From NCBI GenBank assembly GCA_963827685.1, contig CAWHBU010000002.1:256001-320000 (forward strand): a DNA stretch of 64,000 nt, in the 5' to 3' direction. Position numbers and translations under genes: made by a program. Below are positions 1-64,000 of the stretch, one piece after another. The stretch's first letter is position 1. Each line of letters opens with the position of its first letter. Source of the stretch: an uncultured delta proteobacterium. GTDB taxonomy: Bacteria > Desulfobacterota > BSN033 > UBA1163. The notes beneath the pieces are model-generated. The model saw only the letters and a program-made list of their open reading frames with translations, did no database searches and was not told the origin of the DNA.

Positions 1-2
1 GA

Positions 3-668
3 ATAATTACCGAGGATATCAAGAGGATCGAATTGGTTCAGAATAGCCTTCTCAATTATATTCGGATCAACACCCCTATTATAAAAAGAAATACCGTAAA
101 CACCCTCATCGAAGAGGAGCTAAAGAAATATCAAGTTGAGGTGGAAGAAAAAAAGATTAGGTTATTTAAGACACTTGAAAAGAATCTCCCTGAAACCGCT
201 GTTCCTGATGACCAGCTAAGGTATATTTTGAGCTGTGTTCTGCAGTATGTAATGGCCTTGATTCCTACCAACGGGAATTTAGGGTTATTTACCAAATACT
301 TTGCTCTTCGGAAGGAAATAGGTGAAGATCAGGAAGGGAGGTTTATTGAGATCTTAATGGTTTATACGGGTTATAAGAAACCGATGGACCAACTTGGATC
401 GCCATTGGGAATTTCCGGTCATCAAAAAGAAAGGATTTTGGATCTTGCTTTAAGGCTGGTTGATGAGATTGTACAAAGAAACCGTGGAATGATGAAATTC
501 GAGGAGGATGAAAAGAAGACAAAGACTAGTGTCTCCTTGAGATTCCCCGTGGAAAGAAGAAAAGTGGTCTATTATCAGCAGCCAAGCGAATTAGCTTCAA
601 ACCTGCATGAATCTAAGAGCACCTTCGAGAAACTTTCATCCCTTGAGGAGATGAAAAAGGGGGGTTAA
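3..668 (+). CDS. 5'-partial degenerate histidine-kinase-like (HATPase-like) protein
   Basis: Frame is open to the window edge (IITEDIKRIEL...). The C-terminus loosely resembles HATPase boxes (LALRLVDEIVQRNRGMM...VSLRFP) but lacks canonical G boxes. Confidence 0.45.
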   Translation: MITEDIKRIELVQNSLLNYIRINTPIIKRNTVNTLIEEELKKYQVEVEEKKIRLFKTLEKNLPETAVPDDQLRYILSCVLQYVMALIPTNGNLGLFTKYFALRKEIGEDQEGRFIEILMVYTGYKKPMDQLGSPLGISGHQKERILDLALRLVDEIVQRNRGMMKFEEDEKKTKTSVSLRFPVERRKVVYYQQPSELASNLHESKSTFEKLSSLEEMKKGG

Positions 669-719
669 CCCCCCTTCAATACCTTCCCCCCATTTTTGCT
701 TTAGGTTAACAACTTTTGT

Positions 720-751
720 GCCTTCGAAATGCTTTTTCGAGGGCTTTTTTT
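720..751 (+). terminator. Intrinsic terminator
   Basis: GCCTTCGAAA-loop-TTTCGAGGGC hairpin followed by a T-run. Confidence 0.6.
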
Positions 752-833
752 ATCTTTTTTTTTGCATCCATTGGTATTTTGAGGTATCTTTTCTGCTAAA
801 GAAGATAATGGTTCGAAGGGACACGTAAGATTA

Positions 834-1853
834 ATGAAAGTATTGGCGATTGAGACGTCTTGTGATGATACAGGGGCGGCTGTCGTTTTGGATGGGAGGA
901 GGATTCTCTCTAATATCGTTTCTTCTCAAGTTTCGATCCATCAGAAATATGGGGGGGTTGTTCCAGAACTGGCCTCAAGAAGACATATCGAATCGATTGT
1001 GCCCATTGTGACAGAGGCATTGGAAAGAGCTAAAGTTAGTTTAAAAGAAATCGACGGCATTGCCGTGACCCAGGGCCCGGGCCTGGTGGGATCCCTGTTG
1101 GTCGGCCTCTCCTTCGCAAAATCCATAGCGTTTGCCACAGGATTACCATTCATCGGAGTCAATCACATCGAGGCGCATCTTTCAGCGATTTTTCTCGAAG
1201 AGAAACCCCCAAGATTTCCTTTCATTGGATTGGTCGTCTCCGGAGGCCACACCTCTCTTTTTCGTATGGATGGCTTTGGAAAATATCAACCGTTGGGACA
1301 GACTCGAGATGATGCAGCAGGGGAGGCCTTTGACAAGGTGGCAAAGCTTTTAGGCCTGGGATATCCGGGCGGACCGATCATTGATGAACTCTCAAAAACA
1401 GGGAACCCTAAAGCGATTCGATTCCCGAGGCCTGTCCTCTCAAAGAATTCTTTCGATTTCAGTTTCAGTGGGCTGAAGACGGCTGTCGTCAATTATGTAA
1501 AGGCGCATCCTGAACCCCAAAAGGGTTATTCAAATGATCTCATCAAAGACATTGTCTCCAGTTTTCAAGAGGCCGTCGTCGAGGTATTGGTGAAAAAAAC
1601 AGTTCACGCCGCTCAACACCAGGGACTGAAAAGGATTGTCCTTTCAGGAGGGGTGGCAGCTAATCAACGCCTTCGGCAGAGGATGAAGGAAGAGGCCGGC
1701 GAACATAAATTGAAAGTCTATATTCCTTCCCCTTCTTTTTGCACAGACAATGCCGCGATGGTTGGGGTGGCTGGATATGAATATTTAAAACGAGGGATTC
1801 GATCACCGTACTCTCTGAATGCATTTTCAAATTTACCTCTAGATGGAACGTAG
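834..1853 (+). CDS. tsaD: tRNA N6-adenosine threonylcarbamoyltransferase TsaD
   Basis: IETSCDDT, GGVVPELASRRH, HIEAH, SGGHT, DDAAGEAFDK and TDNAAM motifs. Confidence 0.97.
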   Translation: MKVLAIETSCDDTGAAVVLDGRRILSNIVSSQVSIHQKYGGVVPELASRRHIESIVPIVTEALERAKVSLKEIDGIAVTQGPGLVGSLLVGLSFAKSIAFATGLPFIGVNHIEAHLSAIFLEEKPPRFPFIGLVVSGGHTSLFRMDGFGKYQPLGQTRDDAAGEAFDKVAKLLGLGYPGGPIIDELSKTGNPKAIRFPRPVLSKNSFDFSFSGLKTAVVNYVKAHPEPQKGYSNDLIKDIVSSFQEAVVEVLVKKTVHAAQHQGLKRIVLSGGVAANQRLRQRMKEEAGEHKLKVYIPSPSFCTDNAAMVGVAGYEYLKRGIRSPYSLNAFSNLPLDGT

Positions 1854-1950
1854 AGAGTGGAGAGTGGAAGGTCGTTATTTTTTCCAACTTTTCACGTTCT
1901 ACTTTCCACCCTCTGAACGAATACGGACACGCGACACGGTCACGGTCACG
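1844..1950. repeat. Inverted 7-bp-period array pair plus 6-bp-period array
   Basis: TGGAACG TAGAGAG TGGAGAG TGGAAGG (1844-1871) versus CTTTTCA CGTTCTA CTTTCCA CCCTCTG (1888-1915), then GACACG/GTCACG units (1923-1950). Confidence 0.7.
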
Positions 1951-1966
1951 TTTTTTGAGTGGACCT

Positions 1967-2794
1967 ATGGCATCCATACGAAAAGAATTAGCGGAATATG
2001 GTCTATTCCCCAAGAAAAGACTGGGGCAGCATTTCCTTGTTGATCCAAATATCTTAAATAAAGTGATCCGAACCTCCCGGGTTGGAAGAGAGGATGTGGT
2101 TCTTGAGGTGGGCCCTGGTCTTGGAGATATGACTCTTGCCCTTGCTCGGTTGGCTAAACAGGTGATCGCCGTTGAGATCGACCCGAAATTGGTGACGATA
2201 CTAAGAAAAAAGATGGAAGATCTTCCGAACGTGGAGGTGATTAGAAGTGATATTTTGAAGTTGGACTTCAATCACTTGTTTAAGAGGGAAGGACAACCGA
2301 TTAAAGTGGTGGCCAATCTGCCCTACCAGATCTCGACACCTCTTCTCTTCCGCTTCATTGAATCAAAGGACGCGTTTTCTACATTCACTTTAATGCTTCA
2401 AAAAGAGGTTGCAGAGAGGATGGTAGCTCCTCCAGGTCGAAAAGAATATGGTCCGTTGTCGATCTTCATACAAATGTTTTTAGATGTCTCAATCTGTTTC
2501 TTCATCAAACCCTCTGCCTTCTTTCCACCCCCAGGGGTTGAATCAGCCGTGGTTCACATGGTTTGGAAAGAAAAGCCTCTGATCGAAACCAAAGATGAAG
2601 AATGGTTCAAGAGAGTAGTGAAGGCCTGTTTTGGCTACCGAAGAAAGACATTGAGCAATGCCCTGAGACATTCAGAACTTTCTCTCCCCGAACCCATCGG
2701 ATCAAGCATGGAGAAAATTGGAATTGACCCCAAAAGAAGACCAGAAACTCTGACGATCCAGGAATTCGCCAAACTGGCAGAAGTCTTAAAATAA
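1967..2794 (+). CDS. rsmA: 16S rRNA m6,2A dimethyltransferase RsmA/KsgA
   Basis: KRLGQHFL, EVGPGLG, VANLPYQIS, QKEVAER and RRKTL motifs. ATG at 1967 preferred over TTG at 1955. Confidence 0.96.
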   Translation: MASIRKELAEYGLFPKKRLGQHFLVDPNILNKVIRTSRVGREDVVLEVGPGLGDMTLALARLAKQVIAVEIDPKLVTILRKKMEDLPNVEVIRSDILKLDFNHLFKREGQPIKVVANLPYQISTPLLFRFIESKDAFSTFTLMLQKEVAERMVAPPGRKEYGPLSIFIQMFLDVSICFFIKPSAFFPPPGVESAVVHMVWKEKPLIETKDEEWFKRVVKACFGYRRKTLSNALRHSELSLPEPIGSSMEKIGIDPKRRPETLTIQEFAKLAEVLK

Positions 2795-2859
2795 TTAGAA
2801 AATTCTATTTGCAAAACCCCGAGAAGATGATTATTTTTAAGGATAGTTGAACAGGGGGA

Positions 2860-5460
2860 GTGAATAAAATGGACATAGAGAAGTTTACGTTGAAGGCTCA
2901 GGAAGCTTTGCAAGAAGCCAAATCCATCGCAGAGCGAAAGCACCATCAGCAGATAGATGTGGAACACCTTTTGTTGGCCCTCCTTGAACAGAAGGAGGGG
3001 ATTGTCATCCCTATCCTCCAAAAATTAGGGGCAAACCCGGATTTAATCCATTCGCAGTTAGAGAGTGAATTAAACCGGATTCCTCAGGTGACAGGAAAAG
3101 GGGCAGGCCAGGTTTACTTATCCGGCCGGGCCAATGAAATTCTGAACATGGCCTGGAAAGAAGCTGAAGCATTGACGGATGAGTACCTCTCCACAGAGCA
3201 TCTCCTCATCGCCATTGCCGATGAGAAGCAGGGAGCATCTTATCAAATCCTCCAGAGAAACGGGGTGACCAAGGATGCGATTTTCAGGGTGCTCCAGGAA
3301 ATCCGGGGGTCCCAGCGGGTGACCGATCAGAATCCGGAGGACAAATACCAGGCTCTAAAGCGCTACAGCCGGGATCTCACGGAAGAGGCGAGGAAAGGAA
3401 AGCTCGATCCGGTGATCGGGAGAGACGATGAAATCCGAAGGGTGATCCAAGTTCTTTCAAGGAGAACGAAGAACAACCCCGTATTGATTGGCGAGCCAGG
3501 CGTCGGTAAGACAGCCATTGTGGAAGGACTGGCGCAGAGAATCGTTAAAGGTGATGTTCCTGAGACATTGAAAAATAAAAAGCTGGTTGCCTTGGATCTG
3601 GGGGCCATGATTGCAGGGGCCAAATTCAGGGGTGAGTTCGAAGACAGGCTGAAGGCTGTTTTGAAAGAGATTTCCAATGCGGCAGGCAATATCATCCTTT
3701 TCATTGATGAACTTCATACGTTAGTGGGGGCGGGTGCAGCAGAAGGTGCCATTGATGCCTCCAATATGTTGAAGCCCGCCTTGGCTCGTGGGGAACTCCG
3801 GTGTGTGGGTGCCACGACCCTCAATGAATATCGGAAGTATGTGGAGAAGGATGCGGCTTTAGAGCGACGGTTCCAACCGATCTATGTCAACCAGCCCTCC
3901 GTCGAAGATACCATCGCCATTTTAAGGGGATTAAAAGAGCGCTACGAGGTCCATCATGGCGTGAAAATATTGGATTCCGCCATCATTGCTGCCGCCATGC
4001 TTTCACATCGATACATTTCAGACCGCTTCCTTCCCGACAAAGCCGTGGATCTGATTGACGAGGCAGCGTCAAAACTTAGAATTGAGATCGACAGTGTCCC
4101 AATGGAGATCGATGAGGTTCAACGGAAGATAATGCAACTTGAGATTGAACGTCAGGCTCTGAAAAAGGAGAAGGACAAAGCCCCTCTCGAGCGGCTGAAA
4201 AAGCTCGAAAAAGAACTCGCTGATCTGAAAGAGGAAGTCGCCGAAAAGAAAGTCAAGTGGGAGAATGAGAAGAAGTCTATTTCACGGATCCATCAGATCA
4301 AAGAGCAGATCGAAAAAACGAAACAGATGATGAAAGAAGCGGAGCGAGAGGTGAATTATTCAAGATTGGCAGAGCTGCAATATGGGGAGATGGCAAGACT
4401 CGAAAGTGAATTGAAGAAAGAGGAAGAAAAACTTGCCGAACTTCAAAAAAACGAAAAGATGTTAAAAGAAGAAGTGGATGAAGAAGATGTTGCGGAGGTG
4501 GTCTCTAAATGGACCGGAATCCCTGTTTCAAGGATGTTGGAAGGAGAGGTCGAAAAGCTGATCCACATGGAAGAGAGGCTCAAACAGAGGGTAGTGGGTC
4601 AGGACGATGCCATCCTTGCCGTCTCCAACGCGGTGAGAAGGGCAAGGGCGGGATTGCAGGATCCCAATCGGCCCATCGGTTCCTTTATCTTCATGGGCCC
4701 AACCGGTGTTGGAAAGACAGAGCTGGCTCGAGCCCTGGCTGAGTTTCTGTTCGATGATGAACAGGCCATGGTAAGAATCGATATGTCAGAATACATGGAA
4801 AAACACTCTGTGTCCAGATTGATCGGTGCGCCGCCAGGGTATGTTGGATACGAGGAGGGTGGTTTTCTGACTGAGGCGATTCGAAGAAGGCCTTATTCCA
4901 TTGTGCTGATGGATGAGATTGAGAAGGCACACCCAGAAGTGTTCAACGTCCTCTTGCAGATCTTAGACGACGGAAGGCTGACCGACGGTCACGGCCGGAC
5001 CGTTGATTTCAAAAATACAGTGGTGATCATGACTTCCAATATTGGAGGCCAATGGATTACGGACTTAGGTGAGAAAGACTATGAGGAGATGCGGCGTCGA
5101 GTGATGGATGCTGTCAAAGCCCATTTCAAACCAGAATTTTTAAATCGTATTGATGAGTTGATTATCTTCCACAGTCTTGCTTTGGAGCAGATCAAGGCGA
5201 TCGTTGAGATTCAAGTTAAAAAGCTGGAGCAGCGTCTTTTGGAGAAGCGAATACAACTTAAAATGACTGAGAAAGCAAAGGACTGGTTAGCAAGGGAAGG
5301 GTTTGATCCTGCTTATGGAGCTCGGCCACTTAAGCGAGTGATTCAAAAGGAGATTCAGGACAAACTAGCAATGAAGCTATTAGAAGGAAAATTTAAGGAA
5401 GGCAGTACGATCACTGCTGATATGGACGATAGGAAAGGGGAATTAGTATTCAGGGCATAG
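2860..5460 (+). CDS. clpB: ATP-dependent chaperone ClpB
   Basis: Two AAA modules ([16 protein letters not shown]), long middle coiled coil, GAPPGYVGY, 866 aa. Confidence 0.97.
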
Positions 5461-5567
5461 AGTTGTAACTTAACAATTTTCTTGACAATATTCGAAAAAC
5501 CTGTTATGGATACAACGTTTTTCCAAAGTCTGCCTGCTATGTATAGTGGCAGGCAAAGGAGGCCTGA

Positions 5568-5642
5568 AGGCACGTAGCTCAGGGGGAGAGCGCTACCTTG
5601 ACGCGGTAGAAGTCTGGGGTTCAAATCCCCACGTGCCTACCA
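5568..5642 (+). tRNA. tRNA-Val(GAC)
   Basis: AGGCACG/CGTGCCT acceptor stem, anticodon arm CTACC-TTGACGC-GGTAG, TTCAAATC T-loop, 3' CCA. Confidence 0.95.
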
Positions 5643-5711
5643 TTAAAACCAATTTATTAAAAAGTGAAACATAAGTTATTGAAGAAGCAGACATTTTAAT
5701 GAGAACAAAAC

Positions 5712-5758
5712 GGAGAGGCATCATTCAGATTTATTTTGAGTGATGCCTCTCCATTTTC
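5712..5758 (+). terminator. Strong hairpin/terminator between tRNA-Val and thrS
   Basis: GGAGAGGCATCA...TGATGCCTCTCC perfect 12-bp stem followed by ATTTT. Confidence 0.5.
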
Positions 5759-5781
5759 AATTCAGGTGGACGAACGGAGAG

Positions 5782-7677
5782 ATGGGAGAGCAGGTGATTA
5801 TCACCATGCCCGATGGTGAGAAAAAGCCGATTCCAAAAGGCACGAAACTTAAGGAGTTGATTGGCCAGCGGGATAAAGAAGCCGTCGCGGCGCAAGTGGA
5901 TGGGACCCTCCTTGACCTCAGTAGGACATTGGAGAAAGACGCTGCCATTTCATTCATTTCCATCCATTCAAAAAAAGGGTTGGAGATATTACGCCATTCT
6001 GCTGCTCATGTCATGGCCCAGGCCGTGAAGGAAATCTTTCCAACCGTTAAACTCACCTTTGGTCCTTCCACTGAAAATGGTTTTTATTATGATTTCGATT
6101 ACGATCGAACTTTTACGACTCAAGATCTCGAGATGATTGAAAAAAGAATGTCAGACATTGTTGCGAAGGACGAGCCTTTTATCCGGAAGGAGGTTTCAAA
6201 AGAGGAAGCCATCAAAACATTTCAAGGAATGGGTGAAACCTATAAAATGGAGCACTTGGAAGAACTTCCAGATCATGTTTCTCTCTATCGGCAAGGAAGT
6301 TTCTTAGACCTCTGTGAAGGCCCCCATATCCCTTCGACAGGGAGAATCAAGGCCTTTCGGCTTTTGAATGTTTCGGGAACTTATTGGAGAGGGGACGCTC
6401 GAAATAGGGTCCTCCAAAGAATTTATGGAACTGCATTTCCGGCCAAAGAGGCATTGGAGGAATTTCTCCATATGCTTGAGGAGGCTCGTAGACGGGACCA
6501 CCGAAAACTGGGAAGAGAACTCGATCTCTTTAGCCTTAGCGAAGAAGCCGGCCCAGGTTTGGTGATCTACCATCCCAAAGGCGCTATGCTCCGGACGATC
6601 TTAGAAGATTTTGAAAAGAAGGAGCATCTGAAGCGAGGTTATCAGATCGTCATCGGTCCTCATCTCCTCCGGCTCGATCTTTGGAAACAATCCGGCCATT
6701 TCGAGAATTATAGAGATAAGATGTACTTCACAAAGGTGGAGGATGCAGAATATGGGATTAAACCGATGAATTGTCTCGCCCATATGCTGATCTATAAATC
6801 TCAAATTCGAAGTTATCGAGATCTCCCGATCCGATATTTCGAATTGGGAACGGTGTACCGGCACGAGAAATCCGGGGAACTGCATGGGCTTCTTCGGGTG
6901 AGGGGGTTTACTCAGGACGATGCCCATATCCTCTGCCGGCCTGACCAATTGAATGATGAGATTTGCTCGATCATCGAATTTGTGGATGATGTGATGAGGA
7001 TTTTTGGATTCGAATATGAGATGGAGCTCAGCACCCGACCAGAAAAATCGATTGGCGCAGATGAAGATTGGGAAAGGGCTACCCAAGCCCTTATAAATGC
7101 TCTTAAAACAAAAAGGCTTCCTTATGACGTCAACGAAGGGGAAGGAGCCTTTTATGGTCCGAAGATTGATGTCAAGCTAAAAGATGCACTCAACCGAAGG
7201 TGGCAGTGTGCCACGATTCAGGCGGACTTTGCTATGCCCGAACGATTTGACCTGACCTATGTGGGAAGTGACGGAGAAAAGCACAGACCGGTCATGCTCC
7301 ATCGCGTCATCCTCGGAGCCATGGAGAGGTTTATCGGGGTATTGGTTGAGCACTATGCCGGGGCATTTCCTGTTTGGCTTTCGCCTACCCAGGCCATTCT
7401 GATGACGGTTACAGATCGGCAGATTCCATATGCAGAAGGTGTTTACAAGCAATTGGCCCAAAAGGGAGTGCGAGTCGAGAAGGATTTCCGTAATGAGAAG
7501 TTAGGGTTCAAGATTCGAGAAGCCCAGGTTCAGAAGATTCCCTACATGTTGGTCATCGGAGATCGGGAGGTGAAAGAGGGAACTATTTCTCCTCGAAAAC
7601 GAAGCGGCGAAACTCTAAAGTCAATGTCCGTTGAAGATTTTGTGAAACAGATTGAATCAGAATATCCATCGTTATGA
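5782..7677 (+). CDS. thrS: Threonine--tRNA ligase
   Basis: TGS N-terminus, [28 protein letters not shown] and GAFYGPKID motifs. ATG 5782 follows GGAGAG. Confidence 0.97.
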
Positions 7678-7678
7678 T

Positions 7679-7723
7679 AATCCCCCACTTGCCCCCCTTT
7701 AATAAAGGGGGGTGGGGGGGATT
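7679..7723. repeat. REP-like C-run/G-run palindrome
   Basis: AATCCCCC..CCCCCCTTTAATAAAGGGGGG.GGGGGGGATT nested inverted repeat between thrS and infC. Confidence 0.6.
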
Positions 7724-7744
7724 TTAAAAAAGGAGGTGATGTCT

Positions 7745-8269
7745 ATCGCAAGAGATGTTCGAATTAATCGAGAAATTCGAGCGAAGGAAGTGAGGGTCAT
7801 CGACCCCGAAGGGAAGCAATTGGGAATTTTACCAGCGTCAGAGGCGCTTCGTTTAGCCGTTAATTATGAGTTAGACCTGGTAGAGGTTTCTCCGAAATCG
7901 GAACCGCCTGTCTGTCGCATCATGGACTACGGGAAGTTCAAATATCAACAGAGCAAGAAGGCCCATGGAGCAAAAAAGAAACAAGCCGTTGTTCATGTCA
8001 AAGAAGTGAAGATGAGACCGAAGACGGAGGAACATGATTTCCAATTCAAGCTTCGTCACATCGAGCGTTTCTTAAAGGAGGGAAATAAGACCAAGGTGAC
8101 CATTGTTTTTAGAGGAAGGGAGCTGGCCCACCCGGATTTAGGGAAAAACATGCTTGGCAGGGTTACTGAGGAGACAAAGGAGTGGGGAAAAGTTGAGCAG
8201 GCTCCCAAATTTGAAGGAAGAAACTTTATCATGGTCTTAGCTCCTCTCCTGAGTCAAAAAACAACTTAA
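7745..8269 (+). CDS. infC: Translation initiation factor IF-3 (probable ATC start)
   Basis: RINREIR, LDLVEV, PPVCRIMDYGKFKY, KEVKMRP and FRGRE motifs; located between thrS and rpmI. Confidence 0.96.
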   Translation: MARDVRINREIRAKEVRVIDPEGKQLGILPASEALRLAVNYELDLVEVSPKSEPPVCRIMDYGKFKYQQSKKAHGAKKKQAVVHVKEVKMRPKTEEHDFQFKLRHIERFLKEGNKTKVTIVFRGRELAHPDLGKNMLGRVTEETKEWGKVEQAPKFEGRNFIMVLAPLLSQKTT

Positions 8270-8277
8270 GAGATTGA

Positions 8278-8344
8278 TGTCAGTGTCAGTGGTCGGTGTC
8301 AGTTCTTCTTGTCCCTACTAACACTGTTCACAGACACTGTCACT
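8278..8344. repeat. Inverted 6-bp-period array pair
   Basis: TGTCAG TGTCAG TGGTCGG TGTCAG versus CTAACA CTGTTCA CAGACA CTGTCA. Confidence 0.65.
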
Positions 8345-8366
8345 ATTAATTAAAGGAGAAGAACAC

Positions 8367-8564
8367 GTGCCAAAATTGAAGACCAATCGGGGAGCAGCAA
8401 AAAGGTTCAAGAAGACCGGGACAGGAAAGATAAAGGCCAAAAAGGCATTTGCCCGGCACATTCTGACAAAGAAACCGACCAATCGAAAACGAGGTCTCAG
8501 GAGGCCTAAGCTCGTCGAGAGAACGGACTCCAAGGGGATAAAAAAGTTAATACCATATTTATAA
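8367..8564 (+). CDS. rpmI: 50S ribosomal protein L35
   Basis: [21 protein letters not shown]; AAGGAG RBS. Confidence 0.97.
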
Positions 8565-8566
8565 AA

Positions 8567-8752
8567 TTGTGATTTGTGAGTGGTGAATGGTGAATCGTGA
8601 AAATACAATAAATCAAAAACCTGAATTATAAAACTATTGAACAAAACGGCGAATCACCAGCATCAATCAACAAATTCGTGAGTCGTGAATAGTGAATCGG
8701 GATAATACCTGGATGACGAATCCCCAATTACCAACACGAATCACCAATCACC
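8567..8752. repeat. Alternating 7-bp-period arrays (TNGTGAA / ATCACCA-like)
   Basis: TTGTGAT TTGTGAG TGGTGAA TGGTGAA TCGTGAA; TCGTGAG TCGTGAA TAGTGAA; complementary CACGAAT/CACCAAT units. Confidence 0.7.
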
Positions 8753-8771
8753 CAAAGGAGGATGATCAATC

Positions 8772-9143
8772 ATGCCGAGGGTAAAAGGAGGACCGAAAAC
8801 AAGACAAAGACGAAAGAAGGTCCTGAAAATGGCGAAGGGTTATAGGGGAGGACGAAGCCGGCTCTATCGAACGGCTGTTGATGCGGTCCATCGGGCTTTG
8901 GCTTATGCCTATCGAGACCGAAGGGCCAGGAAAGGAGATTTTAGAAGGCTTTGGATTACTCGCATCAATGCTGCGGCAAGACTTCATGGTCTCTCTTATA
9001 GCCGCTTAATGGAGGCACTGAGGAAGGCTCATATAGAGTTGGATCGCAAGATATTAGCCGATTTGGCTGTGAATGATCCTAACGCTTTTTCCAAAATTGC
9101 CGAGATAGCAAAGACGAAAGTTGTTGCGAGCAAGAAACAATAG
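8772..9143 (+). CDS. rplT: 50S ribosomal protein L20
   Basis: [25 protein letters not shown] and [10 protein letters not shown] motifs. Confidence 0.97.
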
Positions 9144-9211
9144 GCGGATATCAGAAGCGAAGCTCTCGGTCCTGAGGACAGGGAGCTTCACAGTCATAAG
9201 GAGTTCCCTCC

Positions 9212-10228
9212 GTGTTAGAGGAATTGGAAAAAATTGAAAAGGAAGCATTGGCTTCCCTATCTGATGCCAAGGCCGAAAACGAGGTCTCCGAAATCCGTGT
9301 GAGGGTTTTGGGAAAGAAAGGGAGCCTAACGCAGGTTCTCAAGCGGCTGGGGACCCTCCCTGAATCAGTTCGTAAAGAGACAGGCAAAAGAGCAAATCAG
9401 ATTAAAGAAGATCTTGAGAAGAGGATTGAAGAAACCCTTCTGAAGATTCAAGAGCGAGAGAGAAGAGAGGGTTTAGAAAAAGAGAGAATCGATGTCACGC
9501 TTCCGGGCAGGCAAATTCCTCTCGGAAAGAAGCATCCTCTCACGCAAACTCTCGAGGAAATTATCGATATTTTCTATCACCTTGGCTTCGAAGTGGTGGA
9601 AGGTCCGGAAGTGGAGCTGGACTACTACAATTTTGAAGCCCTTAATATTCCAAAAGGGCATCCTGCCAGAGAGATGCAGGCTACCTTCTTTATTTCAGAT
9701 GGCGTCGTTTTAAGGACTCATACCTCACCCGTTCAGGTGAGGACGATGGAGAAGAAGCGGCCACCCGTTCGAATGATTTGTCCTGGGGTGGCCTACCGCT
9801 GCGATTCAGACCCCACTCATTCCCCCATGTTCCATCAGGTAGAAGGGCTCTTGGTCGATCAAGGGATTACCTTTGGAGATCTAAAAGGGGTCTTAACCGT
9901 CTTTGTTCACCAGATGTTTGGCAAAGAAACAAAACTCCGATTCCGGCCGAGCTTCTTCCCTTTCACAGAGCCCAGTGCGGAAATTGACATCGAATGTTTC
10001 ATTTGTGGGGGAAAGGGATGCGGGGTCTGTTCCAAAACAGGATGGTTAGAGATCCTGGGATCTGGAATGGTGGACCCGGCGGTTTATAAGTTTGTAAATT
10101 ATGATCCTGAAGAAGTCACCGGCTTTGCATTTGGAATGGGCATCGAACGAATCGCCATGCTCAAGTTTGGAATTAATGATATACGACTCTTCTTCACGAA
10201 TGATTTGAGGTTTTTGAAACAGTTTTAG
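9212..10228 (+). CDS. pheS: Phenylalanine--tRNA ligase alpha subunit
   Basis: [29 protein letters not shown] and [10 protein letters not shown] motifs. Confidence 0.97.
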
Positions 10229-10232
10229 AATG

Positions 10233-10280
10233 CACCCCCACCCACCCCTCCCCCTTCAGGGGGAGGGTGAGGGAGGGGGG
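10233..10280. repeat. REP-like palindrome (CCCCTCCCCCTTCAGGGGGAGGGTGAGGG)
   Basis: Nested C-run/G-run hairpin between pheS and pheT; a related copy lies at 27691-27760. Confidence 0.6.
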
Positions 10281-10300
10281 AAATCCGCAATTGGAGAACC

Positions 10301-12709
10301 ATGAAGGTTAGTCTGAATTGGATCAAGGATTATGTTGAGATTCAGATGGATTTAAGCGAACTGACCCATGTTCTGACCATGGCTGGTCTGGAGGTCGAAG
10401 GGGCCACTTCCGTGGGAGAAGGGTTGGAGAAGGTGGTCGTGGCAGAGATCCTTTCTATTCGAAAGCACCCTAATGCGGACCGGCTTACATTAGTGGAAGC
10501 CAAGACCCGTCAGGAGACTTTCTCTGTTGTCTGCGGTGCGACTAATATTCGGGAGGGGCAGAGAGTTCCTTTAGCCCTGATCGGCGCCCGGCTCCCGAAT
10601 GGGATTGAAATCAAGAGATCTAAGATCAGAGGAGTCACCTCTGATGGAATGCTCTGTTCGGAAATAGAGCTTGGCCTTGGTCAGGATGCTTCTGGCATCA
10701 TGATCCTTTCCCCCCATGTTCCGCTGGGGGTAGAGTTAGGCGAGGCGCTGGGTGTGAAAGACACTGTTCTTGATATCAGCATTACCCCCAATCGTCCGGA
10801 CTGCCTCTGTGTGATTGGAATAGCACGGGAGATTGCAGCTTTAACTCACCGGAAGATGAGGTATCCGATTTCTTCTTTGACGAATCAAGGAAAAGAAATC
10901 CACCAAAAAACTTCTGTGAAGATTTTAGATCCCGATCTGTGTCCCCGTTATGTGGCAAGGATGATTGAAGATGTGAAGATCGGTCCTTCGCCCGATTGGA
11001 TGAGAGCCCGATTGGAAAAAGTAGGGATGCGTTCCATCAACAATGTGGTTGATGTGACCAATTATATCATGATGGAATATGGCCAGCCCCTCCATGCCTT
11101 CGATTTCGATTTTTTGGAAGAGGGCCGAATTGTTGTTCGGAGAGCCATGGCGGGTGAGGAATTTGTTAGCCTGGATGGAGTGACAAGGAGCCTGGATGGG
11201 GAGATGCTCATGATCTGCGACGGTGTAAAACCCGTTGCCATTGCAGGTGTTATGGGTGGCCTCAATTCAGAGATCAAAGGGGATACCAAAAGAGTCCTTC
11301 TGGAAAGCGCCTATTTCGAACCGGTCGGGAATAGAAAAACTTCAAAAAAGCTTGGTCTGGAAACGGAAGCAGCCTATCGATTTGGAAGAGGGATCGATTA
11401 TGAAGGATGCCTTCCTGTAGCGAACCGGGCTGCGCAGCTGATTCAGGAATTGGCAGGGGGAAGGGTTGTGGAGGGGGTGGTAGATGTCTACCCCATACCG
11501 ATCAAGCGGAGTCCCATCCGTTTGAATATCGGGAAAATTCATCAGGTATTAGGAACCGAGGTTCCTTTCGAACAGGTGATGAATTACCTGGAAGATCTGG
11601 AGTTGAAAGTCCAGAGAGAGAATCATGATGCCTTTGTGGTGACCCCTCCATCATTCCGGGGGGATTTGGAACGGGAGATCGATCTTATTGAGGAGATTGC
11701 CCGGTTGAACGGCTATGATCGGATTCCGATTACTCTTCCCAAGAGTCCTCCTTCTGACGAGAGAATAAGCAAAGAGTTTCTTTTAGCAAAGAGGGCCATG
11801 GAGGTAATGACCCACCATGGTTACCACGAGGTGATCACTTACAGTTTCACGTCTCCCACCTCATCGGACCTCATCAATCTCGGCCCTGACGATCCAAGGA
11901 GACAGCACCTCCGGATTCTCAATCCTCTGACAGAAGATTTTTCTGCCATGAGGACGACACTGATTCCGGGTCTGATGGAAATTGTGCGCTATAATCTCTC
12001 TCGAAAAAATACCAATCTCAAACTCTTTGAATTAAGAAGAGTATTTCTTCCACAGGGGGAGGAGAGGCTTCCGAAAGAAGTAAAATTTCTGGCGGGGTTG
12101 GCCATGGGGTTCGACAGGGATCCCCATTGGGCCTTTTCTCCGAGGTCTGTTGATTTTTATGATATCAAAGGTTGTCTGGAAGATCTTTTGGATACCCTGC
12201 AAATTAAGGAAGCTAAATTTGTTAAAGTAGATGATATTCCTTATCTTCATCCGGGAAAGGCGTCGAAGATCGTGCTTGGTGATGAGGTTTTGGGGGTGTC
12301 AGGAGAAGTCCATCCACAGGTGTTGGGTCATTATGAAGTTCACGGAAAGGTTTATCTATTTGAAATGGACTTTAGCAAAATGGTGAAATGGGGAGGAGGG
12401 GAGAAGCGGTTTCAGCCGCTGCCAAAATTCCCGGCGGTTTACAGAGACCTTTCTCTGGTGGTCGAAAAAGCCTTAGAAGCCGAAAGAGTGATGGAAACGG
12501 TTCGGACCTTCGAGCAACCCTTTGTCGAAGAGGTCACCCTCTTCGATATTTATCAAGGGCCCCCTATCCCAGAAGGAAAGAAAGGGATTTCTTATCGAAT
12601 CCGATACCAGGCGAATGACCGGACGTTGACCGATGAAGAGGTGAATCAATACCATGAAAAGGTCCTCTCCAGATTAAAAGGGGTCTTTCAACTCGATTTA
12701 AGGCAATAA
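10301..12709 (+). CDS. pheT: Phenylalanine--tRNA ligase beta subunit
   Basis: HPNADRL, ITPNRPDCL, NNVVDVTNY, DLIEEIAR motifs and C-terminal FDX-ACB domain. Confidence 0.97.
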   Translation: MKVSLNWIKDYVEIQMDLSELTHVLTMAGLEVEGATSVGEGLEKVVVAEILSIRKHPNADRLTLVEAKTRQETFSVVCGATNIREGQRVPLALIGARLPNGIEIKRSKIRGVTSDGMLCSEIELGLGQDASGIMILSPHVPLGVELGEALGVKDTVLDISITPNRPDCLCVIGIAREIAALTHRKMRYPISSLTNQGKEIHQKTSVKILDPDLCPRYVARMIEDVKIGPSPDWMRARLEKVGMRSINNVVDVTNYIMMEYGQPLHAFDFDFLEEGRIVVRRAMAGEEFVSLDGVTRSLDGEMLMICDGVKPVAIAGVMGGLNSEIKGDTKRVLLESAYFEPVGNRKTSKKLGLETEAAYRFGRGIDYEGCLPVANRAAQLIQELAGGRVVEGVVDVYPIPIKRSPIRLNIGKIHQVLGTEVPFEQVMNYLEDLELKVQRENHDAFVVTPPSFRGDLEREIDLIEEIARLNGYDRIPITLPKSPPSDERISKEFLLAKRAMEVMTHHGYHEVITYSFTSPTSSDLINLGPDDPRRQHLRILNPLTEDFSAMRTTLIPGLMEIVRYNLSRKNTNLKLFELRRVFLPQGEERLPKEVKFLAGLAMGFDRDPHWAFSPRSVDFYDIKGCLEDLLDTLQIKEAKFVKVDDIPYLHPGKASKIVLGDEVLGVSGEVHPQVLGHYEVHGKVYLFEMDFSKMVKWGGGEKRFQPLPKFPAVYRDLSLVVEKALEAERVMETVRTFEQPFVEEVTLFDIYQGPPIPEGKKGISYRIRYQANDRTLTDEEVNQYHEKVLSRLKGVFQLDLRQ

Positions 12710-12836
12710 GCATTGCCTAGAAAATAAATCATTATCCAACTCCCTCATTAAGGGGGAGGATAATACCCGGTAATTGTCATAGTAAGTGGGTGATAAAGTC
12801 ATCATGTAAAATTGCTAAGAAAGGAGGAGGTAAGAG

Positions 12837-13133
12837 ATGACGAAAGTAGATATCGTTGAGAACATTTATGAAAAGGTGGGGTTTTCTAAGAAAGAGGTGG
12901 CTAAGATTGTGGAGTATATTTTTGACATCATCAAAGATTCTTTGATCAAGGAAGACAAGATCAAGATCTCCGGATTTGGAAATTTCGTGGTTCGAAAAAA
13001 GAGGTCAAGACGGGGCCGAAACCCGCAGACAGGGAGCGACATCGAGATTACGGCAAGGAGGATCTTGACTTTCAAGCCAAGTCAGGTATTAAAGGGAGCC
13101 CTCAACCGCAAGGAGCCCCCTCCATCATCATAA
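12837..13133 (+). CDS. ihfA: Integration host factor alpha subunit
   Basis: KISGFGNF and GRNPQTG motifs; canonical position after pheT. Confidence 0.93.
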   Translation: MTKVDIVENIYEKVGFSKKEVAKIVEYIFDIIKDSLIKEDKIKISGFGNFVVRKKRSRRGRNPQTGSDIEITARRILTFKPSQVLKGALNRKEPPPSS

Positions 13134-13265
13134 GGGTGTAAACGTATCGTATGGGTGGATAGCGGACGGGAACAATATTTGAAGAATGGCAAGTAAGATA
13201 TATTCTGTACCATGAGTCACGATTCACAAAACACGAATTGTCAAGTTATACTGAGGTGAAAAAAC

Positions 13266-13661
13266 TTGGCCAGAGCACTCAAAAGGCGCGAGATTGAGAA
13301 CGCCATCTCTCACGAAAGGCTCTATTATCGGATTGGAGAGGTGAGCCGTATTACGGGTCTTAAGGCTCATGTGCTTCGTTATTGGGAGTCGGAATTTAAG
13401 GTCATCAGACCTCACAAAGGAGGATCTTTGCAGCGGCTCTACCGGAGGAAAGACCTGGACCTCATCCTCAAAATCAAAAAACTCCTTTATGAGGAGGGGT
13501 TTACCATCGCTGGAGCAAAGAGAAAGATCCGGGATCTGGAGAGATTGGAAAACAAACAGACGAAATTGAAACTGGTAGAGAAGGGATCCGATGGAAAAGC
13601 TGATGAGTTGCTGAACGCCCTTCAGGAAGAACTGAAGGGGATCAGAAAGATGCTGGAATAG
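13266..13661 (+). CDS. MerR-family transcriptional regulator
   Basis: YYRIGEVS...HVLRYWESEF...LLYEEGFTIAGA; conserved ihfA-merR-tRNA-Pro synteny. Confidence 0.9.
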   Translation: MARALKRREIENAISHERLYYRIGEVSRITGLKAHVLRYWESEFKVIRPHKGGSLQRLYRRKDLDLILKIKKLLYEEGFTIAGAKRKIRDLERLENKQTKLKLVEKGSDGKADELLNALQEELKGIRKMLE

Positions 13662-13723
13662 TCGAACTTCATTTAGAAATCACTTAAAGATTTATTTTTT
13701 ATACAGCATTAAAAAGAGAGAGT

Positions 13724-13879
13724 ATGTCTAAAGTCATCATTGCCTTGCTCATTCTTGTATTTCTCGCCATCTTTCTCCTTCTATTTTGGATCATCGTCCT
13801 GGCCCTTGCCCTCCTGATCTTTCCAAAAAAGGGGAAAAAGAGAAGAACCCTTCTTCCAGAAACAGGGGGAGGTGAGTAG
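13724..13879 (+). CDS. Small hydrophobic membrane protein (51 aa, not in ORF track)
   Basis: MSKVIIALLILVFLAIFLLLFWIIVLALALLIFPKKGKKRRTLLPETGGGE; AG-rich RBS, long hydrophobic helix and basic tail. Confidence 0.5.
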   Translation: MSKVIIALLILVFLAIFLLLFWIIVLALALLIFPKKGKKRRTLLPETGGGE

Positions 13880-13949
13880 AGGAGGGCTGACGCATCTGTG
13901 ATTAAGACATTAAGGCTATAGACCTCAGACTTTAGGTTGAAGAGGGGAA

Positions 13950-14045
13950 ATGGCGAGAGATTATAAAAAGATAAAGGCATGCCAGCTGGCAGAGAAACTG
14001 GCACTCTTGGTATATACGAAAAAATTTCAAAAAAGTGAAATATAG
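13950..14045 (+). pseudogene. Truncated four-helix-bundle (23S-IVP/Avd-like) gene remnant
   Basis: GAGGGG RBS followed by MARDYKKIKACQLAEKLALLVYTKKFQKSEI*, resembling the N-termini of the ORFs at 30932 and 38210; flanked by inverted 7-bp arrays. Confidence 0.7.
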
Positions 14046-14215
14046 AGTTAGAGGAGTTTGATGTCTAACGTCTGAAGTCCGGTGTCTGAATTGCAGGTCG
14101 ATTAAGGTGAAGCTGGACTTTTGAAAGAAAATTAACTATATTAAAAGTTAATTTGGGAATTTTGGGATTCCTAAATCCTCAATCCCTTAATTCTTGAATT
14201 GAAAATTCTGATTAT

Positions 14216-14292
<77 letters not shown>

Positions 14293-14583
14293 TCTTTCCC
14301 CAATCTTTTCAATATCTTGTGATTTAGCCTCCACTATTAACTGATTATTAACCTTTTTTTTACCTCTCATGATGTCTACCAATCTACCTGTTCGATAGTC
14401 CGCATATCTTTGAGTCGTTGCAATACTTGAATGACCATAGACTTCCTTTAGTTCATCCAAATTATAACCATCATCCAACCGCTGCATCCCAAAAGAATGT
14501 TTTAGCCCATTATACAGATTGATTATTTTCGTTTTGTACTTTTTGTTAGCCAGTGAGCTTGCTCTATGCCAAATCTTTCTCAT
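14293..14583 (-). pseudogene. Tyrosine recombinase C-terminal remnant
   Basis: YNGLKHSFG...[17 protein letters not shown] resembles the HxxR / GH...Y catalytic boxes; N-terminal part missing. Confidence 0.8.
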
Positions 14584-14728
14584 CTTTTAGTCTCATCTTT
14601 TTTTCTGTACTTTGCAACAAAGGGCGACTTCTTATCAGGAAGACTTTTGCGATTTCAAGAGATTTCTAGATTTGAAGGATCTATTTTAGCAAGGTTCCGC
14701 GTCTTCATTGTCGGAGAAAGGAGGGAAC

Positions 14729-15028
14729 ATGTTACACAGAAAAACAATCTGTTTGCTCGTGGTCGTCTTTTTATTCCCTATTATTTCTTGCACCCGAATT
14801 TCCGAAGGGCCGAGCGAAAAGACCGTAGTATTAGGGCACGAAAAACTGCCCGCCTTAGACTCCATCCCTTTGGAATGGGGAAAATTGGTTTCAGTGACCA
14901 CGCCCCCAATTTATGAGGGTATTTCCCAACTTTGGTTCCAGGACGAGAAGGGCAAAGTTCGAATGGTAACGTTCGACATTAAGAATAGGTGTTTATTTCC
15001 TAATGCCGTAGTAATTTCTCGTAAGTAA
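14729..15028 (+). CDS. Hypothetical lipoprotein
   Basis: GGAGG RBS, hydrophobic signal ending IISC (lipobox-like). Confidence 0.6.
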   Translation: MLHRKTICLLVVVFLFPIISCTRISEGPSEKTVVLGHEKLPALDSIPLEWGKLVSVTTPPIYEGISQLWFQDEKGKVRMVTFDIKNRCLFPNAVVISRK

Positions 15029-15038
15029 GGAGGGAAGA

Positions 15039-15269
15039 ATGATGCGACAATTGACGAGCATTATGTGTCGGCTTCTATTGATGGTAGCATTTTTGTTGGC
15101 TGGCCTTTCTGGCTGGGAGAAGCTAGCCCAGCTGTTTGGATATACGATTCTTAGAGATTCTTACCAGCCATGGCGACTGTTGGAATTTTCAGCCATTGCC
15201 TTGCTTTTTGTTATAGCTCTCCAGTTGAGGGAGATCAAGATGTCATTGCGTGGACGAGGATCCGATTAG
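15039..15269 (+). CDS. Small two-TM membrane protein
   Basis: AAGGAGG RBS, two hydrophobic segments, follows the lipoprotein gene. Confidence 0.6.
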   Translation: MMRQLTSIMCRLLLMVAFLLAGLSGWEKLAQLFGYTILRDSYQPWRLLEFSAIALLFVIALQLREIKMSLRGRGSD

Positions 15270-15487
15270 AAATCAGTTCCTGCAGGATTTGCAAACGAGC
15301 CGCGATCACGCTCTGCTTTCGCGTGTTCCTAATTTGAGGGGCTAACCTCGTTTTCCAGTGTGACCTCTAAAATAGGACGGGGGCTTGAAACTCTGTCTTT
15401 GGTTGCTCCCATCCCGCTGCGAAGGCTTCTTGTCAGACTCTCCCCTGGAGGGCTGAAGTTTATTTTGCCCTCAGGATAATTGAAGCA

Positions 15488-15829
15488 GAGATCGACATCA
15501 AACCTGAAAATTGCCCAAACAGCATCAACCCCAAGAGCATGGGTAAACTCCCCGTTGCCATCCTGTCTACGGAAGGCTTCGATGCTCCTAATCAGCTTAA
15601 CCCCAACTCCCTCACCTTCGGGTCCACAGGGGATGAGCCAAGGTTAGCCTTCTGCAACCCCAAGGGAGAAGATATTAATGGAGATGGCTTGACAGATCTG
15701 GTCTGCCATTTCAACACTCAATCCACTGAGTTTGTATGTGATGATACAGAGGGTATTTTAAAAGCCCAAACAAAGGACGGCACGTCTATCGAGGGGAGTG
15801 ATTCGGTTAGGATCAATCCATGTAAGTAG
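15488..15829 (+). pseudogene. C-terminal fragment of a secreted protein (DIKP...SINPKS.GKLPVAIL domain with DINGDG Ca-binding loop)
   Basis: In-frame EIDIKPENCPNSINPKS upstream of the ATG at 15539 has no start codon; DINGDGLTDLVCHF motif. Confidence 0.55.
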
Positions 15830-15853
15830 TCTGAATCACCTTCTTGAAGCTTG

Positions 15854-15885
15854 AAGGCAGGGTCAGAAATGGCCTTGCCTTTTTT
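15854..15885 (+). terminator. Intrinsic terminator
   Basis: AAGGCAGGGTCA-GAAA-TGGCCTTGCCTT followed by a T-run. Confidence 0.75.
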
Positions 15886-16519
15886 ACTTATTTCAATCGC
15901 AAATTTTCAATTCGCCCTGTCGTGTGGAGCTGCGGACTTGTAGATGAAGTGTTCAATCGAGACTTATTCTGACGCCGTGTGTCAAATCAAGTACTGGCCA
16001 GGAAATGGTGAGTGAATCATCGGTCTGGTTTTATGAACTCACTATGAACTGAAATTCTCTTCTCTTGTAACTTTTTGAATATGTTACATTTATCTCTGAA
16101 GGGGCAAAGGTTCAAATCCTCTCGCCCCGACCATTTCCCTTTTATTTCGCTACTTTCATTTTTCTTTCTCCTATCGTTATTCAAGATCAAAGATTTTCAT
16201 GGATCGGTACAGGAAACCACACCTGTGTAACGTAATACCCGTCTGCGCGAAGCCCCGCCTCCAGAACCTCGCGCGGAAGGGCGGGTGTCCCGACAAAGGC
16301 AGGTAATTCGGCGTGTACGCGCGTACCCGTCCATCGGGTACATCCGGAAGTCAATAAAAAATGGAAATATTTTTCACTTTTTTAAATAAGCAATTCGGGA
16401 CTTATGTGAGAATTATTTCCCATTCTAAAGAGGGTGGTTTTCTACAAACGTATGTTTTGAAGCCAGCAATTTGTTGATAAGTTTAATAGGTTCTGATATG
16501 CTTCTAAAAAGAGATTTGC

Positions 16520-16534
16520 TGGTATAAAATTTGC
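16520..16534 (+). promoter_or_regulatory. Sigma-54 -24/-12 promoter
   Basis: TGGTATAAAATTTGC = GG-N10-GC upstream of the 16654 ORF. Confidence 0.6.
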
Positions 16535-16653
16535 TTCATGAACATGTGGAAGGGTTTACCCATCCCCAACCCGCCACCATGCTCATCCTGGGCTACGGCC
16601 CAACCGGCTTGGGAATCGGGGGTAAGCGAAGAAAATAAGGAGAGGATTACAGC

Positions 16654-16836
16654 ATGGTAGCCTACGAGTTCTACTGGCGCGACGAAGCAGAGAGAATCCA
16701 CTTTATAGGATTACTCCCGGAGAGAAGAAAAAAACCAGAGAGAATAACAGAAGAATCTATCCTGAATTGGGGGAAGAAGGTTGTAGGTGACAATTCGGGT
16801 GTCGATGATCTCTATTTCGTTCAGGTAGAATTTTAA
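16654..16836 (+). CDS. Small hypothetical protein (MVAY...GLLPERRK family)
   Basis: GAGG RBS, 60 aa, paralogous to the next ORF. Confidence 0.7.
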   Translation: MVAYEFYWRDEAERIHFIGLLPERRKKPERITEESILNWGKKVVGDNSGVDDLYFVQVEF

Positions 16837-16877
16837 CAACCAAGAAATAAATTGATGCATCTAATTGTCATAAACGA

Positions 16878-16906
16878 GGGTAGGGTCAGAAATGTCTCTG
16901 CCTTTT
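16878..16906 (+). terminator. Intrinsic terminator homologous to 15854-15885
   Basis: AGGGTAGGGTCA-GAAA-TGTCTCTGCCTTTT. Confidence 0.55.
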
Positions 16907-16988
16907 CTATCTATCTTTTGGCCGATAATCTCTAAGGGACAAGGTTCTATTAGAGTAAAGATAGTAGTGGATTTAAGCGGGTGATGAC

Positions 16989-17297
16989 ATGGTGGCCTAT
17001 AAAGTTTTTTGCAAGAATTATGAGCTTAAGAAAGGCGAGTTTATGGGTATGTTGATCGAAGGAAGGAAAGACATGAAGGGAAAGACCCAGATTGAATCTG
17101 GGTTAAGATGGGCAAGGTTGACATTTGGCCGTACGGTGAAAGATCAGGGGGCGATCTTCATCGTGCCCAATGATTTGAAGATGGGAAGCGATACCCAGTG
17201 GCTTATAGAGAAGGGGGTATTAACCAAACAAGAGTTACTTGGGATGGTTGAACTGATCGATCAAGAGATGAAGAGAAAAAGGGAAGTAGGGATGTAA
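16989..17297 (+). CDS. Hypothetical protein, paralogue of 16654
   Basis: Shared MVAY, F.G.L.E.RK and ES.L.W motifs. Confidence 0.65.
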   Translation: MVAYKVFCKNYELKKGEFMGMLIEGRKDMKGKTQIESGLRWARLTFGRTVKDQGAIFIVPNDLKMGSDTQWLIEKGVLTKQELLGMVELIDQEMKRKREVGM

Positions 17298-17382
17298 TCA
17301 TTCTCTTCCTTCAATATCCTATTTCAAGTAGTGATCGATAAAATAAAGGGGTATTTTGAAAGGATTTCCGTTTCTCCAATAT

Positions 17383-18915
17383 CTACGATGGCGGGTGTGA
17401 TTTCCGCAATAGGTCATCAACGGTCTTGACTGGATTGAAGGTCTCAAGAGGAACTTCTACAAAGACGGTATTCCAGAGGGCCATGGACCCATTCCACAGA
17501 CCGGGCAGTTCCAGCACCTTGAGTTCTCCATTTTCATGGGGTTTTGTGGAGATGGATACTGCACCCCTGTTAGCATAAAGGTTCAAATCAAACTTTTCAC
17601 TCCGGTAGTTTCTGACCCCACATACCAGGTCGACGGGATTGAAATGCGTGGAGTTTCTCCAAATATCTTGTTGTCCTTCCGAGTGTGGGTCTATTTGGTT
17701 TTGTTCTACAATCTGGAGTGACTGGGTTCCGTCTGTATCCTCGATCCAGAAAGGGCCTCCGCCAGGTTCACCCTCGTTTCTAACCATGCCGCAAACTCGG
17801 AGTGGTCTGTTTAACTTCTGGAAAATATGTTCTCTCTGGATGGATGCCGACTGATTCCTAAATCCATCGGGGAAGGACATGAATAGCTCTTCCCGGCAAA
17901 ACCGGATGATCTGTGATAGCTGCGCATCATCCACGCTTCCCCCATCCAGGAGATTTAGCATCCGGAAGATCTTATCCTGTAATCGGACAAGATATCCCCC
18001 AAGGATCTTCTTATAAAGAACCGTGATATCTTTCAGGCGGTCAGGAACGACATTGTCGATGTTCTTTAAAAAGATGATGTCACCGTCTATCGCATTGAGA
18101 TTTTGAAGAAGCGCACCGTGGCCTCCGGGCCTGAATAAGATTCTGCCGCTCCCGTTCCGGAAAGGTCTACTCTCCATGTCCGTGGCTATCGTATCCGTGG
18201 AACGAGGCTGTAGGGTTACAGCAACTTCATAATTTACCCCGAAGAGATTTTCGTAATCACCTCTTACCTGGTGGAGCAAACCCTTGAACTGAGATTCGTG
18301 CTCTCCAGAAATAGTGAAATGGATCTTGCAGACGTTCCTGTTATCTCTGACATAGAAAGCTGCTTCGACAAGATGTTCCTCCATGGCGGTTCGATTGTGA
18401 CCAGGATAGATGTGGAATTTTAGCAGTGCCTTGGGAAGCCAGGCGTAGTTAAGGCCCTTCGGGGTGAGGATATACTCCAGGATATCGGCGCACTTCTTAT
18501 CACGAACAAAGCCTCCAACATCCTTTCCGTCAGAGGCCATGACGTGCTTCAAGTTGTCGTAGAAGGCAAACTTGACGATATCCTGAAGAAATTTTGCAGC
18601 ACTTTCGTCCGAATCGAATCTCCCCCGACGGTAACAGCTTTCCCAGTCCTTGAACATGCGGCTGGCAGCACCTGAAGCCGGCACAAACTTGAGCATCCGT
18701 CCTCTCCTGGCAGCCTGGTTATGAAGGGAAACGAGGGGTTCCTTCTCCTCCTGGATTACCTGTACGATGCCATCCCCGATTCGAGCAGGCCTTATCAATT
18801 TGATGGGCTCCACTCCCCTACGGAAGATTTCGAGCTGTCTCAAGATCTCGGTGTGATGAATCCCTTTGGCCGCGATCGCTTTTAAATCCTCTTCTGAAAA
18901 AAACCTGAATGACAT
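17383..18915 (-). CDS. DUF4301-like protein (nucleotidyltransferase-like)
   Basis: KFVPASGAASRMFK, FRPGGHGAL, KNIDNV, GEPGGGPF, THFNPVDL, ELPGLWNGSM and TFNPVKTV motifs; GGAGG RBS before ATG 18915. Confidence 0.8.
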   Translation of the reverse strand: MSFRFFSEEDLKAIAAKGIHHTEILRQLEIFRRGVEPIKLIRPARIGDGIVQVIQEEKEPLVSLHNQAARRGRMLKFVPASGAASRMFKDWESCYRRGRFDSDESAAKFLQDIVKFAFYDNLKHVMASDGKDVGGFVRDKKCADILEYILTPKGLNYAWLPKALLKFHIYPGHNRTAMEEHLVEAAFYVRDNRNVCKIHFTISGEHESQFKGLLHQVRGDYENLFGVNYEVAVTLQPRSTDTIATDMESRPFRNGSGRILFRPGGHGALLQNLNAIDGDIIFLKNIDNVVPDRLKDITVLYKKILGGYLVRLQDKIFRMLNLLDGGSVDDAQLSQIIRFCREELFMSFPDGFRNQSASIQREHIFQKLNRPLRVCGMVRNEGEPGGGPFWIEDTDGTQSLQIVEQNQIDPHSEGQQDIWRNSTHFNPVDLVCGVRNYRSEKFDLNLYANRGAVSISTKPHENGELKVLELPGLWNGSMALWNTVFVEVPLETFNPVKTVDDLLRKSHPPS

Positions 18916-19162
18916 GAGGTGGCCTCCTTCTGGGTACGATCGTAGGTTTTTCTCTTCATTCCATATATATAACAAGATGGAAGATCGGACAAGGGGATCA
19001 GTCTTACCTGATTGCACCGTGAAACTTGAATGCGGCAGCAAGATCCTTGCCTAAAGTAATTTCAGAGACACAACCCTCGTTATTTGGTCTAAATTCCTAT
19101 AATTCTTCACCTATCATTTTTCAGTTGAACAAAACAAAATTTTGTTCTAATATTCATCGCAT

Positions 19163-20257
19163 ATGGAAACTGCGGGAAGAAAAATCTTAATTGTTGATGA
19201 CAACGCAGAATTTGCTGGTTTAATTAGAAAAATTCTGGAAAGAAAAGATTTTCAGGTCTCTGTTGCCTTGGATGGAAAGACGGCCATCGAAAAAGTAATA
19301 TCCAATATTCCCGAACTGGTTCTCCTCGATCTGAAATTGCCTGATATCCCGGGGGAAGAGATATTATTAAGAATCAAAGAAATTGACAAAGATATCGCCA
19401 TTGTCGTTATTACTGGCCATGGGGGAGAACAGGTAGCAGTCGATATGATGAGAAAAGGTGCAATTGATTTCCTCTCGAAGCCCATTGAACACGAAGTTCT
19501 TCTATCATCTATCAAGAATGCCTTAGAAATTCGTGACGCCCAAATTGAAGATAGACGGTTTGATCGGTATCCCTCCCTCGAAAGATTCTTTCCGTTTCTG
19601 GCACACGAGATTCGAAATCCGCTCCACGCCATTTCCGGAGCTCTTGCTATCATTCAAAGGCGATCGGATTTGAAGGATGAGATTCTGGCCCAGTCAATAA
19701 AAATTATAAATGAAGAGGTTCAACATTTAAACGAGTTCGTACAGGAATGTCTAAATTTTGTTCGGCCTCCCAATGTTGTTCGCTTGATTGGAGTGGATAT
19801 CAATGAGCTCATTTCTGTCGTGATGAATATTGTTTCACATATGTTTGAGTCAGAATCAAAAAAAGTCCAGATTATTAAGAAGGTAGATCCTCGGCTTCCA
19901 AAACTTCATGCCAATTATGAAGAGATCAAACAGGTCTTTTTGAATATTGTGAAAAATGCTTTTGAAGCCATGCCCGAGGGGGGACAATTTACCATAGAGG
20001 CTTGCCTTAAATCCGATTCTCAAGAAAATATGGAAATTACTTTTATCGATGATGGAATAGGCGTCAAAAAGGAAAATTTAGGCAGGCTTTTTAACCCCTT
20101 TTTTACCACCAAAATTAGGGGAACCGGTTTGGGATTAGCCGTCTGCCGCAGAATTATTGTCGAACGACATCATGGGAAAATTTATATTGAGAGCGAAGAG
20201 AATAAAGGAACGACGGTCAAAGTAGAATTACCGGTAGGCCGCCGGTCAGGAGATTAG
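19163..20257 (+). CDS. Receiver-histidine kinase hybrid
   Basis: Receiver (LIVDD, LLDLKLPD, KP), H-box LAHEIRNPL, NAFEA, FFTTK..GTGLGL. Confidence 0.9.
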   Translation: METAGRKILIVDDNAEFAGLIRKILERKDFQVSVALDGKTAIEKVISNIPELVLLDLKLPDIPGEEILLRIKEIDKDIAIVVITGHGGEQVAVDMMRKGAIDFLSKPIEHEVLLSSIKNALEIRDAQIEDRRFDRYPSLERFFPFLAHEIRNPLHAISGALAIIQRRSDLKDEILAQSIKIINEEVQHLNEFVQECLNFVRPPNVVRLIGVDINELISVVMNIVSHMFESESKKVQIIKKVDPRLPKLHANYEEIKQVFLNIVKNAFEAMPEGGQFTIEACLKSDSQENMEITFIDDGIGVKKENLGRLFNPFFTTKIRGTGLGLAVCRRIIVERHHGKIYIESEENKGTTVKVELPVGRRSGD

Positions 20258-20260
20258 GGT

Positions 20261-21664
20261 ATGGTAATTCGTCCATCCATTTTAGTTGTCGATGATGAAC
20301 CCAATTCCCTTTTTGGGATTTGTCAGGTTTTAACCGATGAAGGATTTCAAACCATTCCAGCAAAAGATGGGAGAGAAGCGTTAGAAAAACTGAAAACCGA
20401 TTCAGTCAGTCTTATCATCACAGATGAAAAAATGCCTGACCTGAGTGGGATGGAGCTTCTTTCAGAGGTTAAGAAAACACATCCGCACATTCCATTGATT
20501 CTGATCACGGCTTATGGTTCAGTTTTCATGGCTGTCGAAGCGTTGAAAAAGGGCGCCTTTTATTTCTTCGAAAAGCCTATCTTTGATAAGCTGGAAAGGT
20601 TTTTTATCATCATCCGGCAGGCCCTCAAAACGCAAGAGATGGAAAGGGAGATCGACTCTCTTCGAAAGGAAGTCACTGAGAAATATTCTTTTCCCAACAT
20701 CATCGGAAGACATCCCAAGATGCTGGAGGTTTTTGAGATTATTAGCAGAGTTGCGGAAACGGATACGACGGTTCTGATCCAGGGGGAGAGTGGGACCGGA
20801 AAAGATCTCATTGCAAAAACCATCCATTACAATAGCATGAGAAGAGAAAAACCCTTGGTCACAGTCAATTGCGGAGCCTTGACGGAGAGCCTTCTCACCA
20901 GTGAACTATTTGGTCATAGGAAGGGAGCATTTACAGGTGCTGTCAGGGATACCATCGGTCGCTTCCAGGCTGCAGATGGAGGAACAGTGGTCTTAGATGA
21001 AATTGGTGAGATTCCGGTCAATCTTCAAAAGACACTTTTAAGGGTGATTGAGGAGAAAGAGTTCGAAAGGGTCGGAGATAGTCAACCGACAAAAGTTGAT
21101 ATTCGAATCATTTCTACTACCAATCGAAATCTTCAGGAGGAGGTAGCCAAAGGGAATTTCAGAGAAGACCTTTATTATAGACTGAGTATCGTTCCCATGA
21201 CCCTTCCACCCTTAAGAGAACGCACTTCGGATATTCCTTTATTGGTCAACTATTTTCTTAAGAAATTCCAGGAGGGGAGAACTCCCGTTAGGATCGAAAC
21301 AGAAGTGATTGAACAATTGAAAACGTTTTCTTGGTCTGGAAACGTAAGGGAGTTAACTAATATTATTCAGCAAATGGTGGTGTTCTGTAGAAGAAATACC
21401 ATTACTATCGAAGATCTTCCACCCCATCTTTTTCTAAAAGAGGGGAGTATTCAAAAGGGAGAGGGGGGGAAGGTCCAATTGATTAAGATGGTTTCTGACC
21501 TCGAAAAAAAGTGGATTGTCAGCAAGCTGAAAGAAACCGATTGGAACCAGGAAAAAACAGCAAGACTTCTCGGAATTACCCGAAAAATGCTTACTAATCG
21601 AATTAATAAGTACCATATCAAACAACAAAAGAATAGATGGTCCAATCCTAAAATTTGGCAGTAA
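20261..21664 (+). CDS. NtrC-family sigma-54 response regulator
   Basis: Receiver, GESGTGKD, GAFTGA, LDEIGE, FREDLYYRL and Fis-type HTH. Confidence 0.93.
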   Translation: MVIRPSILVVDDEPNSLFGICQVLTDEGFQTIPAKDGREALEKLKTDSVSLIITDEKMPDLSGMELLSEVKKTHPHIPLILITAYGSVFMAVEALKKGAFYFFEKPIFDKLERFFIIIRQALKTQEMEREIDSLRKEVTEKYSFPNIIGRHPKMLEVFEIISRVAETDTTVLIQGESGTGKDLIAKTIHYNSMRREKPLVTVNCGALTESLLTSELFGHRKGAFTGAVRDTIGRFQAADGGTVVLDEIGEIPVNLQKTLLRVIEEKEFERVGDSQPTKVDIRIISTTNRNLQEEVAKGNFREDLYYRLSIVPMTLPPLRERTSDIPLLVNYFLKKFQEGRTPVRIETEVIEQLKTFSWSGNVRELTNIIQQMVVFCRRNTITIEDLPPHLFLKEGSIQKGEGGKVQLIKMVSDLEKKWIVSKLKETDWNQEKTARLLGITRKMLTNRINKYHIKQQKNRWSNPKIWQ

Positions 21665-21671
21665 ATTTGCA

Positions 21672-22559
21672 GTGAGATTTCCCATGCCTGATAACTGGAT
21701 TCTATTAATAGACCCGTTTAAGAACCTCCTAAATGCTTATCGCATGATCTTAGAAGAAGAAAAATATTTGGTCGAGACGGCACTCAATTTAAAGGATGCA
21801 TATGAACTTCTTAAGAAGAAGCAATATTCTGTTATTATTACGGAATATTGCCCTCCATTTGATACGACCGATTATATGATACAATGGGTGAAAAAGAATG
21901 CTCCTGGAACCTATATCATCATTGTTACCAACGCTATCGTCGACGAAGAGACTTACGGAAAACTTTTTGATATAGGGGTTGATGATTTTATTTTGAAACC
22001 CTATTCTCCAGAGAGGATTCTCGTCCATGTGAAGAAAGGTTTAAAACAAAGGGATTTTATTATTCGGATGCAAGAATTGGAAAAGCTTAGCCTGCTTGAG
22101 CCAATCACTCAAAAGATCCAAGGGCTTATATTCAATGCAATCTTTTTTAAAAGGTGCCTTCGTCAAGAAATTAAGAAAGCAAAGCGTCATCACCATCCGT
22201 TTTCACTATTAATCATGCGAATGCCGAACAAGGAAAGAATAGGTGATCGCTTTGACAGTTTTTACATGGAACTTGTAAAAATTGTCAAAAGTCATACAAG
22301 AGAAGAAGATATGGTTGGTAAAGACAATGGTGAAATAGGTATCATTCTCCCCGAGACAGACCAAATCGGATCTGAGGCTTTAATGCAAAGGCTGTTGAAC
22401 TTAATTTATACCTCCCCCCAATTCAAATCCGACAACGTTATAAGACCCTACATTCAAGCCCTCTCTTTCCAATCCTTTACATATCCGAATCAGTTTTCCA
22501 TTCCTGATAGTCTAAAGACTGTTTTGGAGGAGGTAGATAAAGCATCCCTACCTCATTGA
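21672..22559 (+). CDS. Atypical receiver plus degenerate GGDEF-like domain protein
   Basis: Receiver with IITEY in place of the phospho-Asp; C-terminal 'TREEDMVGK..GEIGIILPET' is GGDEF-fold without GG(D/E)EF. Confidence 0.7.
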   Translation: MRFPMPDNWILLIDPFKNLLNAYRMILEEEKYLVETALNLKDAYELLKKKQYSVIITEYCPPFDTTDYMIQWVKKNAPGTYIIIVTNAIVDEETYGKLFDIGVDDFILKPYSPERILVHVKKGLKQRDFIIRMQELEKLSLLEPITQKIQGLIFNAIFFKRCLRQEIKKAKRHHHPFSLLIMRMPNKERIGDRFDSFYMELVKIVKSHTREEDMVGKDNGEIGIILPETDQIGSEALMQRLLNLIYTSPQFKSDNVIRPYIQALSFQSFTYPNQFSIPDSLKTVLEEVDKASLPH

Positions 22560-22720
22560 TCCATCCTTAATGAATCCCTTTTAGCTCAACGATAAAACCA
22601 ATAGAAATTATTTAGCAATTTAGGCACCGTGAACCTTTTGGCTCAATGATTGTGCCAAAGGGTCAATTTTAATAAAATTGAAAAATTTATGATGGCCCCT
22701 CCCGTAAAATAATCTTTTAA

Positions 22721-22773
22721 AATCAATGAGTTAAAAAATTGGATAAAATATCGTTAGTTGGTATAGTAATTGC
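22721..22773 (+). promoter_or_regulatory. IHF site plus sigma-54 promoter
   Basis: AATCAATGAGTTA (WATCAANNNNTTR) at 22721-22733 and TGGTATAGTAATTGC (GG-N10-GC) at 22759-22773. Confidence 0.7.
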
Positions 22774-22811
22774 GTTACTGATTGAAATTTTGATTTCTAA
22801 CGATTACCTTT

Positions 22812-23306
22812 ATGCCGAAAGAAACGATTCTCATACTGGATAGAGAATTTCACGCCCAATGGACGTTAAAAACAATATTGGAAAGCGAAAAATATATTGT
22901 CCTATCTGTAGATACAATTGAAAGAGCCTTACAAAATTTTCAAGAGTTTGAAGTGTCCGGCCTGATCACCGAGTATCGAATTGATCAAGCCTATACTCCT
23001 AAAATCATTCGAGAACTAAAAAAGAGTTTTCCGGAGCTCTATGTCATGATGCTGACGCATGAAAATTTAGAAGAGAACGAATATGGGAAAATCATGAGTT
23101 CTGGTACCGATGATTTTTTTCTAAAGCCAATCTCGAGCGAAAAGATTCTAATCCATCTGGAGAAGGGGCTGAGACAGCGCAAAATCCTTCTTCAAAAAAG
23201 GCACTTGGAGCAAAGATTGAATGAAATAAAAACGAATGGAAGTGGTCGAGAGGACGTTCTGAGTACAAATGGTCTGTCTCACAATAAATCGTTCACTGCA
23301 AGATAG
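22812..23306 (+). CDS. Atypical single-domain response regulator
   Basis: Receiver fold with LITEY at the phospho-site, MLT and DDFFLKP. Confidence 0.75.
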   Translation: MPKETILILDREFHAQWTLKTILESEKYIVLSVDTIERALQNFQEFEVSGLITEYRIDQAYTPKIIRELKKSFPELYVMMLTHENLEENEYGKIMSSGTDDFFLKPISSEKILIHLEKGLRQRKILLQKRHLEQRLNEIKTNGSGREDVLSTNGLSHNKSFTAR

Positions 23307-23331
23307 AAAATTAACTATTGGGGGTAAGAAA

Positions 23332-25041
23332 ATGGAATTAAGTATCCTACCAAAGAGATCTGAGATATCCTCTAAAGTTCTCTATCCGCTTGATAAGAAG
23401 AGTAGAGCCTATACACTTTTTCAGAAGGTTCAAGGAGCGATGCATAATGTCCCTAATTTTGGTGAAACTTGCAGAGCCATTTTGGATGCTGTGATGGATG
23501 AAATGGATGCGGAAAACTGTTCTCTGATGTTGAAAGATCCGATCTCCGGCGATTTAACTATCTGTGCGGCCCGTGGAAAGAATGAAGGGAAGAGTGTTTT
23601 TTACCCTGATCGATCAGGCAATGGGAGAAGATTTAAGTCAGGAGAAGGGGTTGCAGGGTGGGTTCTGAGAGAGGGACAAGCCGTAATGCTGAATGACGTC
23701 CGTCAAGAACCTCGTTTTGTAAGTGTGGCAGGACTGAATGACAATGGTAGTAGTAATAATAAGGTTAATTCCCTAATCTGTTTTCCGATACGAGAGAGGG
23801 ATCAGGTTGTCGGAGTTTTCAACCTCAGTCATTCTAAGAAAGGAGCTTTTAATGAAGGGGATAAATTGGCTCTTGCCTATATTTCCAACCAAGTGGGGGC
23901 TGCCCTGACCTCCGCCCGTTTCTTTTTGGAAATCAAGGAAGTGAACCGGTTGATCAGGGATTCCAGGGAAGTTTTTTCAAAAGAAAAAGTTGTTCCAATC
24001 TCTCCTACTTCCTCTTCGACTTTTATTGAGGTAGGCGAAGTAACTCGAGAGGAAGGGATCTTTATTTACACCAGTGACAAGATGCATCGAATTAAAGAGA
24101 TCGTTGACCAGATAGCCAATACCGATGTTACGGTGCTCGTCCAAGGCGAGAGCGGGGTGGGTAAAGAGGTGGTGGCACGTTCTATTCACCTCAATTCTTT
24201 TCGCAGAGAAAGACCATTTGTTAAGGTGAATTGTGCTGCTCTACCTCAGGAACTTCTGGAAAGCGAGCTTTTCGGTTATGAAAAAGGTGCGTTTACAGGG
24301 GCCTATCGTCAGAAACCGGGGAAATTTGAATTGGCCAATGGTGGGACGATTTTCTTGGATGAAATTTCAGAGATGAGCCTGTCTCTCCAGGGGAAACTTC
24401 TCCAGGTTCTTCAGGACGGAGAGTTTTCGAGATTAGGGGGGAAGAAGGACGTCCGAGTGGATGTGCGAGTATTAGTAGCGACGAATAGAAACATGGAAGA
24501 GGGCGTCAAGAATGGTCGATTCCGTGAAGATCTTTATTATCGGTTGAATGTCGTCAATATCACTATTCCTCCCTTGAGAGAGAGGAGAGAGGAGATCCCG
24601 ATCTTTGTTGAGTATTTTTTGGATAAATTTGGTAAGAAATATCAAAAGAAGGTAACCCCGTTATCTGATAAGATGATGAAGGCTTTTTCCCAGCACTATT
24701 GGTCAGGAAATGTGCGGGAGTTGGAGAATATGATCCAACGGTTTGTTGTCTTGGGGAATGAAAGGGCAATCATTGAAGAATTGACTCCTGCGGCCCGGGA
24801 AGATTCTATCCCGGAGAACAATAAAAAGATGGTTCCGGCAAAAAAGGTTTGGCCTTCTTTGAAGGAGGTTCATCAGGAAGCCAGTAAAAAGGCCGAGTCT
24901 GAGATCATGCTTAGAGCTTTGGAGATGACCAATTGGAACCGTAAGAAGGCAGCCGATATATTAAATATTAGTTATAAAGCCCTTCTCTATAAAATTAAAG
25001 AAACCGGTCTCGATAAGCGATTTATTCCCCAAGCATCGTAA
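23332..25041 (+). CDS. GAF-domain sigma-54 enhancer-binding protein
   Basis: GAF (GEGVAGWV..NDV..EPRF..SLICFPI), GESGVGKE, GAFTGA, FLDEISE and HTH. Confidence 0.92.
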   Translation: MELSILPKRSEISSKVLYPLDKKSRAYTLFQKVQGAMHNVPNFGETCRAILDAVMDEMDAENCSLMLKDPISGDLTICAARGKNEGKSVFYPDRSGNGRRFKSGEGVAGWVLREGQAVMLNDVRQEPRFVSVAGLNDNGSSNNKVNSLICFPIRERDQVVGVFNLSHSKKGAFNEGDKLALAYISNQVGAALTSARFFLEIKEVNRLIRDSREVFSKEKVVPISPTSSSTFIEVGEVTREEGIFIYTSDKMHRIKEIVDQIANTDVTVLVQGESGVGKEVVARSIHLNSFRRERPFVKVNCAALPQELLESELFGYEKGAFTGAYRQKPGKFELANGGTIFLDEISEMSLSLQGKLLQVLQDGEFSRLGGKKDVRVDVRVLVATNRNMEEGVKNGRFREDLYYRLNVVNITIPPLRERREEIPIFVEYFLDKFGKKYQKKVTPLSDKMMKAFSQHYWSGNVRELENMIQRFVVLGNERAIIEELTPAAREDSIPENNKKMVPAKKVWPSLKEVHQEASKKAESEIMLRALEMTNWNRKKAADILNISYKALLYKIKETGLDKRFIPQAS

Positions 25042-25335
25042 ATTTTACCCCTTACTTCAAACTTTGTGGGAGAAGAACGATCAAGGAATCGCAGCGGATC
25101 ATAATTTATTATTAACGGTTTCATTTTTGGCGGAGAGAATTTGAGGGAAGAGAATCAAATTTCTGCTTTCGACGAAGAATGAATGAAAGTGGAACTGATT
25201 TTCCACTTTTTCCAACTATTTTTCTACGTTTTCCCCCCTATTTCTTAAGAGGCCAAGAAGCTTTTTCACAATCGAGGCAAGAAAAATCTGTTAATTTTCA
25301 AGGGATTAGTCAATATGTAAGAAACTATCTTTTAT

Positions 25336-25350
25336 TGGCATATAGATTGC
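25336..25350 (+). promoter_or_regulatory. Sigma-54 -24/-12 promoter
   Basis: TGGCATATAGATTGC closely matches TGGCA-N6-TTGC, just before ATG 25367. Confidence 0.75.
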
Positions 25351-25366
25351 TCTTTTTCTGATTCTG

Positions 25367-26395
25367 ATGAAGGACATTTACCCAATCATTTTCTCTAATA
25401 GTTCTAAGATGACTAAAATCAAGGCGATCGCTGATGAAATCGCTAAGACCGATATTACGGTTTTGATTAAGGGTGAGAGTGGGACAGGGAAAGAGCTACT
25501 GGCCCAGACCATCCATCTGGATTCTCACCGGAGGGATAAACCCTTTGTTAAAGTAAATTGCGCAGCCATCCCTAAAGGACTCCTTGAAAGTGAGCTCTTT
25601 GGGTTTGAAAAAGGGGCCTTTACAGGAGCCCATTTAGAAAAACCGGGGAAGTTCGAATTGGCTAATCGTGGGACGATCTTGCTGAACGATATCGGCGAAA
25701 TAGACATTTCCATTCAGGCAAAACTATTGCAAGTCCTTCAAGATGGAGTGTTTTCCCGTTTAGGAGGGAATGGAGATGTGACGGTGGATACCCGTGTGAT
25801 TGCTACCACCAAAGATCATTTAGAAAAGACGATGATGGAAGGGCGTTTCCGCGAAGACCTATTTTTCAGGATCAATGTGATCAACATCACCGTTCCACCT
25901 TTGCGGGATCGCAAGGAGCAAATTCTTCCCCTTTCCCAGTATTATTTCAATTTTTACAAAAAGAAATATGGAAGAGAAGCCCCGCCGTTATCATCAATGA
26001 TGATCAATGCGTTTAATGAATATGATTGGCCTGGGAACATCCGTGAATTAGAAAATATGATAAAACGGATCGTCCTATTTGGTGAAGAGGAATCGGTCCT
26101 ACATAGCGTTTCGGGTGAAAGGGTGGATGACGGAAGTAATCCTGAGTCCAACGGAAGTTTATTACCCAACGCCTCAGCAGAAAATAAATCATTGAACTTG
26201 AAAGAGGTTGGGAAAAAAGCGGCTGAAGTTGCAGAAAAAGAGATTATTCAAAGCACGTTACTAGAGACACATTGGAACCGAAAAAAGGCCGCTAAATTAC
26301 TACGCGTGAGTTATAAGGCATTGCTGTATAAGATTCAAAAATACCATTTAGATGATCTGAGAGCATATCGAACGGTGGAAGAAGAGGCCGGTTGA
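25367..26395 (+). CDS. Sigma-54 enhancer-binding protein lacking a sensory domain
   Basis: Starts directly at the AAA+ domain; GESGTGKE, GAFTGA, altered Walker B LLNDIGE, HTH. Confidence 0.88.
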   Translation: MKDIYPIIFSNSSKMTKIKAIADEIAKTDITVLIKGESGTGKELLAQTIHLDSHRRDKPFVKVNCAAIPKGLLESELFGFEKGAFTGAHLEKPGKFELANRGTILLNDIGEIDISIQAKLLQVLQDGVFSRLGGNGDVTVDTRVIATTKDHLEKTMMEGRFREDLFFRINVINITVPPLRDRKEQILPLSQYYFNFYKKKYGREAPPLSSMMINAFNEYDWPGNIRELENMIKRIVLFGEEESVLHSVSGERVDDGSNPESNGSLLPNASAENKSLNLKEVGKKAAEVAEKEIIQSTLLETHWNRKKAAKLLRVSYKALLYKIQKYHLDDLRAYRTVEEEAG

Positions 26396-26457
26396 AAAAT
26401 TGGAATAGGATTATTTCAAGCATAGGTTGAGAATTGGAGCATGAGGGAGAGCCGGGG

Positions 26458-26919
26458 ATGGAAAATCGGGGGGGTAGGTTTCCAAGCGGATCAGAGGAAA
26501 CATTCGGCAGAATTCTGAATCGAGATTTATTCCTTTTCCTTTTAGACCTCGAGGTGAAGCGTGGGCGACGTTATCAGAATTTTCTCTGCCTGATGCTCCT
26601 AAAAATTAAACAATTTTCACAAGAGGGTGATGGGGGAGGTTTACGGGCTTGCAACCGGACACTAAGTCATCTATTAGCGGAAGAGATACGTGAAAGTGAC
26701 ATCATCGGCTCTATTGAATTAAATAAATTAGCGGTCCTTCTTCCTTATGCGGATGAGAAAGCGGGAGCTTCGGTCAAATCGCGATTCGAAGATACGCTGA
26801 AATATTATGACTTTAAAAGTAAAGGGTTTGAAATCATGATCGATCAAGTCTGTTTCCCAGTTAATGGGACGGATGCGTTAGACCTTATTAAAAAGGCACT
26901 TGGTGGAGAATCTGCGTAA
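26458..26919 (+). CDS. Degenerate GGDEF-like domain protein
   Basis: LDLEVKRGRRYQ..L.LMLL...IRESDIIG...LAVLLP fold pattern with no GG(D/E)EF. Confidence 0.6.
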   Translation: MENRGGRFPSGSEETFGRILNRDLFLFLLDLEVKRGRRYQNFLCLMLLKIKQFSQEGDGGGLRACNRTLSHLLAEEIRESDIIGSIELNKLAVLLPYADEKAGASVKSRFEDTLKYYDFKSKGFEIMIDQVCFPVNGTDALDLIKKALGGESA

Positions 26920-26979
26920 GTTAATTAACTATTTGAAAAGCCCTCCTGCCGCAGACAGGCAGGCTTAACCAGACTTTAA

Positions 26980-27612
26980 ATGGCAAGGAGTGATAGGATG
27001 AGAAAATTATTGAATATCGGAGTGATGGTGGCATTGATATTATTAATAATGACCAACATGGGCTACCCTCAAACGGATAATGAAACTCCTCCGAAAAAGG
27101 AAGCCCAGGCTGAAATAACTCCTGACAGCGGCAGTTACGTGATTGGCCCTGAAGATGTTCTGTACATCCATGTTTGGAGAGAAGAGACCTTATCGAGAAC
27201 TGTTCCGGTAAGAGTGGATGGAAATATTTCCCTTCCGATCATTAATGAAATTAGGGCGGCTGGGCTAACGCCTCTTCAATTGAAGGAGGCATTGACCGTG
27301 AGATTAAAAGAATTTATTGAAAGCCCAAATGTTTCTGTGACCGTGATGGAGGCCAACAGTTTCAAGGTCTATGTTTCCGGGCAAGTCAGGACTCCGGGAG
27401 TCTATCGCCTTCGAAGTGAGACGACTGTCCTGCAGATCATCCCTATGGCGGGCGGGTTTACAGAATGGGCCAACCAAAAGAAAATCCTAATCATTCGGAG
27501 AGAAAACGGTAAGGAGAAGCGAATCACTGTTAATTACAAAAAAATTATGAAAGGTGACGATGCAGGTTCCAACATTACGTTAAAACCGGGCGATACGGTT
27601 ATTGTCCCATGA
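26980..27612 (+). CDS. Polysaccharide export protein (Wza/OPX family)
   Basis: YVIGPEDVL, VRVDGNISLP, SLBB (GQVRTPG, AGGFTEWA) and LKPGDTVIVP motifs. Confidence 0.9.
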   Translation: MARSDRMRKLLNIGVMVALILLIMTNMGYPQTDNETPPKKEAQAEITPDSGSYVIGPEDVLYIHVWREETLSRTVPVRVDGNISLPIINEIRAAGLTPLQLKEALTVRLKEFIESPNVSVTVMEANSFKVYVSGQVRTPGVYRLRSETTVLQIIPMAGGFTEWANQKKILIIRRENGKEKRITVNYKKIMKGDDAGSNITLKPGDTVIVP

Positions 27613-27617
27613 CAGAA

Positions 27618-27890
27618 GCACGCAAAGCGCATAGAGCATGGCGTAATGAAGACCCGTTAGGCGTAAGGGGAAGTAACCCAAAACCCTGCCTTCCCTCCCA
27701 CTTGACGGGGACACAAAACTTTCCCTCCCACTTGACGGGGGAGGGTGAGGGTGGGGGTGAGAGCGTAGCCTCGACGTTCCTGCCCCGCGGCAGGCAGGCA
27801 CTGCCGACGGGTCTTAAGAAGAGAAAGGGGTAGAAACCCAATGAACCCAATAGACTCAAAGAACCCAATGAACTTAACAAACCGACTAAC
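27618..27890. repeat. Stack of 7-bp arrays, REP-like palindromes and a 9-bp array
   Basis: AAGCGCA/TAGAGCA units, GCGTAAG units, 20-bp direct repeat TTCCCTCCCACTTGACGGGG (27691 and 27721), CCTGCC..GGCAGG, AACCCAATG units. Confidence 0.7.
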
Positions 27891-29217
27891 CTGGTTTGGT
27901 AGGTTTATTTTTATTTTATTAATCTTATTGGCCCCTTCGATGGTTTATGCGGATTGGGGGGATATGCTCTCCAGATTTCAATTTTATGGCACTGTCCAGG
28001 AGACATACGATAACAACGTCAACCTTACGCCGAGGGACAAGAAGGATGATTTTATCACCACAGTTTCCCTCGGGTTAAGATTCTCCACGCTGCCGCGGTC
28101 TGAGACGACCGGTGGATTTCTGCCCCCTTCTGCTACTGAAGAGACAAGGTACGGGATCTACTTAGACTTTCTTCCTAGCTATCTCTTTTACGCAAAAGGC
28201 ACGAGTGACAATTATCTCAGTCTCTCCGGAAACCTGAACGCCTGGTATACGTGGGATAGAAAGCTGACGTTCCGAGTCAGAGATTATTTGATCCGATCTG
28301 AAGAACCTTTGGAGAGAAATTTCTCCGCCGACGCTTTACCAGGCCAAATCCTCCTCGGAAGCCAAAGGGGAAGGCCCATCTATATCCGAAACGTGGCCGA
28401 ACCTTCTCTCGAATATCGGTTTGGCAGGGAAGACATCATCTCGGTCAATTACTTGAACAATGTCTACAGAAATCAAGAGAGTTCCCTTTTCGAGGATAGC
28501 ACGGAAAACTACATCAACCCTAAGATCACTTACTGGTTCAATATTAGGCATGGGGTGTCTTTAGAATATGCCCTCGACCTGGGTGATTTTCATCGTTCTC
28601 CTGACATGACAGGGAATCTGGGTAAGGGCCGTTACACCTATCGTTTTGACCCGAGGGCCTCGGTTTTTGGAGAATACACCTTCCAGAGACGAGAATTTGA
28701 AAAGCAAGTTTCGGTACCTACCTTGGATTACGATATCCACGCACCGGCGATTGGCTTCGAATATGCTTTTAGCCCGACTCTCTCTCTTACCGCAAAATTC
28801 GGCTATTTCTGGCAAATCGTACAGAGAGGATCGAATGAGGCCGGGCCGCTTTACGACATCCTTATCACACAGCGCGCTCAAAAAACCACCTATACTCTCG
28901 GCTTCCGAGGCGGATATACCGAGGACTACTTTACAGCTCAGAATCTTGGGTTTGCGAAGTACAACCAGGTGATCGGAACGATCACCCACCAACTCATGGA
29001 AAGATTGGCTGTAACCTTTTCAGGCCGTTATCAAAGGCCTAAGTTTAATGACGGACGGTTAGACAACATATGGGGCGTCACAACGGGTGTCTCTTATCGA
29101 ATCCTAAGATGGCTGACCCTTGGCCTCGATTTCTCCTATACAGAAGATCATTCGAATAGAGAAGTAAATAATTATACCGATTTTATGGGAATTTTTCGGA
29201 TAACAGCCACATACTAA
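27841..29217 (+). CDS. Outer-membrane beta-barrel protein of EPS export
   Basis: Signal peptide, YDNNV..DDFIT motif, alternating aromatic strands, C-terminal Y; start uncertain because the N-terminus is repeat-derived. Confidence 0.75.
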   Translation: MNPIDSKNPMNLTNRLTWFGRFIFILLILLAPSMVYADWGDMLSRFQFYGTVQETYDNNVNLTPRDKKDDFITTVSLGLRFSTLPRSETTGGFLPPSATEETRYGIYLDFLPSYLFYAKGTSDNYLSLSGNLNAWYTWDRKLTFRVRDYLIRSEEPLERNFSADALPGQILLGSQRGRPIYIRNVAEPSLEYRFGREDIISVNYLNNVYRNQESSLFEDSTENYINPKITYWFNIRHGVSLEYALDLGDFHRSPDMTGNLGKGRYTYRFDPRASVFGEYTFQRREFEKQVSVPTLDYDIHAPAIGFEYAFSPTLSLTAKFGYFWQIVQRGSNEAGPLYDILITQRAQKTTYTLGFRGGYTEDYFTAQNLGFAKYNQVIGTITHQLMERLAVTFSGRYQRPKFNDGRLDNIWGVTTGVSYRILRWLTLGLDFSYTEDHSNREVNNYTDFMGIFRITATY

Positions 29218-29326
29218 TGTGACTGGTATAGTCATTTATAGGATAAATAAATGGACTCAAGTAACCCAATAGACACAAGTAACTCAATGAACTTTGCAGC
29301 AGCACAGCAACACTGAGGAGTAAACT

Positions 29327-30883
29327 ATGCCTGAACAAAAACCTTTTAACATTCATGACTATTTAGAGATGGGTCTACGCCGAAAGTGGTACATCGTTAT
29401 TCCATTAGTTCTATGTGTTCTGGTTTCCTTCGGTGTTTATAAACACCTCCCCAAGGTCTATAAAGCGACAACCCTGATTCTCGTTCAGCCACAAAGGGTT
29501 CCGGAAAGTTATGTCCGGGCGACCATCACGGATTCTGTGGCAGGCCGATTAAGTACGATTGGTCAGGAAATTTTGAGCCGCACGCGATTGGAAAAAGTTA
29601 TTCAGGAATTTAACCTCTATTCAGAGGTTCGAAATGACGTTCCCATGGAAGGGATCGTCGAAATGATGAGACATGCAGTTGAAGTAAAGGTTCAAGTCAG
29701 TCCTCAAAATGAACGGACACAAAACTCTTTTTCCATCTCTTTCGAGGGCAAAGATCCCAAGACAGTGATGATGGTGACAAACAAGCTGGCGTCTCTATTT
29801 ATTGAGGAAAATTTGAGAGTCCGTGAATCGCAGGCAGAAGGGACTGCTGAATTCCTTAGTAAGGAACTGATGGAAATGGAAGACCGATTAAAGCAAAAAG
29901 AGTACGCTATGCGGAATTTTAAAGAGCGGTCAATGGGTCAACTCCCCCAGCAGCTTGATGCGAATTTGAGAATCCTCGAACGGCTGCAGCAACAACTCCA
30001 GACGACCAGTGAAAACATGAGAGCTGCAGAAGACAGGAGCATGCTGCTCCAAAATCAAATTGAACAGTTGAGGACACGGGGACAATTCTCAATGTCGCAA
30101 AGGCCTCATGGAGATACAGGTACAGGGACGGAAGGCATAGGCAGGCAAGGCATTCCCGAAGATCCATTAATCAACGAATTGAATAATCTAAAACGAGAGT
30201 TAGCAAGCGCACAATCTAAATATAAGGAATCCCATCCAGATGTGATCGATCTCAAGAAAAAAATAGCAAACCTTGAGCTCAAGGTGAAGAAATTATTCGA
30301 AAGACAAGAGGCTGAGAGAACGGGGACAGAAAGGAATGGTCAGGAAGGGGTTGGTGAGGAGAGTCTATCTTCATTCACTTTGGACCCCAATACGGCAAGA
30401 CTCGTTGCTCAATATAGAGAACAATATGACAGTGCAGTGCTCGAAGCGAAGCGCGCAAAGGAAGAGGCAAAGAATTTAAAAGAGCAAATCAGCATCTATC
30501 AAAAAAGAATCGAAGATACGCCAAGGCGGGAGCAAGAGATAGCACTTTTGACAAGAGATTACGACCTCTTAAAGACCAATTATCAATCTCTTATGGGAAA
30601 AAAGATGGAGGCCCAGATGGCGGAGAATCTCGAACGGAAACAGCAAGGTGAACAATTTAAGATTTTAGACCCGGCCCGCGTTCCTGTAAAACCGGTCAAG
30701 CCCGATCGCAATAAAATTTTACTGATGGGAGGTGGCATCGGACTTGTGGCAGGATTGGGGTTGGCCTGGTTTCGAGAATCAATGGATCAATCTTTCCATG
30801 CCGTCTCGGACCTGGAAGACTATTTGGGAATACCCGTTATAGCCACCATCCCAAATCTCAAAGAAGAGAGGAAAGCAGCTTAA
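29327..30883 (+). CDS. Polysaccharide chain-length determinant (GumC/Wzc N-part)
   Basis: TM-coiled coil-TM layout, LSRTRLE, Y.ESHPDV and FKILDPA.VP.KPVKP motifs. Confidence 0.88.
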   Translation: MPEQKPFNIHDYLEMGLRRKWYIVIPLVLCVLVSFGVYKHLPKVYKATTLILVQPQRVPESYVRATITDSVAGRLSTIGQEILSRTRLEKVIQEFNLYSEVRNDVPMEGIVEMMRHAVEVKVQVSPQNERTQNSFSISFEGKDPKTVMMVTNKLASLFIEENLRVRESQAEGTAEFLSKELMEMEDRLKQKEYAMRNFKERSMGQLPQQLDANLRILERLQQQLQTTSENMRAAEDRSMLLQNQIEQLRTRGQFSMSQRPHGDTGTGTEGIGRQGIPEDPLINELNNLKRELASAQSKYKESHPDVIDLKKKIANLELKVKKLFERQEAERTGTERNGQEGVGEESLSSFTLDPNTARLVAQYREQYDSAVLEAKRAKEEAKNLKEQISIYQKRIEDTPRREQEIALLTRDYDLLKTNYQSLMGKKMEAQMAENLERKQQGEQFKILDPARVPVKPVKPDRNKILLMGGGIGLVAGLGLAWFRESMDQSFHAVSDLEDYLGIPVIATIPNLKEERKAA

Positions 30884-30931
30884 CTTAATAAAGCGTAAGG
30901 GGGAAGGCGTAAAGCGCAAGGGGTAAGGAGT

Positions 30932-31323
30932 TTGGAGAAACCGCGTAAGAAGTTGGATGTTTGGCAAGCAGCAATGAAAGCAGCAACAATGATATATAAA
31001 TTAACAGATAGATTTCAGGAAGAGGAAAAGTTCGGACTTGTCTCACAAATGAGGCGTGCATCAATCAGCATTCCTTGTAACATCGCTGAAGGCGCGGCAA
31101 GACAAGGGAAAAGAGAGTTCAAGAATTTTCTTAGCATGGCCCAGGGGTCTCTAAGCGAATTAGATACTCAACTAGAACTCGCTATCCTGCTCGGGTATAT
31201 AAGCACTGGAGATCTCCGAGAAATAGGGATCAATTATTAAGGATTGACAAAATGCTTTCAGGGTTAATTCGTAGTCTTACAAATAGGACTATAAACAACA
31301 AGGAGAAACGCTCTCGCGCCTAA
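30932..31323 (+). pseudogene. Four-helix-bundle (23S-IVP/TIGR02436-like) protein, frameshifted near 31228
   Basis: LDVWQ..EEKFGLVSQMRRASISIPCNIAEGAAR..F..FLSMAQGSLSELDTQL; the typical C-terminal helix DQLLRIDKMLSGLIRSL continues in another frame to TAA 31323. Confidence 0.85.
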
Positions 31324-31455
31324 CGCCTTGCGACCGGGCGCTACGCAGGGTCTTGGTACCTGATTTAGCACCTTTCGCCTTGCGCTTTACGGTTTTTTTA
31401 GAAATGTTTAAATGACGCTCTCGCGCCTTGCGACTAACGACTGACGGTCTTTGTT

Positions 31456-32406
31456 ATGTACGAACAATTTTACGGCCTCAGAGAAAACCCTTTCAGTGTG
31501 ACACCAAACCCCGAGTATATCTTTTTGGGGAAGCACCATCGAGAAGCCCTGGCTCAATTACTCTACGGGGTGAGGGAGAAGAAGGGATTCATTGTTATCA
31601 CCGGCGAGGTGGGCACTGGGAAAACAACCCTGGTCCGCTATCTTCTTGATAAATTGGATGATAATGGTCATACAAAAACGGCCTTCGTATTTAACCCGAA
31701 ACTGGCTGTAAACGATTTCATCCAATACATATTGAAAGATCTTGGGGTAAGAGTTCAGGGACAAACGAAGGGTGAGCATCTTCATAACCTGCATCGGTAT
31801 TTACTCAACGCTTATCAGAAGGATGAAAGAGTGATCTTAATAATAGATGAAGCCCAGGGGTTAAAACCAGAGCTGCTTGAAGAGATCAGGCTCCTTTCAA
31901 ACCTTGAGACCTCAAGATCGAAATTGCTTCAAATTGTGTTAGTCGGGCAACCGGAATTTGATAAAACACTCTCGCTGCCGGGATTTCGCCAATTGAGACA
32001 GCGTATCAACTTACGATACTATTTGCCACCGCTTACTGTCAAAGAGACAGAAGAGTATATCGGGAAGAGATTAAAAATTGCAGGCGCCAAGGAACCTATT
32101 TTTACGGGGAAAGCAATTAAAGAAATTTATCTGAAATCGGGGGGGATACCACGATTAATCAACATTCTCTGTGACAACGCATTATTAAATGGATACGCTC
32201 TGGACCAAAAGCTGGTTGATAAAGGGTCAGTAAAAGAGGTCGCTAAGGATCTAAATCTTAAGAAGGGGTCTCGTAGAATTTTGATTTTGTTTTTTATCTA
32301 CATTTCTATTGGCGTAGGCATTCTATTATTCGTTTATTTGGGAAGGGGCGGGTATCTGTCGTCCCTTTATAAGGAAATTCTCCGAGGCTTCCAACATATT
32401 TTTTAA
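31456..32406 (+). CDS. ExeA/GspA-like AAA ATPase (XrtA-system associated)
   Basis: MYEQFYGLRENPF, GEVGTGKT, IIDEAQ, LVGQPE and GIPRLIN.LCD motifs. Confidence 0.9.
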   Translation: MYEQFYGLRENPFSVTPNPEYIFLGKHHREALAQLLYGVREKKGFIVITGEVGTGKTTLVRYLLDKLDDNGHTKTAFVFNPKLAVNDFIQYILKDLGVRVQGQTKGEHLHNLHRYLLNAYQKDERVILIIDEAQGLKPELLEEIRLLSNLETSRSKLLQIVLVGQPEFDKTLSLPGFRQLRQRINLRYYLPPLTVKETEEYIGKRLKIAGAKEPIFTGKAIKEIYLKSGGIPRLINILCDNALLNGYALDQKLVDKGSVKEVAKDLNLKKGSRRILILFFIYISIGVGILLFVYLGRGGYLSSLYKEILRGFQHIF

Positions 32407-32551
32407 AGAGATATTGAATGAAGGAGTTTCAAGATTTTTCCAGTTTCTTTGAATGAGAACGCTATGCTCTACGAATTATTTCTAACGGAAGCGCTGCGGC
32501 GCCGCAGTACGGTGGCACTTTCTATTCCCTATACGCTCTGCGAGGTTTTGA

Positions 32552-33409
32552 ATGAGTCGAGTTTATAAAGCCCTTGAAAAGGCGGAAGAAGAAAAAAGGC
32601 GAAAGGTAAAAGAAGAGCCCTCTCTGAAAGTATTTGAAGAGAAGGCTGTTTTGAGGAAAGAAGCGCCGACTTTGAAATTTCCTGATGAAAAAATAGCGAA
32701 GATTGAGAAGTCAGAAGAGCTGGGACTTCCTTCAAGAGAAGAAGTTCCTCTTCTGGTTGTCCCGCCCAATTCTATTGCAGAAGAAGAATTTCGAAAACTG
32801 AAGACTCAAGTTTTTCTTCGTTTGCCTAACCCTCCTCATTCAATTCTTATTACCAGTACGGCACCTGGGGAAGGAAAGACAACCGTGTCTGTCAATTTAG
32901 CGATGGCTATTTCAAAGGAAATTCATAGAAAGGCTATACTCATCGACGGAGACCTCCGGAAACCAAGTATCCGTCTTGAACAAAGTCGGAACAGAAAGGG
33001 TCTATCGGATTACCTTTCAAACAGGACTCCTTTGACAGAAATCCTGATGAATTCTCAAATGGAAAACCTCCGGATCATTATGGCAGGGCCTTCTACCAAT
33101 AAATCCTCAGAGCTGATCGGATCGAAAAGAATGGAAGAACTTCTGAAGTCCCTCAGTGAGTCCGGGGACAGTACTTATATCCTGATCGATTCCCCACCCA
33201 TTATTGCTACCACCGAGCCCACTGTGCTCTCGAAAATGGTAGATGGGATTATTCTGGTGGTGAGGGCAGACCGGATCCCAAGAGAGTCAATTCGAAGAGC
33301 AGTGAAGTCCATCGATCGTCAGAAGATCATTGGGGTGGTTTTTAACCAAATCGACATGAAGCCGTCCAGTTACTATGCAAAATATTATTACAAATATTAC
33401 CAAAGGTAA
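32552..33409 (+). CDS. Bacterial tyrosine autokinase (CpsD/CapB)
   Basis: ITS..PGEGKTT, IDGDLRKP, IDSPP and C-terminal Tyr cluster YYAKYYYKYY. Confidence 0.92.
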   Translation: MSRVYKALEKAEEEKRRKVKEEPSLKVFEEKAVLRKEAPTLKFPDEKIAKIEKSEELGLPSREEVPLLVVPPNSIAEEEFRKLKTQVFLRLPNPPHSILITSTAPGEGKTTVSVNLAMAISKEIHRKAILIDGDLRKPSIRLEQSRNRKGLSDYLSNRTPLTEILMNSQMENLRIIMAGPSTNKSSELIGSKRMEELLKSLSESGDSTYILIDSPPIIATTEPTVLSKMVDGIILVVRADRIPRESIRRAVKSIDRQKIIGVVFNQIDMKPSSYYAKYYYKYYQR

Positions 33410-33457
33410 ATTTCGCTATGCGCTGTGTCCCATGCGCTTTGCAGTTAGGTGTGAGTT

Positions 33458-34844
33458 ATGCTTAGCATGAACGGGTATAGGTCCTCAGCGGGTTTGTTAT
33501 TCGGATTGATCGATGGCTTCCTTATTCTGACGGGGGTATTCGCGGGAGCTCATCTGAAATTCTGGGGAGATGGTAGCTCTATTTTTCTTTTTGATCATCT
33601 CGTCCTTAAATTAATGCTTGTCGTTTTTACGATTCAAATCGCATACTACTATTTTGACCTTTATGATTTTAAAATTTTTCGCAAGGCGACAAAAGTGGGC
33701 ATCCTGCTCTTAGAATCCCTTGGAGCCTCAGCCATTTTCTTAGCAGTCATCTACTACTTCCTTCCCTTTCTTATGATAGGCAGGGGAATACTTGCGATCA
33801 GCTTATTTCTGATTTTGCTGTCTACCTTTTTATGGCGCTTCCTTTATGCATGGATGTCCAAGGCATTGCTAAATAAAGAAAGAATTTTAATTATCGGTAC
33901 AGGCGAGTTGGCAAGAAAGATTAAGAGTGAAATCCTTGATAACGGTTACGATGGTTTTGAAATTGTGGGGTTTATCGATGAGAACAGAGACAATATTGGA
34001 AACAGGGTCTAACCCAGTGATTGTAGGTGACTACACACAGATTTGCTCCATTGCCAGAGCAGGTGGCGTTGACAGAATCATTGTGGCATTGGACGAGAGA
34101 CGGGGAAAATTTCCGCTCGAACAGTTGCTCTCTTGTCGGTTGAACGGTATCCGTGTGGAAGATGGGATGGCTTTCACCGAACAACTTGCTGGAAAGCTCT
34201 CGGTGGAGAATCTCCATCCCAGTGTTCTTATTTTTTCAGATGGGTTTAAGAGATCGGCGATTTTTAAACAAATGAAAAGAGTTTTTGATATCTTGGCATC
34301 AGCAGTCGGTCTCACCTTATTTTTCCCCTTCGGCTTGATAATCGCCTTAGCCATCAGGCTCGATTCGAAGGGCCCGATTCTTTACCGGCAAGAAAGGGTA
34401 GGGAAGGATGGAAGGATATTCCGCCTTTTGAAATTCCGGTCGATGTGTATGGATGCGGAAGAAAGCGGTCCGGTGTGGGCAAGGGTGAATGACCCGCGAA
34501 TTACCCGGGTAGGTCGAATGATCAGAAAGTTGAGGTTAGACGAAATCCCGCAGATGATCAATGTCTTAAAAGGGGAAATGAGTTTTGTAGGCCCGCGGCC
34601 CGAAAGGCCCTTCTTTACGGAGCAATTAAAGATCGAAATTCCTTATTTTTCTCAAAGGCATGTCACTAAACCGGGGATCACGGGTTGGGCGCAGATTTGT
34701 TACCGATACGGATCATCAAAAGAGGATGCCTTAGAGAAGCTGAAATACGATCTCTATTATATTAAGCACATGTCCTTGTTTTTTGACCTGGTGATCATTT
34801 TTGAGACGGCCAAAATCGTACTTTTAGGGAAGGGATCAAGATGA
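33458..34844 (+). pseudogene. Priming sugar transferase (PEP-CTERM TIGR03013-like), frameshifted at ~34010
   Basis: N-terminal TM + ILIIGTG half stops at 34012; the C-terminal half (KFRSM, DPRITRVG, LDEIPQ, GEMSFVGPRPER, PGITGWAQ) is in another frame. Confidence 0.85.
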
Positions 34845-34909
34845 TAAACCCCGCATGCCTTATGCGCCTTTGCTATGCGGTGGGTTGGATAAAAATGGAG
34901 GTTTTCCAA

Positions 34910-35197
34910 ATGTCAATGGAAAATGAGATTAGAAAGTTTATCGGGGAAAGTTTCATATTGGAGGAGAATGATCACCTCGGCGATGAAGACTCTTTGTTAG
35001 AAAAGGGAATTATTGACTCAACGGGAGTCCTCGAACTGGTGGCCTTTCTCGAAGAGAGCTATCACTTCAAGATTAAGGACGAGGAACTGGTCCCCGAGAA
35101 TTTGGATTCAATTAAAAATATCTCTAATTTTGTCAAAGGGAAGATTAGAGATTTAACTGCAGAACCCCAGCATTGTAGTACTGCAGCAGTGAATTAA
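34910..35197 (+). CDS. Acyl carrier protein
   Basis: GIIDSTGVLELV phosphopantetheine motif, PENLDSI; GGAGG RBS. Confidence 0.88.
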   Translation: MSMENEIRKFIGESFILEENDHLGDEDSLLEKGIIDSTGVLELVAFLEESYHFKIKDEELVPENLDSIKNISNFVKGKIRDLTAEPQHCSTAAVN

Positions 35198-35259
35198 GCA
35201 GCTTATAACACCTTGTTCCTGACTCCTTCCGTTTTACGGTCTTAAGGAATATAGAGAAA

Positions 35260-36237
35260 ATGAGAGCTTTTAACCAAAAAATATTAGAAATCGATTGTGA
35301 TACCGAATCAAAAAAAATCTGCGAATTCATGAAGAGGACAGTTTTGAAGGATTTCCGGAAGAAGGGTGTGGTAGTGGGGTTAAGTGGTGGAATTGATTCT
35401 GCTCTCACGGCGGCCTTGTCCGTGAAGACTTTTGGAAAGGAGAGGGTGCTTGGAGTGATTCTTCCAGAGAAGGAATCGAGTTCAGAGAGTGAAATTCTGG
35501 CGCGGCAACTGGCAAATTGGCTCGGAATAAAAACAGAAACGGTTCCTATTACTCCAATCCTTCAAAGCTTGGGCGTTTATCAGAGGAGAGAAGCAATCGT
35601 AAGAAAATATTTCCCTGAGTTTGTAGAGGGCTGGAAATACAAGCTTGCGATTTCGAAGGATACCCTTGAAAAAGAAGGGCTCAATTTCTTCTATCTTGTT
35701 GCCATAGATGAGGATGGAGCAGCTCATAAGGGGCGTCTTTCTCTGAACGATTATCTGGAAATGGTTGCGGCTACCGAAATGAAACAACGGACTCGAATAA
35801 TTTAACTCTATTTTTATGCAGAAAAGAGTAATTGCATTGTTGCAGGTACTACGAATTGATCGGAGCTTGTCCGGGGTTTCTTCGTTAAGTATGGCGATGG
35901 AGGGATGGATATGGAGCCAATTGTCCATCTTTATAAGATGCAGGTGTTTCAGCTTTCCGAATTTCTTGGTGTTTCCCAGGAAATTATTAGAAGGATACCG
36001 AGCCCCGACACCAAGACCGCCGGAGTCAGTGATGAGGAGTTCTACTTCAGGATTCCATTCGATCTCTTGGATTTATTGCTCTATGCACATGAGAAACAAG
36101 TTCCATTGGAGGACGTTTCAAATGTTTTAAATATGCCCTCCAAGAAGATTTTAAGGTTCTATAAAGATTTTGATGGTAAGAGCAAAGCAACCTGGCATTT
36201 ACGAACCATGCCACCTAACCTGATTGATCATAAATGA
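35260..36237 (+). pseudogene. NH3-dependent NAD synthetase-like enzyme with two in-frame stops
   Basis: GLSGGIDS, KQRTR, GTTN, GFFVKYGDGG and PSPDT all in one frame; TAA at 35803-35805 and TGA at 35857-35859. Confidence 0.85.
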
Positions 36238-36284
36238 GTTAAACGCTATGCGCTTTGCTCTATGGTATAGATAGGAGTTAGATA

Positions 36285-37277
36285 ATGCGTATTTGTTTAC
36301 GTTGTGTATTGCCCGAAACATTTCCAACGGTCGAATTTGATCACCAAGGCGTCTGTAATTACTGCAGGTCTTTCAAAGGGGAGGAGCACCAAAACGAACT
36401 TAAAAAAGAATATAGAGAAAGATTCCTAAACCTGGTGAAGGATTGCAAGGGCAGCGGTGATTACGATGTTCTGATGGCTTATAGCGGGGGCAAAGACAGT
36501 ACATATACATTAGACATTTTTAAAAACCATTTTAGCCTTCGTGTCCTTGCCCTTACCTTTGATCATGGTTTTGTTTCCCCTTATGCGATGAAGAATATGA
36601 GAGCAGTCGCTGAGCGATTGGAGATCGACCATATCATTTTCAAACCTGATTTTCAAGTCATGAGCAAGGTGTTCAACATCTCGATCAAAGGGAATCTCTA
36701 TTCGAAAAAGACCTTGGAAAGGGCAAGCACCATCTGCACTTCGTGTATGAGTTTTGTAAAATTCGTTACACTGAAGCTATCTCTTGAAAAAGAAATACCT
36801 TTCGTCGGTTACGGTTGGTCACCAGGGCAGGCTCCAGTCCAGTCATCCGTGATGAAGACCAGTGCTGCTTTTGTGCAGGCAACTCAGAAGGTTATCTACG
36901 AACCTCTCCATAGAACAATTGGCGATAAGATCAATCCTTATTTTTTGGAGGAAAAGCATTTTAAGCTTTCTGATAAATTTCCATATAACATTCACCCTCT
37001 TGCCTTTCTCGAATACAACGAAGAAACAATTTACAAACGAATTAAAGAGCTGGGGTGGGAGCCACCCAAGGATACGGATCCAAATTCTACAAATTGTCTG
37101 ATGAATGCCTTCGCCAATCAGATTCATCAAGGCCAATTCGGGTTTCATCCCTATGCGTTTGAAATGGCGGGTCTCGTCCGCATGGGTGTTCTATCGCGGG
37201 AAGAAGGTCTCAAGAGATTAAACGAACCCGCCGATGAAAAAATCCTTGAAGAAGTTAGGCTAAAGCTTGGCATTTAA
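36285..37277 (+). CDS. N-acetyl-sugar amidotransferase-like PP-loop protein
   Basis: CxxC...CxxC N-terminus and YSGGKDS PP-loop. Confidence 0.75.
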   Translation: MRICLRCVLPETFPTVEFDHQGVCNYCRSFKGEEHQNELKKEYRERFLNLVKDCKGSGDYDVLMAYSGGKDSTYTLDIFKNHFSLRVLALTFDHGFVSPYAMKNMRAVAERLEIDHIIFKPDFQVMSKVFNISIKGNLYSKKTLERASTICTSCMSFVKFVTLKLSLEKEIPFVGYGWSPGQAPVQSSVMKTSAAFVQATQKVIYEPLHRTIGDKINPYFLEEKHFKLSDKFPYNIHPLAFLEYNEETIYKRIKELGWEPPKDTDPNSTNCLMNAFANQIHQGQFGFHPYAFEMAGLVRMGVLSREEGLKRLNEPADEKILEEVRLKLGI

Positions 37278-37406
37278 AATACGGCAAGGGGGAAGGCTTA
37301 ACAGCTCTAACGACTAACGCCATTGCGACTTGCGCCTTACGACCGGCGGTCTTTACAGTAAATAACGCTTTGCGCTATGCACTCTGCACTATGCGAGGTT
37401 TTGTAA

Positions 37407-37904
37407 ATGGAAAACTGGTATGTGATTCAAACAAAACCGAAAAAAGAAGAAGAGGCGACATCTTATCTCTCTACAAAAGGAGTGGAAATCTTCAGCCCTC
37501 TTATTGAAACGTTTACATTAAGAAATGGCAGGATGAATAAAGAGTTAAAGCCGCTATTCCCAGGGTACGTATTTGGAAAGTTTGATCTCGACCAGAATTA
37601 TCCTCTGGTTAGGTGGGCGAGGGGAGTTAAAAAAATACTGGGCTTCGGAGAATATCCCACCTCAATTTCTGAAGAAGTGGTGGAGATCATTAAGGAAAGA
37701 ACAGATACTCAGGGGATTGTGAGAGTTAAGCATCATTTTGAACCCAATGACGTAGTGAGAATCAAAACAGGACCCTTGAGAGATCTCTTAGGAATCTTTG
37801 AAAGATGGGTTTCTGATAACGAGCGGGCCAGGATTCTTTTGAATTTGATCGGATATCAACCGGCTGTGGAGATTCATTATTCGATGATAGAGAAAGTAGC
37901 ATAA
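37407..37904 (+). CDS. Specialised NusG paralogue (RfaH/UpxY-like antiterminator)
   Basis: WYVIQTKPKKE, PLFPGYVF, RGVKKILGFG and KOW (DVVRIKTGPL) motifs; inside an EPS locus. Confidence 0.88.
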   Translation: MENWYVIQTKPKKEEEATSYLSTKGVEIFSPLIETFTLRNGRMNKELKPLFPGYVFGKFDLDQNYPLVRWARGVKKILGFGEYPTSISEEVVEIIKERTDTQGIVRVKHHFEPNDVVRIKTGPLRDLLGIFERWVSDNERARILLNLIGYQPAVEIHYSMIEKVA

Positions 37905-37909
37905 AAAGC

Positions 37910-38207
37910 TTGAGTTTATTGCGTTTCTTGAGTCTATTGAGTTTATTGTGTTCTTTGAGTTGAAACCCAATTAACACAATGAACCCAAGCAACTCGATAA
38001 ACACTAAAGAATAACCTTAACCCACACTTATCGTGGATCTTACACTACAATATTTTGATCTTTTTCGTAGAATTGAATGAAATTCGAACCGGCGGTAGCT
38101 TGCATTGGGTTTGTTGAGTCCATAGAGTTATTGGGTTTCTTGTGTTCCGTAGATTGAGTGATCCAACAAACTCAATAAACACAATGGACCTACCGAACCC
38201 AAGGGAC
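37910..38207. repeat. Two long imperfect hairpins built from 9-bp-period arrays
   Basis: TTGAGTTTA-type x6 (37910-37963) then AACCCAATN x5 (37964-38007); again at 38105-38148 versus 38160-38207. Confidence 0.85.
38091..38102 (+). promoter_or_regulatory. ops (operon polarity suppressor)-consensus element
   Basis: GGCGGTAGCTTG matches GGCGGTAGnnTG, ~190 bp downstream of the RfaH-like gene. Confidence 0.65.
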
Positions 38208-38209
38208 AA

Positions 38210-38668
38210 ATGAAGATAGCTCGTTTTGAAGATATAGAGGCATGGCAAGAAGCAAGAAAACTTGTGACAATGGTTTACGATGCCATAAAGAAGAACCCCC
38301 AGTTTCGGAGGGATTTCCGCTTGGTAGGTCAGGTGCAGGACGCTGCAGTATCCTGCATGTCAAATATTGCGGAAGGTTTTGCGAGAAGGAGTAACAGGGA
38401 GTTTATCCAATTCCTTTTTATATCCAAGAGTTCGGCAGCAGAAGTTCAAAGTCAATTCTACGTAGCCTTAGATCAGGGGTACGTTATCAAAGATGATTTT
38501 GGGAGGATTTATGACCAGGCTGAGATAGTATCTAAACTGGATTCGGGTTTTATAAAGTATCTGAATTCGACGTTTGAGAATCGTCCTAAACGCAATCAAC
38601 TCAACAAACCCAATAAACCCAACGAACCCAATAAACCCAACGAACCCAATGAACCCAATAACTCATAG
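38210..38668 (+). CDS. Four-helix-bundle (23S-IVP/TIGR02436-like) protein with repeat-encoded tail
   Basis: FEDIEAWQEAR..DFRLVGQVQDAAVSCMSNIAEGFAR..EFIQFLFISKSSAAEVQSQFYVALDQGY; C-terminal (N-K/E-P)n from the 9-bp array. Confidence 0.9.
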   Translation: MKIARFEDIEAWQEARKLVTMVYDAIKKNPQFRRDFRLVGQVQDAAVSCMSNIAEGFARRSNREFIQFLFISKSSAAEVQSQFYVALDQGYVIKDDFGRIYDQAEIVSKLDSGFIKYLNSTFENRPKRNQLNKPNKPNEPNKPNEPNEPNNS

Positions 38669-38694
38669 ACTTTTAAGAGATAGCGGAGGTACCC

Positions 38695-38880
38695 ATGATT
38701 ATCAAAGCTTGTTTAAAATGTAAATTTCATGAGATTAAACAGGACGGAAAAGAAGAGGCGAGTCACTGTAGGAGGGAAAACTGTTGGTCTCGGTACTCCA
38801 AGTGTGTCCTTGCAAAGGCCCTCGAAAAGTTTTTGAAAGAAGAATCCTCTCGACATGAACAATCCCTCTCCGCCTTTTAA
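38695..38880 (+). CDS. Small Cys-rich protein
   Basis: GGAGG RBS; CxxCxxH...CxxxxC......C pattern. Confidence 0.65.
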   Translation: MIIKACLKCKFHEIKQDGKEEASHCRRENCWSRYSKCVLAKALEKFLKEESSRHEQSLSAF

Positions 38881-39133
38881 TTTGTTTTGCTTATTTATTA
38901 GCGCGCTGCGTCATGCCTGCCATCCGCAAGGCTTTTGGAAGCGGGTACTTGGCTCTATGTATCGTATCAGCAAGACCGCAACACAACAGTACTTAACAAC
39001 TTATTGTCTATTATCTCAATAACTCACTCGCTTAATAACTTGATAACCCAACAAACTCCATAAACCCATTGAACTCAAATAACCTTGTTACCGCAGCACC
39101 CAATAACCCAATAACCCATTTACTTACTAACTA

Positions 39134-40714
39134 ATGAAATTATCTAAGTCTAAACGTCTATGGGTTATCATATTGATCGCACTCTTGTTGTTTGCCGCAA
39201 AGGCCTATTACGACACCAACTCCATCGAGGTCAGGCATTACCAGATCGAAAATTCATCATTGGGAGAAGTTTTAAATGGTTTAAAAGTGGCCCACCTTTC
39301 GGATCTTCACGTCAAAACCATCGGTTTGAGGGAAAGCAAGATATTAGAAATCCTGAAAGAAGAAAAACCAGATCTTATTTTTATTACTGGGGACTTAATA
39401 AGTTTTCAAGGACCTTATGAACCGGTGATGTCATTTCTCTATCAATTGAAACCTCCTCTTGGTGTTTATGCTGTTTTAGGCAACACAGAATATTCCAATG
39501 AAAATGGTTCATGTACCCTCTGCCATAAAGAAAAGTCAAGAAACTTAAAAGAGAGTCATGGTGTAGTTTTTTTGAGGAATTCCTCTGGACCTTTAAAAGT
39601 CAATGGAAAGGTCATTAACATTATTGGAGTGGATGACCCTGTTTTGAAAAAGAGTGATTTGAAAATTGCACTGAAGGGGGCGAACCCTGATCATCCATCA
39701 ATTGTGTTGGCCCATTCCCCGGAGATTTTTGACGAGGCATCTGAATTTGGATTTGATCTTCTTCTCAGCGGCCATACCCACGGAGGCCAAATCTTTCTCA
39801 CTAAGTATCTCAGAAAGATATTTCCTCTCGAAGCGTCTCTCGAATTCATCGAAGGATTCTTCCAGAAGGGAAAGCTGCTGATGTATGTAAGCCGAGGCAT
39901 TGGAACGAGTTACGTTCCTTTCCGTCTCGGTGTAAAACCTGAAATCACCTTCTTCAAGTTCTCGAATAATACGAGTAAAGAAAAGATGCGAATGGCCCAA
40001 ATGGACAAAGCAAACCAGTCAAATTCATCCCGTGAAGTGCCAAGCCTATTTCACTGGGACTCAACCAACCCAAGTAACTCAACGAACCAAACAAGCTCAA
40101 TGAACTCAACGAACCGAATAAGCTCCCTTCTAATCTCCAACCATCCTTCCAATACTATCTTTTCAGGCATTAGCATTTCTTCTATATTGGAGACTTTCGA
40201 TCTTCTGAGTATCATTCGCAAATCATTTGCATCGAATCATTCGCGAGATTCAAATATTTTATTCGACTTCGAATCAGATTCTGATTTAAAGCGGCTGAAC
40301 TGGCAGTGCCATAAATGGTTCGAGCTTTCCGAAGAACATGCAACCTCCGGTAAACATAGCCTTAAGGTTATCCTACCACCAGGTCAATATCCAGGAATAA
40401 GTTTTAAAGATATAAAGAAGAATTGGTCGAGCAGCCATTATTTTAAAATGGATATCTTTAATCCTTCAGATGAGACATTAAAGTTTCATATCCGCATCGA
40501 TGACAACAAGAGCGGTTGGGAATATGCCAACCGTTTCGACATTAATTTCTATTTAAGACAAGGAACAAACTGTGTTTCAATTCCTGTAGATTCAATCAAA
40601 ACGAATATCGATCATCGGCCTCTCAATTTAAAGAAAATAAAAGGGATGATGGTTTTTGTTCCCAATAGTACGAAAAAAAGAGAGATCTATCTCGACAACA
40701 TCCGATTGGAATAA
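39134..40714 (+). CDS. Metallophosphoesterase with C-terminal beta-sandwich/CBM-like domain
   Basis: SDLH, TGD, LGN, AHSP and SGHTHGGQ motifs; C-terminal domain ends IYLDNIRL. Confidence 0.8.
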   Translation: MKLSKSKRLWVIILIALLLFAAKAYYDTNSIEVRHYQIENSSLGEVLNGLKVAHLSDLHVKTIGLRESKILEILKEEKPDLIFITGDLISFQGPYEPVMSFLYQLKPPLGVYAVLGNTEYSNENGSCTLCHKEKSRNLKESHGVVFLRNSSGPLKVNGKVINIIGVDDPVLKKSDLKIALKGANPDHPSIVLAHSPEIFDEASEFGFDLLLSGHTHGGQIFLTKYLRKIFPLEASLEFIEGFFQKGKLLMYVSRGIGTSYVPFRLGVKPEITFFKFSNNTSKEKMRMAQMDKANQSNSSREVPSLFHWDSTNPSNSTNQTSSMNSTNRISSLLISNHPSNTIFSGISISSILETFDLLSIIRKSFASNHSRDSNILFDFESDSDLKRLNWQCHKWFELSEEHATSGKHSLKVILPPGQYPGISFKDIKKNWSSSHYFKMDIFNPSDETLKFHIRIDDNKSGWEYANRFDINFYLRQGTNCVSIPVDSIKTNIDHRPLNLKKIKGMMVFVPNSTKKREIYLDNIRLE

Positions 40715-40904
40715 CCCGTAAACACTGCAAGCCGCAAGGTGTTAAGGGTAGGCAGAATGAAACTTAAACGGCAACACTGCAGAATAGCAGCACCGCAGAG
40801 CATGGACACCCAGTCCTCTGTCCACTGTTTTTCAAATTCGCCTCGCACCTCACGCCTGACGCTTTGAATCTATCGCTAAGCGCTACAGATTTTAAGGTCT
40901 AATT

Positions 40905-42881
40905 ATGTGTGGCATCGCCGGAATTATTGATTTTGGCTCCTCCGAGCCAAAAGAACAACTCCTTCGTCGTATGCTGGGGTTTATCCGTCATCGTGGCCCC
41001 GATGCATTCGGCATTTATACAGATCGGATTGCGGGAATAGCCTCCGCTCGGCTGAGTATTATCGACCTTAGTGGTGGAGACCAGCCCATTCATAATGAAG
41101 ATCAATCCATTTGGGTCGTTTATAATGGAGAGATCTTTAACTACCCAGAGATTCGGCAGGATCTGGAGGCTCGAGGTCATAGATTCTACACTCGATCCGA
41201 TACGGAAGTCTTGGTCCACTTGTACGAAGACGAAGGCCCGGAGCTTTTCAAAAATCTTAACGGCCAGTTTGCCTTCGCTCTATGGGATAAGTCAAAGGAA
41301 TGTTTACTTCTTGGTCGCGATCGCATTGGCATTCGCCCCCTTTTTTATTATCTGGAAAATGACCGTCTGGTTTTTGGTTCGGAGGTGAAGGCTATATTTG
41401 CAGACGCAAGGGTTCCCAGATCCCTCGATTTCCAAACCTTATCAGACGTATTTACCTGTTGGGCGCCCTTGGGACATCTCACAGCTTATCAAAGAGTTTA
41501 TCAACTCCTCCCAGGGCATTATGCACTGTTCTCACGTCAGGGAATGGTTACCCGTCCTTACTGGCAACTCTCCTTTTCAGAATCATACGATAATGGGGCT
41601 CGTTCCCTGGGTGAATGGACTGATGAATTGGCAGCACTCTTGTGCGACGCTACCAGAATTCGTCTTCGCGCAGATGTCCCTGTAGGATCTTATCTTAGCG
41701 GTGGACTGGATAGTACCTATATTACTTCTCTTGTAAAACGGTTTTTTAATAATAAACTCTGCACCTTTTCGGTTAGTTTTACAAACAGTCGTTTCGATGA
41801 AGCCTCATATCAGGAGAAGGCTGTTCGGTCCCTACAGACCGACCATCAAACCATTCGTTGTACGGAGAAAGATATCGGAGAAGTTTTTCCTCAGGTCGTA
41901 TGGCACACCGAAGCACCCATTCTTCGCACAGCGCCAGCTCCTCTGTTTATGCTTTCCAAATTGGTTCGAGAAAACAACTTTAAAGTAGTTCTTACGGGGG
42001 AAGGATCCGACGAAATCTTCGCTGGTTATGATATATTTAAGGAAGATCGAGTACGGCGTTTCTGGGCTCGGAAGCCAGAATCCCGAATGCGCCCAAAGCT
42101 TCTCAGAAGACTCTATCCTGACGTATTTCGCAAAGAGGATTCCCGGGCGGGAGCATTTCTTGAGGGCTTCTTCAGGAGGGGGCTTGACCAGGTGAATTCT
42201 CCAGCTTATTCTCACATGATTCGCTGGGAGAATGCTAACTTCATAAAGACGTTTTTTGCCGATGAACTACAAAAAAGGATTGGATATGAAGATGGTTTTG
42301 TCAACCGATTTATATCTATGCTTCCTCAAGACTTTTTGAAGTGGGATCCACTTTCAAGGGCTCAATATGTGGAGATTTCCATTTTCCTTTCGAACTACTT
42401 GCTCTCCTCTCAGGGAGACCGCGTAGCGATGGCACACTCCGTAGAGGGGCGGGTACCTTTTCTTGATTATCGGGTCATTGAGTTTGCATGCAAGGTTCCC
42501 CCGCGATTTCGTTTGAACGGTCTTAAAGACAAGTATATCTTACGTAAAGCCGCCCATAACCTTATTCCAGCAGGAATGGACAATAGGCCAAAACAACCCT
42601 ATCGTGCACCCATCAGCCAATGTTTTTTGGGAAATCATAATCATGATTATGTAGAGGAACTACTTTCAGAAGGTGCGCTTCGGCAAACTGGATATTTTCA
42701 CCCAGGCAAGGTAGCAAAACTTTTGGAGAAATGCCGGAAACAGGAAGGATACCTGCTGAGCGAGCGCGAAAACATGGCGCTGGTTGGAATTATTTCCACC
42801 CAGTTGTTGGATTATCAATTTGTTCGAAATTTTCTAAAGTACCCAATTCACGAACCAGAAATTGTTAAGACTTTCAGATAA
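40905..42881 (+). CDS. asnB: Asparagine synthase (glutamine-hydrolysing) family amidotransferase
   Basis: MCGIAG, HRGPD, RLSIID, NGEIFNY, LSGGLDS, GEGSDE and EGRVPFLD motifs. Confidence 0.92.
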   Translation: MCGIAGIIDFGSSEPKEQLLRRMLGFIRHRGPDAFGIYTDRIAGIASARLSIIDLSGGDQPIHNEDQSIWVVYNGEIFNYPEIRQDLEARGHRFYTRSDTEVLVHLYEDEGPELFKNLNGQFAFALWDKSKECLLLGRDRIGIRPLFYYLENDRLVFGSEVKAIFADARVPRSLDFQTLSDVFTCWAPLGHLTAYQRVYQLLPGHYALFSRQGMVTRPYWQLSFSESYDNGARSLGEWTDELAALLCDATRIRLRADVPVGSYLSGGLDSTYITSLVKRFFNNKLCTFSVSFTNSRFDEASYQEKAVRSLQTDHQTIRCTEKDIGEVFPQVVWHTEAPILRTAPAPLFMLSKLVRENNFKVVLTGEGSDEIFAGYDIFKEDRVRRFWARKPESRMRPKLLRRLYPDVFRKEDSRAGAFLEGFFRRGLDQVNSPAYSHMIRWENANFIKTFFADELQKRIGYEDGFVNRFISMLPQDFLKWDPLSRAQYVEISIFLSNYLLSSQGDRVAMAHSVEGRVPFLDYRVIEFACKVPPRFRLNGLKDKYILRKAAHNLIPAGMDNRPKQPYRAPISQCFLGNHNHDYVEELLSEGALRQTGYFHPGKVAKLLEKCRKQEGYLLSERENMALVGIISTQLLDYQFVRNFLKYPIHEPEIVKTFR

Positions 42882-43165
42882 ATAATGCAAAACGGATCCG
42901 TTGGAATGATAACGGCAGCCAACAGGACCCTCGAGCGCTTGAATCGTTGACGTCTTTAGAACACCTTACGCTTTATGTTTGACGTTCGTTATTGAATTTA
43001 CCATGCGCTCTGCTTCATGCATTGTTAAAGCGGCACCGCGGCACCGCCACACATATAAAATCACCTTAGCCCATCGGCTTGCGCCTTACGCATAACTTAG
43101 AAGACTCAATAACCCAATAAACCCAATGACCCAATCAACTCAATAAACCCATAGTGGAGTTAACC

Positions 43166-44809
43166 ATGCCAGAATATTCATCTACTCCCACAGGTGAAAA
43201 ATTTCCATTACCGGAGTCGGGAGACTACATTAAAGAGTTCGAGCGATTACGAGAAATGGCAAATAGCCAACGTGCTTTAGGCCGGGAGATCGTTTTAGTA
43301 ATGGGGTTGGGGTTTGTAGGGGCTGTTATGGCAGCTGTGATTGCTGACGCAGAAGATAAGAAAGGCAATCCTACAAAGTTCGTTATTGGGATGCAGCGGC
43401 CAAGCCCTCGGAGTTATTGGAAGACACCTTTGCTTAATCGTGGAATATCACCGGTGAGTTCGGAAGATCCTGAGGTTCCATTGATGATCAACCGCTGTGT
43501 CAATGAAAAAAAGACGCTGATGGCTACGTACACATACGATGCGCTCAAGCTTGCAGATATAGTGGTGGTGGATGTTCAATGCGATTATTTAAAAGAATCG
43601 CTTGGGAATGTGAAGGATGGTCGGGCAGGTATGGAGGCATTAGAGGAGTCTTTGGAGATCATAGGGCAACATATCAATCCGGAGACGTTGGTTTTGATCG
43701 AGACAACTGTGGCTCCGGGTACAACAGAACAGGTGGCGTACCCGATCATAAAAAAGATGTTTCGGAAACGTGGCATCGAAAAAGACCCGCTCCTCGCCCA
43801 CAGCTTTGAACGGGTAATGCCAGGGAGAAATTATGTATCGAGCATCCGCGATTTCTGGAGGGTATGCAGTGGAGTAAATGAAGAATCCACGCGGAGAGTT
43901 GCCAAGTTCTTGAACGAAGTGCTGAATACGGAGAAGTTTCCATTGACAGTACTCGATAGACCTATCGAGTCTGAGACAGCCAAAATCGTTGAGAATAGCT
44001 TTCGGGCAACGATTCTTGCTTTTCTCGACGAGTGGAGCCTTTTTGCAGAACAAAATGGTGTGGACTTAATCAAGGTGATCAATGCAATCAAGGTCCGCCC
44101 TACACATAGCAATATCATATTTCCGGGGCCGGGCATTGGTGGTTACTGCCTTCCTAAAGATGGTGGCTTAGGTCTTTGGGCATACCGACATATCCACGGA
44201 TTTGAGGATAATATTTTTAAAATGACACCACTTGCGATCGATATTAATGATACCAGGTCACTTCATGTGGCACAACTTGCCCGTGATGCACTCAGGAACA
44301 TGGGGCGACCCATTGCATCCGCAGAGATTCTGGTGCTGGGAGCTTCTTATAGGGAAGATGTAGGAGATACAAGATACAGCGGCTCTGAGTTGATCGTCAG
44401 GCGGTTGACAGAAATGGGAGCAGAATTGAGGGTTCACGATCCTTATGTGCTCCACTGGTGGGAATTTGAAAAACAGGATGAGTATCCTGTCTCTTCACAT
44501 AGTTTGAAGAGATTTTTCCGTGGCCAGGAGAAACTAAAAGATCTTCGGGTAGAACAGGATGTGAAAAAGGCATTGCGTGGTACGGACGCGGTCATTCTTG
44601 CGGTAAGGCACAAACATTACTTGGATCTTGATCCGGACGATGTGGTGAAAAGCGCAGGCGGGTCGATAGCCGTGATTGACTGTTTCGGTATCCTCGATGA
44701 CAAAAAGATAAGACGCTACTTCGAACTTGGATGTGAGGTCAAAGGTCTAGGCCGGGGGCACGTAAAACGAATCAAGGATCAAGTGCAGAGGGAAAAGAGT
44801 AACAAGTGA
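43166..44809 (+). CDS. Nucleotide-sugar dehydrogenase
   Basis: GLGFVG, ETTVAPGTT, ERVMPG, KIVENSFR, GPGIGGYCLPKD and YREDVGDTRYS motifs. Confidence 0.9.
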   Translation: MPEYSSTPTGEKFPLPESGDYIKEFERLREMANSQRALGREIVLVMGLGFVGAVMAAVIADAEDKKGNPTKFVIGMQRPSPRSYWKTPLLNRGISPVSSEDPEVPLMINRCVNEKKTLMATYTYDALKLADIVVVDVQCDYLKESLGNVKDGRAGMEALEESLEIIGQHINPETLVLIETTVAPGTTEQVAYPIIKKMFRKRGIEKDPLLAHSFERVMPGRNYVSSIRDFWRVCSGVNEESTRRVAKFLNEVLNTEKFPLTVLDRPIESETAKIVENSFRATILAFLDEWSLFAEQNGVDLIKVINAIKVRPTHSNIIFPGPGIGGYCLPKDGGLGLWAYRHIHGFEDNIFKMTPLAIDINDTRSLHVAQLARDALRNMGRPIASAEILVLGASYREDVGDTRYSGSELIVRRLTEMGAELRVHDPYVLHWWEFEKQDEYPVSSHSLKRFFRGQEKLKDLRVEQDVKKALRGTDAVILAVRHKHYLDLDPDDVVKSAGGSIAVIDCFGILDDKKIRRYFELGCEVKGLGRGHVKRIKDQVQREKSNK

Positions 44810-44901
44810 CGAATAAAAAGTGATGAGTGACGAGAATTAAGAAATTGATTAATAACTCATTCACATGATAACTTGATAACCCAGAGAACCCAAAGAACCC
44901 A

Positions 44902-46386
44902 ATGAACCCAGATACTCGAAAAACCAAAATACTCAGTGATGTTTATGCTGTCATCCTTGCGGGTGGGTCTGGGACAAGGTTTTGGCCTCTAAGCAGGGAG
45001 ACTCGTCCCAAACAAATGCTTCAGATTGTGGGAGAAGACACCTTGCTTCGGCAGACCGTTAATCGTATCGATGGATTAGTCCCCCCAGAGAATATCTGGA
45101 TTGTGACAACAGAAGACATGGCTTTAGATATTCGTTTCCATTTGGAATCATTTGGAGAATTAGCAAAGAAGATTAAATTTATCAAAGAACCTATAGCGAA
45201 AAACACAGCTCCAGCAATTGGTTTGGCTGGTATTTATCTCAATCATTTATTCCCTCAATCGGTGATGATTGTGATGCCTTCTGATCATGCCATTCCTGAT
45301 AGAGAAAAGTTCTTAAGTGACTTAAAACTCGCAATCCAAGGGGCGAGAGAAGATCATCTTGTGACTTTTGGAATCAAGCCGAGCCGGCCTGAAACTGGTT
45401 ACGGATATATCAAGGTTGAGAACGCTTCAAATATCGAGAAAAAAGGTCTTCGCAAGGTTGAATGCTTTGCTGAAAAACCTGACCTTGAAACTGCAAAGAA
45501 GTACCTTTCTAATGGGAGCTATTACTGGAACTCTGGGATCTTCATCTGGAAGACCTCCAAAATCCTCTCCGAAATCGAAAAATATCTTCCCGACCTTTAC
45601 AAGGGTTTAAAAGAAATGGAGTCGCTTCTGTTTGAACCCAATCAACCCAATAAACCCAACGAGCCCAATAAACTCAATAAACTCAAGGAACTCTATTCTC
45701 ATTTGGAGTCCATTTCTATCGATAAAGGCATCATGGAGCGCAGTCGTAACATCCTAATGGTTCCTGCCACTTTTCAGTGGTCTGATTTGGGGAGTTGGAG
45801 CGCTCTGGATGAAATCATTGAAAAAGATAAAGAGGGAAATATCCTCAAGGGGAATACAATTGATATCGGGAGCCAGAACTCAACTATCTATGGAGGCGAC
45901 AGACTCATTGCCACTATTGGGCTTAAGGATATGGTAGTGGTAGATACTCCTGATGCGACTTTGGTAACTCCAAAGGAGAGGGTCCAGGAGGTTAGAAAGA
46001 TTGTTGAGATATTAAAACGGAATGGTCGAGAAGAGCATCTGCTACATAAGACGGTTGAAAGACCCTGGGGGAGCTATACGGTGTTGGAAAAGGGACAGGG
46101 ATATAAAATCAAGAGAGTTGTTTTGAAGCCCGGAGCCAGATTGAGTCTTCAACTCCACAAGAAAAGAAGTGAGCACTGGGTCGTAGTAACGGGAACAGCC
46201 AGAGTAACGAAAGAAAATGAGACATACCTGGTTCATATCAATGAAAGCACTTACATTCCTGTAAACACTAAGCACCGTTTAGAAAATCCTGGGGAAGTTC
46301 TCCTCCAGATCATCGAAGTTCAAAACGGAGAATATCTCGAAGAAGATGATATAGAGCGCTTCGACGACGACTATGGTAGAATTTAG
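44902..46386 (+). CDS. manC: Mannose-1-phosphate guanylyltransferase/mannose-6-phosphate isomerase
   Basis: ILAGGSGTRFWPLSR, NTAPAI, PETGYGYI, WNSGIF, WSDLGSW, RPWG and cupin LSLQLH..RSEHW motifs. Confidence 0.93.
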   Translation: MNPDTRKTKILSDVYAVILAGGSGTRFWPLSRETRPKQMLQIVGEDTLLRQTVNRIDGLVPPENIWIVTTEDMALDIRFHLESFGELAKKIKFIKEPIAKNTAPAIGLAGIYLNHLFPQSVMIVMPSDHAIPDREKFLSDLKLAIQGAREDHLVTFGIKPSRPETGYGYIKVENASNIEKKGLRKVECFAEKPDLETAKKYLSNGSYYWNSGIFIWKTSKILSEIEKYLPDLYKGLKEMESLLFEPNQPNKPNEPNKLNKLKELYSHLESISIDKGIMERSRNILMVPATFQWSDLGSWSALDEIIEKDKEGNILKGNTIDIGSQNSTIYGGDRLIATIGLKDMVVVDTPDATLVTPKERVQEVRKIVEILKRNGREEHLLHKTVERPWGSYTVLEKGQGYKIKRVVLKPGARLSLQLHKKRSEHWVVVTGTARVTKENETYLVHINESTYIPVNTKHRLENPGEVLLQIIEVQNGEYLEEDDIERFDDDYGRI

Positions 46387-46480
46387 CACTTAACACAGCT
46401 GCAAAGTGGCGCAGCAGCACCGCAACACTGCGGCGCTTGGTATAACCCCTTACTCCTTACGACCTACGCTTTACGTATTT

Positions 46481-47407
46481 ATGAATAAAACTATTCTCCT
46501 AACCATCGACGTAGAAGATTGGTTCCAGGTAGAAAACTTCAAGGAACACATTCCATTTTCTTCCTGGCCGGAGTGTGAACTGCGCGTCGAAAAAAATGTC
46601 CATAAGATCCTCGATCTTCTCGACTCCATTAAACTCAATAGCTCAATAAACCCAATGGACCCAATAAACCCAATGAACCCAATAAACTCGATAAACCCCA
46701 AAGCAACCTTCTTCATTCTTGGCTGGATCGCAAAACGGTTGCCTCATCTTGTCCGTGAAATTCAAGCCCGGGATCATGAGGTTGCCTCCCATGGATATGA
46801 GCATAAACTTTGCAGAGACCAATCAGTGGATGATCTGAAAAAAGATTTGGTTAAAAGCAAGAAACTTCTTGAGGATTTGATTGGAAATCCCATTTACGGC
46901 TATCGCGCCCCCAGTTTTTCTATCGATAATGGTATCCTGAAAATAGTGGAGGAAGCGGGCTATTCTTATGATTCAAGTTTTAATTCTTTCAAGCTGAATA
47001 GACGATATGGACAAATCAGTCTAACAAATAATGGGAATAATGGGATTTATCATCAAATTTCTGAAAAGTTTTACGAGCTTCCAATCAGCAATCTAAAAAT
47101 TGGAAATCAGGTGATCCCGTGGGGAGGCGGAGGATACTTTCGGCTAATGCCTTTGCCGCTGTTCAAACGAGGAGTTGAGAAAATACTCAAGAAAAAGGGA
47201 GCTTACCTTTTTTACTTGCATCCCTGGGAGATTGACTCTGATCAACCCAAGATTTCGGAGATCGCTCGATCTTTTAAATTCAGACACTATTTGAACCTCG
47301 ATAAAACATACAGAAAGTTATCTATGCTTCTGAAATCATTCAAAGGGTGTCGTTTTCCAACTTGCATGGAGTTTCTTCGAGGTATCCATGAACCAACACC
47401 CAACTAA
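46481..47407 (+). CDS. Polysaccharide deacetylase (XrtA/DUF3473 type)
   Basis: LTIDVEDWFQV, ATFFILGW, HEVASHGY, GYRAPSFS, GGGYFRL and YLHPWEID motifs. Confidence 0.9.
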   Translation: MNKTILLTIDVEDWFQVENFKEHIPFSSWPECELRVEKNVHKILDLLDSIKLNSSINPMDPINPMNPINSINPKATFFILGWIAKRLPHLVREIQARDHEVASHGYEHKLCRDQSVDDLKKDLVKSKKLLEDLIGNPIYGYRAPSFSIDNGILKIVEEAGYSYDSSFNSFKLNRRYGQISLTNNGNNGIYHQISEKFYELPISNLKIGNQVIPWGGGGYFRLMPLPLFKRGVEKILKKKGAYLFYLHPWEIDSDQPKISEIARSFKFRHYLNLDKTYRKLSMLLKSFKGCRFPTCMEFLRGIHEPTPN

Positions 47408-47560
47408 CCCGATAAACTAAAGTAACCCAATGAAACCATTGAACCGCAGCACCGCAGTACAGCAGCACATAATAACTTATTCACTTAATAACTTGACAAC
47501 CCAATGAACCCAAGCAACCCAATCAACTCCAGTAACTCAACAAACTCAATAGACCCGACA

Positions 47561-49126
47561 ATGACTTTAATACATCATTTTCTCGAACGGAGCGCTAATC
47601 TTTTCCCTAACAAGACCGCTCTTGTTCACGGCAATGTAAGGGCTACCTACAACCAGATAAACAACCGGGCAAATAACCTTGCTGTTCACTTAATCGAAAA
47701 TGGACTTACTCCGGGTGACAGGGTTGCGCTCCTCATGGAGAACTGCCTTGAATACGTCATCAGCTATTACGGAATATTGAAAGCCGGGGCAGTTGTAGCT
47801 CCACTCAACAGCGACTTGAAATCGGAAGGGCTAAGAGCAATTCTAACCGAACTTGAGGCCAAGTGTGTTATCTCATCATCAAGATGGGAGAAGCTTTTGC
47901 AGGAGGTGGACTTGGCAGCATGTGGTATTCAAGAACTAATCTTGAGAGCCCCTAAGCTAAAATGGTCATCAGCACCATACGTGGTGAGCGACTTGGATAG
48001 CCTGTCTGAAGCTCGGCAAACACGAAATCCGGATATCCAAATTCAGGAAAGCGATCTGGCAAGCATCGTTTATACATCCGGGTCTACTGGTGGCCCCAAA
48101 GGGGTTATGTTATCTCAACAGAATGTTGTTCACAATACCTTCTCCATCTGTGAATACCTCCATCTTACCCACGAGGACATACAGATGGTTGTTTTACCCT
48201 TTTTTTACGTGATGGGGAAATCGCTTCTAAATACCCATTTTGCAGTGGGCGGATCTATTGTGATCAATAACAAGTTTGCCTTTCCAGCCACGGTCCTCAA
48301 CGAGATGATCTTGGAGAAGGTAACAGGATTATCGGGAGTACCATCGACATTTGCCTACCTTCTGCATCGCTCTCCTCTGGCTAATAGCCGCGATAAGCTG
48401 AGCTCACTCCGATATTGCAGTCAGGCAGGCGGACATATGTCGACGGCAATCAAAGAGGAGTTGAGGCGTGTTTTACCGACTCATACAGCGATTTACGTCA
48501 TGTACGGAGCGACTGAGGCTGCCGCCAGACTTTCCTACCTTGAGCCTTTACGGTTCGAGGGCAAGATGGACTCAATTGGAGAAGCTATACCTGGTGTCAC
48601 CCTGAAGGTTCTGAATGATAGTGGAGAAGAGGTTCCTGTAGGCCAGGTTGGTGAGCTGGTCGCAGCGGGAACCAATATTATGAAGGGCTACTGGAAGAAT
48701 CCGGAGGCTACGGCGAAGGTTTTGGTTGATGGATGGTATCATACTGGTGATCAGGCTTATCAGGATGAGGAAGGGTTTTTCTACCTCATGGGGAGGAAAG
48801 ACGATTTACTCAAAGTAGGCGGGCATCGTATTAATCCCCAGGAGATTGAAGATACACTTATGAAATCAGGAATGTTTATAGAAGCCGTGGTTGTGGATGT
48901 TCCCGACAAACTCCTTGGCAACAAGCTGGTCATCCTGGCGGTTCCAATAAATGGTGAGTGTAGCAAGAACAAGGTCCTCGTTTACTGTGCGGATAAATTA
49001 CCCAAATACAAAATGCCTTCTGATTTGAAATTCATGCGTACACTACCAAAGAAGACCAGTGGCAAGATCGACCGCAATTTCTGCCGTGACCTGTACAAGC
49101 AACTGCAACCAACTTACAGCGGATAG
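47561..49126 (+). CDS. AMP-dependent acyl-CoA/acyl-ACP ligase
   Basis: YTSGSTGGPKG, YGATE, WYHTGD, GRKDD and LPK..SGKI motifs. Confidence 0.9.
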   Translation: MTLIHHFLERSANLFPNKTALVHGNVRATYNQINNRANNLAVHLIENGLTPGDRVALLMENCLEYVISYYGILKAGAVVAPLNSDLKSEGLRAILTELEAKCVISSSRWEKLLQEVDLAACGIQELILRAPKLKWSSAPYVVSDLDSLSEARQTRNPDIQIQESDLASIVYTSGSTGGPKGVMLSQQNVVHNTFSICEYLHLTHEDIQMVVLPFFYVMGKSLLNTHFAVGGSIVINNKFAFPATVLNEMILEKVTGLSGVPSTFAYLLHRSPLANSRDKLSSLRYCSQAGGHMSTAIKEELRRVLPTHTAIYVMYGATEAAARLSYLEPLRFEGKMDSIGEAIPGVTLKVLNDSGEEVPVGQVGELVAAGTNIMKGYWKNPEATAKVLVDGWYHTGDQAYQDEEGFFYLMGRKDDLLKVGGHRINPQEIEDTLMKSGMFIEAVVVDVPDKLLGNKLVILAVPINGECSKNKVLVYCADKLPKYKMPSDLKFMRTLPKKTSGKIDRNFCRDLYKQLQPTYSG

Positions 49127-49306
49127 CGCATAGCGGTTTTGATGGGCCACCCTATAGGATATAACTCAAAACTGGTCCCGTAAGAAGTGGTCAAATTTAG
49201 ATTCCATGATTCAAAGATGAACAGTCGCAATGTCCATGTATCGATTAAGATTCTCGATTACGCTATGCTCTGGCTATACGCTGCGCTCATCTGATGAGGT
49301 ATCCCA

Positions 49307-50158
49307 ATGAACTCAACAAACTCAATCAACCCAAGTAACTTAAAATTATTTACTATAAGCTTGATCATGTCAATCATCATCAGTTGTGGAGGAAAAATGG
49401 ACGAGAAGAAAAAGGTATTTCCGTCAATAAAGGACGTTCCGGAGGCTTCATGGAAGAAGCTTGCCGAGAAGCGCATTTATTTCGGCCACCAATCTGTGGG
49501 ATATAACATTCTTGACGGTATGAGAGACATCATGAAGGAAAATCAACAAATAATATTGAACATTGTCGAAACCAGTAACCCAGAAGACTTTAAAGCCCCG
49601 ATATTTGCCCACTCCCGGGTTGGAAAGAATGAAGATCCCAAATCAAAGTGCGATTCTTTTGCAGATATCATAGAAAAGGGACTTGGAAATAAAACAGACT
49701 TTGCCTTTTTTAAATTTTGTTTTGTAGATATTACAGTTGGAACGAATGTTGAAAAAGTTTTTAATGATTATAAGAGCACAATGTCTGCATTAAAACGAAA
49801 ATATCCTCAAGTAGTTTTTATTCATTTTACGAGTCCTCTTATGACGGTACAAACGGGTATAAAGGCCTTAATTAAAAAAATAATTGGAAGATCTATTGAT
49901 GGATACGATGAAAACATTAAAAGAAATCAATTTAACGAAATGCTAAGGAAAGAATATGAGGGAAAAGAGTTAGTATTCGATCTCGCGCAAATCGAATCAA
50001 CTTTTCCAGATGGGACGAGAGCAACCTTCAATAGAAATGGGAAGACGTATCTGAGATTGGTTTCAGACTATACAAATGATGGTGGCCATCTGAATGCTAA
50101 GGCTCGAAAAAAAGTAGCGGAGCTACTACTGATCCTACTAGCAAATATCTCAAGGTAA
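49307..50158 (+). CDS. Hypothetical lipoprotein, SGNH-like
   Basis: IIISC lipobox-like, YFGHQSVG and DGGHLN motifs; start uncertain (repeat-derived N-terminus). Confidence 0.6.
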   Translation: MNSTNSINPSNLKLFTISLIMSIIISCGGKMDEKKKVFPSIKDVPEASWKKLAEKRIYFGHQSVGYNILDGMRDIMKENQQIILNIVETSNPEDFKAPIFAHSRVGKNEDPKSKCDSFADIIEKGLGNKTDFAFFKFCFVDITVGTNVEKVFNDYKSTMSALKRKYPQVVFIHFTSPLMTVQTGIKALIKKIIGRSIDGYDENIKRNQFNEMLRKEYEGKELVFDLAQIESTFPDGTRATFNRNGKTYLRLVSDYTNDGGHLNAKARKKVAELLLILLANISR

Positions 50159-50462
50159 TCGACAATTTTGTTTTTACTATCACCTATCAGCAATAAGCCA
50201 TAAGCCTGCTTGATAACCCAATCAAACCGATTACCCCAAATAACCCTATGAACTTAACGAACTCGGTTAACCAAGAAACCCAACGACCCCAATAAACCCA
50301 GGCAACTCTTCTGCTCTTATTCTGATTACTGTTGACCCGGGGGATAGTTCCATGTGGAAATATTTCGGGAATGTATTCCATTTTCTTTGTGGGCATTTTG
50401 TGAAAGCCAAGCACTTTATTAGATATTATTATTCCGTTTTCCTGGATTATGTTCGAGGATAA

Positions 50463-51614
50463 ATGAAGGTGCTTTTAGGGCACTGGTTGTTCTGGGGATC
50501 GCTGTTTATGGTGGGATACATTTATTTTGGCTATCCCTTTTTAGTTTTAATTCTGGCTGGGATAAAGGATAAAAAAGTGAGGAAGACCCCATCTACCCCT
50601 TTCGTATCGATTATTATAGCTGCCTACAATGAAGAAAGGTATATTGAAGAGACCATAACGAATAAACTTACCTTGGATTACCCAGGAGACAAATGCGAGG
50701 TCATCGTTATCTCGGATGCCTCTGAAGATAGGACTGATGACCTGGTGAGGAAATATGAACATCTGGGAGTGAGACTTATCCGACAGGACCCGCGGTCCGG
50801 AAAAACGTCTGCCCTTAATCGTGCAGTGCTGGAAGCAAAAGGAGACATCATTGTATTTTCGGATGCCAACTCGATATACGAATCTGATGCTCTGGAAAAA
50901 CTTGTTCAGAACTTTAATGATCCTGAGGTTGGATATGTAACAGGGAAGATGGTCTACACGAACCCCGCTGGCGCCCTTATCGGAGATGGATGCACCGCTT
51001 ATATGAAGTACGAAAATTTCCTTAGAAAAATGGAAACGAAACTGGGCTCAATAGTTGGGGTGGATGGGGGAGTTGATGCTGTTCGTAAATCGCTCTATCG
51101 GCCAATGAAGCCCGACCAACTTCCTGATTTCGTCTTGCCTTTGAAGGTCTTCGAACAAGGCTACCGAATTGTATATGAACCGGAAGCCGTTCTCAAAGAG
51201 GCGTCCTCGAAGTCCTCCACGGATGAATTTAAAATGCGGACCCGGGTGTCCTTGAGGGCCTTCTGGGCCTTGAGAGATATGTGCGGCCTCCTGATTTTCA
51301 GACCTTCGAGGCTCTTCGCATGGCAGATATGGTCGCATAAAGTCTTCCGATATTTCTGCTTTGTATTTCTTTTGGGAGCTTACTTTGGCAATATCTTTCT
51401 TTGGTCTGCGGGCACTTCCTACAAACTCTTTTTTATTGCCCAAAATTTGGCATACCTTGGAGCTATGGTGTCTCCGTTTCTCGAGCGAAAAGGGCACCGT
51501 TTCTTATTCGCGCTAAACTACTTTGTATTGCTTAACGGGGCTGCAATGTATGCATTCATAAAGTTCATCGCGGGCCAAAAACAGGTAATATGGACTCCCA
51601 GAAAAGGACAGTGA
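50463..51614 (+). CDS. GT2 glycosyltransferase with TM helices
   Basis: SIIIAAYNEE, SDASEDRT, GKTSALN, FSDAN and SHKVFR motifs. Confidence 0.9.
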   Translation: MKVLLGHWLFWGSLFMVGYIYFGYPFLVLILAGIKDKKVRKTPSTPFVSIIIAAYNEERYIEETITNKLTLDYPGDKCEVIVISDASEDRTDDLVRKYEHLGVRLIRQDPRSGKTSALNRAVLEAKGDIIVFSDANSIYESDALEKLVQNFNDPEVGYVTGKMVYTNPAGALIGDGCTAYMKYENFLRKMETKLGSIVGVDGGVDAVRKSLYRPMKPDQLPDFVLPLKVFEQGYRIVYEPEAVLKEASSKSSTDEFKMRTRVSLRAFWALRDMCGLLIFRPSRLFAWQIWSHKVFRYFCFVFLLGAYFGNIFLWSAGTSYKLFFIAQNLAYLGAMVSPFLERKGHRFLFALNYFVLLNGAAMYAFIKFIAGQKQVIWTPRKGQ

Positions 51615-51697
51615 CGGGCTATGTTTATTTTATGGGCCAGTGAAATGCCAAGCAGCACCTTTAACATCTTACTCACTAAGGAGGCTATATATCCACC

Positions 51698-52579
51698 GTG
51701 CCCCCTTTAGTCTCGGTAATCATTGCAACCTATAATATGGGACGCTATGTTCGAGAGGCTATCGATTCGGTGCTTGGACAAGACTACCCAAGCGTTGAAC
51801 TCATTGTTGTGGACGACGGTTCGACGGACGATACGACGAGGGTGCTGTCTCTTTACTCCAACGATCCACGTGTGGTCGTTATCAGGCAACCCAATCAAGG
51901 GCAAACAATAGCTAAAAATAGAGGGTTCAATGAGGCAAAGGGAGAATATATAGCTTTTTGCGATGCAGATGACACCTGGATTGAGCATAAACTTACTCGT
52001 CAGATACCATTATTTGATAACGAGAGTAAAATCGGAGTCGTATATGCCGACATCCTTATGATTAGTTCTAACGGATGCCCACTGCAGACCCCGAAGATGA
52101 GAAGGTACAGTGGTAATATTACTCGCCACCTGCTGGTAGACAATTTCATTCCTTTCGTAACAGCGGTGGTTCGCCGTCAAGTAATGGAAGAATTCGGGGG
52201 ATTTGACGAAAACCTGCCCATGGGAATTGATTATGATCTATGGCTGAGGATCTCAGTCAAATACGAATTCCGATACATAGATGAACCTTTAGCTCACTAC
52301 AGGGTTTGGGATGGCCAAATGTCCCGCCGCGTGGAAGAACGCTTTGAGAACTATTTTAGGTTTGCAGAACGCTTCCTCGCAACCTTCCCAGAGAGCGTAA
52401 GTACCTCTGATGTCAGGAGAGCCTGGGCTCACACCTATGTGTCAAGAGGCATCTGGCGGTTATCTCTGCATGAAAAGAAGTTAGCCTTCCAGGATTTCAT
52501 ACTGGCTTTTCGATATCGCCCCTATGATGTTCGCCTTTTGAAAACTGTGGTCAAATTCATTATCGGTTGGAAGAGATAG
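51698..52579 (+). CDS. GT2 glycosyltransferase
   Basis: VSVIIATYN, VDDGSTD, FCDADD and DYDLWLR motifs. Confidence 0.92.
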   Translation: MPPLVSVIIATYNMGRYVREAIDSVLGQDYPSVELIVVDDGSTDDTTRVLSLYSNDPRVVVIRQPNQGQTIAKNRGFNEAKGEYIAFCDADDTWIEHKLTRQIPLFDNESKIGVVYADILMISSNGCPLQTPKMRRYSGNITRHLLVDNFIPFVTAVVRRQVMEEFGGFDENLPMGIDYDLWLRISVKYEFRYIDEPLAHYRVWDGQMSRRVEERFENYFRFAERFLATFPESVSTSDVRRAWAHTYVSRGIWRLSLHEKKLAFQDFILAFRYRPYDVRLLKTVVKFIIGWKR

Positions 52580-52680
52580 ATAAATAGACAGATGTAGCGG
52601 TATCTTATTCTCGGCTTTTCAGTTTCCCAACAATTTAAGATTGCCAAGTAAAGGATCACGGTAAGAGACAAACAGCGTTT

Positions 52681-54204
52681 ATGAATACAGCCTTTAACCT
52701 CTTTAGAAGTTCGGTGGCACGAACGGCATTAATGATGTTGACTATCGCTGTAGGTTTCTTTATGATGCCGTTTCTTGTGAGCAAACTGGGTGATCAATGG
52801 TATGGTATCTGGACGATCATCGGTAGCTTAACCGGATATTTTTATCTTGTTGATTTTGGCCTGGCAACAGCCGTCACAAGGTATGTCACTCAGTACATTA
52901 CGAGAAATGATCACGAGGCGGCGAATATCGTCATTAATACTTCACTCGTTGTTTATTCCGGCATGGCCCTGGGAATAACTTTGCTTACATTAGTCATTAT
53001 CATTTTCGCCGACTCTTTCATACAAAACCCACAAGCCCTATCAATAATCAGACTGACCATTTTGGTTATGGGATTCAATATGGCAATCGAGTTTCCATAT
53101 AAAGCTTTTGCCGGCATTATTGGGGCTTACGTACGCTATGACCTTTTAACTTATTCTCACTTCTTGATGCTCCTGGTTAGTACGGTAGCTACGGTAATTT
53201 TCTTGAGCAAGGGATATGGCATCTTGACTCTTGCACTCATAGGTTTCCTGAGTTCACAGCTCTCTAATATTCTGTTCTTCTTGATCTCCAAGCACCTCTA
53301 CTCCGGTATGGTGATTCGCTGGAAGTACTTTAGAACGAGCCAGGTTCGCACGTTATTCGGTTACAGCGTCTGGTCTTTTCTGGTACAGATTTCCGACCAG
53401 GTGAGATTCAAAGTGGATTCGCTGGTAATCGTTTGGGCGCTGAGTGCAAGTCATGTTACTCACTATTTTATCGGTGCAAGATTGGCAGAGTATTTTATTA
53501 CTTTGATTTTCAAAGCGACCAATATACTCATGCCAGTGTTTACGCAATATTATGCAGACAATAACTATGAGGAGATTCGTTCTAAGTTGCTGTTTCTGAC
53601 CAAGGTAAATACTGTTCTTGCCGTGTTCGGCGGAGGCCTTATCATAATGGTTGGTCTGCCGTTTATCTCACGATGGATGGGAAACCGATATCTGGATGCA
53701 TACCCTGTGTTGGTGGCATTGATAATAGCGTTTATGGCGGAGGGGATCTACAACCCCTCGAGCAATGTCATGTATGCGATTGCCAAGCATCATTATTTGG
53801 CTGCTGTAAACTCAGCAGAGGCGGTCCTGAATTTGGTTTTAAGTATTGTTTTCGTTCATTACTGGGGTATTTTGGGTGTTGCTATCGGCACTGCTATCCC
53901 TCTGCTAATATCGAGACTGTTTGTTCTTCCTTTGTATACATGCAGATTCATAGATCTACCACTCAGAAAATACTATTCGAACATATTGATTACCATATTC
54001 TTCACTATAAGCTATCAAGTTTTGTTTTACATGGGGATCAAAAATATGTTAAGTGTCCCGCAATACGGAACCATTATAGGTGTCTGTCTCTCAGCGCTGC
54101 CGATTTACTTATTAGCTATTTTATTCGTTGCTTTTGATAAGTCTGATCGGGCACTGCTTAGAACAATGATACCATATAAATTGTGGTTCGGCGTCGGGCG
54201 GTAA
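52681..54204 (+). CDS. Wzx-type oligosaccharide flippase
   Basis: Many TM segments; LG..YGIW..DFGL..AVTRY N-terminal pattern. Confidence 0.85.
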   Translation: MNTAFNLFRSSVARTALMMLTIAVGFFMMPFLVSKLGDQWYGIWTIIGSLTGYFYLVDFGLATAVTRYVTQYITRNDHEAANIVINTSLVVYSGMALGITLLTLVIIIFADSFIQNPQALSIIRLTILVMGFNMAIEFPYKAFAGIIGAYVRYDLLTYSHFLMLLVSTVATVIFLSKGYGILTLALIGFLSSQLSNILFFLISKHLYSGMVIRWKYFRTSQVRTLFGYSVWSFLVQISDQVRFKVDSLVIVWALSASHVTHYFIGARLAEYFITLIFKATNILMPVFTQYYADNNYEEIRSKLLFLTKVNTVLAVFGGGLIIMVGLPFISRWMGNRYLDAYPVLVALIIAFMAEGIYNPSSNVMYAIAKHHYLAAVNSAEAVLNLVLSIVFVHYWGILGVAIGTAIPLLISRLFVLPLYTCRFIDLPLRKYYSNILITIFFTISYQVLFYMGIKNMLSVPQYGTIIGVCLSALPIYLLAILFVAFDKSDRALLRTMIPYKLWFGVGR

Positions 54205-54364
54205 AGCAAGCGGGGAGAGCTCAAGGCAGTAATTAGTCAGGGACTTATATTGCATTGCGTATGTCTCAACAGTGTCAAAGGATAAATGATCACCAGAATA
54301 TATGCGAGGACATGTATTGGAAGGTATGGACAGTCTTTGCTAATTTGGAGGAGCATAGATAAGA

Positions 54365-55735
54365 ATGCCTCTGGCGCCTTTTTTGAGAAGGTCAGTGGTT
54401 ATACCACTTTGGACATTTAAGGATCATAGCCCAAGACTATCTTACCTCAGGGAAATGGAGCGATCTCAATACCGGGATCCTCTTGAGCTAAGAAAACTGC
54501 AGCTCGCACGACTGAAAGAAATGCTTACACATGCTTACGAAAACACTTTCTATTATAAGACAAAATTCGATGAGCTTAAAGTTCATCCGAAGGACGTAAA
54601 GGATTTTGATGACTTTAAGAAGCTCCCGCTACTAACGAAACGTCAAGTGCAAGAGCATTCCGCAGCAATGATAGCAAAGAATTATCGTAAAAGTTCATTG
54701 GTTCCTTTTAAAACCGGTGGATCAACAGGTAAGTCTTTAACGGTATTGTGGGATTTTCAGGCCATGGAGAAAGGAGTGGCGAGCGCTATAAGATCCTTCC
54801 GGTGGGCAGGTTGGGAAATGGGCGAGGGATGGGGAAGGATTTGGGGGAACCCCCCGCAGAACAAGAAACTGAAAGACAAGTTGAGAAATAGGCTCATCGA
54901 ACCCCAGATCTTCCTGGATACAATGAACCTGAATGATGCAGCGGTACTCGAATTTGCTAATCAATGGAAAATTAAGAACCCGGCACTTTTACATGGACAC
55001 GCCCATTCCATTTATGTTTTCGCAAAGATTTGCAGGAAACTCCATATCGATGGCACATTTAGGCCGAGGGGGATTATTTCAACATCCATGATGCTGCTTC
55101 CGTCAGAAAGGGAAGTAATCGAAGACATTTTTGATCGTAAGGTAACGGACCTATATGGTTGTGAGGAAGTCGGGCTTATAGGCTGTGAATGTGAAGAGCA
55201 TAGAGGTCTGCATATTAATGCTGAAAACCTGTATGTGGAGTTCCTCAACTCAGATCGAAGGGACGTGAGCCCGGGCGAGGAAGGTGCAATTGTAGTAACC
55301 AGCTTGCTGAATGAAGCTATGCCTCTTATCCGGTATAAAATAGAGGATATGGGTATCCCTTCGAGCCGCACATGCAAATGCGGGAGAGGGTTGCCCCTTA
55401 TGGAAACCGTTTCGGGACGGATAGCTGATTTTCTCGTGAGACGGGATGGTAGCCTTGTCGCTGGTCTTTCCTTGATAGAAAGGACCTTGACTGCGCGCGC
55501 TGGAATTCAGCAGATGCAAGTCATTCAAGAAGATCTTAATACGATTAGCTTGAATATTGTGAAAGGCAGCGCTTATGGAGTGACCACCGAGGAGTTCTTG
55601 CAGAGAGAGTTTGAAAGGGTCTTCGGAAAAGGCATGAAGTTGATCTTCAACTACGTCGAGAACATCCAGCAAAGTGAAAATGGGAAATATAGATTCTCTA
55701 TATCGAGGGTGAGCAAACAATACGATGACGCTTAA
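54365..55735 (+). CDS. Phenylacetate-CoA ligase/CapK family adenylate-forming enzyme
   Basis: LPLLTK, TGGSTG, YGCEE, MPLIRY..ED, CKCGRGLP and GKYRF motifs. Confidence 0.85.
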   Translation: MPLAPFLRRSVVIPLWTFKDHSPRLSYLREMERSQYRDPLELRKLQLARLKEMLTHAYENTFYYKTKFDELKVHPKDVKDFDDFKKLPLLTKRQVQEHSAAMIAKNYRKSSLVPFKTGGSTGKSLTVLWDFQAMEKGVASAIRSFRWAGWEMGEGWGRIWGNPPQNKKLKDKLRNRLIEPQIFLDTMNLNDAAVLEFANQWKIKNPALLHGHAHSIYVFAKICRKLHIDGTFRPRGIISTSMMLLPSEREVIEDIFDRKVTDLYGCEEVGLIGCECEEHRGLHINAENLYVEFLNSDRRDVSPGEEGAIVVTSLLNEAMPLIRYKIEDMGIPSSRTCKCGRGLPLMETVSGRIADFLVRRDGSLVAGLSLIERTLTARAGIQQMQVIQEDLNTISLNIVKGSAYGVTTEEFLQREFERVFGKGMKLIFNYVENIQQSENGKYRFSISRVSKQYDDA

Positions 55736-56297
55736 GGATTATATCCATCTGGTAGAGTCTGATCTCTATAGGTACACTGGCAGGATAAGCCGCCTGAAGT
55801 TTCTGACAACATTCTTCAAGCATGTTGGCTTTAAATACACGTTTCTGTTAAGAACAACGGCAATGTTCAGACAGCACAAGGCGTGTTTTCCATTTTATGT
55901 ATTAAGTTATCTAATCCTCAAAAGGTATACTTACAAATTCGGAATCATTATTTCTCATGATACCAAGATCGACTCCGGTTTTTACATTGGGCATTTTGGT
56001 GGAATCATCATTAATCCACATATCATCATTGGAAAAAACTGCAATATACCCCCAGGGGTAATCCTTGGTCAGGCAAATAGAGGGTCTAAGGAGGGGTGTC
56101 CTGTTACTGGTGATAATGTTTTTATAGGTCCTGGTGCAAAGATAATTGGCCTCATACGGGTGGGTAATAACGCCGCTATTGGGGCAAACTGTGTTGTTAC
56201 AAGAGATATCCCAGACAATGCTGTTGTAATTGGTATTCCTGGTCAGATTATTTCATACAATGGCTCCGAAGGTTACATCAATAGAATTGATTACTGA
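55725..56297 (+). CDS. Serine-acetyltransferase-like hexapeptide acetyltransferase
   Basis: YIGHFGGII, IGKNCNI, GDNVFIGPGAKI and IGANCVV motifs. Confidence 0.85.
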   Translation: MTLKDYIHLVESDLYRYTGRISRLKFLTTFFKHVGFKYTFLLRTTAMFRQHKACFPFYVLSYLILKRYTYKFGIIISHDTKIDSGFYIGHFGGIIINPHIIIGKNCNIPPGVILGQANRGSKEGCPVTGDNVFIGPGAKIIGLIRVGNNAAIGANCVVTRDIPDNAVVIGIPGQIISYNGSEGYINRIDY

Positions 56298-56571
56298 TAC
56301 CGACTTCTTGGTCATAATCTAAAATAAGATTGCCAAGAAATAATCACTTAGAACAACCCGGGGTATTATCCTTTGTCTAAAATCTGTTAGCCAATTTATC
56401 TTGATGGAAGGTTTTTGGGATTTCTTTTTCGGGAAGGCACGCTGGTCCATTTCCCTGCTGCCTTGAGCGATACGAATTTAACTAAATGAGAAGAACTGGA
56501 CTCCATTGAAGAAACAACCAACAATTACAGACAACTATATCATACTTTAATAATGCGGGAGTAGCACAGTA

Positions 56572-57744
56572 ATGGGGAAAATAGCTCTTCTAGTTAGAAG
56601 TGCACAACAAGGTGGGGTAGAAAGCCATGTTTATGAACTCCTCAGGAACATTCCTTCACTCGGTTACCATCCAGTACTTATCAGTCTTTCTGACGGGCCA
56701 ATTGACTATAGATTTCGAGAATTAGGTATCGAAATCATTAGCTTAAAAGATAAGAAGGCCCGGTCCTTCCGCTCGCTATCAAATGTATTTTACTTATATA
56801 AAGCGTTAAAGAAATTGAAACCAGAGATAGTTCATTGCCATGGCACAAGACCTATTTTTATAGGAACTATTGCTGCAAAAATGGCCGGGATAAAAACGAT
56901 CATAGTGACGGTTCACAATTCTTATAAACTGATGACCTACGATGATTATGGAATTCCTAAGCGTAACCTTCTTGCGCTAAGTAAAGTTATGCACTTTATG
57001 GGTTTTACTATTTCAAAATGTATAATAACTGTTTCGAGAAGTCTAGCTGACGAAATTAAATGTGATTTTGGAAATTGGCCCTTAGCAAATGCTCATGTTA
57101 ATAACAAAATAAAAATTATTCATAATGGCTTTAATTCAGAAAAGTATAAGAAAATAACAGATAATGTAACTCTTAAAAAAAGTCTCAATATAAGTAATAA
57201 ATTGAAAGTAATAGGGACGGTTGGAAGGCTTGAACCCATGAAGGGTATACACATTTTGTTGCAAGCGACGAAGTATCTGTTTAACGCAGGATATCTTTTT
57301 GAACTCATAATAGTAGGAGACGGCCGTTCAAGAAAAGATTTGGAGAAATTGACCATCGAATTGGGCATAAAAAGGAACGTACATTTTTTGGGTTATATTG
57401 AAGATCCCGTGGATATTTATAATATTATGGATATTTTTGTTCTACCTTCTTTATCAGAAGGGTTTGCTATGGTCATCGTTGAAGCGATGGCCTGTCAACT
57501 TCCTGTTGTTTCTACTAACGTCGGATGTGCATCTGAAATTATAATAGATTCTACTAATGGTATTATCGTCCCGACTAACAATATAAGTGAAATTGCTAAT
57601 GCGATAAAACGTTATCTTTGTGACGAAGGATTTAGTTGTAAAATTGGCGCGGAGGCGATGAAAACGACAACATCTTATACAAACAAGTATATGGTAGAAA
57701 GAACATTTAGTGTGTATAAAAGTTTGGCAAGGGAAGAAACATAG
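56572..57744 (+). CDS. GT4 glycosyltransferase
   Basis: GGVE, VGRLEPMKG and FVLPSLSEGF..IVEAMA motifs. Confidence 0.9.
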   Translation: MGKIALLVRSAQQGGVESHVYELLRNIPSLGYHPVLISLSDGPIDYRFRELGIEIISLKDKKARSFRSLSNVFYLYKALKKLKPEIVHCHGTRPIFIGTIAAKMAGIKTIIVTVHNSYKLMTYDDYGIPKRNLLALSKVMHFMGFTISKCIITVSRSLADEIKCDFGNWPLANAHVNNKIKIIHNGFNSEKYKKITDNVTLKKSLNISNKLKVIGTVGRLEPMKGIHILLQATKYLFNAGYLFELIIVGDGRSRKDLEKLTIELGIKRNVHFLGYIEDPVDIYNIMDIFVLPSLSEGFAMVIVEAMACQLPVVSTNVGCASEIIIDSTNGIIVPTNNISEIANAIKRYLCDEGFSCKIGAEAMKTTTSYTNKYMVERTFSVYKSLAREET

Positions 57745-57871
57745 TGTCAATTATTATAAACAAGATATTCTTTTTGTGTAGAGCTGGAAATATGATGTAT
57801 GAAGCAACAATAATTAAGGTAGAAAAATCTATTTCGGAAAGTATTTTATGGGATTATAAAAGTCGCTCCGG

Positions 57872-58276
57872 ATAACCTGGAAGAGTGAACGAAGGAACAG
57901 AGAATTATCTCGAGCACATGATATTAAATTATACGAACTATTAGAAATTGGTAGTATCAATAATAGAATTATTAAGTACCTGTTTGGAGTTATGAAAACA
58001 ACGATAATCTTATTTCGAGAGCGGCGCAATATTGTTATCTGTCAAAATCCGTCAATTGTATTGGCATTATTTTTGACGATGGTAAAATATTTTATAAGAA
58101 TAAAGGTATGCGTAGATGCACATAACGCTGGAATATTTCGTCGTGAGGGTAAGTCTAATGTTCTTAATATTCTATCTTCTATTATTCAAAAAACGGCAGA
58201 TTTGACCCTTGGAGCAAATAGTGCATTGAAGGATTATGTAGAAACAAAAGGAGGAAAAGCATTAAATCATATTTGA
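57872..58276 (+). pseudogene. Glycosyltransferase N-terminal fragment
   Basis: Open frame ITWKSERRNRELS...QNPSIVLA...VDAHNAG with no start codon and early termination. Confidence 0.55.
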
Positions 58277-58998
58277 AGCGGTCAAGACTTATGCGCAGCC
58301 TCGTAAAAGCCGTGAAATCCGATCTCAGCATGCTGTGTTCGGAGGCTCTCAGGATATATGGATTGGCTTGGAGATCTAGAAAGATCCATAAGTATCTTGA
58401 CTGCCAAAAAGAAAAAAAACTGCATCTTGGGGCTGGCTCGAATGTTCTCGACGGATGGTTGAATACAGACATAATGCCTCAATCCCGTGAGATCATTTAC
58501 TTAGACATCACCGAGCCATTGCCTTTCGCCGATGGAACATTCAGCTGTATCTTTAGTGAACACCTCATTGAGCATATTTCTTACGAAAGTGCTGTAACTC
58601 ATTTGCAAGAATGCTATCGTGTTCTCTGTTCGGGCGGGAGGATCAGAATATCAACTCCAAACCTTGAGTTCCTTATCAATCTCTATACAAGTTCACAAAA
58701 GACCGGAGCCCAACAGAAGTATATGGAGTGGACCGTAAAGAATTGTTTCCCCGGAGCGGGCGTTTATAATGAGGCATTTGTCGTAAACAATTTTCTTAGA
58801 AGCTGGGACCACAAATTCATATACAATACTGTGACGCTTGAAAACATCGTAAGACAGGCAGCATTTGGCAATATCAAGTGGTGGCCGGTTGGACAAAGTG
58901 ACGATTCAAGGCTGCAGAACATAGAAAAGCATGGAACTCTGGTAGGAGAGGATTTCAACCTTCTGCAAACCATGTGTTTGGAGGCCATCAAGATCTAG
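58273..58998 (+). CDS. SAM-dependent methyltransferase
   Basis: LHLGAG..GWLNTD, LPF..FSEHLIEH and RVLCSGGRIRISTPN motifs. Confidence 0.8.
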   Translation: MKRSRLMRSLVKAVKSDLSMLCSEALRIYGLAWRSRKIHKYLDCQKEKKLHLGAGSNVLDGWLNTDIMPQSREIIYLDITEPLPFADGTFSCIFSEHLIEHISYESAVTHLQECYRVLCSGGRIRISTPNLEFLINLYTSSQKTGAQQKYMEWTVKNCFPGAGVYNEAFVVNNFLRSWDHKFIYNTVTLENIVRQAAFGNIKWWPVGQSDDSRLQNIEKHGTLVGEDFNLLQTMCLEAIKI

Positions 58999-59101
58999 AT
59001 GGTCAGCCCAAAGCAAGTTCCTATCAAAAAAATAGAACAAACAGAGTGGTTTCAAGTGCAATATCCCTTCGATCCCCGATCTCATTTGGCAAGAGTATCA
59101 G

Positions 59102-60178
59102 ATGACCGCTAAATCACACCTGAAATCATTTGTTAGTAACCTGTTCTACTACACGGGAGCTCTTAGCAGTATCCGGTTCTTCTATAATATCCTAGGCAAA
59201 AGGTTAACAATAGTCACTTATCATCGCGTTACTGAAGACGAACTTGCCGATATTGACTACTCACTACCATACTTATTTATAACTGCAAATACCTTAAACA
59301 AGCATGCAATCTTCTACAAAAAATATTATACAGTGATAAGCTTCAAGGATCTACTGGAGTTTGAAAGGTGCAAGGATCTACCATATAACTCCCTTATCAT
59401 TACCTTTGATGATGGCTACGAAGACAACTATACCACCGCATTGCCAATACTGAAAAGGTTTAATCTGCCCTTCACACTATTTATTTCTGCAGACAAAATT
59501 GGAAAATTAGAAGTTCCTTGGTGGGACGAGGTGTTTGCACGCCTTAATTTTCTGAAAAAGAAGCAGCCAGGCACTAATGGATCAGAAATCAACAAAACCG
59601 TTACAAATATTTATGCTGACTTTATTAAGGATTCTTCGAAGCTTTTCGCACAGTTAAACAAATGGAGTGAACATAAAATAAGTGAATTACTTGAGTCCTT
59701 AAGAAATTGTACGAGTATATCCGAGCAACTTCTTGTTGAGAGAAACAGATATCTCAATTGGGATCAGCTAGATGAAATATCTGAGATCGGTTCCCATGGG
59801 AGGTCACACATCTCATTAGTTTCTCTAGATATTTCCCGGATTAAGGACGAGATATTCATATCGAAGAACGAAATAGAAGATAAATGTCGCGAAAGAGTGC
59901 TTGCTTTTTCGTATCCTGCCGGGCATTATACAGCGCAAGTACAAGAACTTGTTAAGCAATCTGGCTATAACTATGCAGTCACACAAGATGGAGGAATTAA
60001 CAATCTTAATAATAAGTATGCTCTTAAACGCCTCAATTTGTGGGAGGGGGATGTTAACGCCACAGCCGGAACATTTTCAAAACCAGATTTTGCGTTTCGC
60101 TTATCAGGGCTTTACACGTCTTATGCACTTCCTTTGCTGCGACGGTTAAGGATAAGAACAATAGTATGTTGCAATTAG
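59102..60178 (+). CDS. Polysaccharide deacetylase (NodB type)
   Basis: YHRV, ITFDDGYEDN, IGSHG.SH and FSYPAG motifs. Confidence 0.88.
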   Translation: MTAKSHLKSFVSNLFYYTGALSSIRFFYNILGKRLTIVTYHRVTEDELADIDYSLPYLFITANTLNKHAIFYKKYYTVISFKDLLEFERCKDLPYNSLIITFDDGYEDNYTTALPILKRFNLPFTLFISADKIGKLEVPWWDEVFARLNFLKKKQPGTNGSEINKTVTNIYADFIKDSSKLFAQLNKWSEHKISELLESLRNCTSISEQLLVERNRYLNWDQLDEISEIGSHGRSHISLVSLDISRIKDEIFISKNEIEDKCRERVLAFSYPAGHYTAQVQELVKQSGYNYAVTQDGGINNLNNKYALKRLNLWEGDVNATAGTFSKPDFAFRLSGLYTSYALPLLRRLRIRTIVCCN

Positions 60179-60198
60179 AATTGTAAGAGAGTTCTGGA

Positions 60199-61170
60199 TT
60201 GAACAGGACGAAGCCGATGCGAGATCATAAGTATACTGTTTCAGAGGCGACGACGGAGGATTTTAAGGAGGTTGAATCTTTCCTCATAGGTCAAGCTTCC
60301 GTGATAAAAAACAGCCGTGTGTTTCAATGGAAGTACTTGGATAACCCGGGAGGCCGAGCCCGTGTGTTTGTAATTAGGGATGAAGAAATGCACATCAAAG
60401 GAGTACTATCTTATCTCCCCAGAATCCGCGAGAGCCAAAATTCAGAACGCTTTCTTATAATGCAGGCGGTAGATGCTTTTGTCTCACCAGATGCGAGAGG
60501 ATATTTTCTTTACGACCAACTTATTCGGTATTCTTCAGCAAAGCTCGCGACACCAATATACACATTTCCAAACAAAACCGCAGAACGAATCGAGCTGAGA
60601 AATGGCTGGGAAATTATTGCTCCCCTAAATTCCTGGTACTTCCCAATCAGGATTGGGCTACTTCTTTGTCATACAAGATTCAGGGTTCTTGCTCCATTAC
60701 TCAATCTCATCTCCAGACTCTATGCTTTCGGAAGGCTGAATCAACAGAGCCATTTTGAACTGCGTAGGGTTATTGAATTTGATGACGATTTCTGCATAAG
60801 AGCAAGCGGCCCATTCATTGAAAGGACAGGGAAATTTCTTAATTGGAGATTCATTAATAATCCAATTAGTGAATTTGTATGCCATGAAATTTATATATCT
60901 GGTGAACTTGTCGGTTATTTTGTATACACTGTAAAGGGAGCGGCTGCGGTGATCTACGACTTTGTCGCTCTAAAAGATCGAAGGGCTTGCATAATAAAAA
61001 TTCTCGAGTATCTCCAAGCCCAAAACGTTAGCCATCTTGTGTTTCGATGCGTAGGTATGGATTTAGGAAAATACGGTTTTATCAGGAGAAGGTCGAATGC
61101 CAATATTATTGTTCATAATCTGAAGAACGCATCGCCAGTTTTTACGTTAGGCGATAGCGATTGGGATTAA
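60199..61170 (+). CDS. GNAT-family acyltransferase-like protein
   Basis: F.WKY.DNP, D.FVSPDARG, YTFPN, FLNWRF.NNP and GDSDWD motifs. Confidence 0.7.
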   Translation: MNRTKPMRDHKYTVSEATTEDFKEVESFLIGQASVIKNSRVFQWKYLDNPGGRARVFVIRDEEMHIKGVLSYLPRIRESQNSERFLIMQAVDAFVSPDARGYFLYDQLIRYSSAKLATPIYTFPNKTAERIELRNGWEIIAPLNSWYFPIRIGLLLCHTRFRVLAPLLNLISRLYAFGRLNQQSHFELRRVIEFDDDFCIRASGPFIERTGKFLNWRFINNPISEFVCHEIYISGELVGYFVYTVKGAAAVIYDFVALKDRRACIIKILEYLQAQNVSHLVFRCVGMDLGKYGFIRRRSNANIIVHNLKNASPVFTLGDSDWD

Positions 61171-61372
61171 AGATCTTTTTTGTTTTCCTAGAGGCAAGGG
61201 GAGGTTATTTCCTGCCCATGTTCAGTGCGAAAGGCAGAAGAAACAGTCTACTTTCCTTGGAGGACATCTTTAAAGAGCGTGATGTTTATTTCGGAAACCT
61301 TTTGCTTTAGCATCTTGTAGATTTCTTGCAGGCGAGAACTTATTCTCGAGTTTAATTGTTAAGGAGAAGAAT

Positions 61373-62266
61373 CTGAATCCGGCGGAATCCCATTTCTTTT
61401 TTCTAAATGGTGGCTACAGGCTTTTTGGTGTGCTTCATCAGCCAATGAGGGGCATACAAGAAGGACCCGAAACATCAAATGCAACAGGCATCATTTTCTG
61501 CCATCCCTTTTTTGAGGAGAAATTGATTGCCCATCGGGTAATGGTAAATTTTGCCCGGGAGCTGGCCAATCGTGGATACGCTGTCCTTAGATTTGATTTC
61601 ATGGGACAGGGAGACAGCGACGGTAACGCCGAGGACGCAACGATCGAAAGTAACTTATCCGACTTAGAACGAGGCGTGGAGGTCCTCCGAGAAATAACGA
61701 AAGTAAGACGGACTGCTTTGATCGGTGTGCGCTTCGGTGCGACACTGGCCGCCTTGTTTGCAGCAAGAAACCATGGCATCGATGTCCTTACACTTATATC
61801 TCCCGTTGTCAAAGGTGGCCCTTATATCGAACACTGTTTGCGTTCAAACTTAGCTACTCAAATGTCTACTTATCGTAAGATTATCAAGACCAGGGATCAA
61901 CTCGTCAGGGATTTGATGAGTGGTGAGATGGTCAATATTGATGGGTACCTGTTGACGAGGGAGCAGTTCATTGAAATCAAGGATGTGGACCTCAGCAATC
62001 CCTTAACCAACCTCCCCGCAAACGTGAGAATTATGATAATGCAAGTTTCAAAGAATGACGGTCAGAATATAAGTAACGAATTCCTGTCACTGATGTCTGC
62101 TTTCCAGAGCAATGGCAACAAGGTGGATGTTATGAACGTGAAAGATAATTATTTTTGGGCGGAGTCAAAAACTCATATTACAGAGGCCAAACCCATTTAT
62201 TCATCCGCCATTGACTGGCTTGATCAGTCTTCTTTAAACACCCGTTCGCTCGACATGCGCGGTTAG
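61373..62266 (+). CDS. Alpha/beta hydrolase (exosortase-A-associated hydrolase 2-like)
   Basis: HPFFEEK, LRFDFMGQGDSDG and GVRFGATLA motifs; start probably upstream of GTG 61430. Confidence 0.8.
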   Translation: MNPAESHFFFLNGGYRLFGVLHQPMRGIQEGPETSNATGIIFCHPFFEEKLIAHRVMVNFARELANRGYAVLRFDFMGQGDSDGNAEDATIESNLSDLERGVEVLREITKVRRTALIGVRFGATLAALFAARNHGIDVLTLISPVVKGGPYIEHCLRSNLATQMSTYRKIIKTRDQLVRDLMSGEMVNIDGYLLTREQFIEIKDVDLSNPLTNLPANVRIMIMQVSKNDGQNISNEFLSLMSAFQSNGNKVDVMNVKDNYFWAESKTHITEAKPIYSSAIDWLDQSSLNTRSLDMRG

Positions 62267-62268
62267 CG

Positions 62269-63240
62269 ATGGGCGGCTTTCACAAAGATATGGAAGAGCC
62301 AATCACACTTTTGAACCATAGAAATGAACGGCTTTTTGGAATTGTCCACATTCCGGAAGATTACCATCTTAAGCGCCCTGCAATTGGAATAAATTTGCTG
62401 AATCCCGGGGTCAAAAGTCGCGTAGCTCCTAATCGCCTTAACGTGAAACTATCCCGTATGCTGTGCCGGAAAGGGTATTTCGTACTCCGCTTCGACCCCA
62501 CCGGCATCGGCGATAGCGAAGGGGAAATTGGACCAGCAGAACCCCTCACCAGTGTTTGGGGAAAAATCCAACGGGGCTTGTTTGTACCAGACGTCAGGTT
62601 GGCCAATCAGTGGTTCAAAAAAAAGTACGGGCTGGACAAGTTATTCGTTGCGGGAAATTGCGGAGGTGCGGTTACGGCGCTGTTAGCAGCTTCTGGTTCG
62701 CAAGAAGTTGATGGATTGGTACTGATTGATTTACCGATCACCGTTGACGGCGAAGGTAAGGATAACTCCACCCTCAGCGAAGTACAGCTTCCCGACCGGT
62801 TTGTCCGTAAGACTCTGCTCATGTACCTCTACAAACTCAGATCAACAGAAGCCTGGGGACGTCTCTTAACTCTTAGATCCAATCTGGAGGAGATCAGGGC
62901 AGCAATGAGCTCTATCCTGAAGAGGCGGATATCGGATGCCAGGAGGCCTGATTATGGAATCCACGGCCTCAATCAAGAGGCAGTATCATCACTTAGCACT
63001 TACCTTAATACCAGGAAACAAGTCCTTTTTGTTTTGGCAGGAAATGATATAAGGAATATCGTTCTTACGGAAAAATTCTTCCCAAAGTATTTTACCCGGG
63101 ACCATTACAATACAGGCCAGGTTGAAATCTTGATGATTCAAGATGCTAACCATATTTATACGCTCTATCCATGGCAAGAGGAATTGTTTGATAGGATATA
63201 CAATTGGATCAGCAAACTTGAACTTAATCAGAATGGTTAG
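62269..63240 (+). CDS. Alpha/beta hydrolase (exosortase-A-associated hydrolase 1-like)
   Basis: SRVAPNR, LRFDPTGIGDSEG, GNCGGA and ANHIY motifs. Confidence 0.8.
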   Translation: MGGFHKDMEEPITLLNHRNERLFGIVHIPEDYHLKRPAIGINLLNPGVKSRVAPNRLNVKLSRMLCRKGYFVLRFDPTGIGDSEGEIGPAEPLTSVWGKIQRGLFVPDVRLANQWFKKKYGLDKLFVAGNCGGAVTALLAASGSQEVDGLVLIDLPITVDGEGKDNSTLSEVQLPDRFVRKTLLMYLYKLRSTEAWGRLLTLRSNLEEIRAAMSSILKRRISDARRPDYGIHGLNQEAVSSLSTYLNTRKQVLFVLAGNDIRNIVLTEKFFPKYFTRDHYNTGQVEILMIQDANHIYTLYPWQEELFDRIYNWISKLELNQNG

Positions 63241-63254
63241 GGGTAACGCAGGAA

Positions 63255-64000
63255 GTGTCTCGCAAAATAAGGATATTGTATATAATTGACCAGATAGAGC
63301 ACCTGAGAGCTGGGACCGAAAACCAGCTTTCAAAGCTAATAAGAGGTTTAGATCGAAACATATTCGAAATTCACCTGTATTGTTTGATGCCCTCAGAATG
63401 GGTTAATAGCAACGGTTCGCGCGCTCTAAATTGCCCCATAGCAGTAAAAGAATGCTGCAAATTTCTTAATCCCTTAACTTATCTCAATATGGTCGAACTT
63501 GTGTCGTCCATAAGGAGGTTGGAACCTGATATCGTCCATACCTTTTTCCCGAATGCTAATACAATCGGGGTGCTTGCAGCTTACCTCGCAGGGGTCAGGT
63601 ATATCATATCGAGCAGGCGGGATCACGGACAATGGATGAACCCTGTAAGCCTATTCTTTACAAAAATAGCCAACAGGTTCGCTTTTGCAATTCATACCAA
63701 TTCCTACACGGTAAAGGAACTGACTGAGAACATAGAGGGCGTAAGTAACGATAGGATTCATGTAATTTACAACGGTATTGATCCGTATGAATTCGCGCGC
63801 ACGATCAATCCCGATACAACGAATGTTAAATCTCGTCTAGGTATCCCTTCGATGCACAGAGTAGTTGGAGTGGTGGCCAATCTAAGGCCAATGAAACACC
63901 TCCATACTTTTGTTAAGGCCGCTGCTAAGGTAAGAGAAGAAAGAAAAGATATAAGCTTTGTTATGGTTGGCGACGGGCCAAGCCGTGGAGCCCTACAAAC
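63255..64000 (+). CDS. GT4 glycosyltransferase (3'-partial, not in ORF track)
   Basis: VSRKIRILYIID...AGTENQL...PDIVHTF...ISSRRD...VGVVANLRPMK...VGDGP; runs off the window. Confidence 0.85.
   Translation, partial: MSRKIRILYIIDQIEHLRAGTENQLSKLIRGLDRNIFEIHLYCLMPSEWVNSNGSRALNCPIAVKECCKFLNPLTYLNMVELVSSIRRLEPDIVHTFFPNANTIGVLAAYLAGVRYIISSRRDHGQWMNPVSLFFTKIANRFAFAIHTNSYTVKELTENIEGVSNDRIHVIYNGIDPYEFARTINPDTTNVKSRLGIPSMHRVVGVVANLRPMKHLHTFVKAAAKVREERKDISFVMVGDGPSRGALQ

Follow-up and report, generated by a model that had tools for sequence, protein, structure and literature searches.

What is a 31-aa ORF doing between two facing arrays of 7-bp repeats, in the spacer between merR and a tRNA-Pro gene? 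The question arises in an uncultured delta proteobacterium, within a stretch of 64,000 nt (GCA_963827685.1, contig CAWHBU010000002.1, positions 256,001 to 320,000), which we call the window. An earlier note, made from the letters alone, had read the locus as a truncated four-helix-bundle gene with its flanking arrays (arms) retained, and as a decay intermediate linking intact cassettes to orphan arrays. We put the probability at about 85% that the locus is what remains, as a pseudogene, of an insertion cassette resembling an intervening sequence (IVS): the cassette would have inserted, then undergone a single large internal deletion and decayed neutrally.

Organization of the remnant

All parts of the remnant are given on the plus strand. 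The left arm (13894..13937) consists of a terminal stem segment and five degenerate NNNAGAC-type units at 13902-13937. The earlier note had counted three units; of the five, the one at 13909-13916 is 8 nt long and the one at 13931-13937 is degenerate. A purine-rich leader (13938..13949) follows, which is likely the ribosome-binding site of the former gene. The read-through of P0033, a full-length relative, ends with residues compatible with this leader. The 5' relic of the gene (13950..14045) is the 31-aa ORF, equivalent to residues 1-33 of its relatives without K23-A24. It carries W11C and P29Q and ends at a premature stop (14043-14045), which was apparently created by a 2-nt duplication, as judged by comparison with relatives. 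The 3' relic (14045..14068) holds the junction codons, the last residues and the original stop (14066-14068). It lies in another frame than the 5' relic and overlaps right-array units 1-2. The right arm (14056..14098) consists of five GTCTNNN-type units (14056-14090) and a terminal stem segment.

The right array had been said to follow the ORF directly; it begins 10 nt past the premature stop. That 10-nt gap, together with one and a half units from the start of the array, is what is left of the gene's 3' end. The 31-aa ORF, the leader, the upstream units at 13902-13937 and the downstream units at 14056-14090 were otherwise correctly placed. The claimed distance of 17 kb to the other copies also held (the next copy, at 30932, is 17.0 kb away), and comparison of the units confirmed that the repeat unit differs from those of the other window copies.

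Homology of the 31-aa ORF

The 31-aa peptide gave no match in Pfam and NCBIfam scans, in a PDB sequence search, or in a tblastn search against plasmids. The HMM check against PF05635/TIGR02436 proposed in the earlier note was thus negative with the peptide itself, and a subfamily profile was needed. BLASTP aligned the peptide with the window copy at 30932 (12/32 identities) and gave no match with the 38210 copy. A phmmer search of 1.84 billion representatives returned six proteins, all of them short, and one of them (P0004) matched PF05635 with an E of 4e-4. P0004 was then used as the query, and 112 of 115 candidates were kept as longer proteins, all with PF05635. They are mostly 121 aa long; some few are frameshifted themselves.

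Against the subfamily HMM built from the 112 proteins, the window ORF reached 40.6 bits (E 3.9e-11, 2971 stop-to-stop segments), and the next unrelated window segment 5.2 bits. The window ORF was 79% identical to the best subfamily members over 33 columns, and BLASTP linked it to 112/112 longer proteins at E<=1e-3. A broad family HMM also matched it (E 9e-4); decoys gave no match. The full-length relative P0009 cleared the cut-offs of PF05635 and TIGR02436 (117.5 and 113.7 bits, respectively) and scored 36.3 with the Avd model NF033474, under the cut-off of 80. P0009 had no match in a search against phages, and an ESM Atlas search with it gave PF05635 clusters only.

These comparisons indicated that the ORF is the N-terminal residues 1-33 of a ~121-aa protein of a four-helix-bundle (PF05635/TIGR02436) subfamily. 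The four-helix-bundle assignment of the earlier note is supported by the subfamily HMM, and the peptide does resemble the family N-terminus, aligning to residues 1-33. By score the remnant is no longer a family member; by alignment it is homologous to members. It lacks the full set of four helices and the central motif of ~110-125-aa members, with residues 34-110 deleted. The conserved family motif, as quoted in a passage of PMC3936711, falls in the part lost here.

An internal deletion shared with relatives

Positions 14048-14068, read in the other frame, match the last residues of the subfamily (C-terminal columns of the 112 longer relatives), and the old stop sits within the second right-array unit. 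As both gene ends survive, the comparison indicates that the remnant arose by internal deletion, not by simple truncation. The phrase "truncated gene" was therefore right in that most of the gene was deleted and the arms were kept, and needs refining in that the deletion was internal, with both ends preserved. An alternative reading of the downstream units, as a frameshifted continuation after residue 33 whose codons they would resemble, was rejected on the C-terminal column match, which identifies them as gene end plus arm.

Seven remnants were combined into a profile, and from the 849 candidates that it retrieved, 61 short proteins were kept. Loss of K23-A24 together with replacement of P29 was found in 27 of the 61 (Q in 25, R in 2) and in 0 of the 112 longer proteins. 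Residue 33 is joined to residue 111 in 18 of these 27, and two more appear frameshifted. This junction recurs in samples that are independent of one another and come from several sources; the 27 clusters were compared as proteins. P0123, P0127 and P0130 are in-frame 43-aa fusions of gene start and end, and P0133 has the 33-111 junction with K23-A24 retained.

Comparison with relatives attributes W11C, a probable 2-nt duplication and the loss of four further codons to the window copy itself. At 13 near-invariant sites, the remnants carry 2.65 changes and the longer proteins 0.14, a comparison that is partly circular (the sites were defined on the intact set, itself chosen by likeness to P0004) and that counts inherited changes many times. 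Remnant copies with frameshifts, early stops and insertions are also present. Together, the alignments indicate that the shared lesion was inherited and that the remnants decay as pseudogenes do. Further independent deletions were seen by eye in P0004, P0139, P0153, P0158, P0161, P0162 and P0168, most of which visibly keep the 3' end or the arm. Other short matches, which may be contig ends or read errors, were not counted.

Arms of the cassette

The arms of the full-length subfamily were read at the protein level, from read-throughs. NNNAGAC-type heptamers precede the start in the N-terminal read-throughs of full-length P0033, P0070, P0075 and P0098, and the N-terminal read-throughs of the deleted forms P0124 and P0137 spell the same arm. 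GTCTNNN-type heptamers follow the gene end in read-throughs of P0007, P0032, P0052, P0062, P0065 and P0109, and the C-terminal read-throughs of the deleted forms P0002, P0164 and P0167 spell this right-arm type. In P0060, P0083, P0092 and P0112, the upstream-type unit was found downstream instead. These read-throughs support the view that the arm type belongs with the subfamily and that the arms are part of the cassette. They likewise bear out the earlier statement that the arms were retained, as the arm type at the locus is the one that accompanies the subfamily in relatives.

Pairing between the left and right arms reaches past the arrays, to about 13894 and 14098. The terminal complementary sequences pair into a stem round the ORF, a stem that is degenerate, and marginal in the flank-duplex and DNA-fold tests. 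The right array is the sole 4-of-5 period-7 GTC run within the 64-kb window. Period-7 clusters of any trinucleotide number eight in the window and 0-2 per Markov simulation (n=10); the upstream arm is absent from the eight. The arm duplex of -32.5 kcal/mol, with arm limits set by eye, was matched by 0 of 931 same-geometry, GC-matched pairs, and the strict Watson-Crick inverted-repeat score was equalled or exceeded in 41 of 3189 windows. The RNA fold of the remnant pairs both arms (z -2.3; minus strand, z -2.9), the DNA fold is unremarkable (z -0.8), and the flank-duplex z is -2.14, with 1 of 35 control genes lower. Stem mismatches between the arms are compatible with G-U pairing, and the left arm is visibly eroded compared with P0124/P0137. 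The two arrays are not in the TRF listing of tandem repeats. An Rfam scan of 13600-16300 found nothing over the remnant, the tRNA alone being above gathering, and a terminator scan made no plus-strand call at the remnant. We consider the arms real yet degenerate and worn, a point settled by homology to the relatives, not by arm statistics.

The locus in relatives

A merR scan of GTDB gave 80 loci among the matches listed (413 relatives), and 29 of these loci come from the clade to which the window and Deltaproteobacteria bacterium RBG_16_49_23 belong. The interval from merR to tRNA-Pro was complete in 26 of the 29, and the gene, the remnant or these arms were found in 0 of these 26 among the matches listed. 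Neither a full-length gene nor a remnant was found at the orthologous site in L001-L080, again among the matches listed. The full-length gene that the earlier note expected between merR and tRNA-Pro in relatives was thus not found there. The window genome forms its own branch, with pheT at <=82.5% identity to the relatives listed and its exact placement at low support. From the absence of the gene in relatives and this separate branch, the cassette most likely arrived on the genome's own lineage.

A YbjQ-like gene (PF01906) is present in 11 complete intervals among the matches listed, and close relatives keep its tail only. In the window, 14097..14105 (plus strand) are, by similarity, likely the last codons of this lost gene, and the cassette likely occupies its place. 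In L003 (10598-11068), the YbjQ-like protein has an N-terminal CxxC...CxxC extension; the gene was repeatedly lost from the merR-tRNA-Pro interval in the clade. Upstream, a 51-aa hydrophobic ORF follows merR (13724..13879, plus strand), with tblastn matches in L001, L003, L005 and L007, and is also visible in L004, L006 and L008. Downstream of the cassette lies a sigma-70-like promoter of tRNA-Pro (14114..14142, plus strand; 2 sites in the scan, 1.2 expected), which is near-invariant in aligned relatives. A precise empty allele for the window site was found in none of the aligned relatives.

There was no rRNA match in 13600-16300; the remnant sits between the small ORF and tRNA-Pro. The one long exact repeat in this region is a 27-nt tRNA att repeat (14267-14293 and 16108-16134). 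It bounds a decayed integrative element at tRNA-Pro (14267-16134) with an integrase relic at 14293-14583 on the minus strand; L003 has a full integrase at the tRNA-Pro position.

Plasmid cassettes as insertions

Among plasmids, 13 of 37 records with a four-helix-bundle relative were examined at the DNA level. Six of the 13 genes have strongly complementary heptamer arms, with z below -4.6. Strong paired arms were absent round the other seven (70/60-nt flanks), most of which have an array on at least one side, and in the same flanks round the window's other two copies. Three plasmid sites were compared with homologous plasmids (11 matches). An empty allele was found at each, and the insert spans arm to arm; such cassettes are therefore insertions ending in their arms. 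The plasmid junctions are ambiguous as to target-site duplication. At one of the sites, a gene-free array in a relative shares the left junction and the arm type, and its interior has no profile match; two other relatives have different arm types at that junction. Orphan arrays therefore sit at sites of similar kinds. L098 and L099 were considered as intermediate plasmid sites and dropped, having unrelated genes inside.

Other plasmid observations concern position. In L092 (689-1233), the four-helix-bundle gene is split by a second inverted-array insertion with the unit of its own arms. In L082, L085, L088 and L090, the cassettes lie within operons and point either way: those between ribonucleotide reductase subunits and between secretion genes are antisense, and those in the cas6/cas4 and cmr2/cmr3 gaps are sense.

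Orphan arrays and the other window copies

Orphan inverted arrays of 6-9 bp occur in the clade with many unit types, swapped among relatives, at the thrS-infC, infC-rpmI, rpmI-rplT and rplT-pheS junctions and in the tRNA-Pro leader. No gene fragment was detected in them at the 80 loci among the matches listed. The link from cassettes to orphan arrays is supported in part. Such decay is recurrent; against the link stand these fragment-free arrays and some plasmid orphan-array interiors that are unrelated to the gene. Orphan arrays need not all arise by gene decay.

An orphan 8-bp inverted array is located between the promoter and tRNA-Pro (14150-14200), and relatives have other unit types at the same spot (tRNA-Pro leaders of L001-L026). 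The rpmI-rplT spacer contains a ~200-bp double inverted array (8565-8752) that is common to four genomes (L002, L005, L007 and L008). L007 has an internally deleted 115-bp version of it, indicating that orphan arrays shrink by the same route.

Farther along the window, the 30932 copy (30889-31446), which had been taken as an intact cassette, is frameshifted. The frameshift is near 31237, and the last helix continues in another frame; its 7-bp arms are at 30889-30937 and about 31310-31446. The copy at 38210-38668 reads through its 9-bp right arm to give a 152-aa protein with a repetitive tail, and many 9-bp arrays of this type lie between polysaccharide-cluster genes. Sugar transferase and NAD-synthase-like genes of that cluster (33458-34844 and 35260-36237) appear split over two or three ORFs, possibly by decay or sequencing error.

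Proposed origin and alternatives

The cassette would have consisted of a four-helix-bundle (Avd-related) gene within two complementary heptamer arrays able to pair round it. It would have landed downstream of the small membrane ORF and ahead of the tRNA-Pro promoter, in place of the lost YbjQ-like gene; presence and absence were observed, and we infer the timing. One deletion then fused codon 33 to codon 111, with the loss of about 77 of the 121 codons; the ends and arms were left, and the junction was observed at the protein level in relatives. Repeated Gly-Leu codons nearby may have served as microhomology. The loss of K23-A24 and P29Q, observed as shared among remnants, were fixed in the ancestor of this remnant lineage. 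Neutral decay here would have added W11C, the stop-making 2-nt duplication and the loss of four more codons, changes that were observed directly or deduced by comparison with relatives. At present the remnant most likely does nothing beyond forming a weak hairpin in transcripts that cross it.

Could the deleted ~200-bp form be a mobile, non-autonomous (MITE-like) derivative, spread using intact cassettes or a partner enzyme in trans? At least 27 clusters carry one lesion, yet the form is absent at this locus in the 29 clade relatives among the matches listed, and the window, P0002 and P0164 do not read alike beyond the right arm. The form retains its start, leader and both arms; terminal inverted repeats with the coding middle deleted, a MITE-like trait, are present; and ORF-less arrays of several unit types lie at plasmid junctions that are empty in relatives. 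However, the form is a single copy in 64 kb and was found in none of the 80 listed loci. The lineage has no close GTDB representative (pheT <=82.5%), and unsampled sister species could hold one inherited copy. The interval turns over fast, which can account for the differing flanks, and the P0002 tail, judged by eye, could be a decayed YbjQ tail. Flank peptides mapped to loci gave chance-level or REP-like matches only. We regard mobility of the deleted form, the main alternative, as rather unlikely. Less likely still is that the remnant persists for the structure of its RNA, with the paired arms acting as an RNase III site, a pause or a terminator to keep the ihfA-merR transcript apart from tRNA-Pro. 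The RNA fold pairs the arms (z -2.3), G-U pairs can accommodate the stem differences, clade members repeatedly have orphan inverted arrays at corresponding junctions, and IVS stems are RNase III substrates in the part of PMC4990558 seen here. On the other hand, 26 relatives among the matches listed do without the remnant, its left arm has decayed relative to P0124/P0137, and neither an Rfam match nor a plus-strand terminator call falls on it.

A working mini-protein of 31-43 aa, such as a helix-1 fragment interfering with the pentamers of intact relatives, would fit the in-frame 43-aa forms with start and stop (P0123, P0127 and P0130) and the many copies that keep start and leader. The copies argue against it, having acquired private changes at near-invariant sites as well as frameshifts, early stops and insertions. 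Also against it are the loss of helices 2-4 and the family motif and the preference of protein-database searching for open frames, and we find a function of this kind very improbable. If the ORF and the repeats had come together by chance, or through misassembly, this could explain why the peptide has no Pfam, NCBIfam or PDB match and why the arms are marginal in the flank-duplex and DNA-fold tests. Such a reading is at odds with 79% identity to full-length proteins over 33 columns (next unrelated segment, 5.2 bits) and with the recurrence of the junction in independent samples of several origins; the subfamily HMM match and the lesion shared by 27 clusters refute it.

We return to the decayed insertion cassette. 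The intact form would most likely spread by way of an RNA stem-loop and borrow its enzyme in trans, as Avd kinship and the retained G-U pairs of the stem suggest. Neither reverse transcriptase families nor a transposase were found among the 55 window ORFs scanned. A broader idea, which we offer tentatively and consider doubtful, is that four-helix-bundle genes with inverted heptamer arms form an RNA-based mobile cassette family, with the 23S rRNA IVS as a special case and Avd as a recruited relative. Internal deletion would yield short derivatives running from arm to arm, the remnant among them, which would be mobile in trans and would seed the orphan intergenic heptamer hairpins of many bacteria.

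As a pseudogene the remnant is ordinary; what makes it valuable is the moment that it captures, with both gene ends still inside complementary heptamer arrays, and related proteins display a full series of deletions of this kind. With the filled and empty plasmid sites added, it connects two unexplained features, the solitary "S23/IVP" genes found at operon junctions and the heptamer hairpins of intergenic DNA, and the origin of the hairpins becomes testable. Internal deletion with the arms kept is one route to stray short-repeat hairpins between bacterial genes.

Comparison with known systems

MITEs are internally deleted derivatives of insertion sequences. Like them, the remnant keeps its ends and has lost its coding middle. 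As differences, no transposase was found among the 55 window ORFs scanned, neither a clear target duplication nor a second copy was seen, and the arms are tandem arrays with G-U pairs.

In Xanthomonas, Nostoc and Beggiatoaceae, intergenic 7-bp arrays are often convergent pairs, patchy in distribution and of unexplained origin (passages of PMC4692102 and PMC4679880, which make no mention of helix-bundle or S23 genes). The arrays of the remnant differ in still enclosing both ends of a four-helix-bundle gene. Stand-alone IVP (four-helix-bundle) genes are scattered in cas loci (PMC3936711, in part), and IVP genes also in CPR rRNA insertions (10.1101/2024.02.27.582315, in part). The stand-alone PF05635/TIGR02436 proteins are of the same family as the remnant, and their genes stand alone at operon junctions, like those of the plasmid loci; unlike them, the remnant is a relic. 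The passages on these genes in PMC3936711 do not mention flanking inverted arrays or cassette mobility. In full-text searches that covered few subscription papers, no paper linked four-helix-bundle genes to inverted heptamer arms outside rRNA, and the link from cassette to orphan array appears to be undescribed so far.

Avd forms a pentameric four-helix bundle whose binding partners include an RNA stem-loop and a reverse transcriptase, according to the parts seen of 10.1101/2023.10.23.563531 and PMC10053308. The gene behind the remnant encodes a bundle homologous to Avd of diversity-generating retroelements (NF033474, PF22296). Unlike in such a retroelement, no reverse transcriptase was found among the 55 window ORFs scanned, and P0009 scores 36.3 against the Avd cut-off of 80. 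In structure the remnant resembles the ORF-bearing 23S rRNA IVSs of Coxiella burnetii and Leptospira, as described in passages of PMC4990558. There, a four-helix-bundle ORF lies inside terminal complementary sequences, heptamers lie just upstream of the start, and the ORF undergoes reductive evolution. In the C. burnetii 23S IVS, the terminal inverted repeats are cut by RNase III, heptamer repeats precede the S23p ORF, and one strain has a 176-bp internal ORF deletion (same passages). This case is a published precedent, inside rRNA, for decay with the arms kept. The remnant differs in lying in a spacer between a protein gene and a tRNA gene, in having heptamer arrays as both arms, and in the overlap of its right arm with the last codons of the gene. 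In its workings it resembles an IVS-type cassette that has decayed; lying outside rRNA, it is not a 23S IVS, nor is it a part of a diversity-generating retroelement.

Follow-up and report, generated by a model that had tools for sequence, protein, structure and literature searches.

Why do small four-helix-bundle genes in an EPS locus lie between short tandem arrays that are inverted copies of each other, and why do similar arrays recur in neighboring gaps without a gene? In the window, by which we mean the whole 64,000-nt stretch analyzed, a sequence-only reading had proposed three such bracketed genes as an undescribed mobile or RNA-processing cassette that leaves or seeds repeat scars. Two of them, at 30932 and 38210, are PF05635/TIGR02436 members (Table 1), both exceeding the NCBIfam cut-off. 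The third, at 13950, is a remnant with no intact gene and is absent from the genome's 18 PF05635 matches; by blastn it resembles the cassette at C2:735734 of the same genome (G000), of which the two arms and some 80 nt from the beginning of the ORF survive.

Gene 1 starts with TTG, and its orthologues have a C-terminal end that it lacks owing to a premature TAA. These orthologues (69–87% identity) occupy the same slot in L002, L004, L005, L006, L010 and L011, all related EPS loci. The 5' arm of cassette 1 complements 31371–31391 at 19 of 21 positions; in the MFE fold, the two arms are base-paired and enclose the ORF (z -3.06). Its 3' arm region falls into three blocks, at about 31308–31337, 31371–31392 and 31415–31447, whose arrays are degenerate, lie below TRF detection and were read from the sequence and the inverted flank alignment. 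In gene 2, the final ∼25 codons come from the 9-mer array (NKPNEPN... tail); an orthologue in L021 (83% identity) lies 3' of a NusG/RfaH-like gene. The array downstream of gene 2 finds its best complement in the 5' half of hairpin 2 (arm alignment score 38).

Table 1. Arms, PF05635 genes and gene-less arrays in the window, numbered from its first letter
Feature	Position	Strand	Basis
Decayed cassette, 5' arm, TCAGAC-type units	13917–13940 (approximate)	+	Sequence; blastn vs C2:735734 cassette spans arm and ORF start
PF05635 ORF remnant, 31 codons, ∼255 nt internal deletion	13950–14045	+	Sequence, blastn
Decayed cassette, 3' arm, GTCTGAA/GTCTAAC units	14060–14092	+	39-nt blastn match to 3' arm of C2:735734 cassette
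Gene-less G-rich arrays, GCGCAAA/GCGCATA type and GGCGTAAGG type	27619–27672 (approximate)	+	Sequence
9-mer array AACCCAATG, spans called start (27841) of porin-like gene	27835–27883	+	TRF score 50
Gene-less 9/18-mer array	29250–29288	+	TRF score 57
Cassette 1, 5' arm, G-rich GCGTAAG/GCGCAAG units	30889–30928	+	TRF periods 14/21
PF05635 gene 1 (type A)	30932–31240	+	Pfam E 4.8e-35
Cassette 1, 3' arm region, C-rich CTTACGC/CTTGCGC-type units, three blocks	31308–31447	+	Sequence; inverted alignment score 32
Gene-less CGCTATG-type array	33413–33442 (approximate)	+	Sequence
Gene-less CGCTATG-type array	36241–36265	+	Sequence
Two gene-less C-rich arrays, CTTACGC type and CGCTATG type	37305–37398 (approximate)	+	TRF, sequence
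Gene-less hairpin 1, (TTGAGTTTA)n then reverse-complement units	37910–38010	+	TRF ((TTGAGTTTA)x5.8 at 37910–37961); RNA fold -28.6 kcal/mol, z -4.6
Hairpin 2	38107–38200	+	Fold z -2.65
PF05635 gene 2	38210–38668	+	Pfam E 4.6e-28; TIGR02436 96 bits; PDB 2GSC E 4e-14
Cassette 2, 3' arm, (AACCCAATA)x8.3, TRF unit also given as AACCCAAT-A	38587–38661	+	TRF score 87–101
Gene-less 9-mer/8-mer arrays, 3'-arm orientation	39040–39118	+	TRF, sequence
Gene-less GCGGCACC 8-mers and AACCCAATA 9-mers	43030–43151	+	TRF
9-mer array, spans called start (44902) of ManC-like gene	44878–44910	+	TRF
9-mer array in frame within ManC-like gene (EPNQPNKPNEPNKLNKL insert)	45635–45693	+	TRF
9-mer array 5' of conserved part of XrtA-type deacetylase	46626–46698	+	TRF
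8-mer arrays in gap, then 9-mer array over called start (47504) of acyl-CoA ligase gene	47443–47527	+	TRF
Gene-less 9-mer arrays	50205–50300 (start approximate)	+	TRF, sequence

Arrays are dense in this region. Between 27618 and 50307 there are 15 (period 5–9, score at least 36), or 0.66 per kb, versus 0.12 per kb in the whole genome and 0.006 per kb in a block-shuffled genome. Many are intergenic, as first proposed for the gaps of the EPS locus, but those at 40.06 and 45.64 kb are in-frame parts of genes, and the repeat gap described at 34.85 kb was not borne out, the ORFs there overlapping. That the C/A-rich strand lies on the coding strand, as proposed, applies to the EPS locus alone; over the whole genome, unpaired arrays flanked by co-oriented genes number 123 G-rich and 89 C-rich. 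Arrays also touch coding sequence: the porin-like ORF (27841–29217) begins within one, and the deacetylase family match begins only at residue 96 of the called ORF. In relatives, the units at 27619–27672 make up the arms of type-A and type-B cassettes. Near-identical strains differ in their arrays by whole units, with a 9-nt deletion in the array at 44878, a 17-nt insertion at 43111, an 18-nt deletion in the array at 46626 and a 19-nt indel in the 3' arm of cassette 2. At 36241–36265, a near strain has 191 other letters in place of 31 nt.

Such whole-unit indels are what plain slippage microsatellites, an STRR-like habit, would give, with proximity to PF05635 genes due to chance or to shared variable islands. 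So is sheer abundance: the scan of this Syntrophaceae-type genome returned 350 arrays of score at least 40 versus 4 in a shuffled genome, 261 of the 350 intergenic and heptamers dominating. Yet their distribution contradicts this reading. Tandem arrays of 5–18-nt period stand on both sides of 12/18 PF05635 genes versus 261/4649 genes overall (12-fold; Fisher p 1e-11). When upstream flanks were aligned with the reverse complement of downstream flanks, all 18 PF05635 genes scored above the 95th percentile of small-gene controls and 13 above the 99th (median 37 versus 17). Polarity is fixed, with the G-rich arm first in 46 cassettes versus 1, and the arrangement recurs in other genomes: 24/26 PF05635 loci elsewhere in the phylum exceed their own control 95th percentile, and 10/12 plasmid copies, from five phyla including Cyanobacteria, Bacteroidota, Gemmatimonadota and Alphaproteobacteria, score at least 29. 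Slippage without a link to the gene is thus highly improbable. The bracketing of PF05635 genes by inverted arrays, with arms usually of ∼3–8 units, is real and general, and the enrichment and inverted polarity that the sequence-only reading had anticipated are both present. Other genes found between inverted arrays are ordinary host genes. The 18 copies all lie outside rRNA (23S gene, C7:12618–15662), and 17/18 cassettes are co-oriented with both neighbors (baseline 0.595, p 0.001).

Gene and arms are inherited and relocated together. Flanks are similar in 61–100% of cassette pairs whose proteins are at least 60% identical, versus 2–5% of pairs below 60%, and in the former arm units are held in common even at unrelated loci. 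Between paralogous cassettes at different loci, homology is confined to arms and ORF. The slot between the Wzz and ATPase genes holds a PF05635 ORF of one of four types in 13 of 20 informative related EPS loci, a count that takes in the window's own truncated copy and L011 (internal TAA); it is disrupted in two (L008, L015), arms-only or a remnant in two (L007, L014) and empty in three (L019, L020, L023). Orthologous loci of relatives are thus polymorphic for presence and absence, and close relatives have gained, lost and exchanged cassettes at shared intergenic slots. Five swaps of gap content are the main difference between the L001 and L014 genomes, which are 93–96% identical. These data bear out the proposal of a mobile cassette, in that the gene with its two arms is a discrete unit gained, lost and replaced among relatives. 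The unit also decays: L014 and window 13950 have a deleted ORF between two retained arms, and L007 is reduced to an arms-only hairpin.

As the sequence-only reading noted, no transposase or reverse transcriptase (RT) lies in or beside the cassettes. They encode no recombinase, and we identified no target-site duplication or insertion mechanism. Could the gene be a passenger that lands or is tolerated in REP/RAYT-like or host-driven repeats, made or spread in trans, for example by a Y1 transposase, or by replication slippage at hairpins? In REP/REPIN systems, the RAYT gene is flanked by cognate inverted repeats, and many gene-less hairpin copies lie in spacers. The genome has 25 Y1_Tnp matches, most arrays and hairpins lack the PF05635 gene, and the arms in L002, L006 and L018 are nested, which suggests that insertion took place in pre-existing hairpins. 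However, arrays and inverted arms are absent from all six Y1 genes examined (four divergent, plus one per IS type; scores 17–20). The arms here are tandem arrays, not a single palindrome, and the gene they flank encodes a four-helix bundle without a known nuclease fold. Moreover, arms accompany the gene to unrelated loci and other bacterial families, and recurrence in five phyla is not predicted by a lineage-specific repeat generator. We regard a passenger role as unlikely, even though arrays do persist without a detectable cognate-protein match. AACTCCG arrays follow both orthologues of the C3:1226884 protein in genome G138, and they also occur in G011 (22 matches), G133 (24), G037, G124 and G018, where that protein has no match at E ≤1e-20; an array can therefore last or spread in the absence of 'its' gene.

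The 78 solo hairpins genome-wide have cassette polarity (63 G-first versus 14 C-first), and the exact unit of a cassette-flanking array is found in 157/606 gene-less arrays, where ∼12 are expected (control 11.7). Distances to the inverted partner are bimodal, with 107 at 0–100 bp, 26 at 400–700 bp and none at 200–400 bp. The claim that arrays are scars holds for L014, window 13950 and L007; it cannot be shown for every array, because most (478/630) have no inverted partner at score at least 28. Across 12 genomes, array density as sampled did not follow the number of PF05635 copies, a comparison confounded by G+C.

On balance, these elements are probably selfish stem-loop cassettes of the intervening-sequence (IVS) type, residing in operon spacers instead of rRNA, together with their relics. 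Each cassette consists of a small PF05635/TIGR02436 four-helix-bundle ORF between two mutually reverse-complement arms of ∼3–8 tandem copies of a cassette-specific 6–9-nt unit, the G-rich version lying 5' on either strand. In this lineage it occupies spacers of co-oriented operon genes, here the XrtA/PEP-CTERM EPS locus. On transcription of the host operon, the arms may pair into an imperfect stem of 20–45 bp with the ORF in the loop, the architecture excised by RNase III from rRNA-borne IVSs, and the stem may be processed likewise. Slippage and template switching between inverted repeats could uphold the likeness of the arms, and many gene-less spacer arrays and hairpins may be relics or non-autonomous derivatives. 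Counting against the IVS-type reading are the even split of arm mismatches given below, the many unpaired arrays, the AACTCCG arrays in genomes with no match to the cognate protein, the array densities that did not follow copy number, the lack of an identified target-site duplication or insertion mechanism, and a co-orientation that is weaker elsewhere (16/23 phylum loci, with 2/10 annotated plasmid cases antisense to both neighbors). Among 48 divergent PF05635 copies, polar residues S, N and E are invariant, with Q/E at 96%. The protein itself may be a maintenance or mobility factor, a role with which these residues would be compatible.

The same residues may instead mark a conserved site for binding or catalysis. 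A PF05635 pentamer ring could bind the tandem units, each subunit taking one, in the manner of TRAP on triplet repeats. The inverted layout would then represent paired sites, not a stem; the protein would regulate its own cassette via the flanking arrays, and gene-less arrays would form a post-transcriptional or DNA-level regulon. Arm length and cassette-specific units co-inherited with the protein suit this idea, as does the finding that 26–48% of gene-less arrays have units in common with cassette arms. In the arms, mismatches that are G-U-compatible on the sense strand (59) and A-C mismatches (58) are about equal in number, and this lack of G-U bias also fits a non-stem role; G-first polarity is strand-symmetric and hence uninformative about the sense transcript. 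A Xanthomonas PF05635 relative is a reported homopentamer (as cited in PMC4990558), and the authors of a Geobacter study took comparable paired arrays for global-regulator sites (PMC2700814). Against binding, array families occur in genomes without a cognate-protein match (E ≤1e-20), and orthologues of ∼70% identity differ by one base in the unit (GGAGTAA in L010, GGCGTAA in the window). Nor does a regulon account for the turnover of cassettes at fixed slots (gain, loss and replacement) or for copies whose ORF is deleted but whose arms persist. The likeness to TRAP is an analogy, and we consider this putative binding role possible but doubtful.

How do the cassettes compare with known systems? 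Avd, the accessory protein of diversity-generating retroelements (DGRs), has a related four-helix-bundle fold and resembles PF05635 (PMC10053308), and gene 1 weakly matches the Avd equivalog (E 8e-4). PF05635 proteins would then be Avd-type accessories and the arrays template or variable repeats. This is the least probable reading, contradicted by an equivalog score of 19.7 bits versus a cut-off of 80 and by the position of the genome's single RT (RVT_1, C4:393 kb), the nearest PF05635 genes being at C4:128 kb and C4:715 kb. The cassettes have no adjacent RT, and their repeats are 6–9-nt tandem units with no TR/VR pair.

The claim of an undescribed system stands only in part. Stem-bounded PF05635 ORFs are the classic 23S rRNA IVSs of Leptospira, Coxiella and others, where an S23p/PF05635 ORF lies in a stem loop of complementary termini. 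According to PMC4990558, the Coxiella IVS ends in a terminal stem of 28 bp, is excised by RNase III and carries, 5' of its ORF, tandem GACAGAT heptamers whose number varies between strains; its ORF shows signs of decay, and it has been regarded as a selfish element of unknown mobility. In contrast, the cassettes here lie in operon spacers, with many paralogous types per genome, tandem arrays for both arms and many gene-less derivatives, and their cutting by RNase III would be by analogy. Geobacter metallireducens has inverted paired arrays of 3–5 tandem 7–9-nt repeats, 'global regulator binding sites' of classes 1–3, comprising 24, 21 and 8 opposite-strand pairs at variable distances in spacers such as proB|proA and interpreted as IHF/HU sites; the main text nowhere mentions S23, intervening sequence or TIGR02436 (PMC2700814). 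Among Xanthomonas heptamer/octamer arrays, 70–75 convergent inverted pairs are described (PMC4692102), and Beggiatoaceae TAACTGA repeats lie just 5' of start codons (PMC4679880); the passages searched in these papers hold no gene-family association. The solved PF05635 structure, 2GSC, is itself a Xanthomonas campestris protein. Abundant intergenic heptamer arrays are shared by Xanthomonas (GGGAATC), Nostoc (GGGGA(C/T)T), cyanobacteria (STRR) and Beggiatoaceae. Those reports describe one or few units per genome, whereas the present genome has many unit families, and each of them belongs to one type of cassette. Cassettes and their gene-less hairpins may be a source of these long-known short intergenic repeats in several bacterial groups.

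The source genome of the window (G000; 5.23 Mb in 14 contigs, ~47% G+C) has its nearest public loci, for this stretch, in Syntrophaceae/Thermodesulfobacteriota MAGs. At 25–52 kb the window holds an XrtA/PEP-CTERM-type exopolysaccharide (EPS) locus, which encodes two sigma-54 activators, an export protein, porin-like and Wzz-like proteins, the XrtA-system ATPase, an amidotransferase, a deacetylase, an acyl-CoA ligase and an RfaH/NusG paralogue. The sequence-only reading had placed three four-helix-bundle genes in the window, each bracketed by short tandem repeats. Genes 1 and 2 (at 30932 and 38210) indeed belong to this family, scoring 120.4 and 98 bits with Pfam PF05635 (cut-off 33.8) and 108.5 and 96.1 bits with TIGR02436 (cut-off 24). 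By sequence match, residues 7–107 of gene 2 correspond to the solved Xanthomonas structure 2GSC (XCC0516, a pentameric four-helix bundle; E 4.4e-14). Gene 1 starts with TTG and, compared with its orthologues, ends early at a TAA; in gene 2 the 9-mer array itself supplies the last ~25 codons. The supposed third gene (13950) proved to be a decayed remnant of 31 codons. In blastn comparisons with the cassette at C2:735734, its 5' arm and ~80 nt of the ORF match, and its 3' arm matches separately, indicating an internally deleted copy that retains both arms. The arrays described beside the genes and in many spacers were recovered with TRF, those 3' of gene 1 being degenerate yet legible. Arrays of period 5–9 and score ≥36 occur at 0.66/kb in window 27.6–50.3 kb, compared with 0.12/kb in the genome and 0.006/kb in the block-shuffled genome.

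The same anatomy recurs across G000, where PF05635 has 18 matches, of which three contain internal stops. With period 5–9 and score ≥30, the genome contains 1548 arrays (690 of them heptamers) versus 361 in the shuffled genome; at score ≥40 the counts are 350 and 4. Of these 350, 261 are intergenic, while the non-coding share of G000 is 17% by crude ORF calls. Of the PF05635 genes, 12/18 have arrays of period 5–18 both upstream and downstream within 200 bp, versus 261/4649 called genes (Fisher p 1e-11); when one side suffices, the counts are 17/18 and 1600/4649. The proposed enrichment of arrays at PF05635 genes was thus borne out genome-wide, as was their inverted polarity. Inverted arms were scored by aligning the 250-nt upstream flank with the reverse-complemented downstream flank; the median was 37 for the 18 PF05635 genes and 17 for a control set of 597 small genes. 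The control 95th percentile was exceeded by 18/18 and the 99th by 13; direct-repeat flank scores were raised at only 6/18. Every PF05635 gene is co-oriented with its upstream gene, and 17/18 with both neighbours (baseline for both 0.595, p 0.001).

We then compared 57 cassettes, each a PF05635 ORF between two mirror-image arms. Flanks were similar in 61–100% of the pairs with ≥60% protein identity and in 2–5% of the pairs below 60%, a correlation that a shared locus explains in part, not wholly. The cassettes at C3:653410 and C6:457139, on different contigs and 78% identical, have only arms (unit AAGGCAG) and ORF in common. The gene at C2:785167 and the type-B slot gene of the related locus L021 are 88% identical, and here too homology ends at the arms. 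In G138, a genome from another family of the phylum, AACTCCG arrays lie directly 3' of both orthologues (64–68% identical) of the C3:1226884 protein.

Alignment of orthologous loci revealed filled, decayed and empty sites at one slot, the Wzz-to-ATPase spacer of the EPS locus. Among 24 related EPS loci, 19 span this spacer, giving 20 with the window. A PF05635 ORF is present in 13/20, in four types (A–D, see table). The slot ORF is disrupted in L008 (frameshift) and L015 (~140-bp insertion); L014 retains an ORF stub and both type-B arms; L007 has an arms-only hairpin of 88 bp; and the slot is empty in L023 (44 bp), L019 (12 bp) and L020 (13 bp). Proteins of different slot types are >60% different while the flanking Wzz is 86–87% identical, indicating exchange of types and not divergence at the site. 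In L002, L006 and L018, one arm type has remnants of another on its outer side, showing that arms are nested. In L010 the arms read GGAGTAA/TTACTCC instead of GGCGTAA/TTACGCC, a matched change in every unit of both arms. L001 and L014 are 93–96% identical over 21 kb, with five large differences, all in spacer content; directly after the NusG-like stop codon, L001 has a 478-nt cassette where L014 has a type-D hairpin of 138 nt, both within the same sharp boundaries. Near strains (metagenome contigs nearly identical to the window) carry indels of 19, 17, 9 and 18 nt within arrays, and one has 191 letters in place of 31 nt at the 36.2-kb array. One such contig, X4, skips 339 nt at gene 1 (30964 to 31304) and 218 nt further on (37861 to 38080), but each joint is flanked by only 22–39 letters, and both skips were left out of the empty-site evidence. 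These data document the anatomy of the cassettes, their character as units, their turnover and decay series, and the instability of their arrays.

Location and content of the features compared
Feature	Location or host	Arms or content	Arm score
PF05635 gene 1	window 30932–31240		
PF05635 gene 2	window 38210–38668		
Slot cassette, type A	window (truncated), L002, L004, L005, L006, L010, L011 (internal TAA)	GGCGTAA-type	
Slot cassette, type B	L001, L009, L021	GCGCAAA/GCGCATA	
Slot cassette, type C	L013, L018	GCAGGGA	
Slot cassette, type D	L022	GGTTCAAG	
In-frame 9-mer array	window 45635–45693	EPNQPNKPNEPNKLNKL insert, ManC-like enzyme	
In-frame 9-mer array	window 40059–40114	S/T/N-rich stretch, metallophosphoesterase	
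In-frame 9-mer array	window 38587–38661	C-terminal tail of PF05635 gene 2	
Plasmid cassette	Nostoc edaphicum (Cyanobacteria)	TAGGGAG/TCCCTAC	≥29
Plasmid cassette	N. punctiforme (Cyanobacteria)	GGAGTCA/TGACTCC	≥29
Plasmid cassette	Anabaena 90 (Cyanobacteria)	AGGTGAC/GTCACCT	≥29
Plasmid cassette	Pseudanabaena, Geminocystis, Picosynechococcus, Leptolyngbya (Cyanobacteria)		≥29
Plasmid cassette	Gemmatirosa (Gemmatimonadota)		≥29
Plasmid cassette	Azospirillum (Alphaproteobacteria)		≥29
Plasmid cassette	Riemerella (Bacteroidota)		≥29

Several other features of these loci were recorded. The L015 insert (~8070–8215) has its own internal palindrome, splits a type-B gene and is possibly a MITE that landed within the cassette. 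At window 38091–38102, 3' of the RfaH/NusG paralogue (37407–37904), the motif GGCGGTAGC(T/C)TG lies within '...AATTCGAACCGGCGGTAGCCTG...'; it is conserved downstream of the NusG-like gene in L001, L010, L014, L021, L022 and L023, and presumably resembles the RfaH-recruiting ops/JUMPstart element. Repeat hairpins stand on both sides of it and cassette 2 just 3' of it. Tolerance of so many hairpins in the EPS operon could be due to antitermination. Just 3' of cassette 2, a small Cys-rich ORF (38695–38880, ~61 aa) is 71% identical in L021 and, in a near strain, has 18 nt duplicated in frame at 38842. A near-identical strain is without 303 nt (38995–39299) comprising the 39.0–39.1-kb arrays and the first ~165 nt of the metallophosphoesterase ORF, whose true start may be further downstream than called. 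In-frame arrays (see table) indicate that 9-nt units can invade ORFs without a frame shift. At 27680–27760 the 'CCCTCCCACTTGACGGGG' block occurs in duplicate ahead of GGGTGA repeats; many metagenome contigs begin or stop at 27721–27760, their loose ends being unrelated, and this bin has raised depth. This stretch looks like a multi-copy repeat common to several organisms. Elsewhere in G000, the AACCCAATA 9-mer family has its second hot spot at C4:792–802 kb (L057, L058), with long solo hairpins directly 5' of ribosome-binding sites. The cluster includes an HK97-gp10-like tail component and is therefore possibly a prophage; the C4:740–820 kb bins are among the array-densest in G000.

We also analyzed arrays that lack a PF05635 gene. 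An inverted partner within 1.5 kb (score ≥28) was found for 152/630 arrays of period 5–9 and score ≥36, versus 23 in a complement-only control; the other 478 had none. Partner distance was bimodal, with 107 at 0–100 bp, 5 at 100–200, none at 200–400 and 26 at 400–700 bp. Where partners are ≥200 bp apart, 14 of the 31 spans listed enclose PF05635 genes. The other spans enclose host genes (FlpD twice, LspA, an Nth-like glycosylase, an epimerase) or ORFs without a Pfam match, and no second cassette family was recognised among other genes between inverted arrays in G000. Among 78 non-redundant solo hairpins (repeats without a PF05635 ORF), 63 are G-first and 14 C-first; for cassettes, 46/49 are G-first, with one opposite and two ties. 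Because this polarity is identical whichever strand is read, it is a property of the element and not of a transcript, and offers no evidence for a sense-RNA role. Unpaired arrays showed no strand bias relative to genes across G000. Distant arrays (>400 bp from any PF05635 gene, n = 606) shared a cassette-flanking unit exactly, allowing for rotation and strand, in 157 cases (shuffled-unit control mean 11.7), and within one mismatch in 289 (control 115).

Among 151 genomes sampled from the phylum, PF05635 is present in 90, with a maximum of 18 copies in one genome. The search for loci outside G000 gave 29; in 24 of the 26 with sufficient flanking sequence, the inverted-arm score passed the 95th percentile of displaced-window controls. 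These arms are clearly tandem arrays whose units differ from cassette to cassette, for example (TCGTAAA)5, (TAGCAGT)5, (TTTCTGT)4 and (GGTGAAA)~7. The array (AACTCCG)3, with ≤2 mismatches, occurs in 14/151 genomes, the reversed control pattern giving 3 matches in total. All 14 carry PF05635, versus the 90/151 overall, and only about six families are represented. Among these 14, a protein ≥59% identical to the AACTCCG-cognate one was found, besides G000, only in G105 and G138; G011, G133, G037, G124 and G018 have 8–24 AACTCCG arrays and no match to the cognate protein at E ≤1e-20. In 44–100-kb samples from each of 12 genomes (five with 5–10 copies, seven with none), array density did not track PF05635 copy number: it was 8–19 arrays/100 kb in high-G+C genomes without PF05635 and 0 in one 7-copy genome, G+C content being a confounder in this comparison.

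A tblastn search of a plasmid collection returned 32 records, mainly from Nostocales. Inverted arms scoring ≥29, as judged against controls from other data sets and not from plasmids, were seen at 10/12 fetched loci (see table); Calothrix 7716 (28) and Nostoc PCC 7120 gamma (15) fell below. Co-orientation with both neighbours held at 16/23 phylum loci outside G000, and two cyanobacterial plasmid cassettes are antisense to both. On cyanobacterial plasmids L122, L126 and L130, the cassette separates cas6 from cas4 in two genera and cas10 from cmr3 in another. A figure legend names PF05635 among CRISPR-linked domains (PMC10910872). Cassette insertion in cas operons may underlie this reported statistical association. 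For annotators and association studies, a PF05635 gene in an EPS or CRISPR-cas operon may be a hitch-hiker and not a functional part.

In the operon transcript, the arms would pair with each other to give a long, imperfect stem whose loop contains the ORF, and in the MFE fold of 30880–31400 they do pair around the ORF (z -3.06). By analogy, such a stem would be the kind of substrate that RNase III removes from 23S rRNA intervening sequences (IVSs) (PMC4990558). Mismatches between arms had no G-U bias (59 G-U-compatible versus 58 A-C), and selection on an RNA stem is thus not visible. The cassette codes for no recombinase, PF05635 being its sole ORF, and no target-site duplication was recognisable in the degenerate flanks. 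Slippage and template switching between inverted repeats, which are established for quasipalindromes, may homogenise the arms. A live alternative is that a ring-shaped PF05635 protein reads the tandem units. Across 48 copies of the protein, S, N and E are invariant and Q, E and G near-invariant (N-I-A-E-G motif), which argues for selection on some activity.

These data confirm the observation made from the sequence alone and extend it more widely than had been thought. An IVS-like stem-loop, cassette-specific arms and turnover at fixed operon slots make the PF05635 family, a very common one to which the DGR protein Avd belongs, a definable and testable class of element. The results also point to a specific source from which short intergenic tandem repeats, so far listed in several phyla with no explanation, could come. 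Tentatively, and with the odds against it in our estimation, PF05635 proteins and tandem-repeat hairpins could form one pan-bacterial selfish system behind the intergenic heptamer repeats of several phyla. A small ring-forming protein would then recognise, or help copy, arms of about five tandem 6–9-nt units, and spacers would acquire their gene-less hairpins and arrays from the cassette. If so, cyanobacterial STRRs, the Xanthomonas GGGAATC pairs and the Geobacter 'paired regulator sites' would be footprints of the system, the Beggiatoaceae TAACTGA repeats possibly so too, and the rRNA IVS merely its best-known landing site.

Such arrays have been described before. Tandem heptamers lie 5' of the ORF in the Coxiella IVS, their number varying among strains (PMC4990558). 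Paired inverted arrays of tandem 7–9-mers are catalogued as putative regulator sites in Geobacter metallireducens (PMC2700814), and paired inverted arrays in Xanthomonas as G-quadruplex-forming repeats (PMC4692102). Heptamer arrays have long been known in Nostocales and Beggiatoaceae. The passages of these papers that were searched do not tie the arrays to PF05635 genes. The open-access literature yielded no report linking non-rRNA PF05635/S23p genes with flanking tandem arrays; the PMC2700814 and PMC4692102 supplements may list the genes found between paired arrays.

Among known systems, DGR Avd was rejected: the only reverse transcriptase (RT), at C4:393 kb, is far from all PF05635 genes, and NF033474 scored 19.7 bits versus a cut-off of 80. 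REP/RAYT was likewise rejected, since the six Y1 genes examined score 17–20 for inverted flanks, with one weak array within 800 bp. The remark that transposase and RT are lacking therefore stands in substance, with one distant RT and Y1 transposase genes that, in the six examined, are not associated with arrays. G000 has 25 Y1_Tnp (IS200/IS605-type) matches (e.g. C4:636157, C2:115094), of which 18 share one score and three another, pointing to recently active insertion sequences. The abundant, mainly intergenic ~7-nt units of several families are STRR-like, but STRRs proper are those of heterocystous cyanobacteria, whereas G000 has Syntrophaceae/Thermodesulfobacteriota-like loci and sigma-54 activators. 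Unlike an IVS, which sits in a 23S rRNA helix, the G000 cassettes lie outside rRNA (23S at C7:12618–15662, with no PF05635 match on C7). Yet they share with IVSs an ORF between complementary, stem-forming termini, as seen in the inverted arms of 18/18 genes and in the MFE fold. The nearest known thing to the cassettes is the rRNA IVS with its S23p ORF, and we file them as cassettes of the IVS type that lie outside rRNA, have arms made of tandem repeats and are accompanied by gene-less derivatives.
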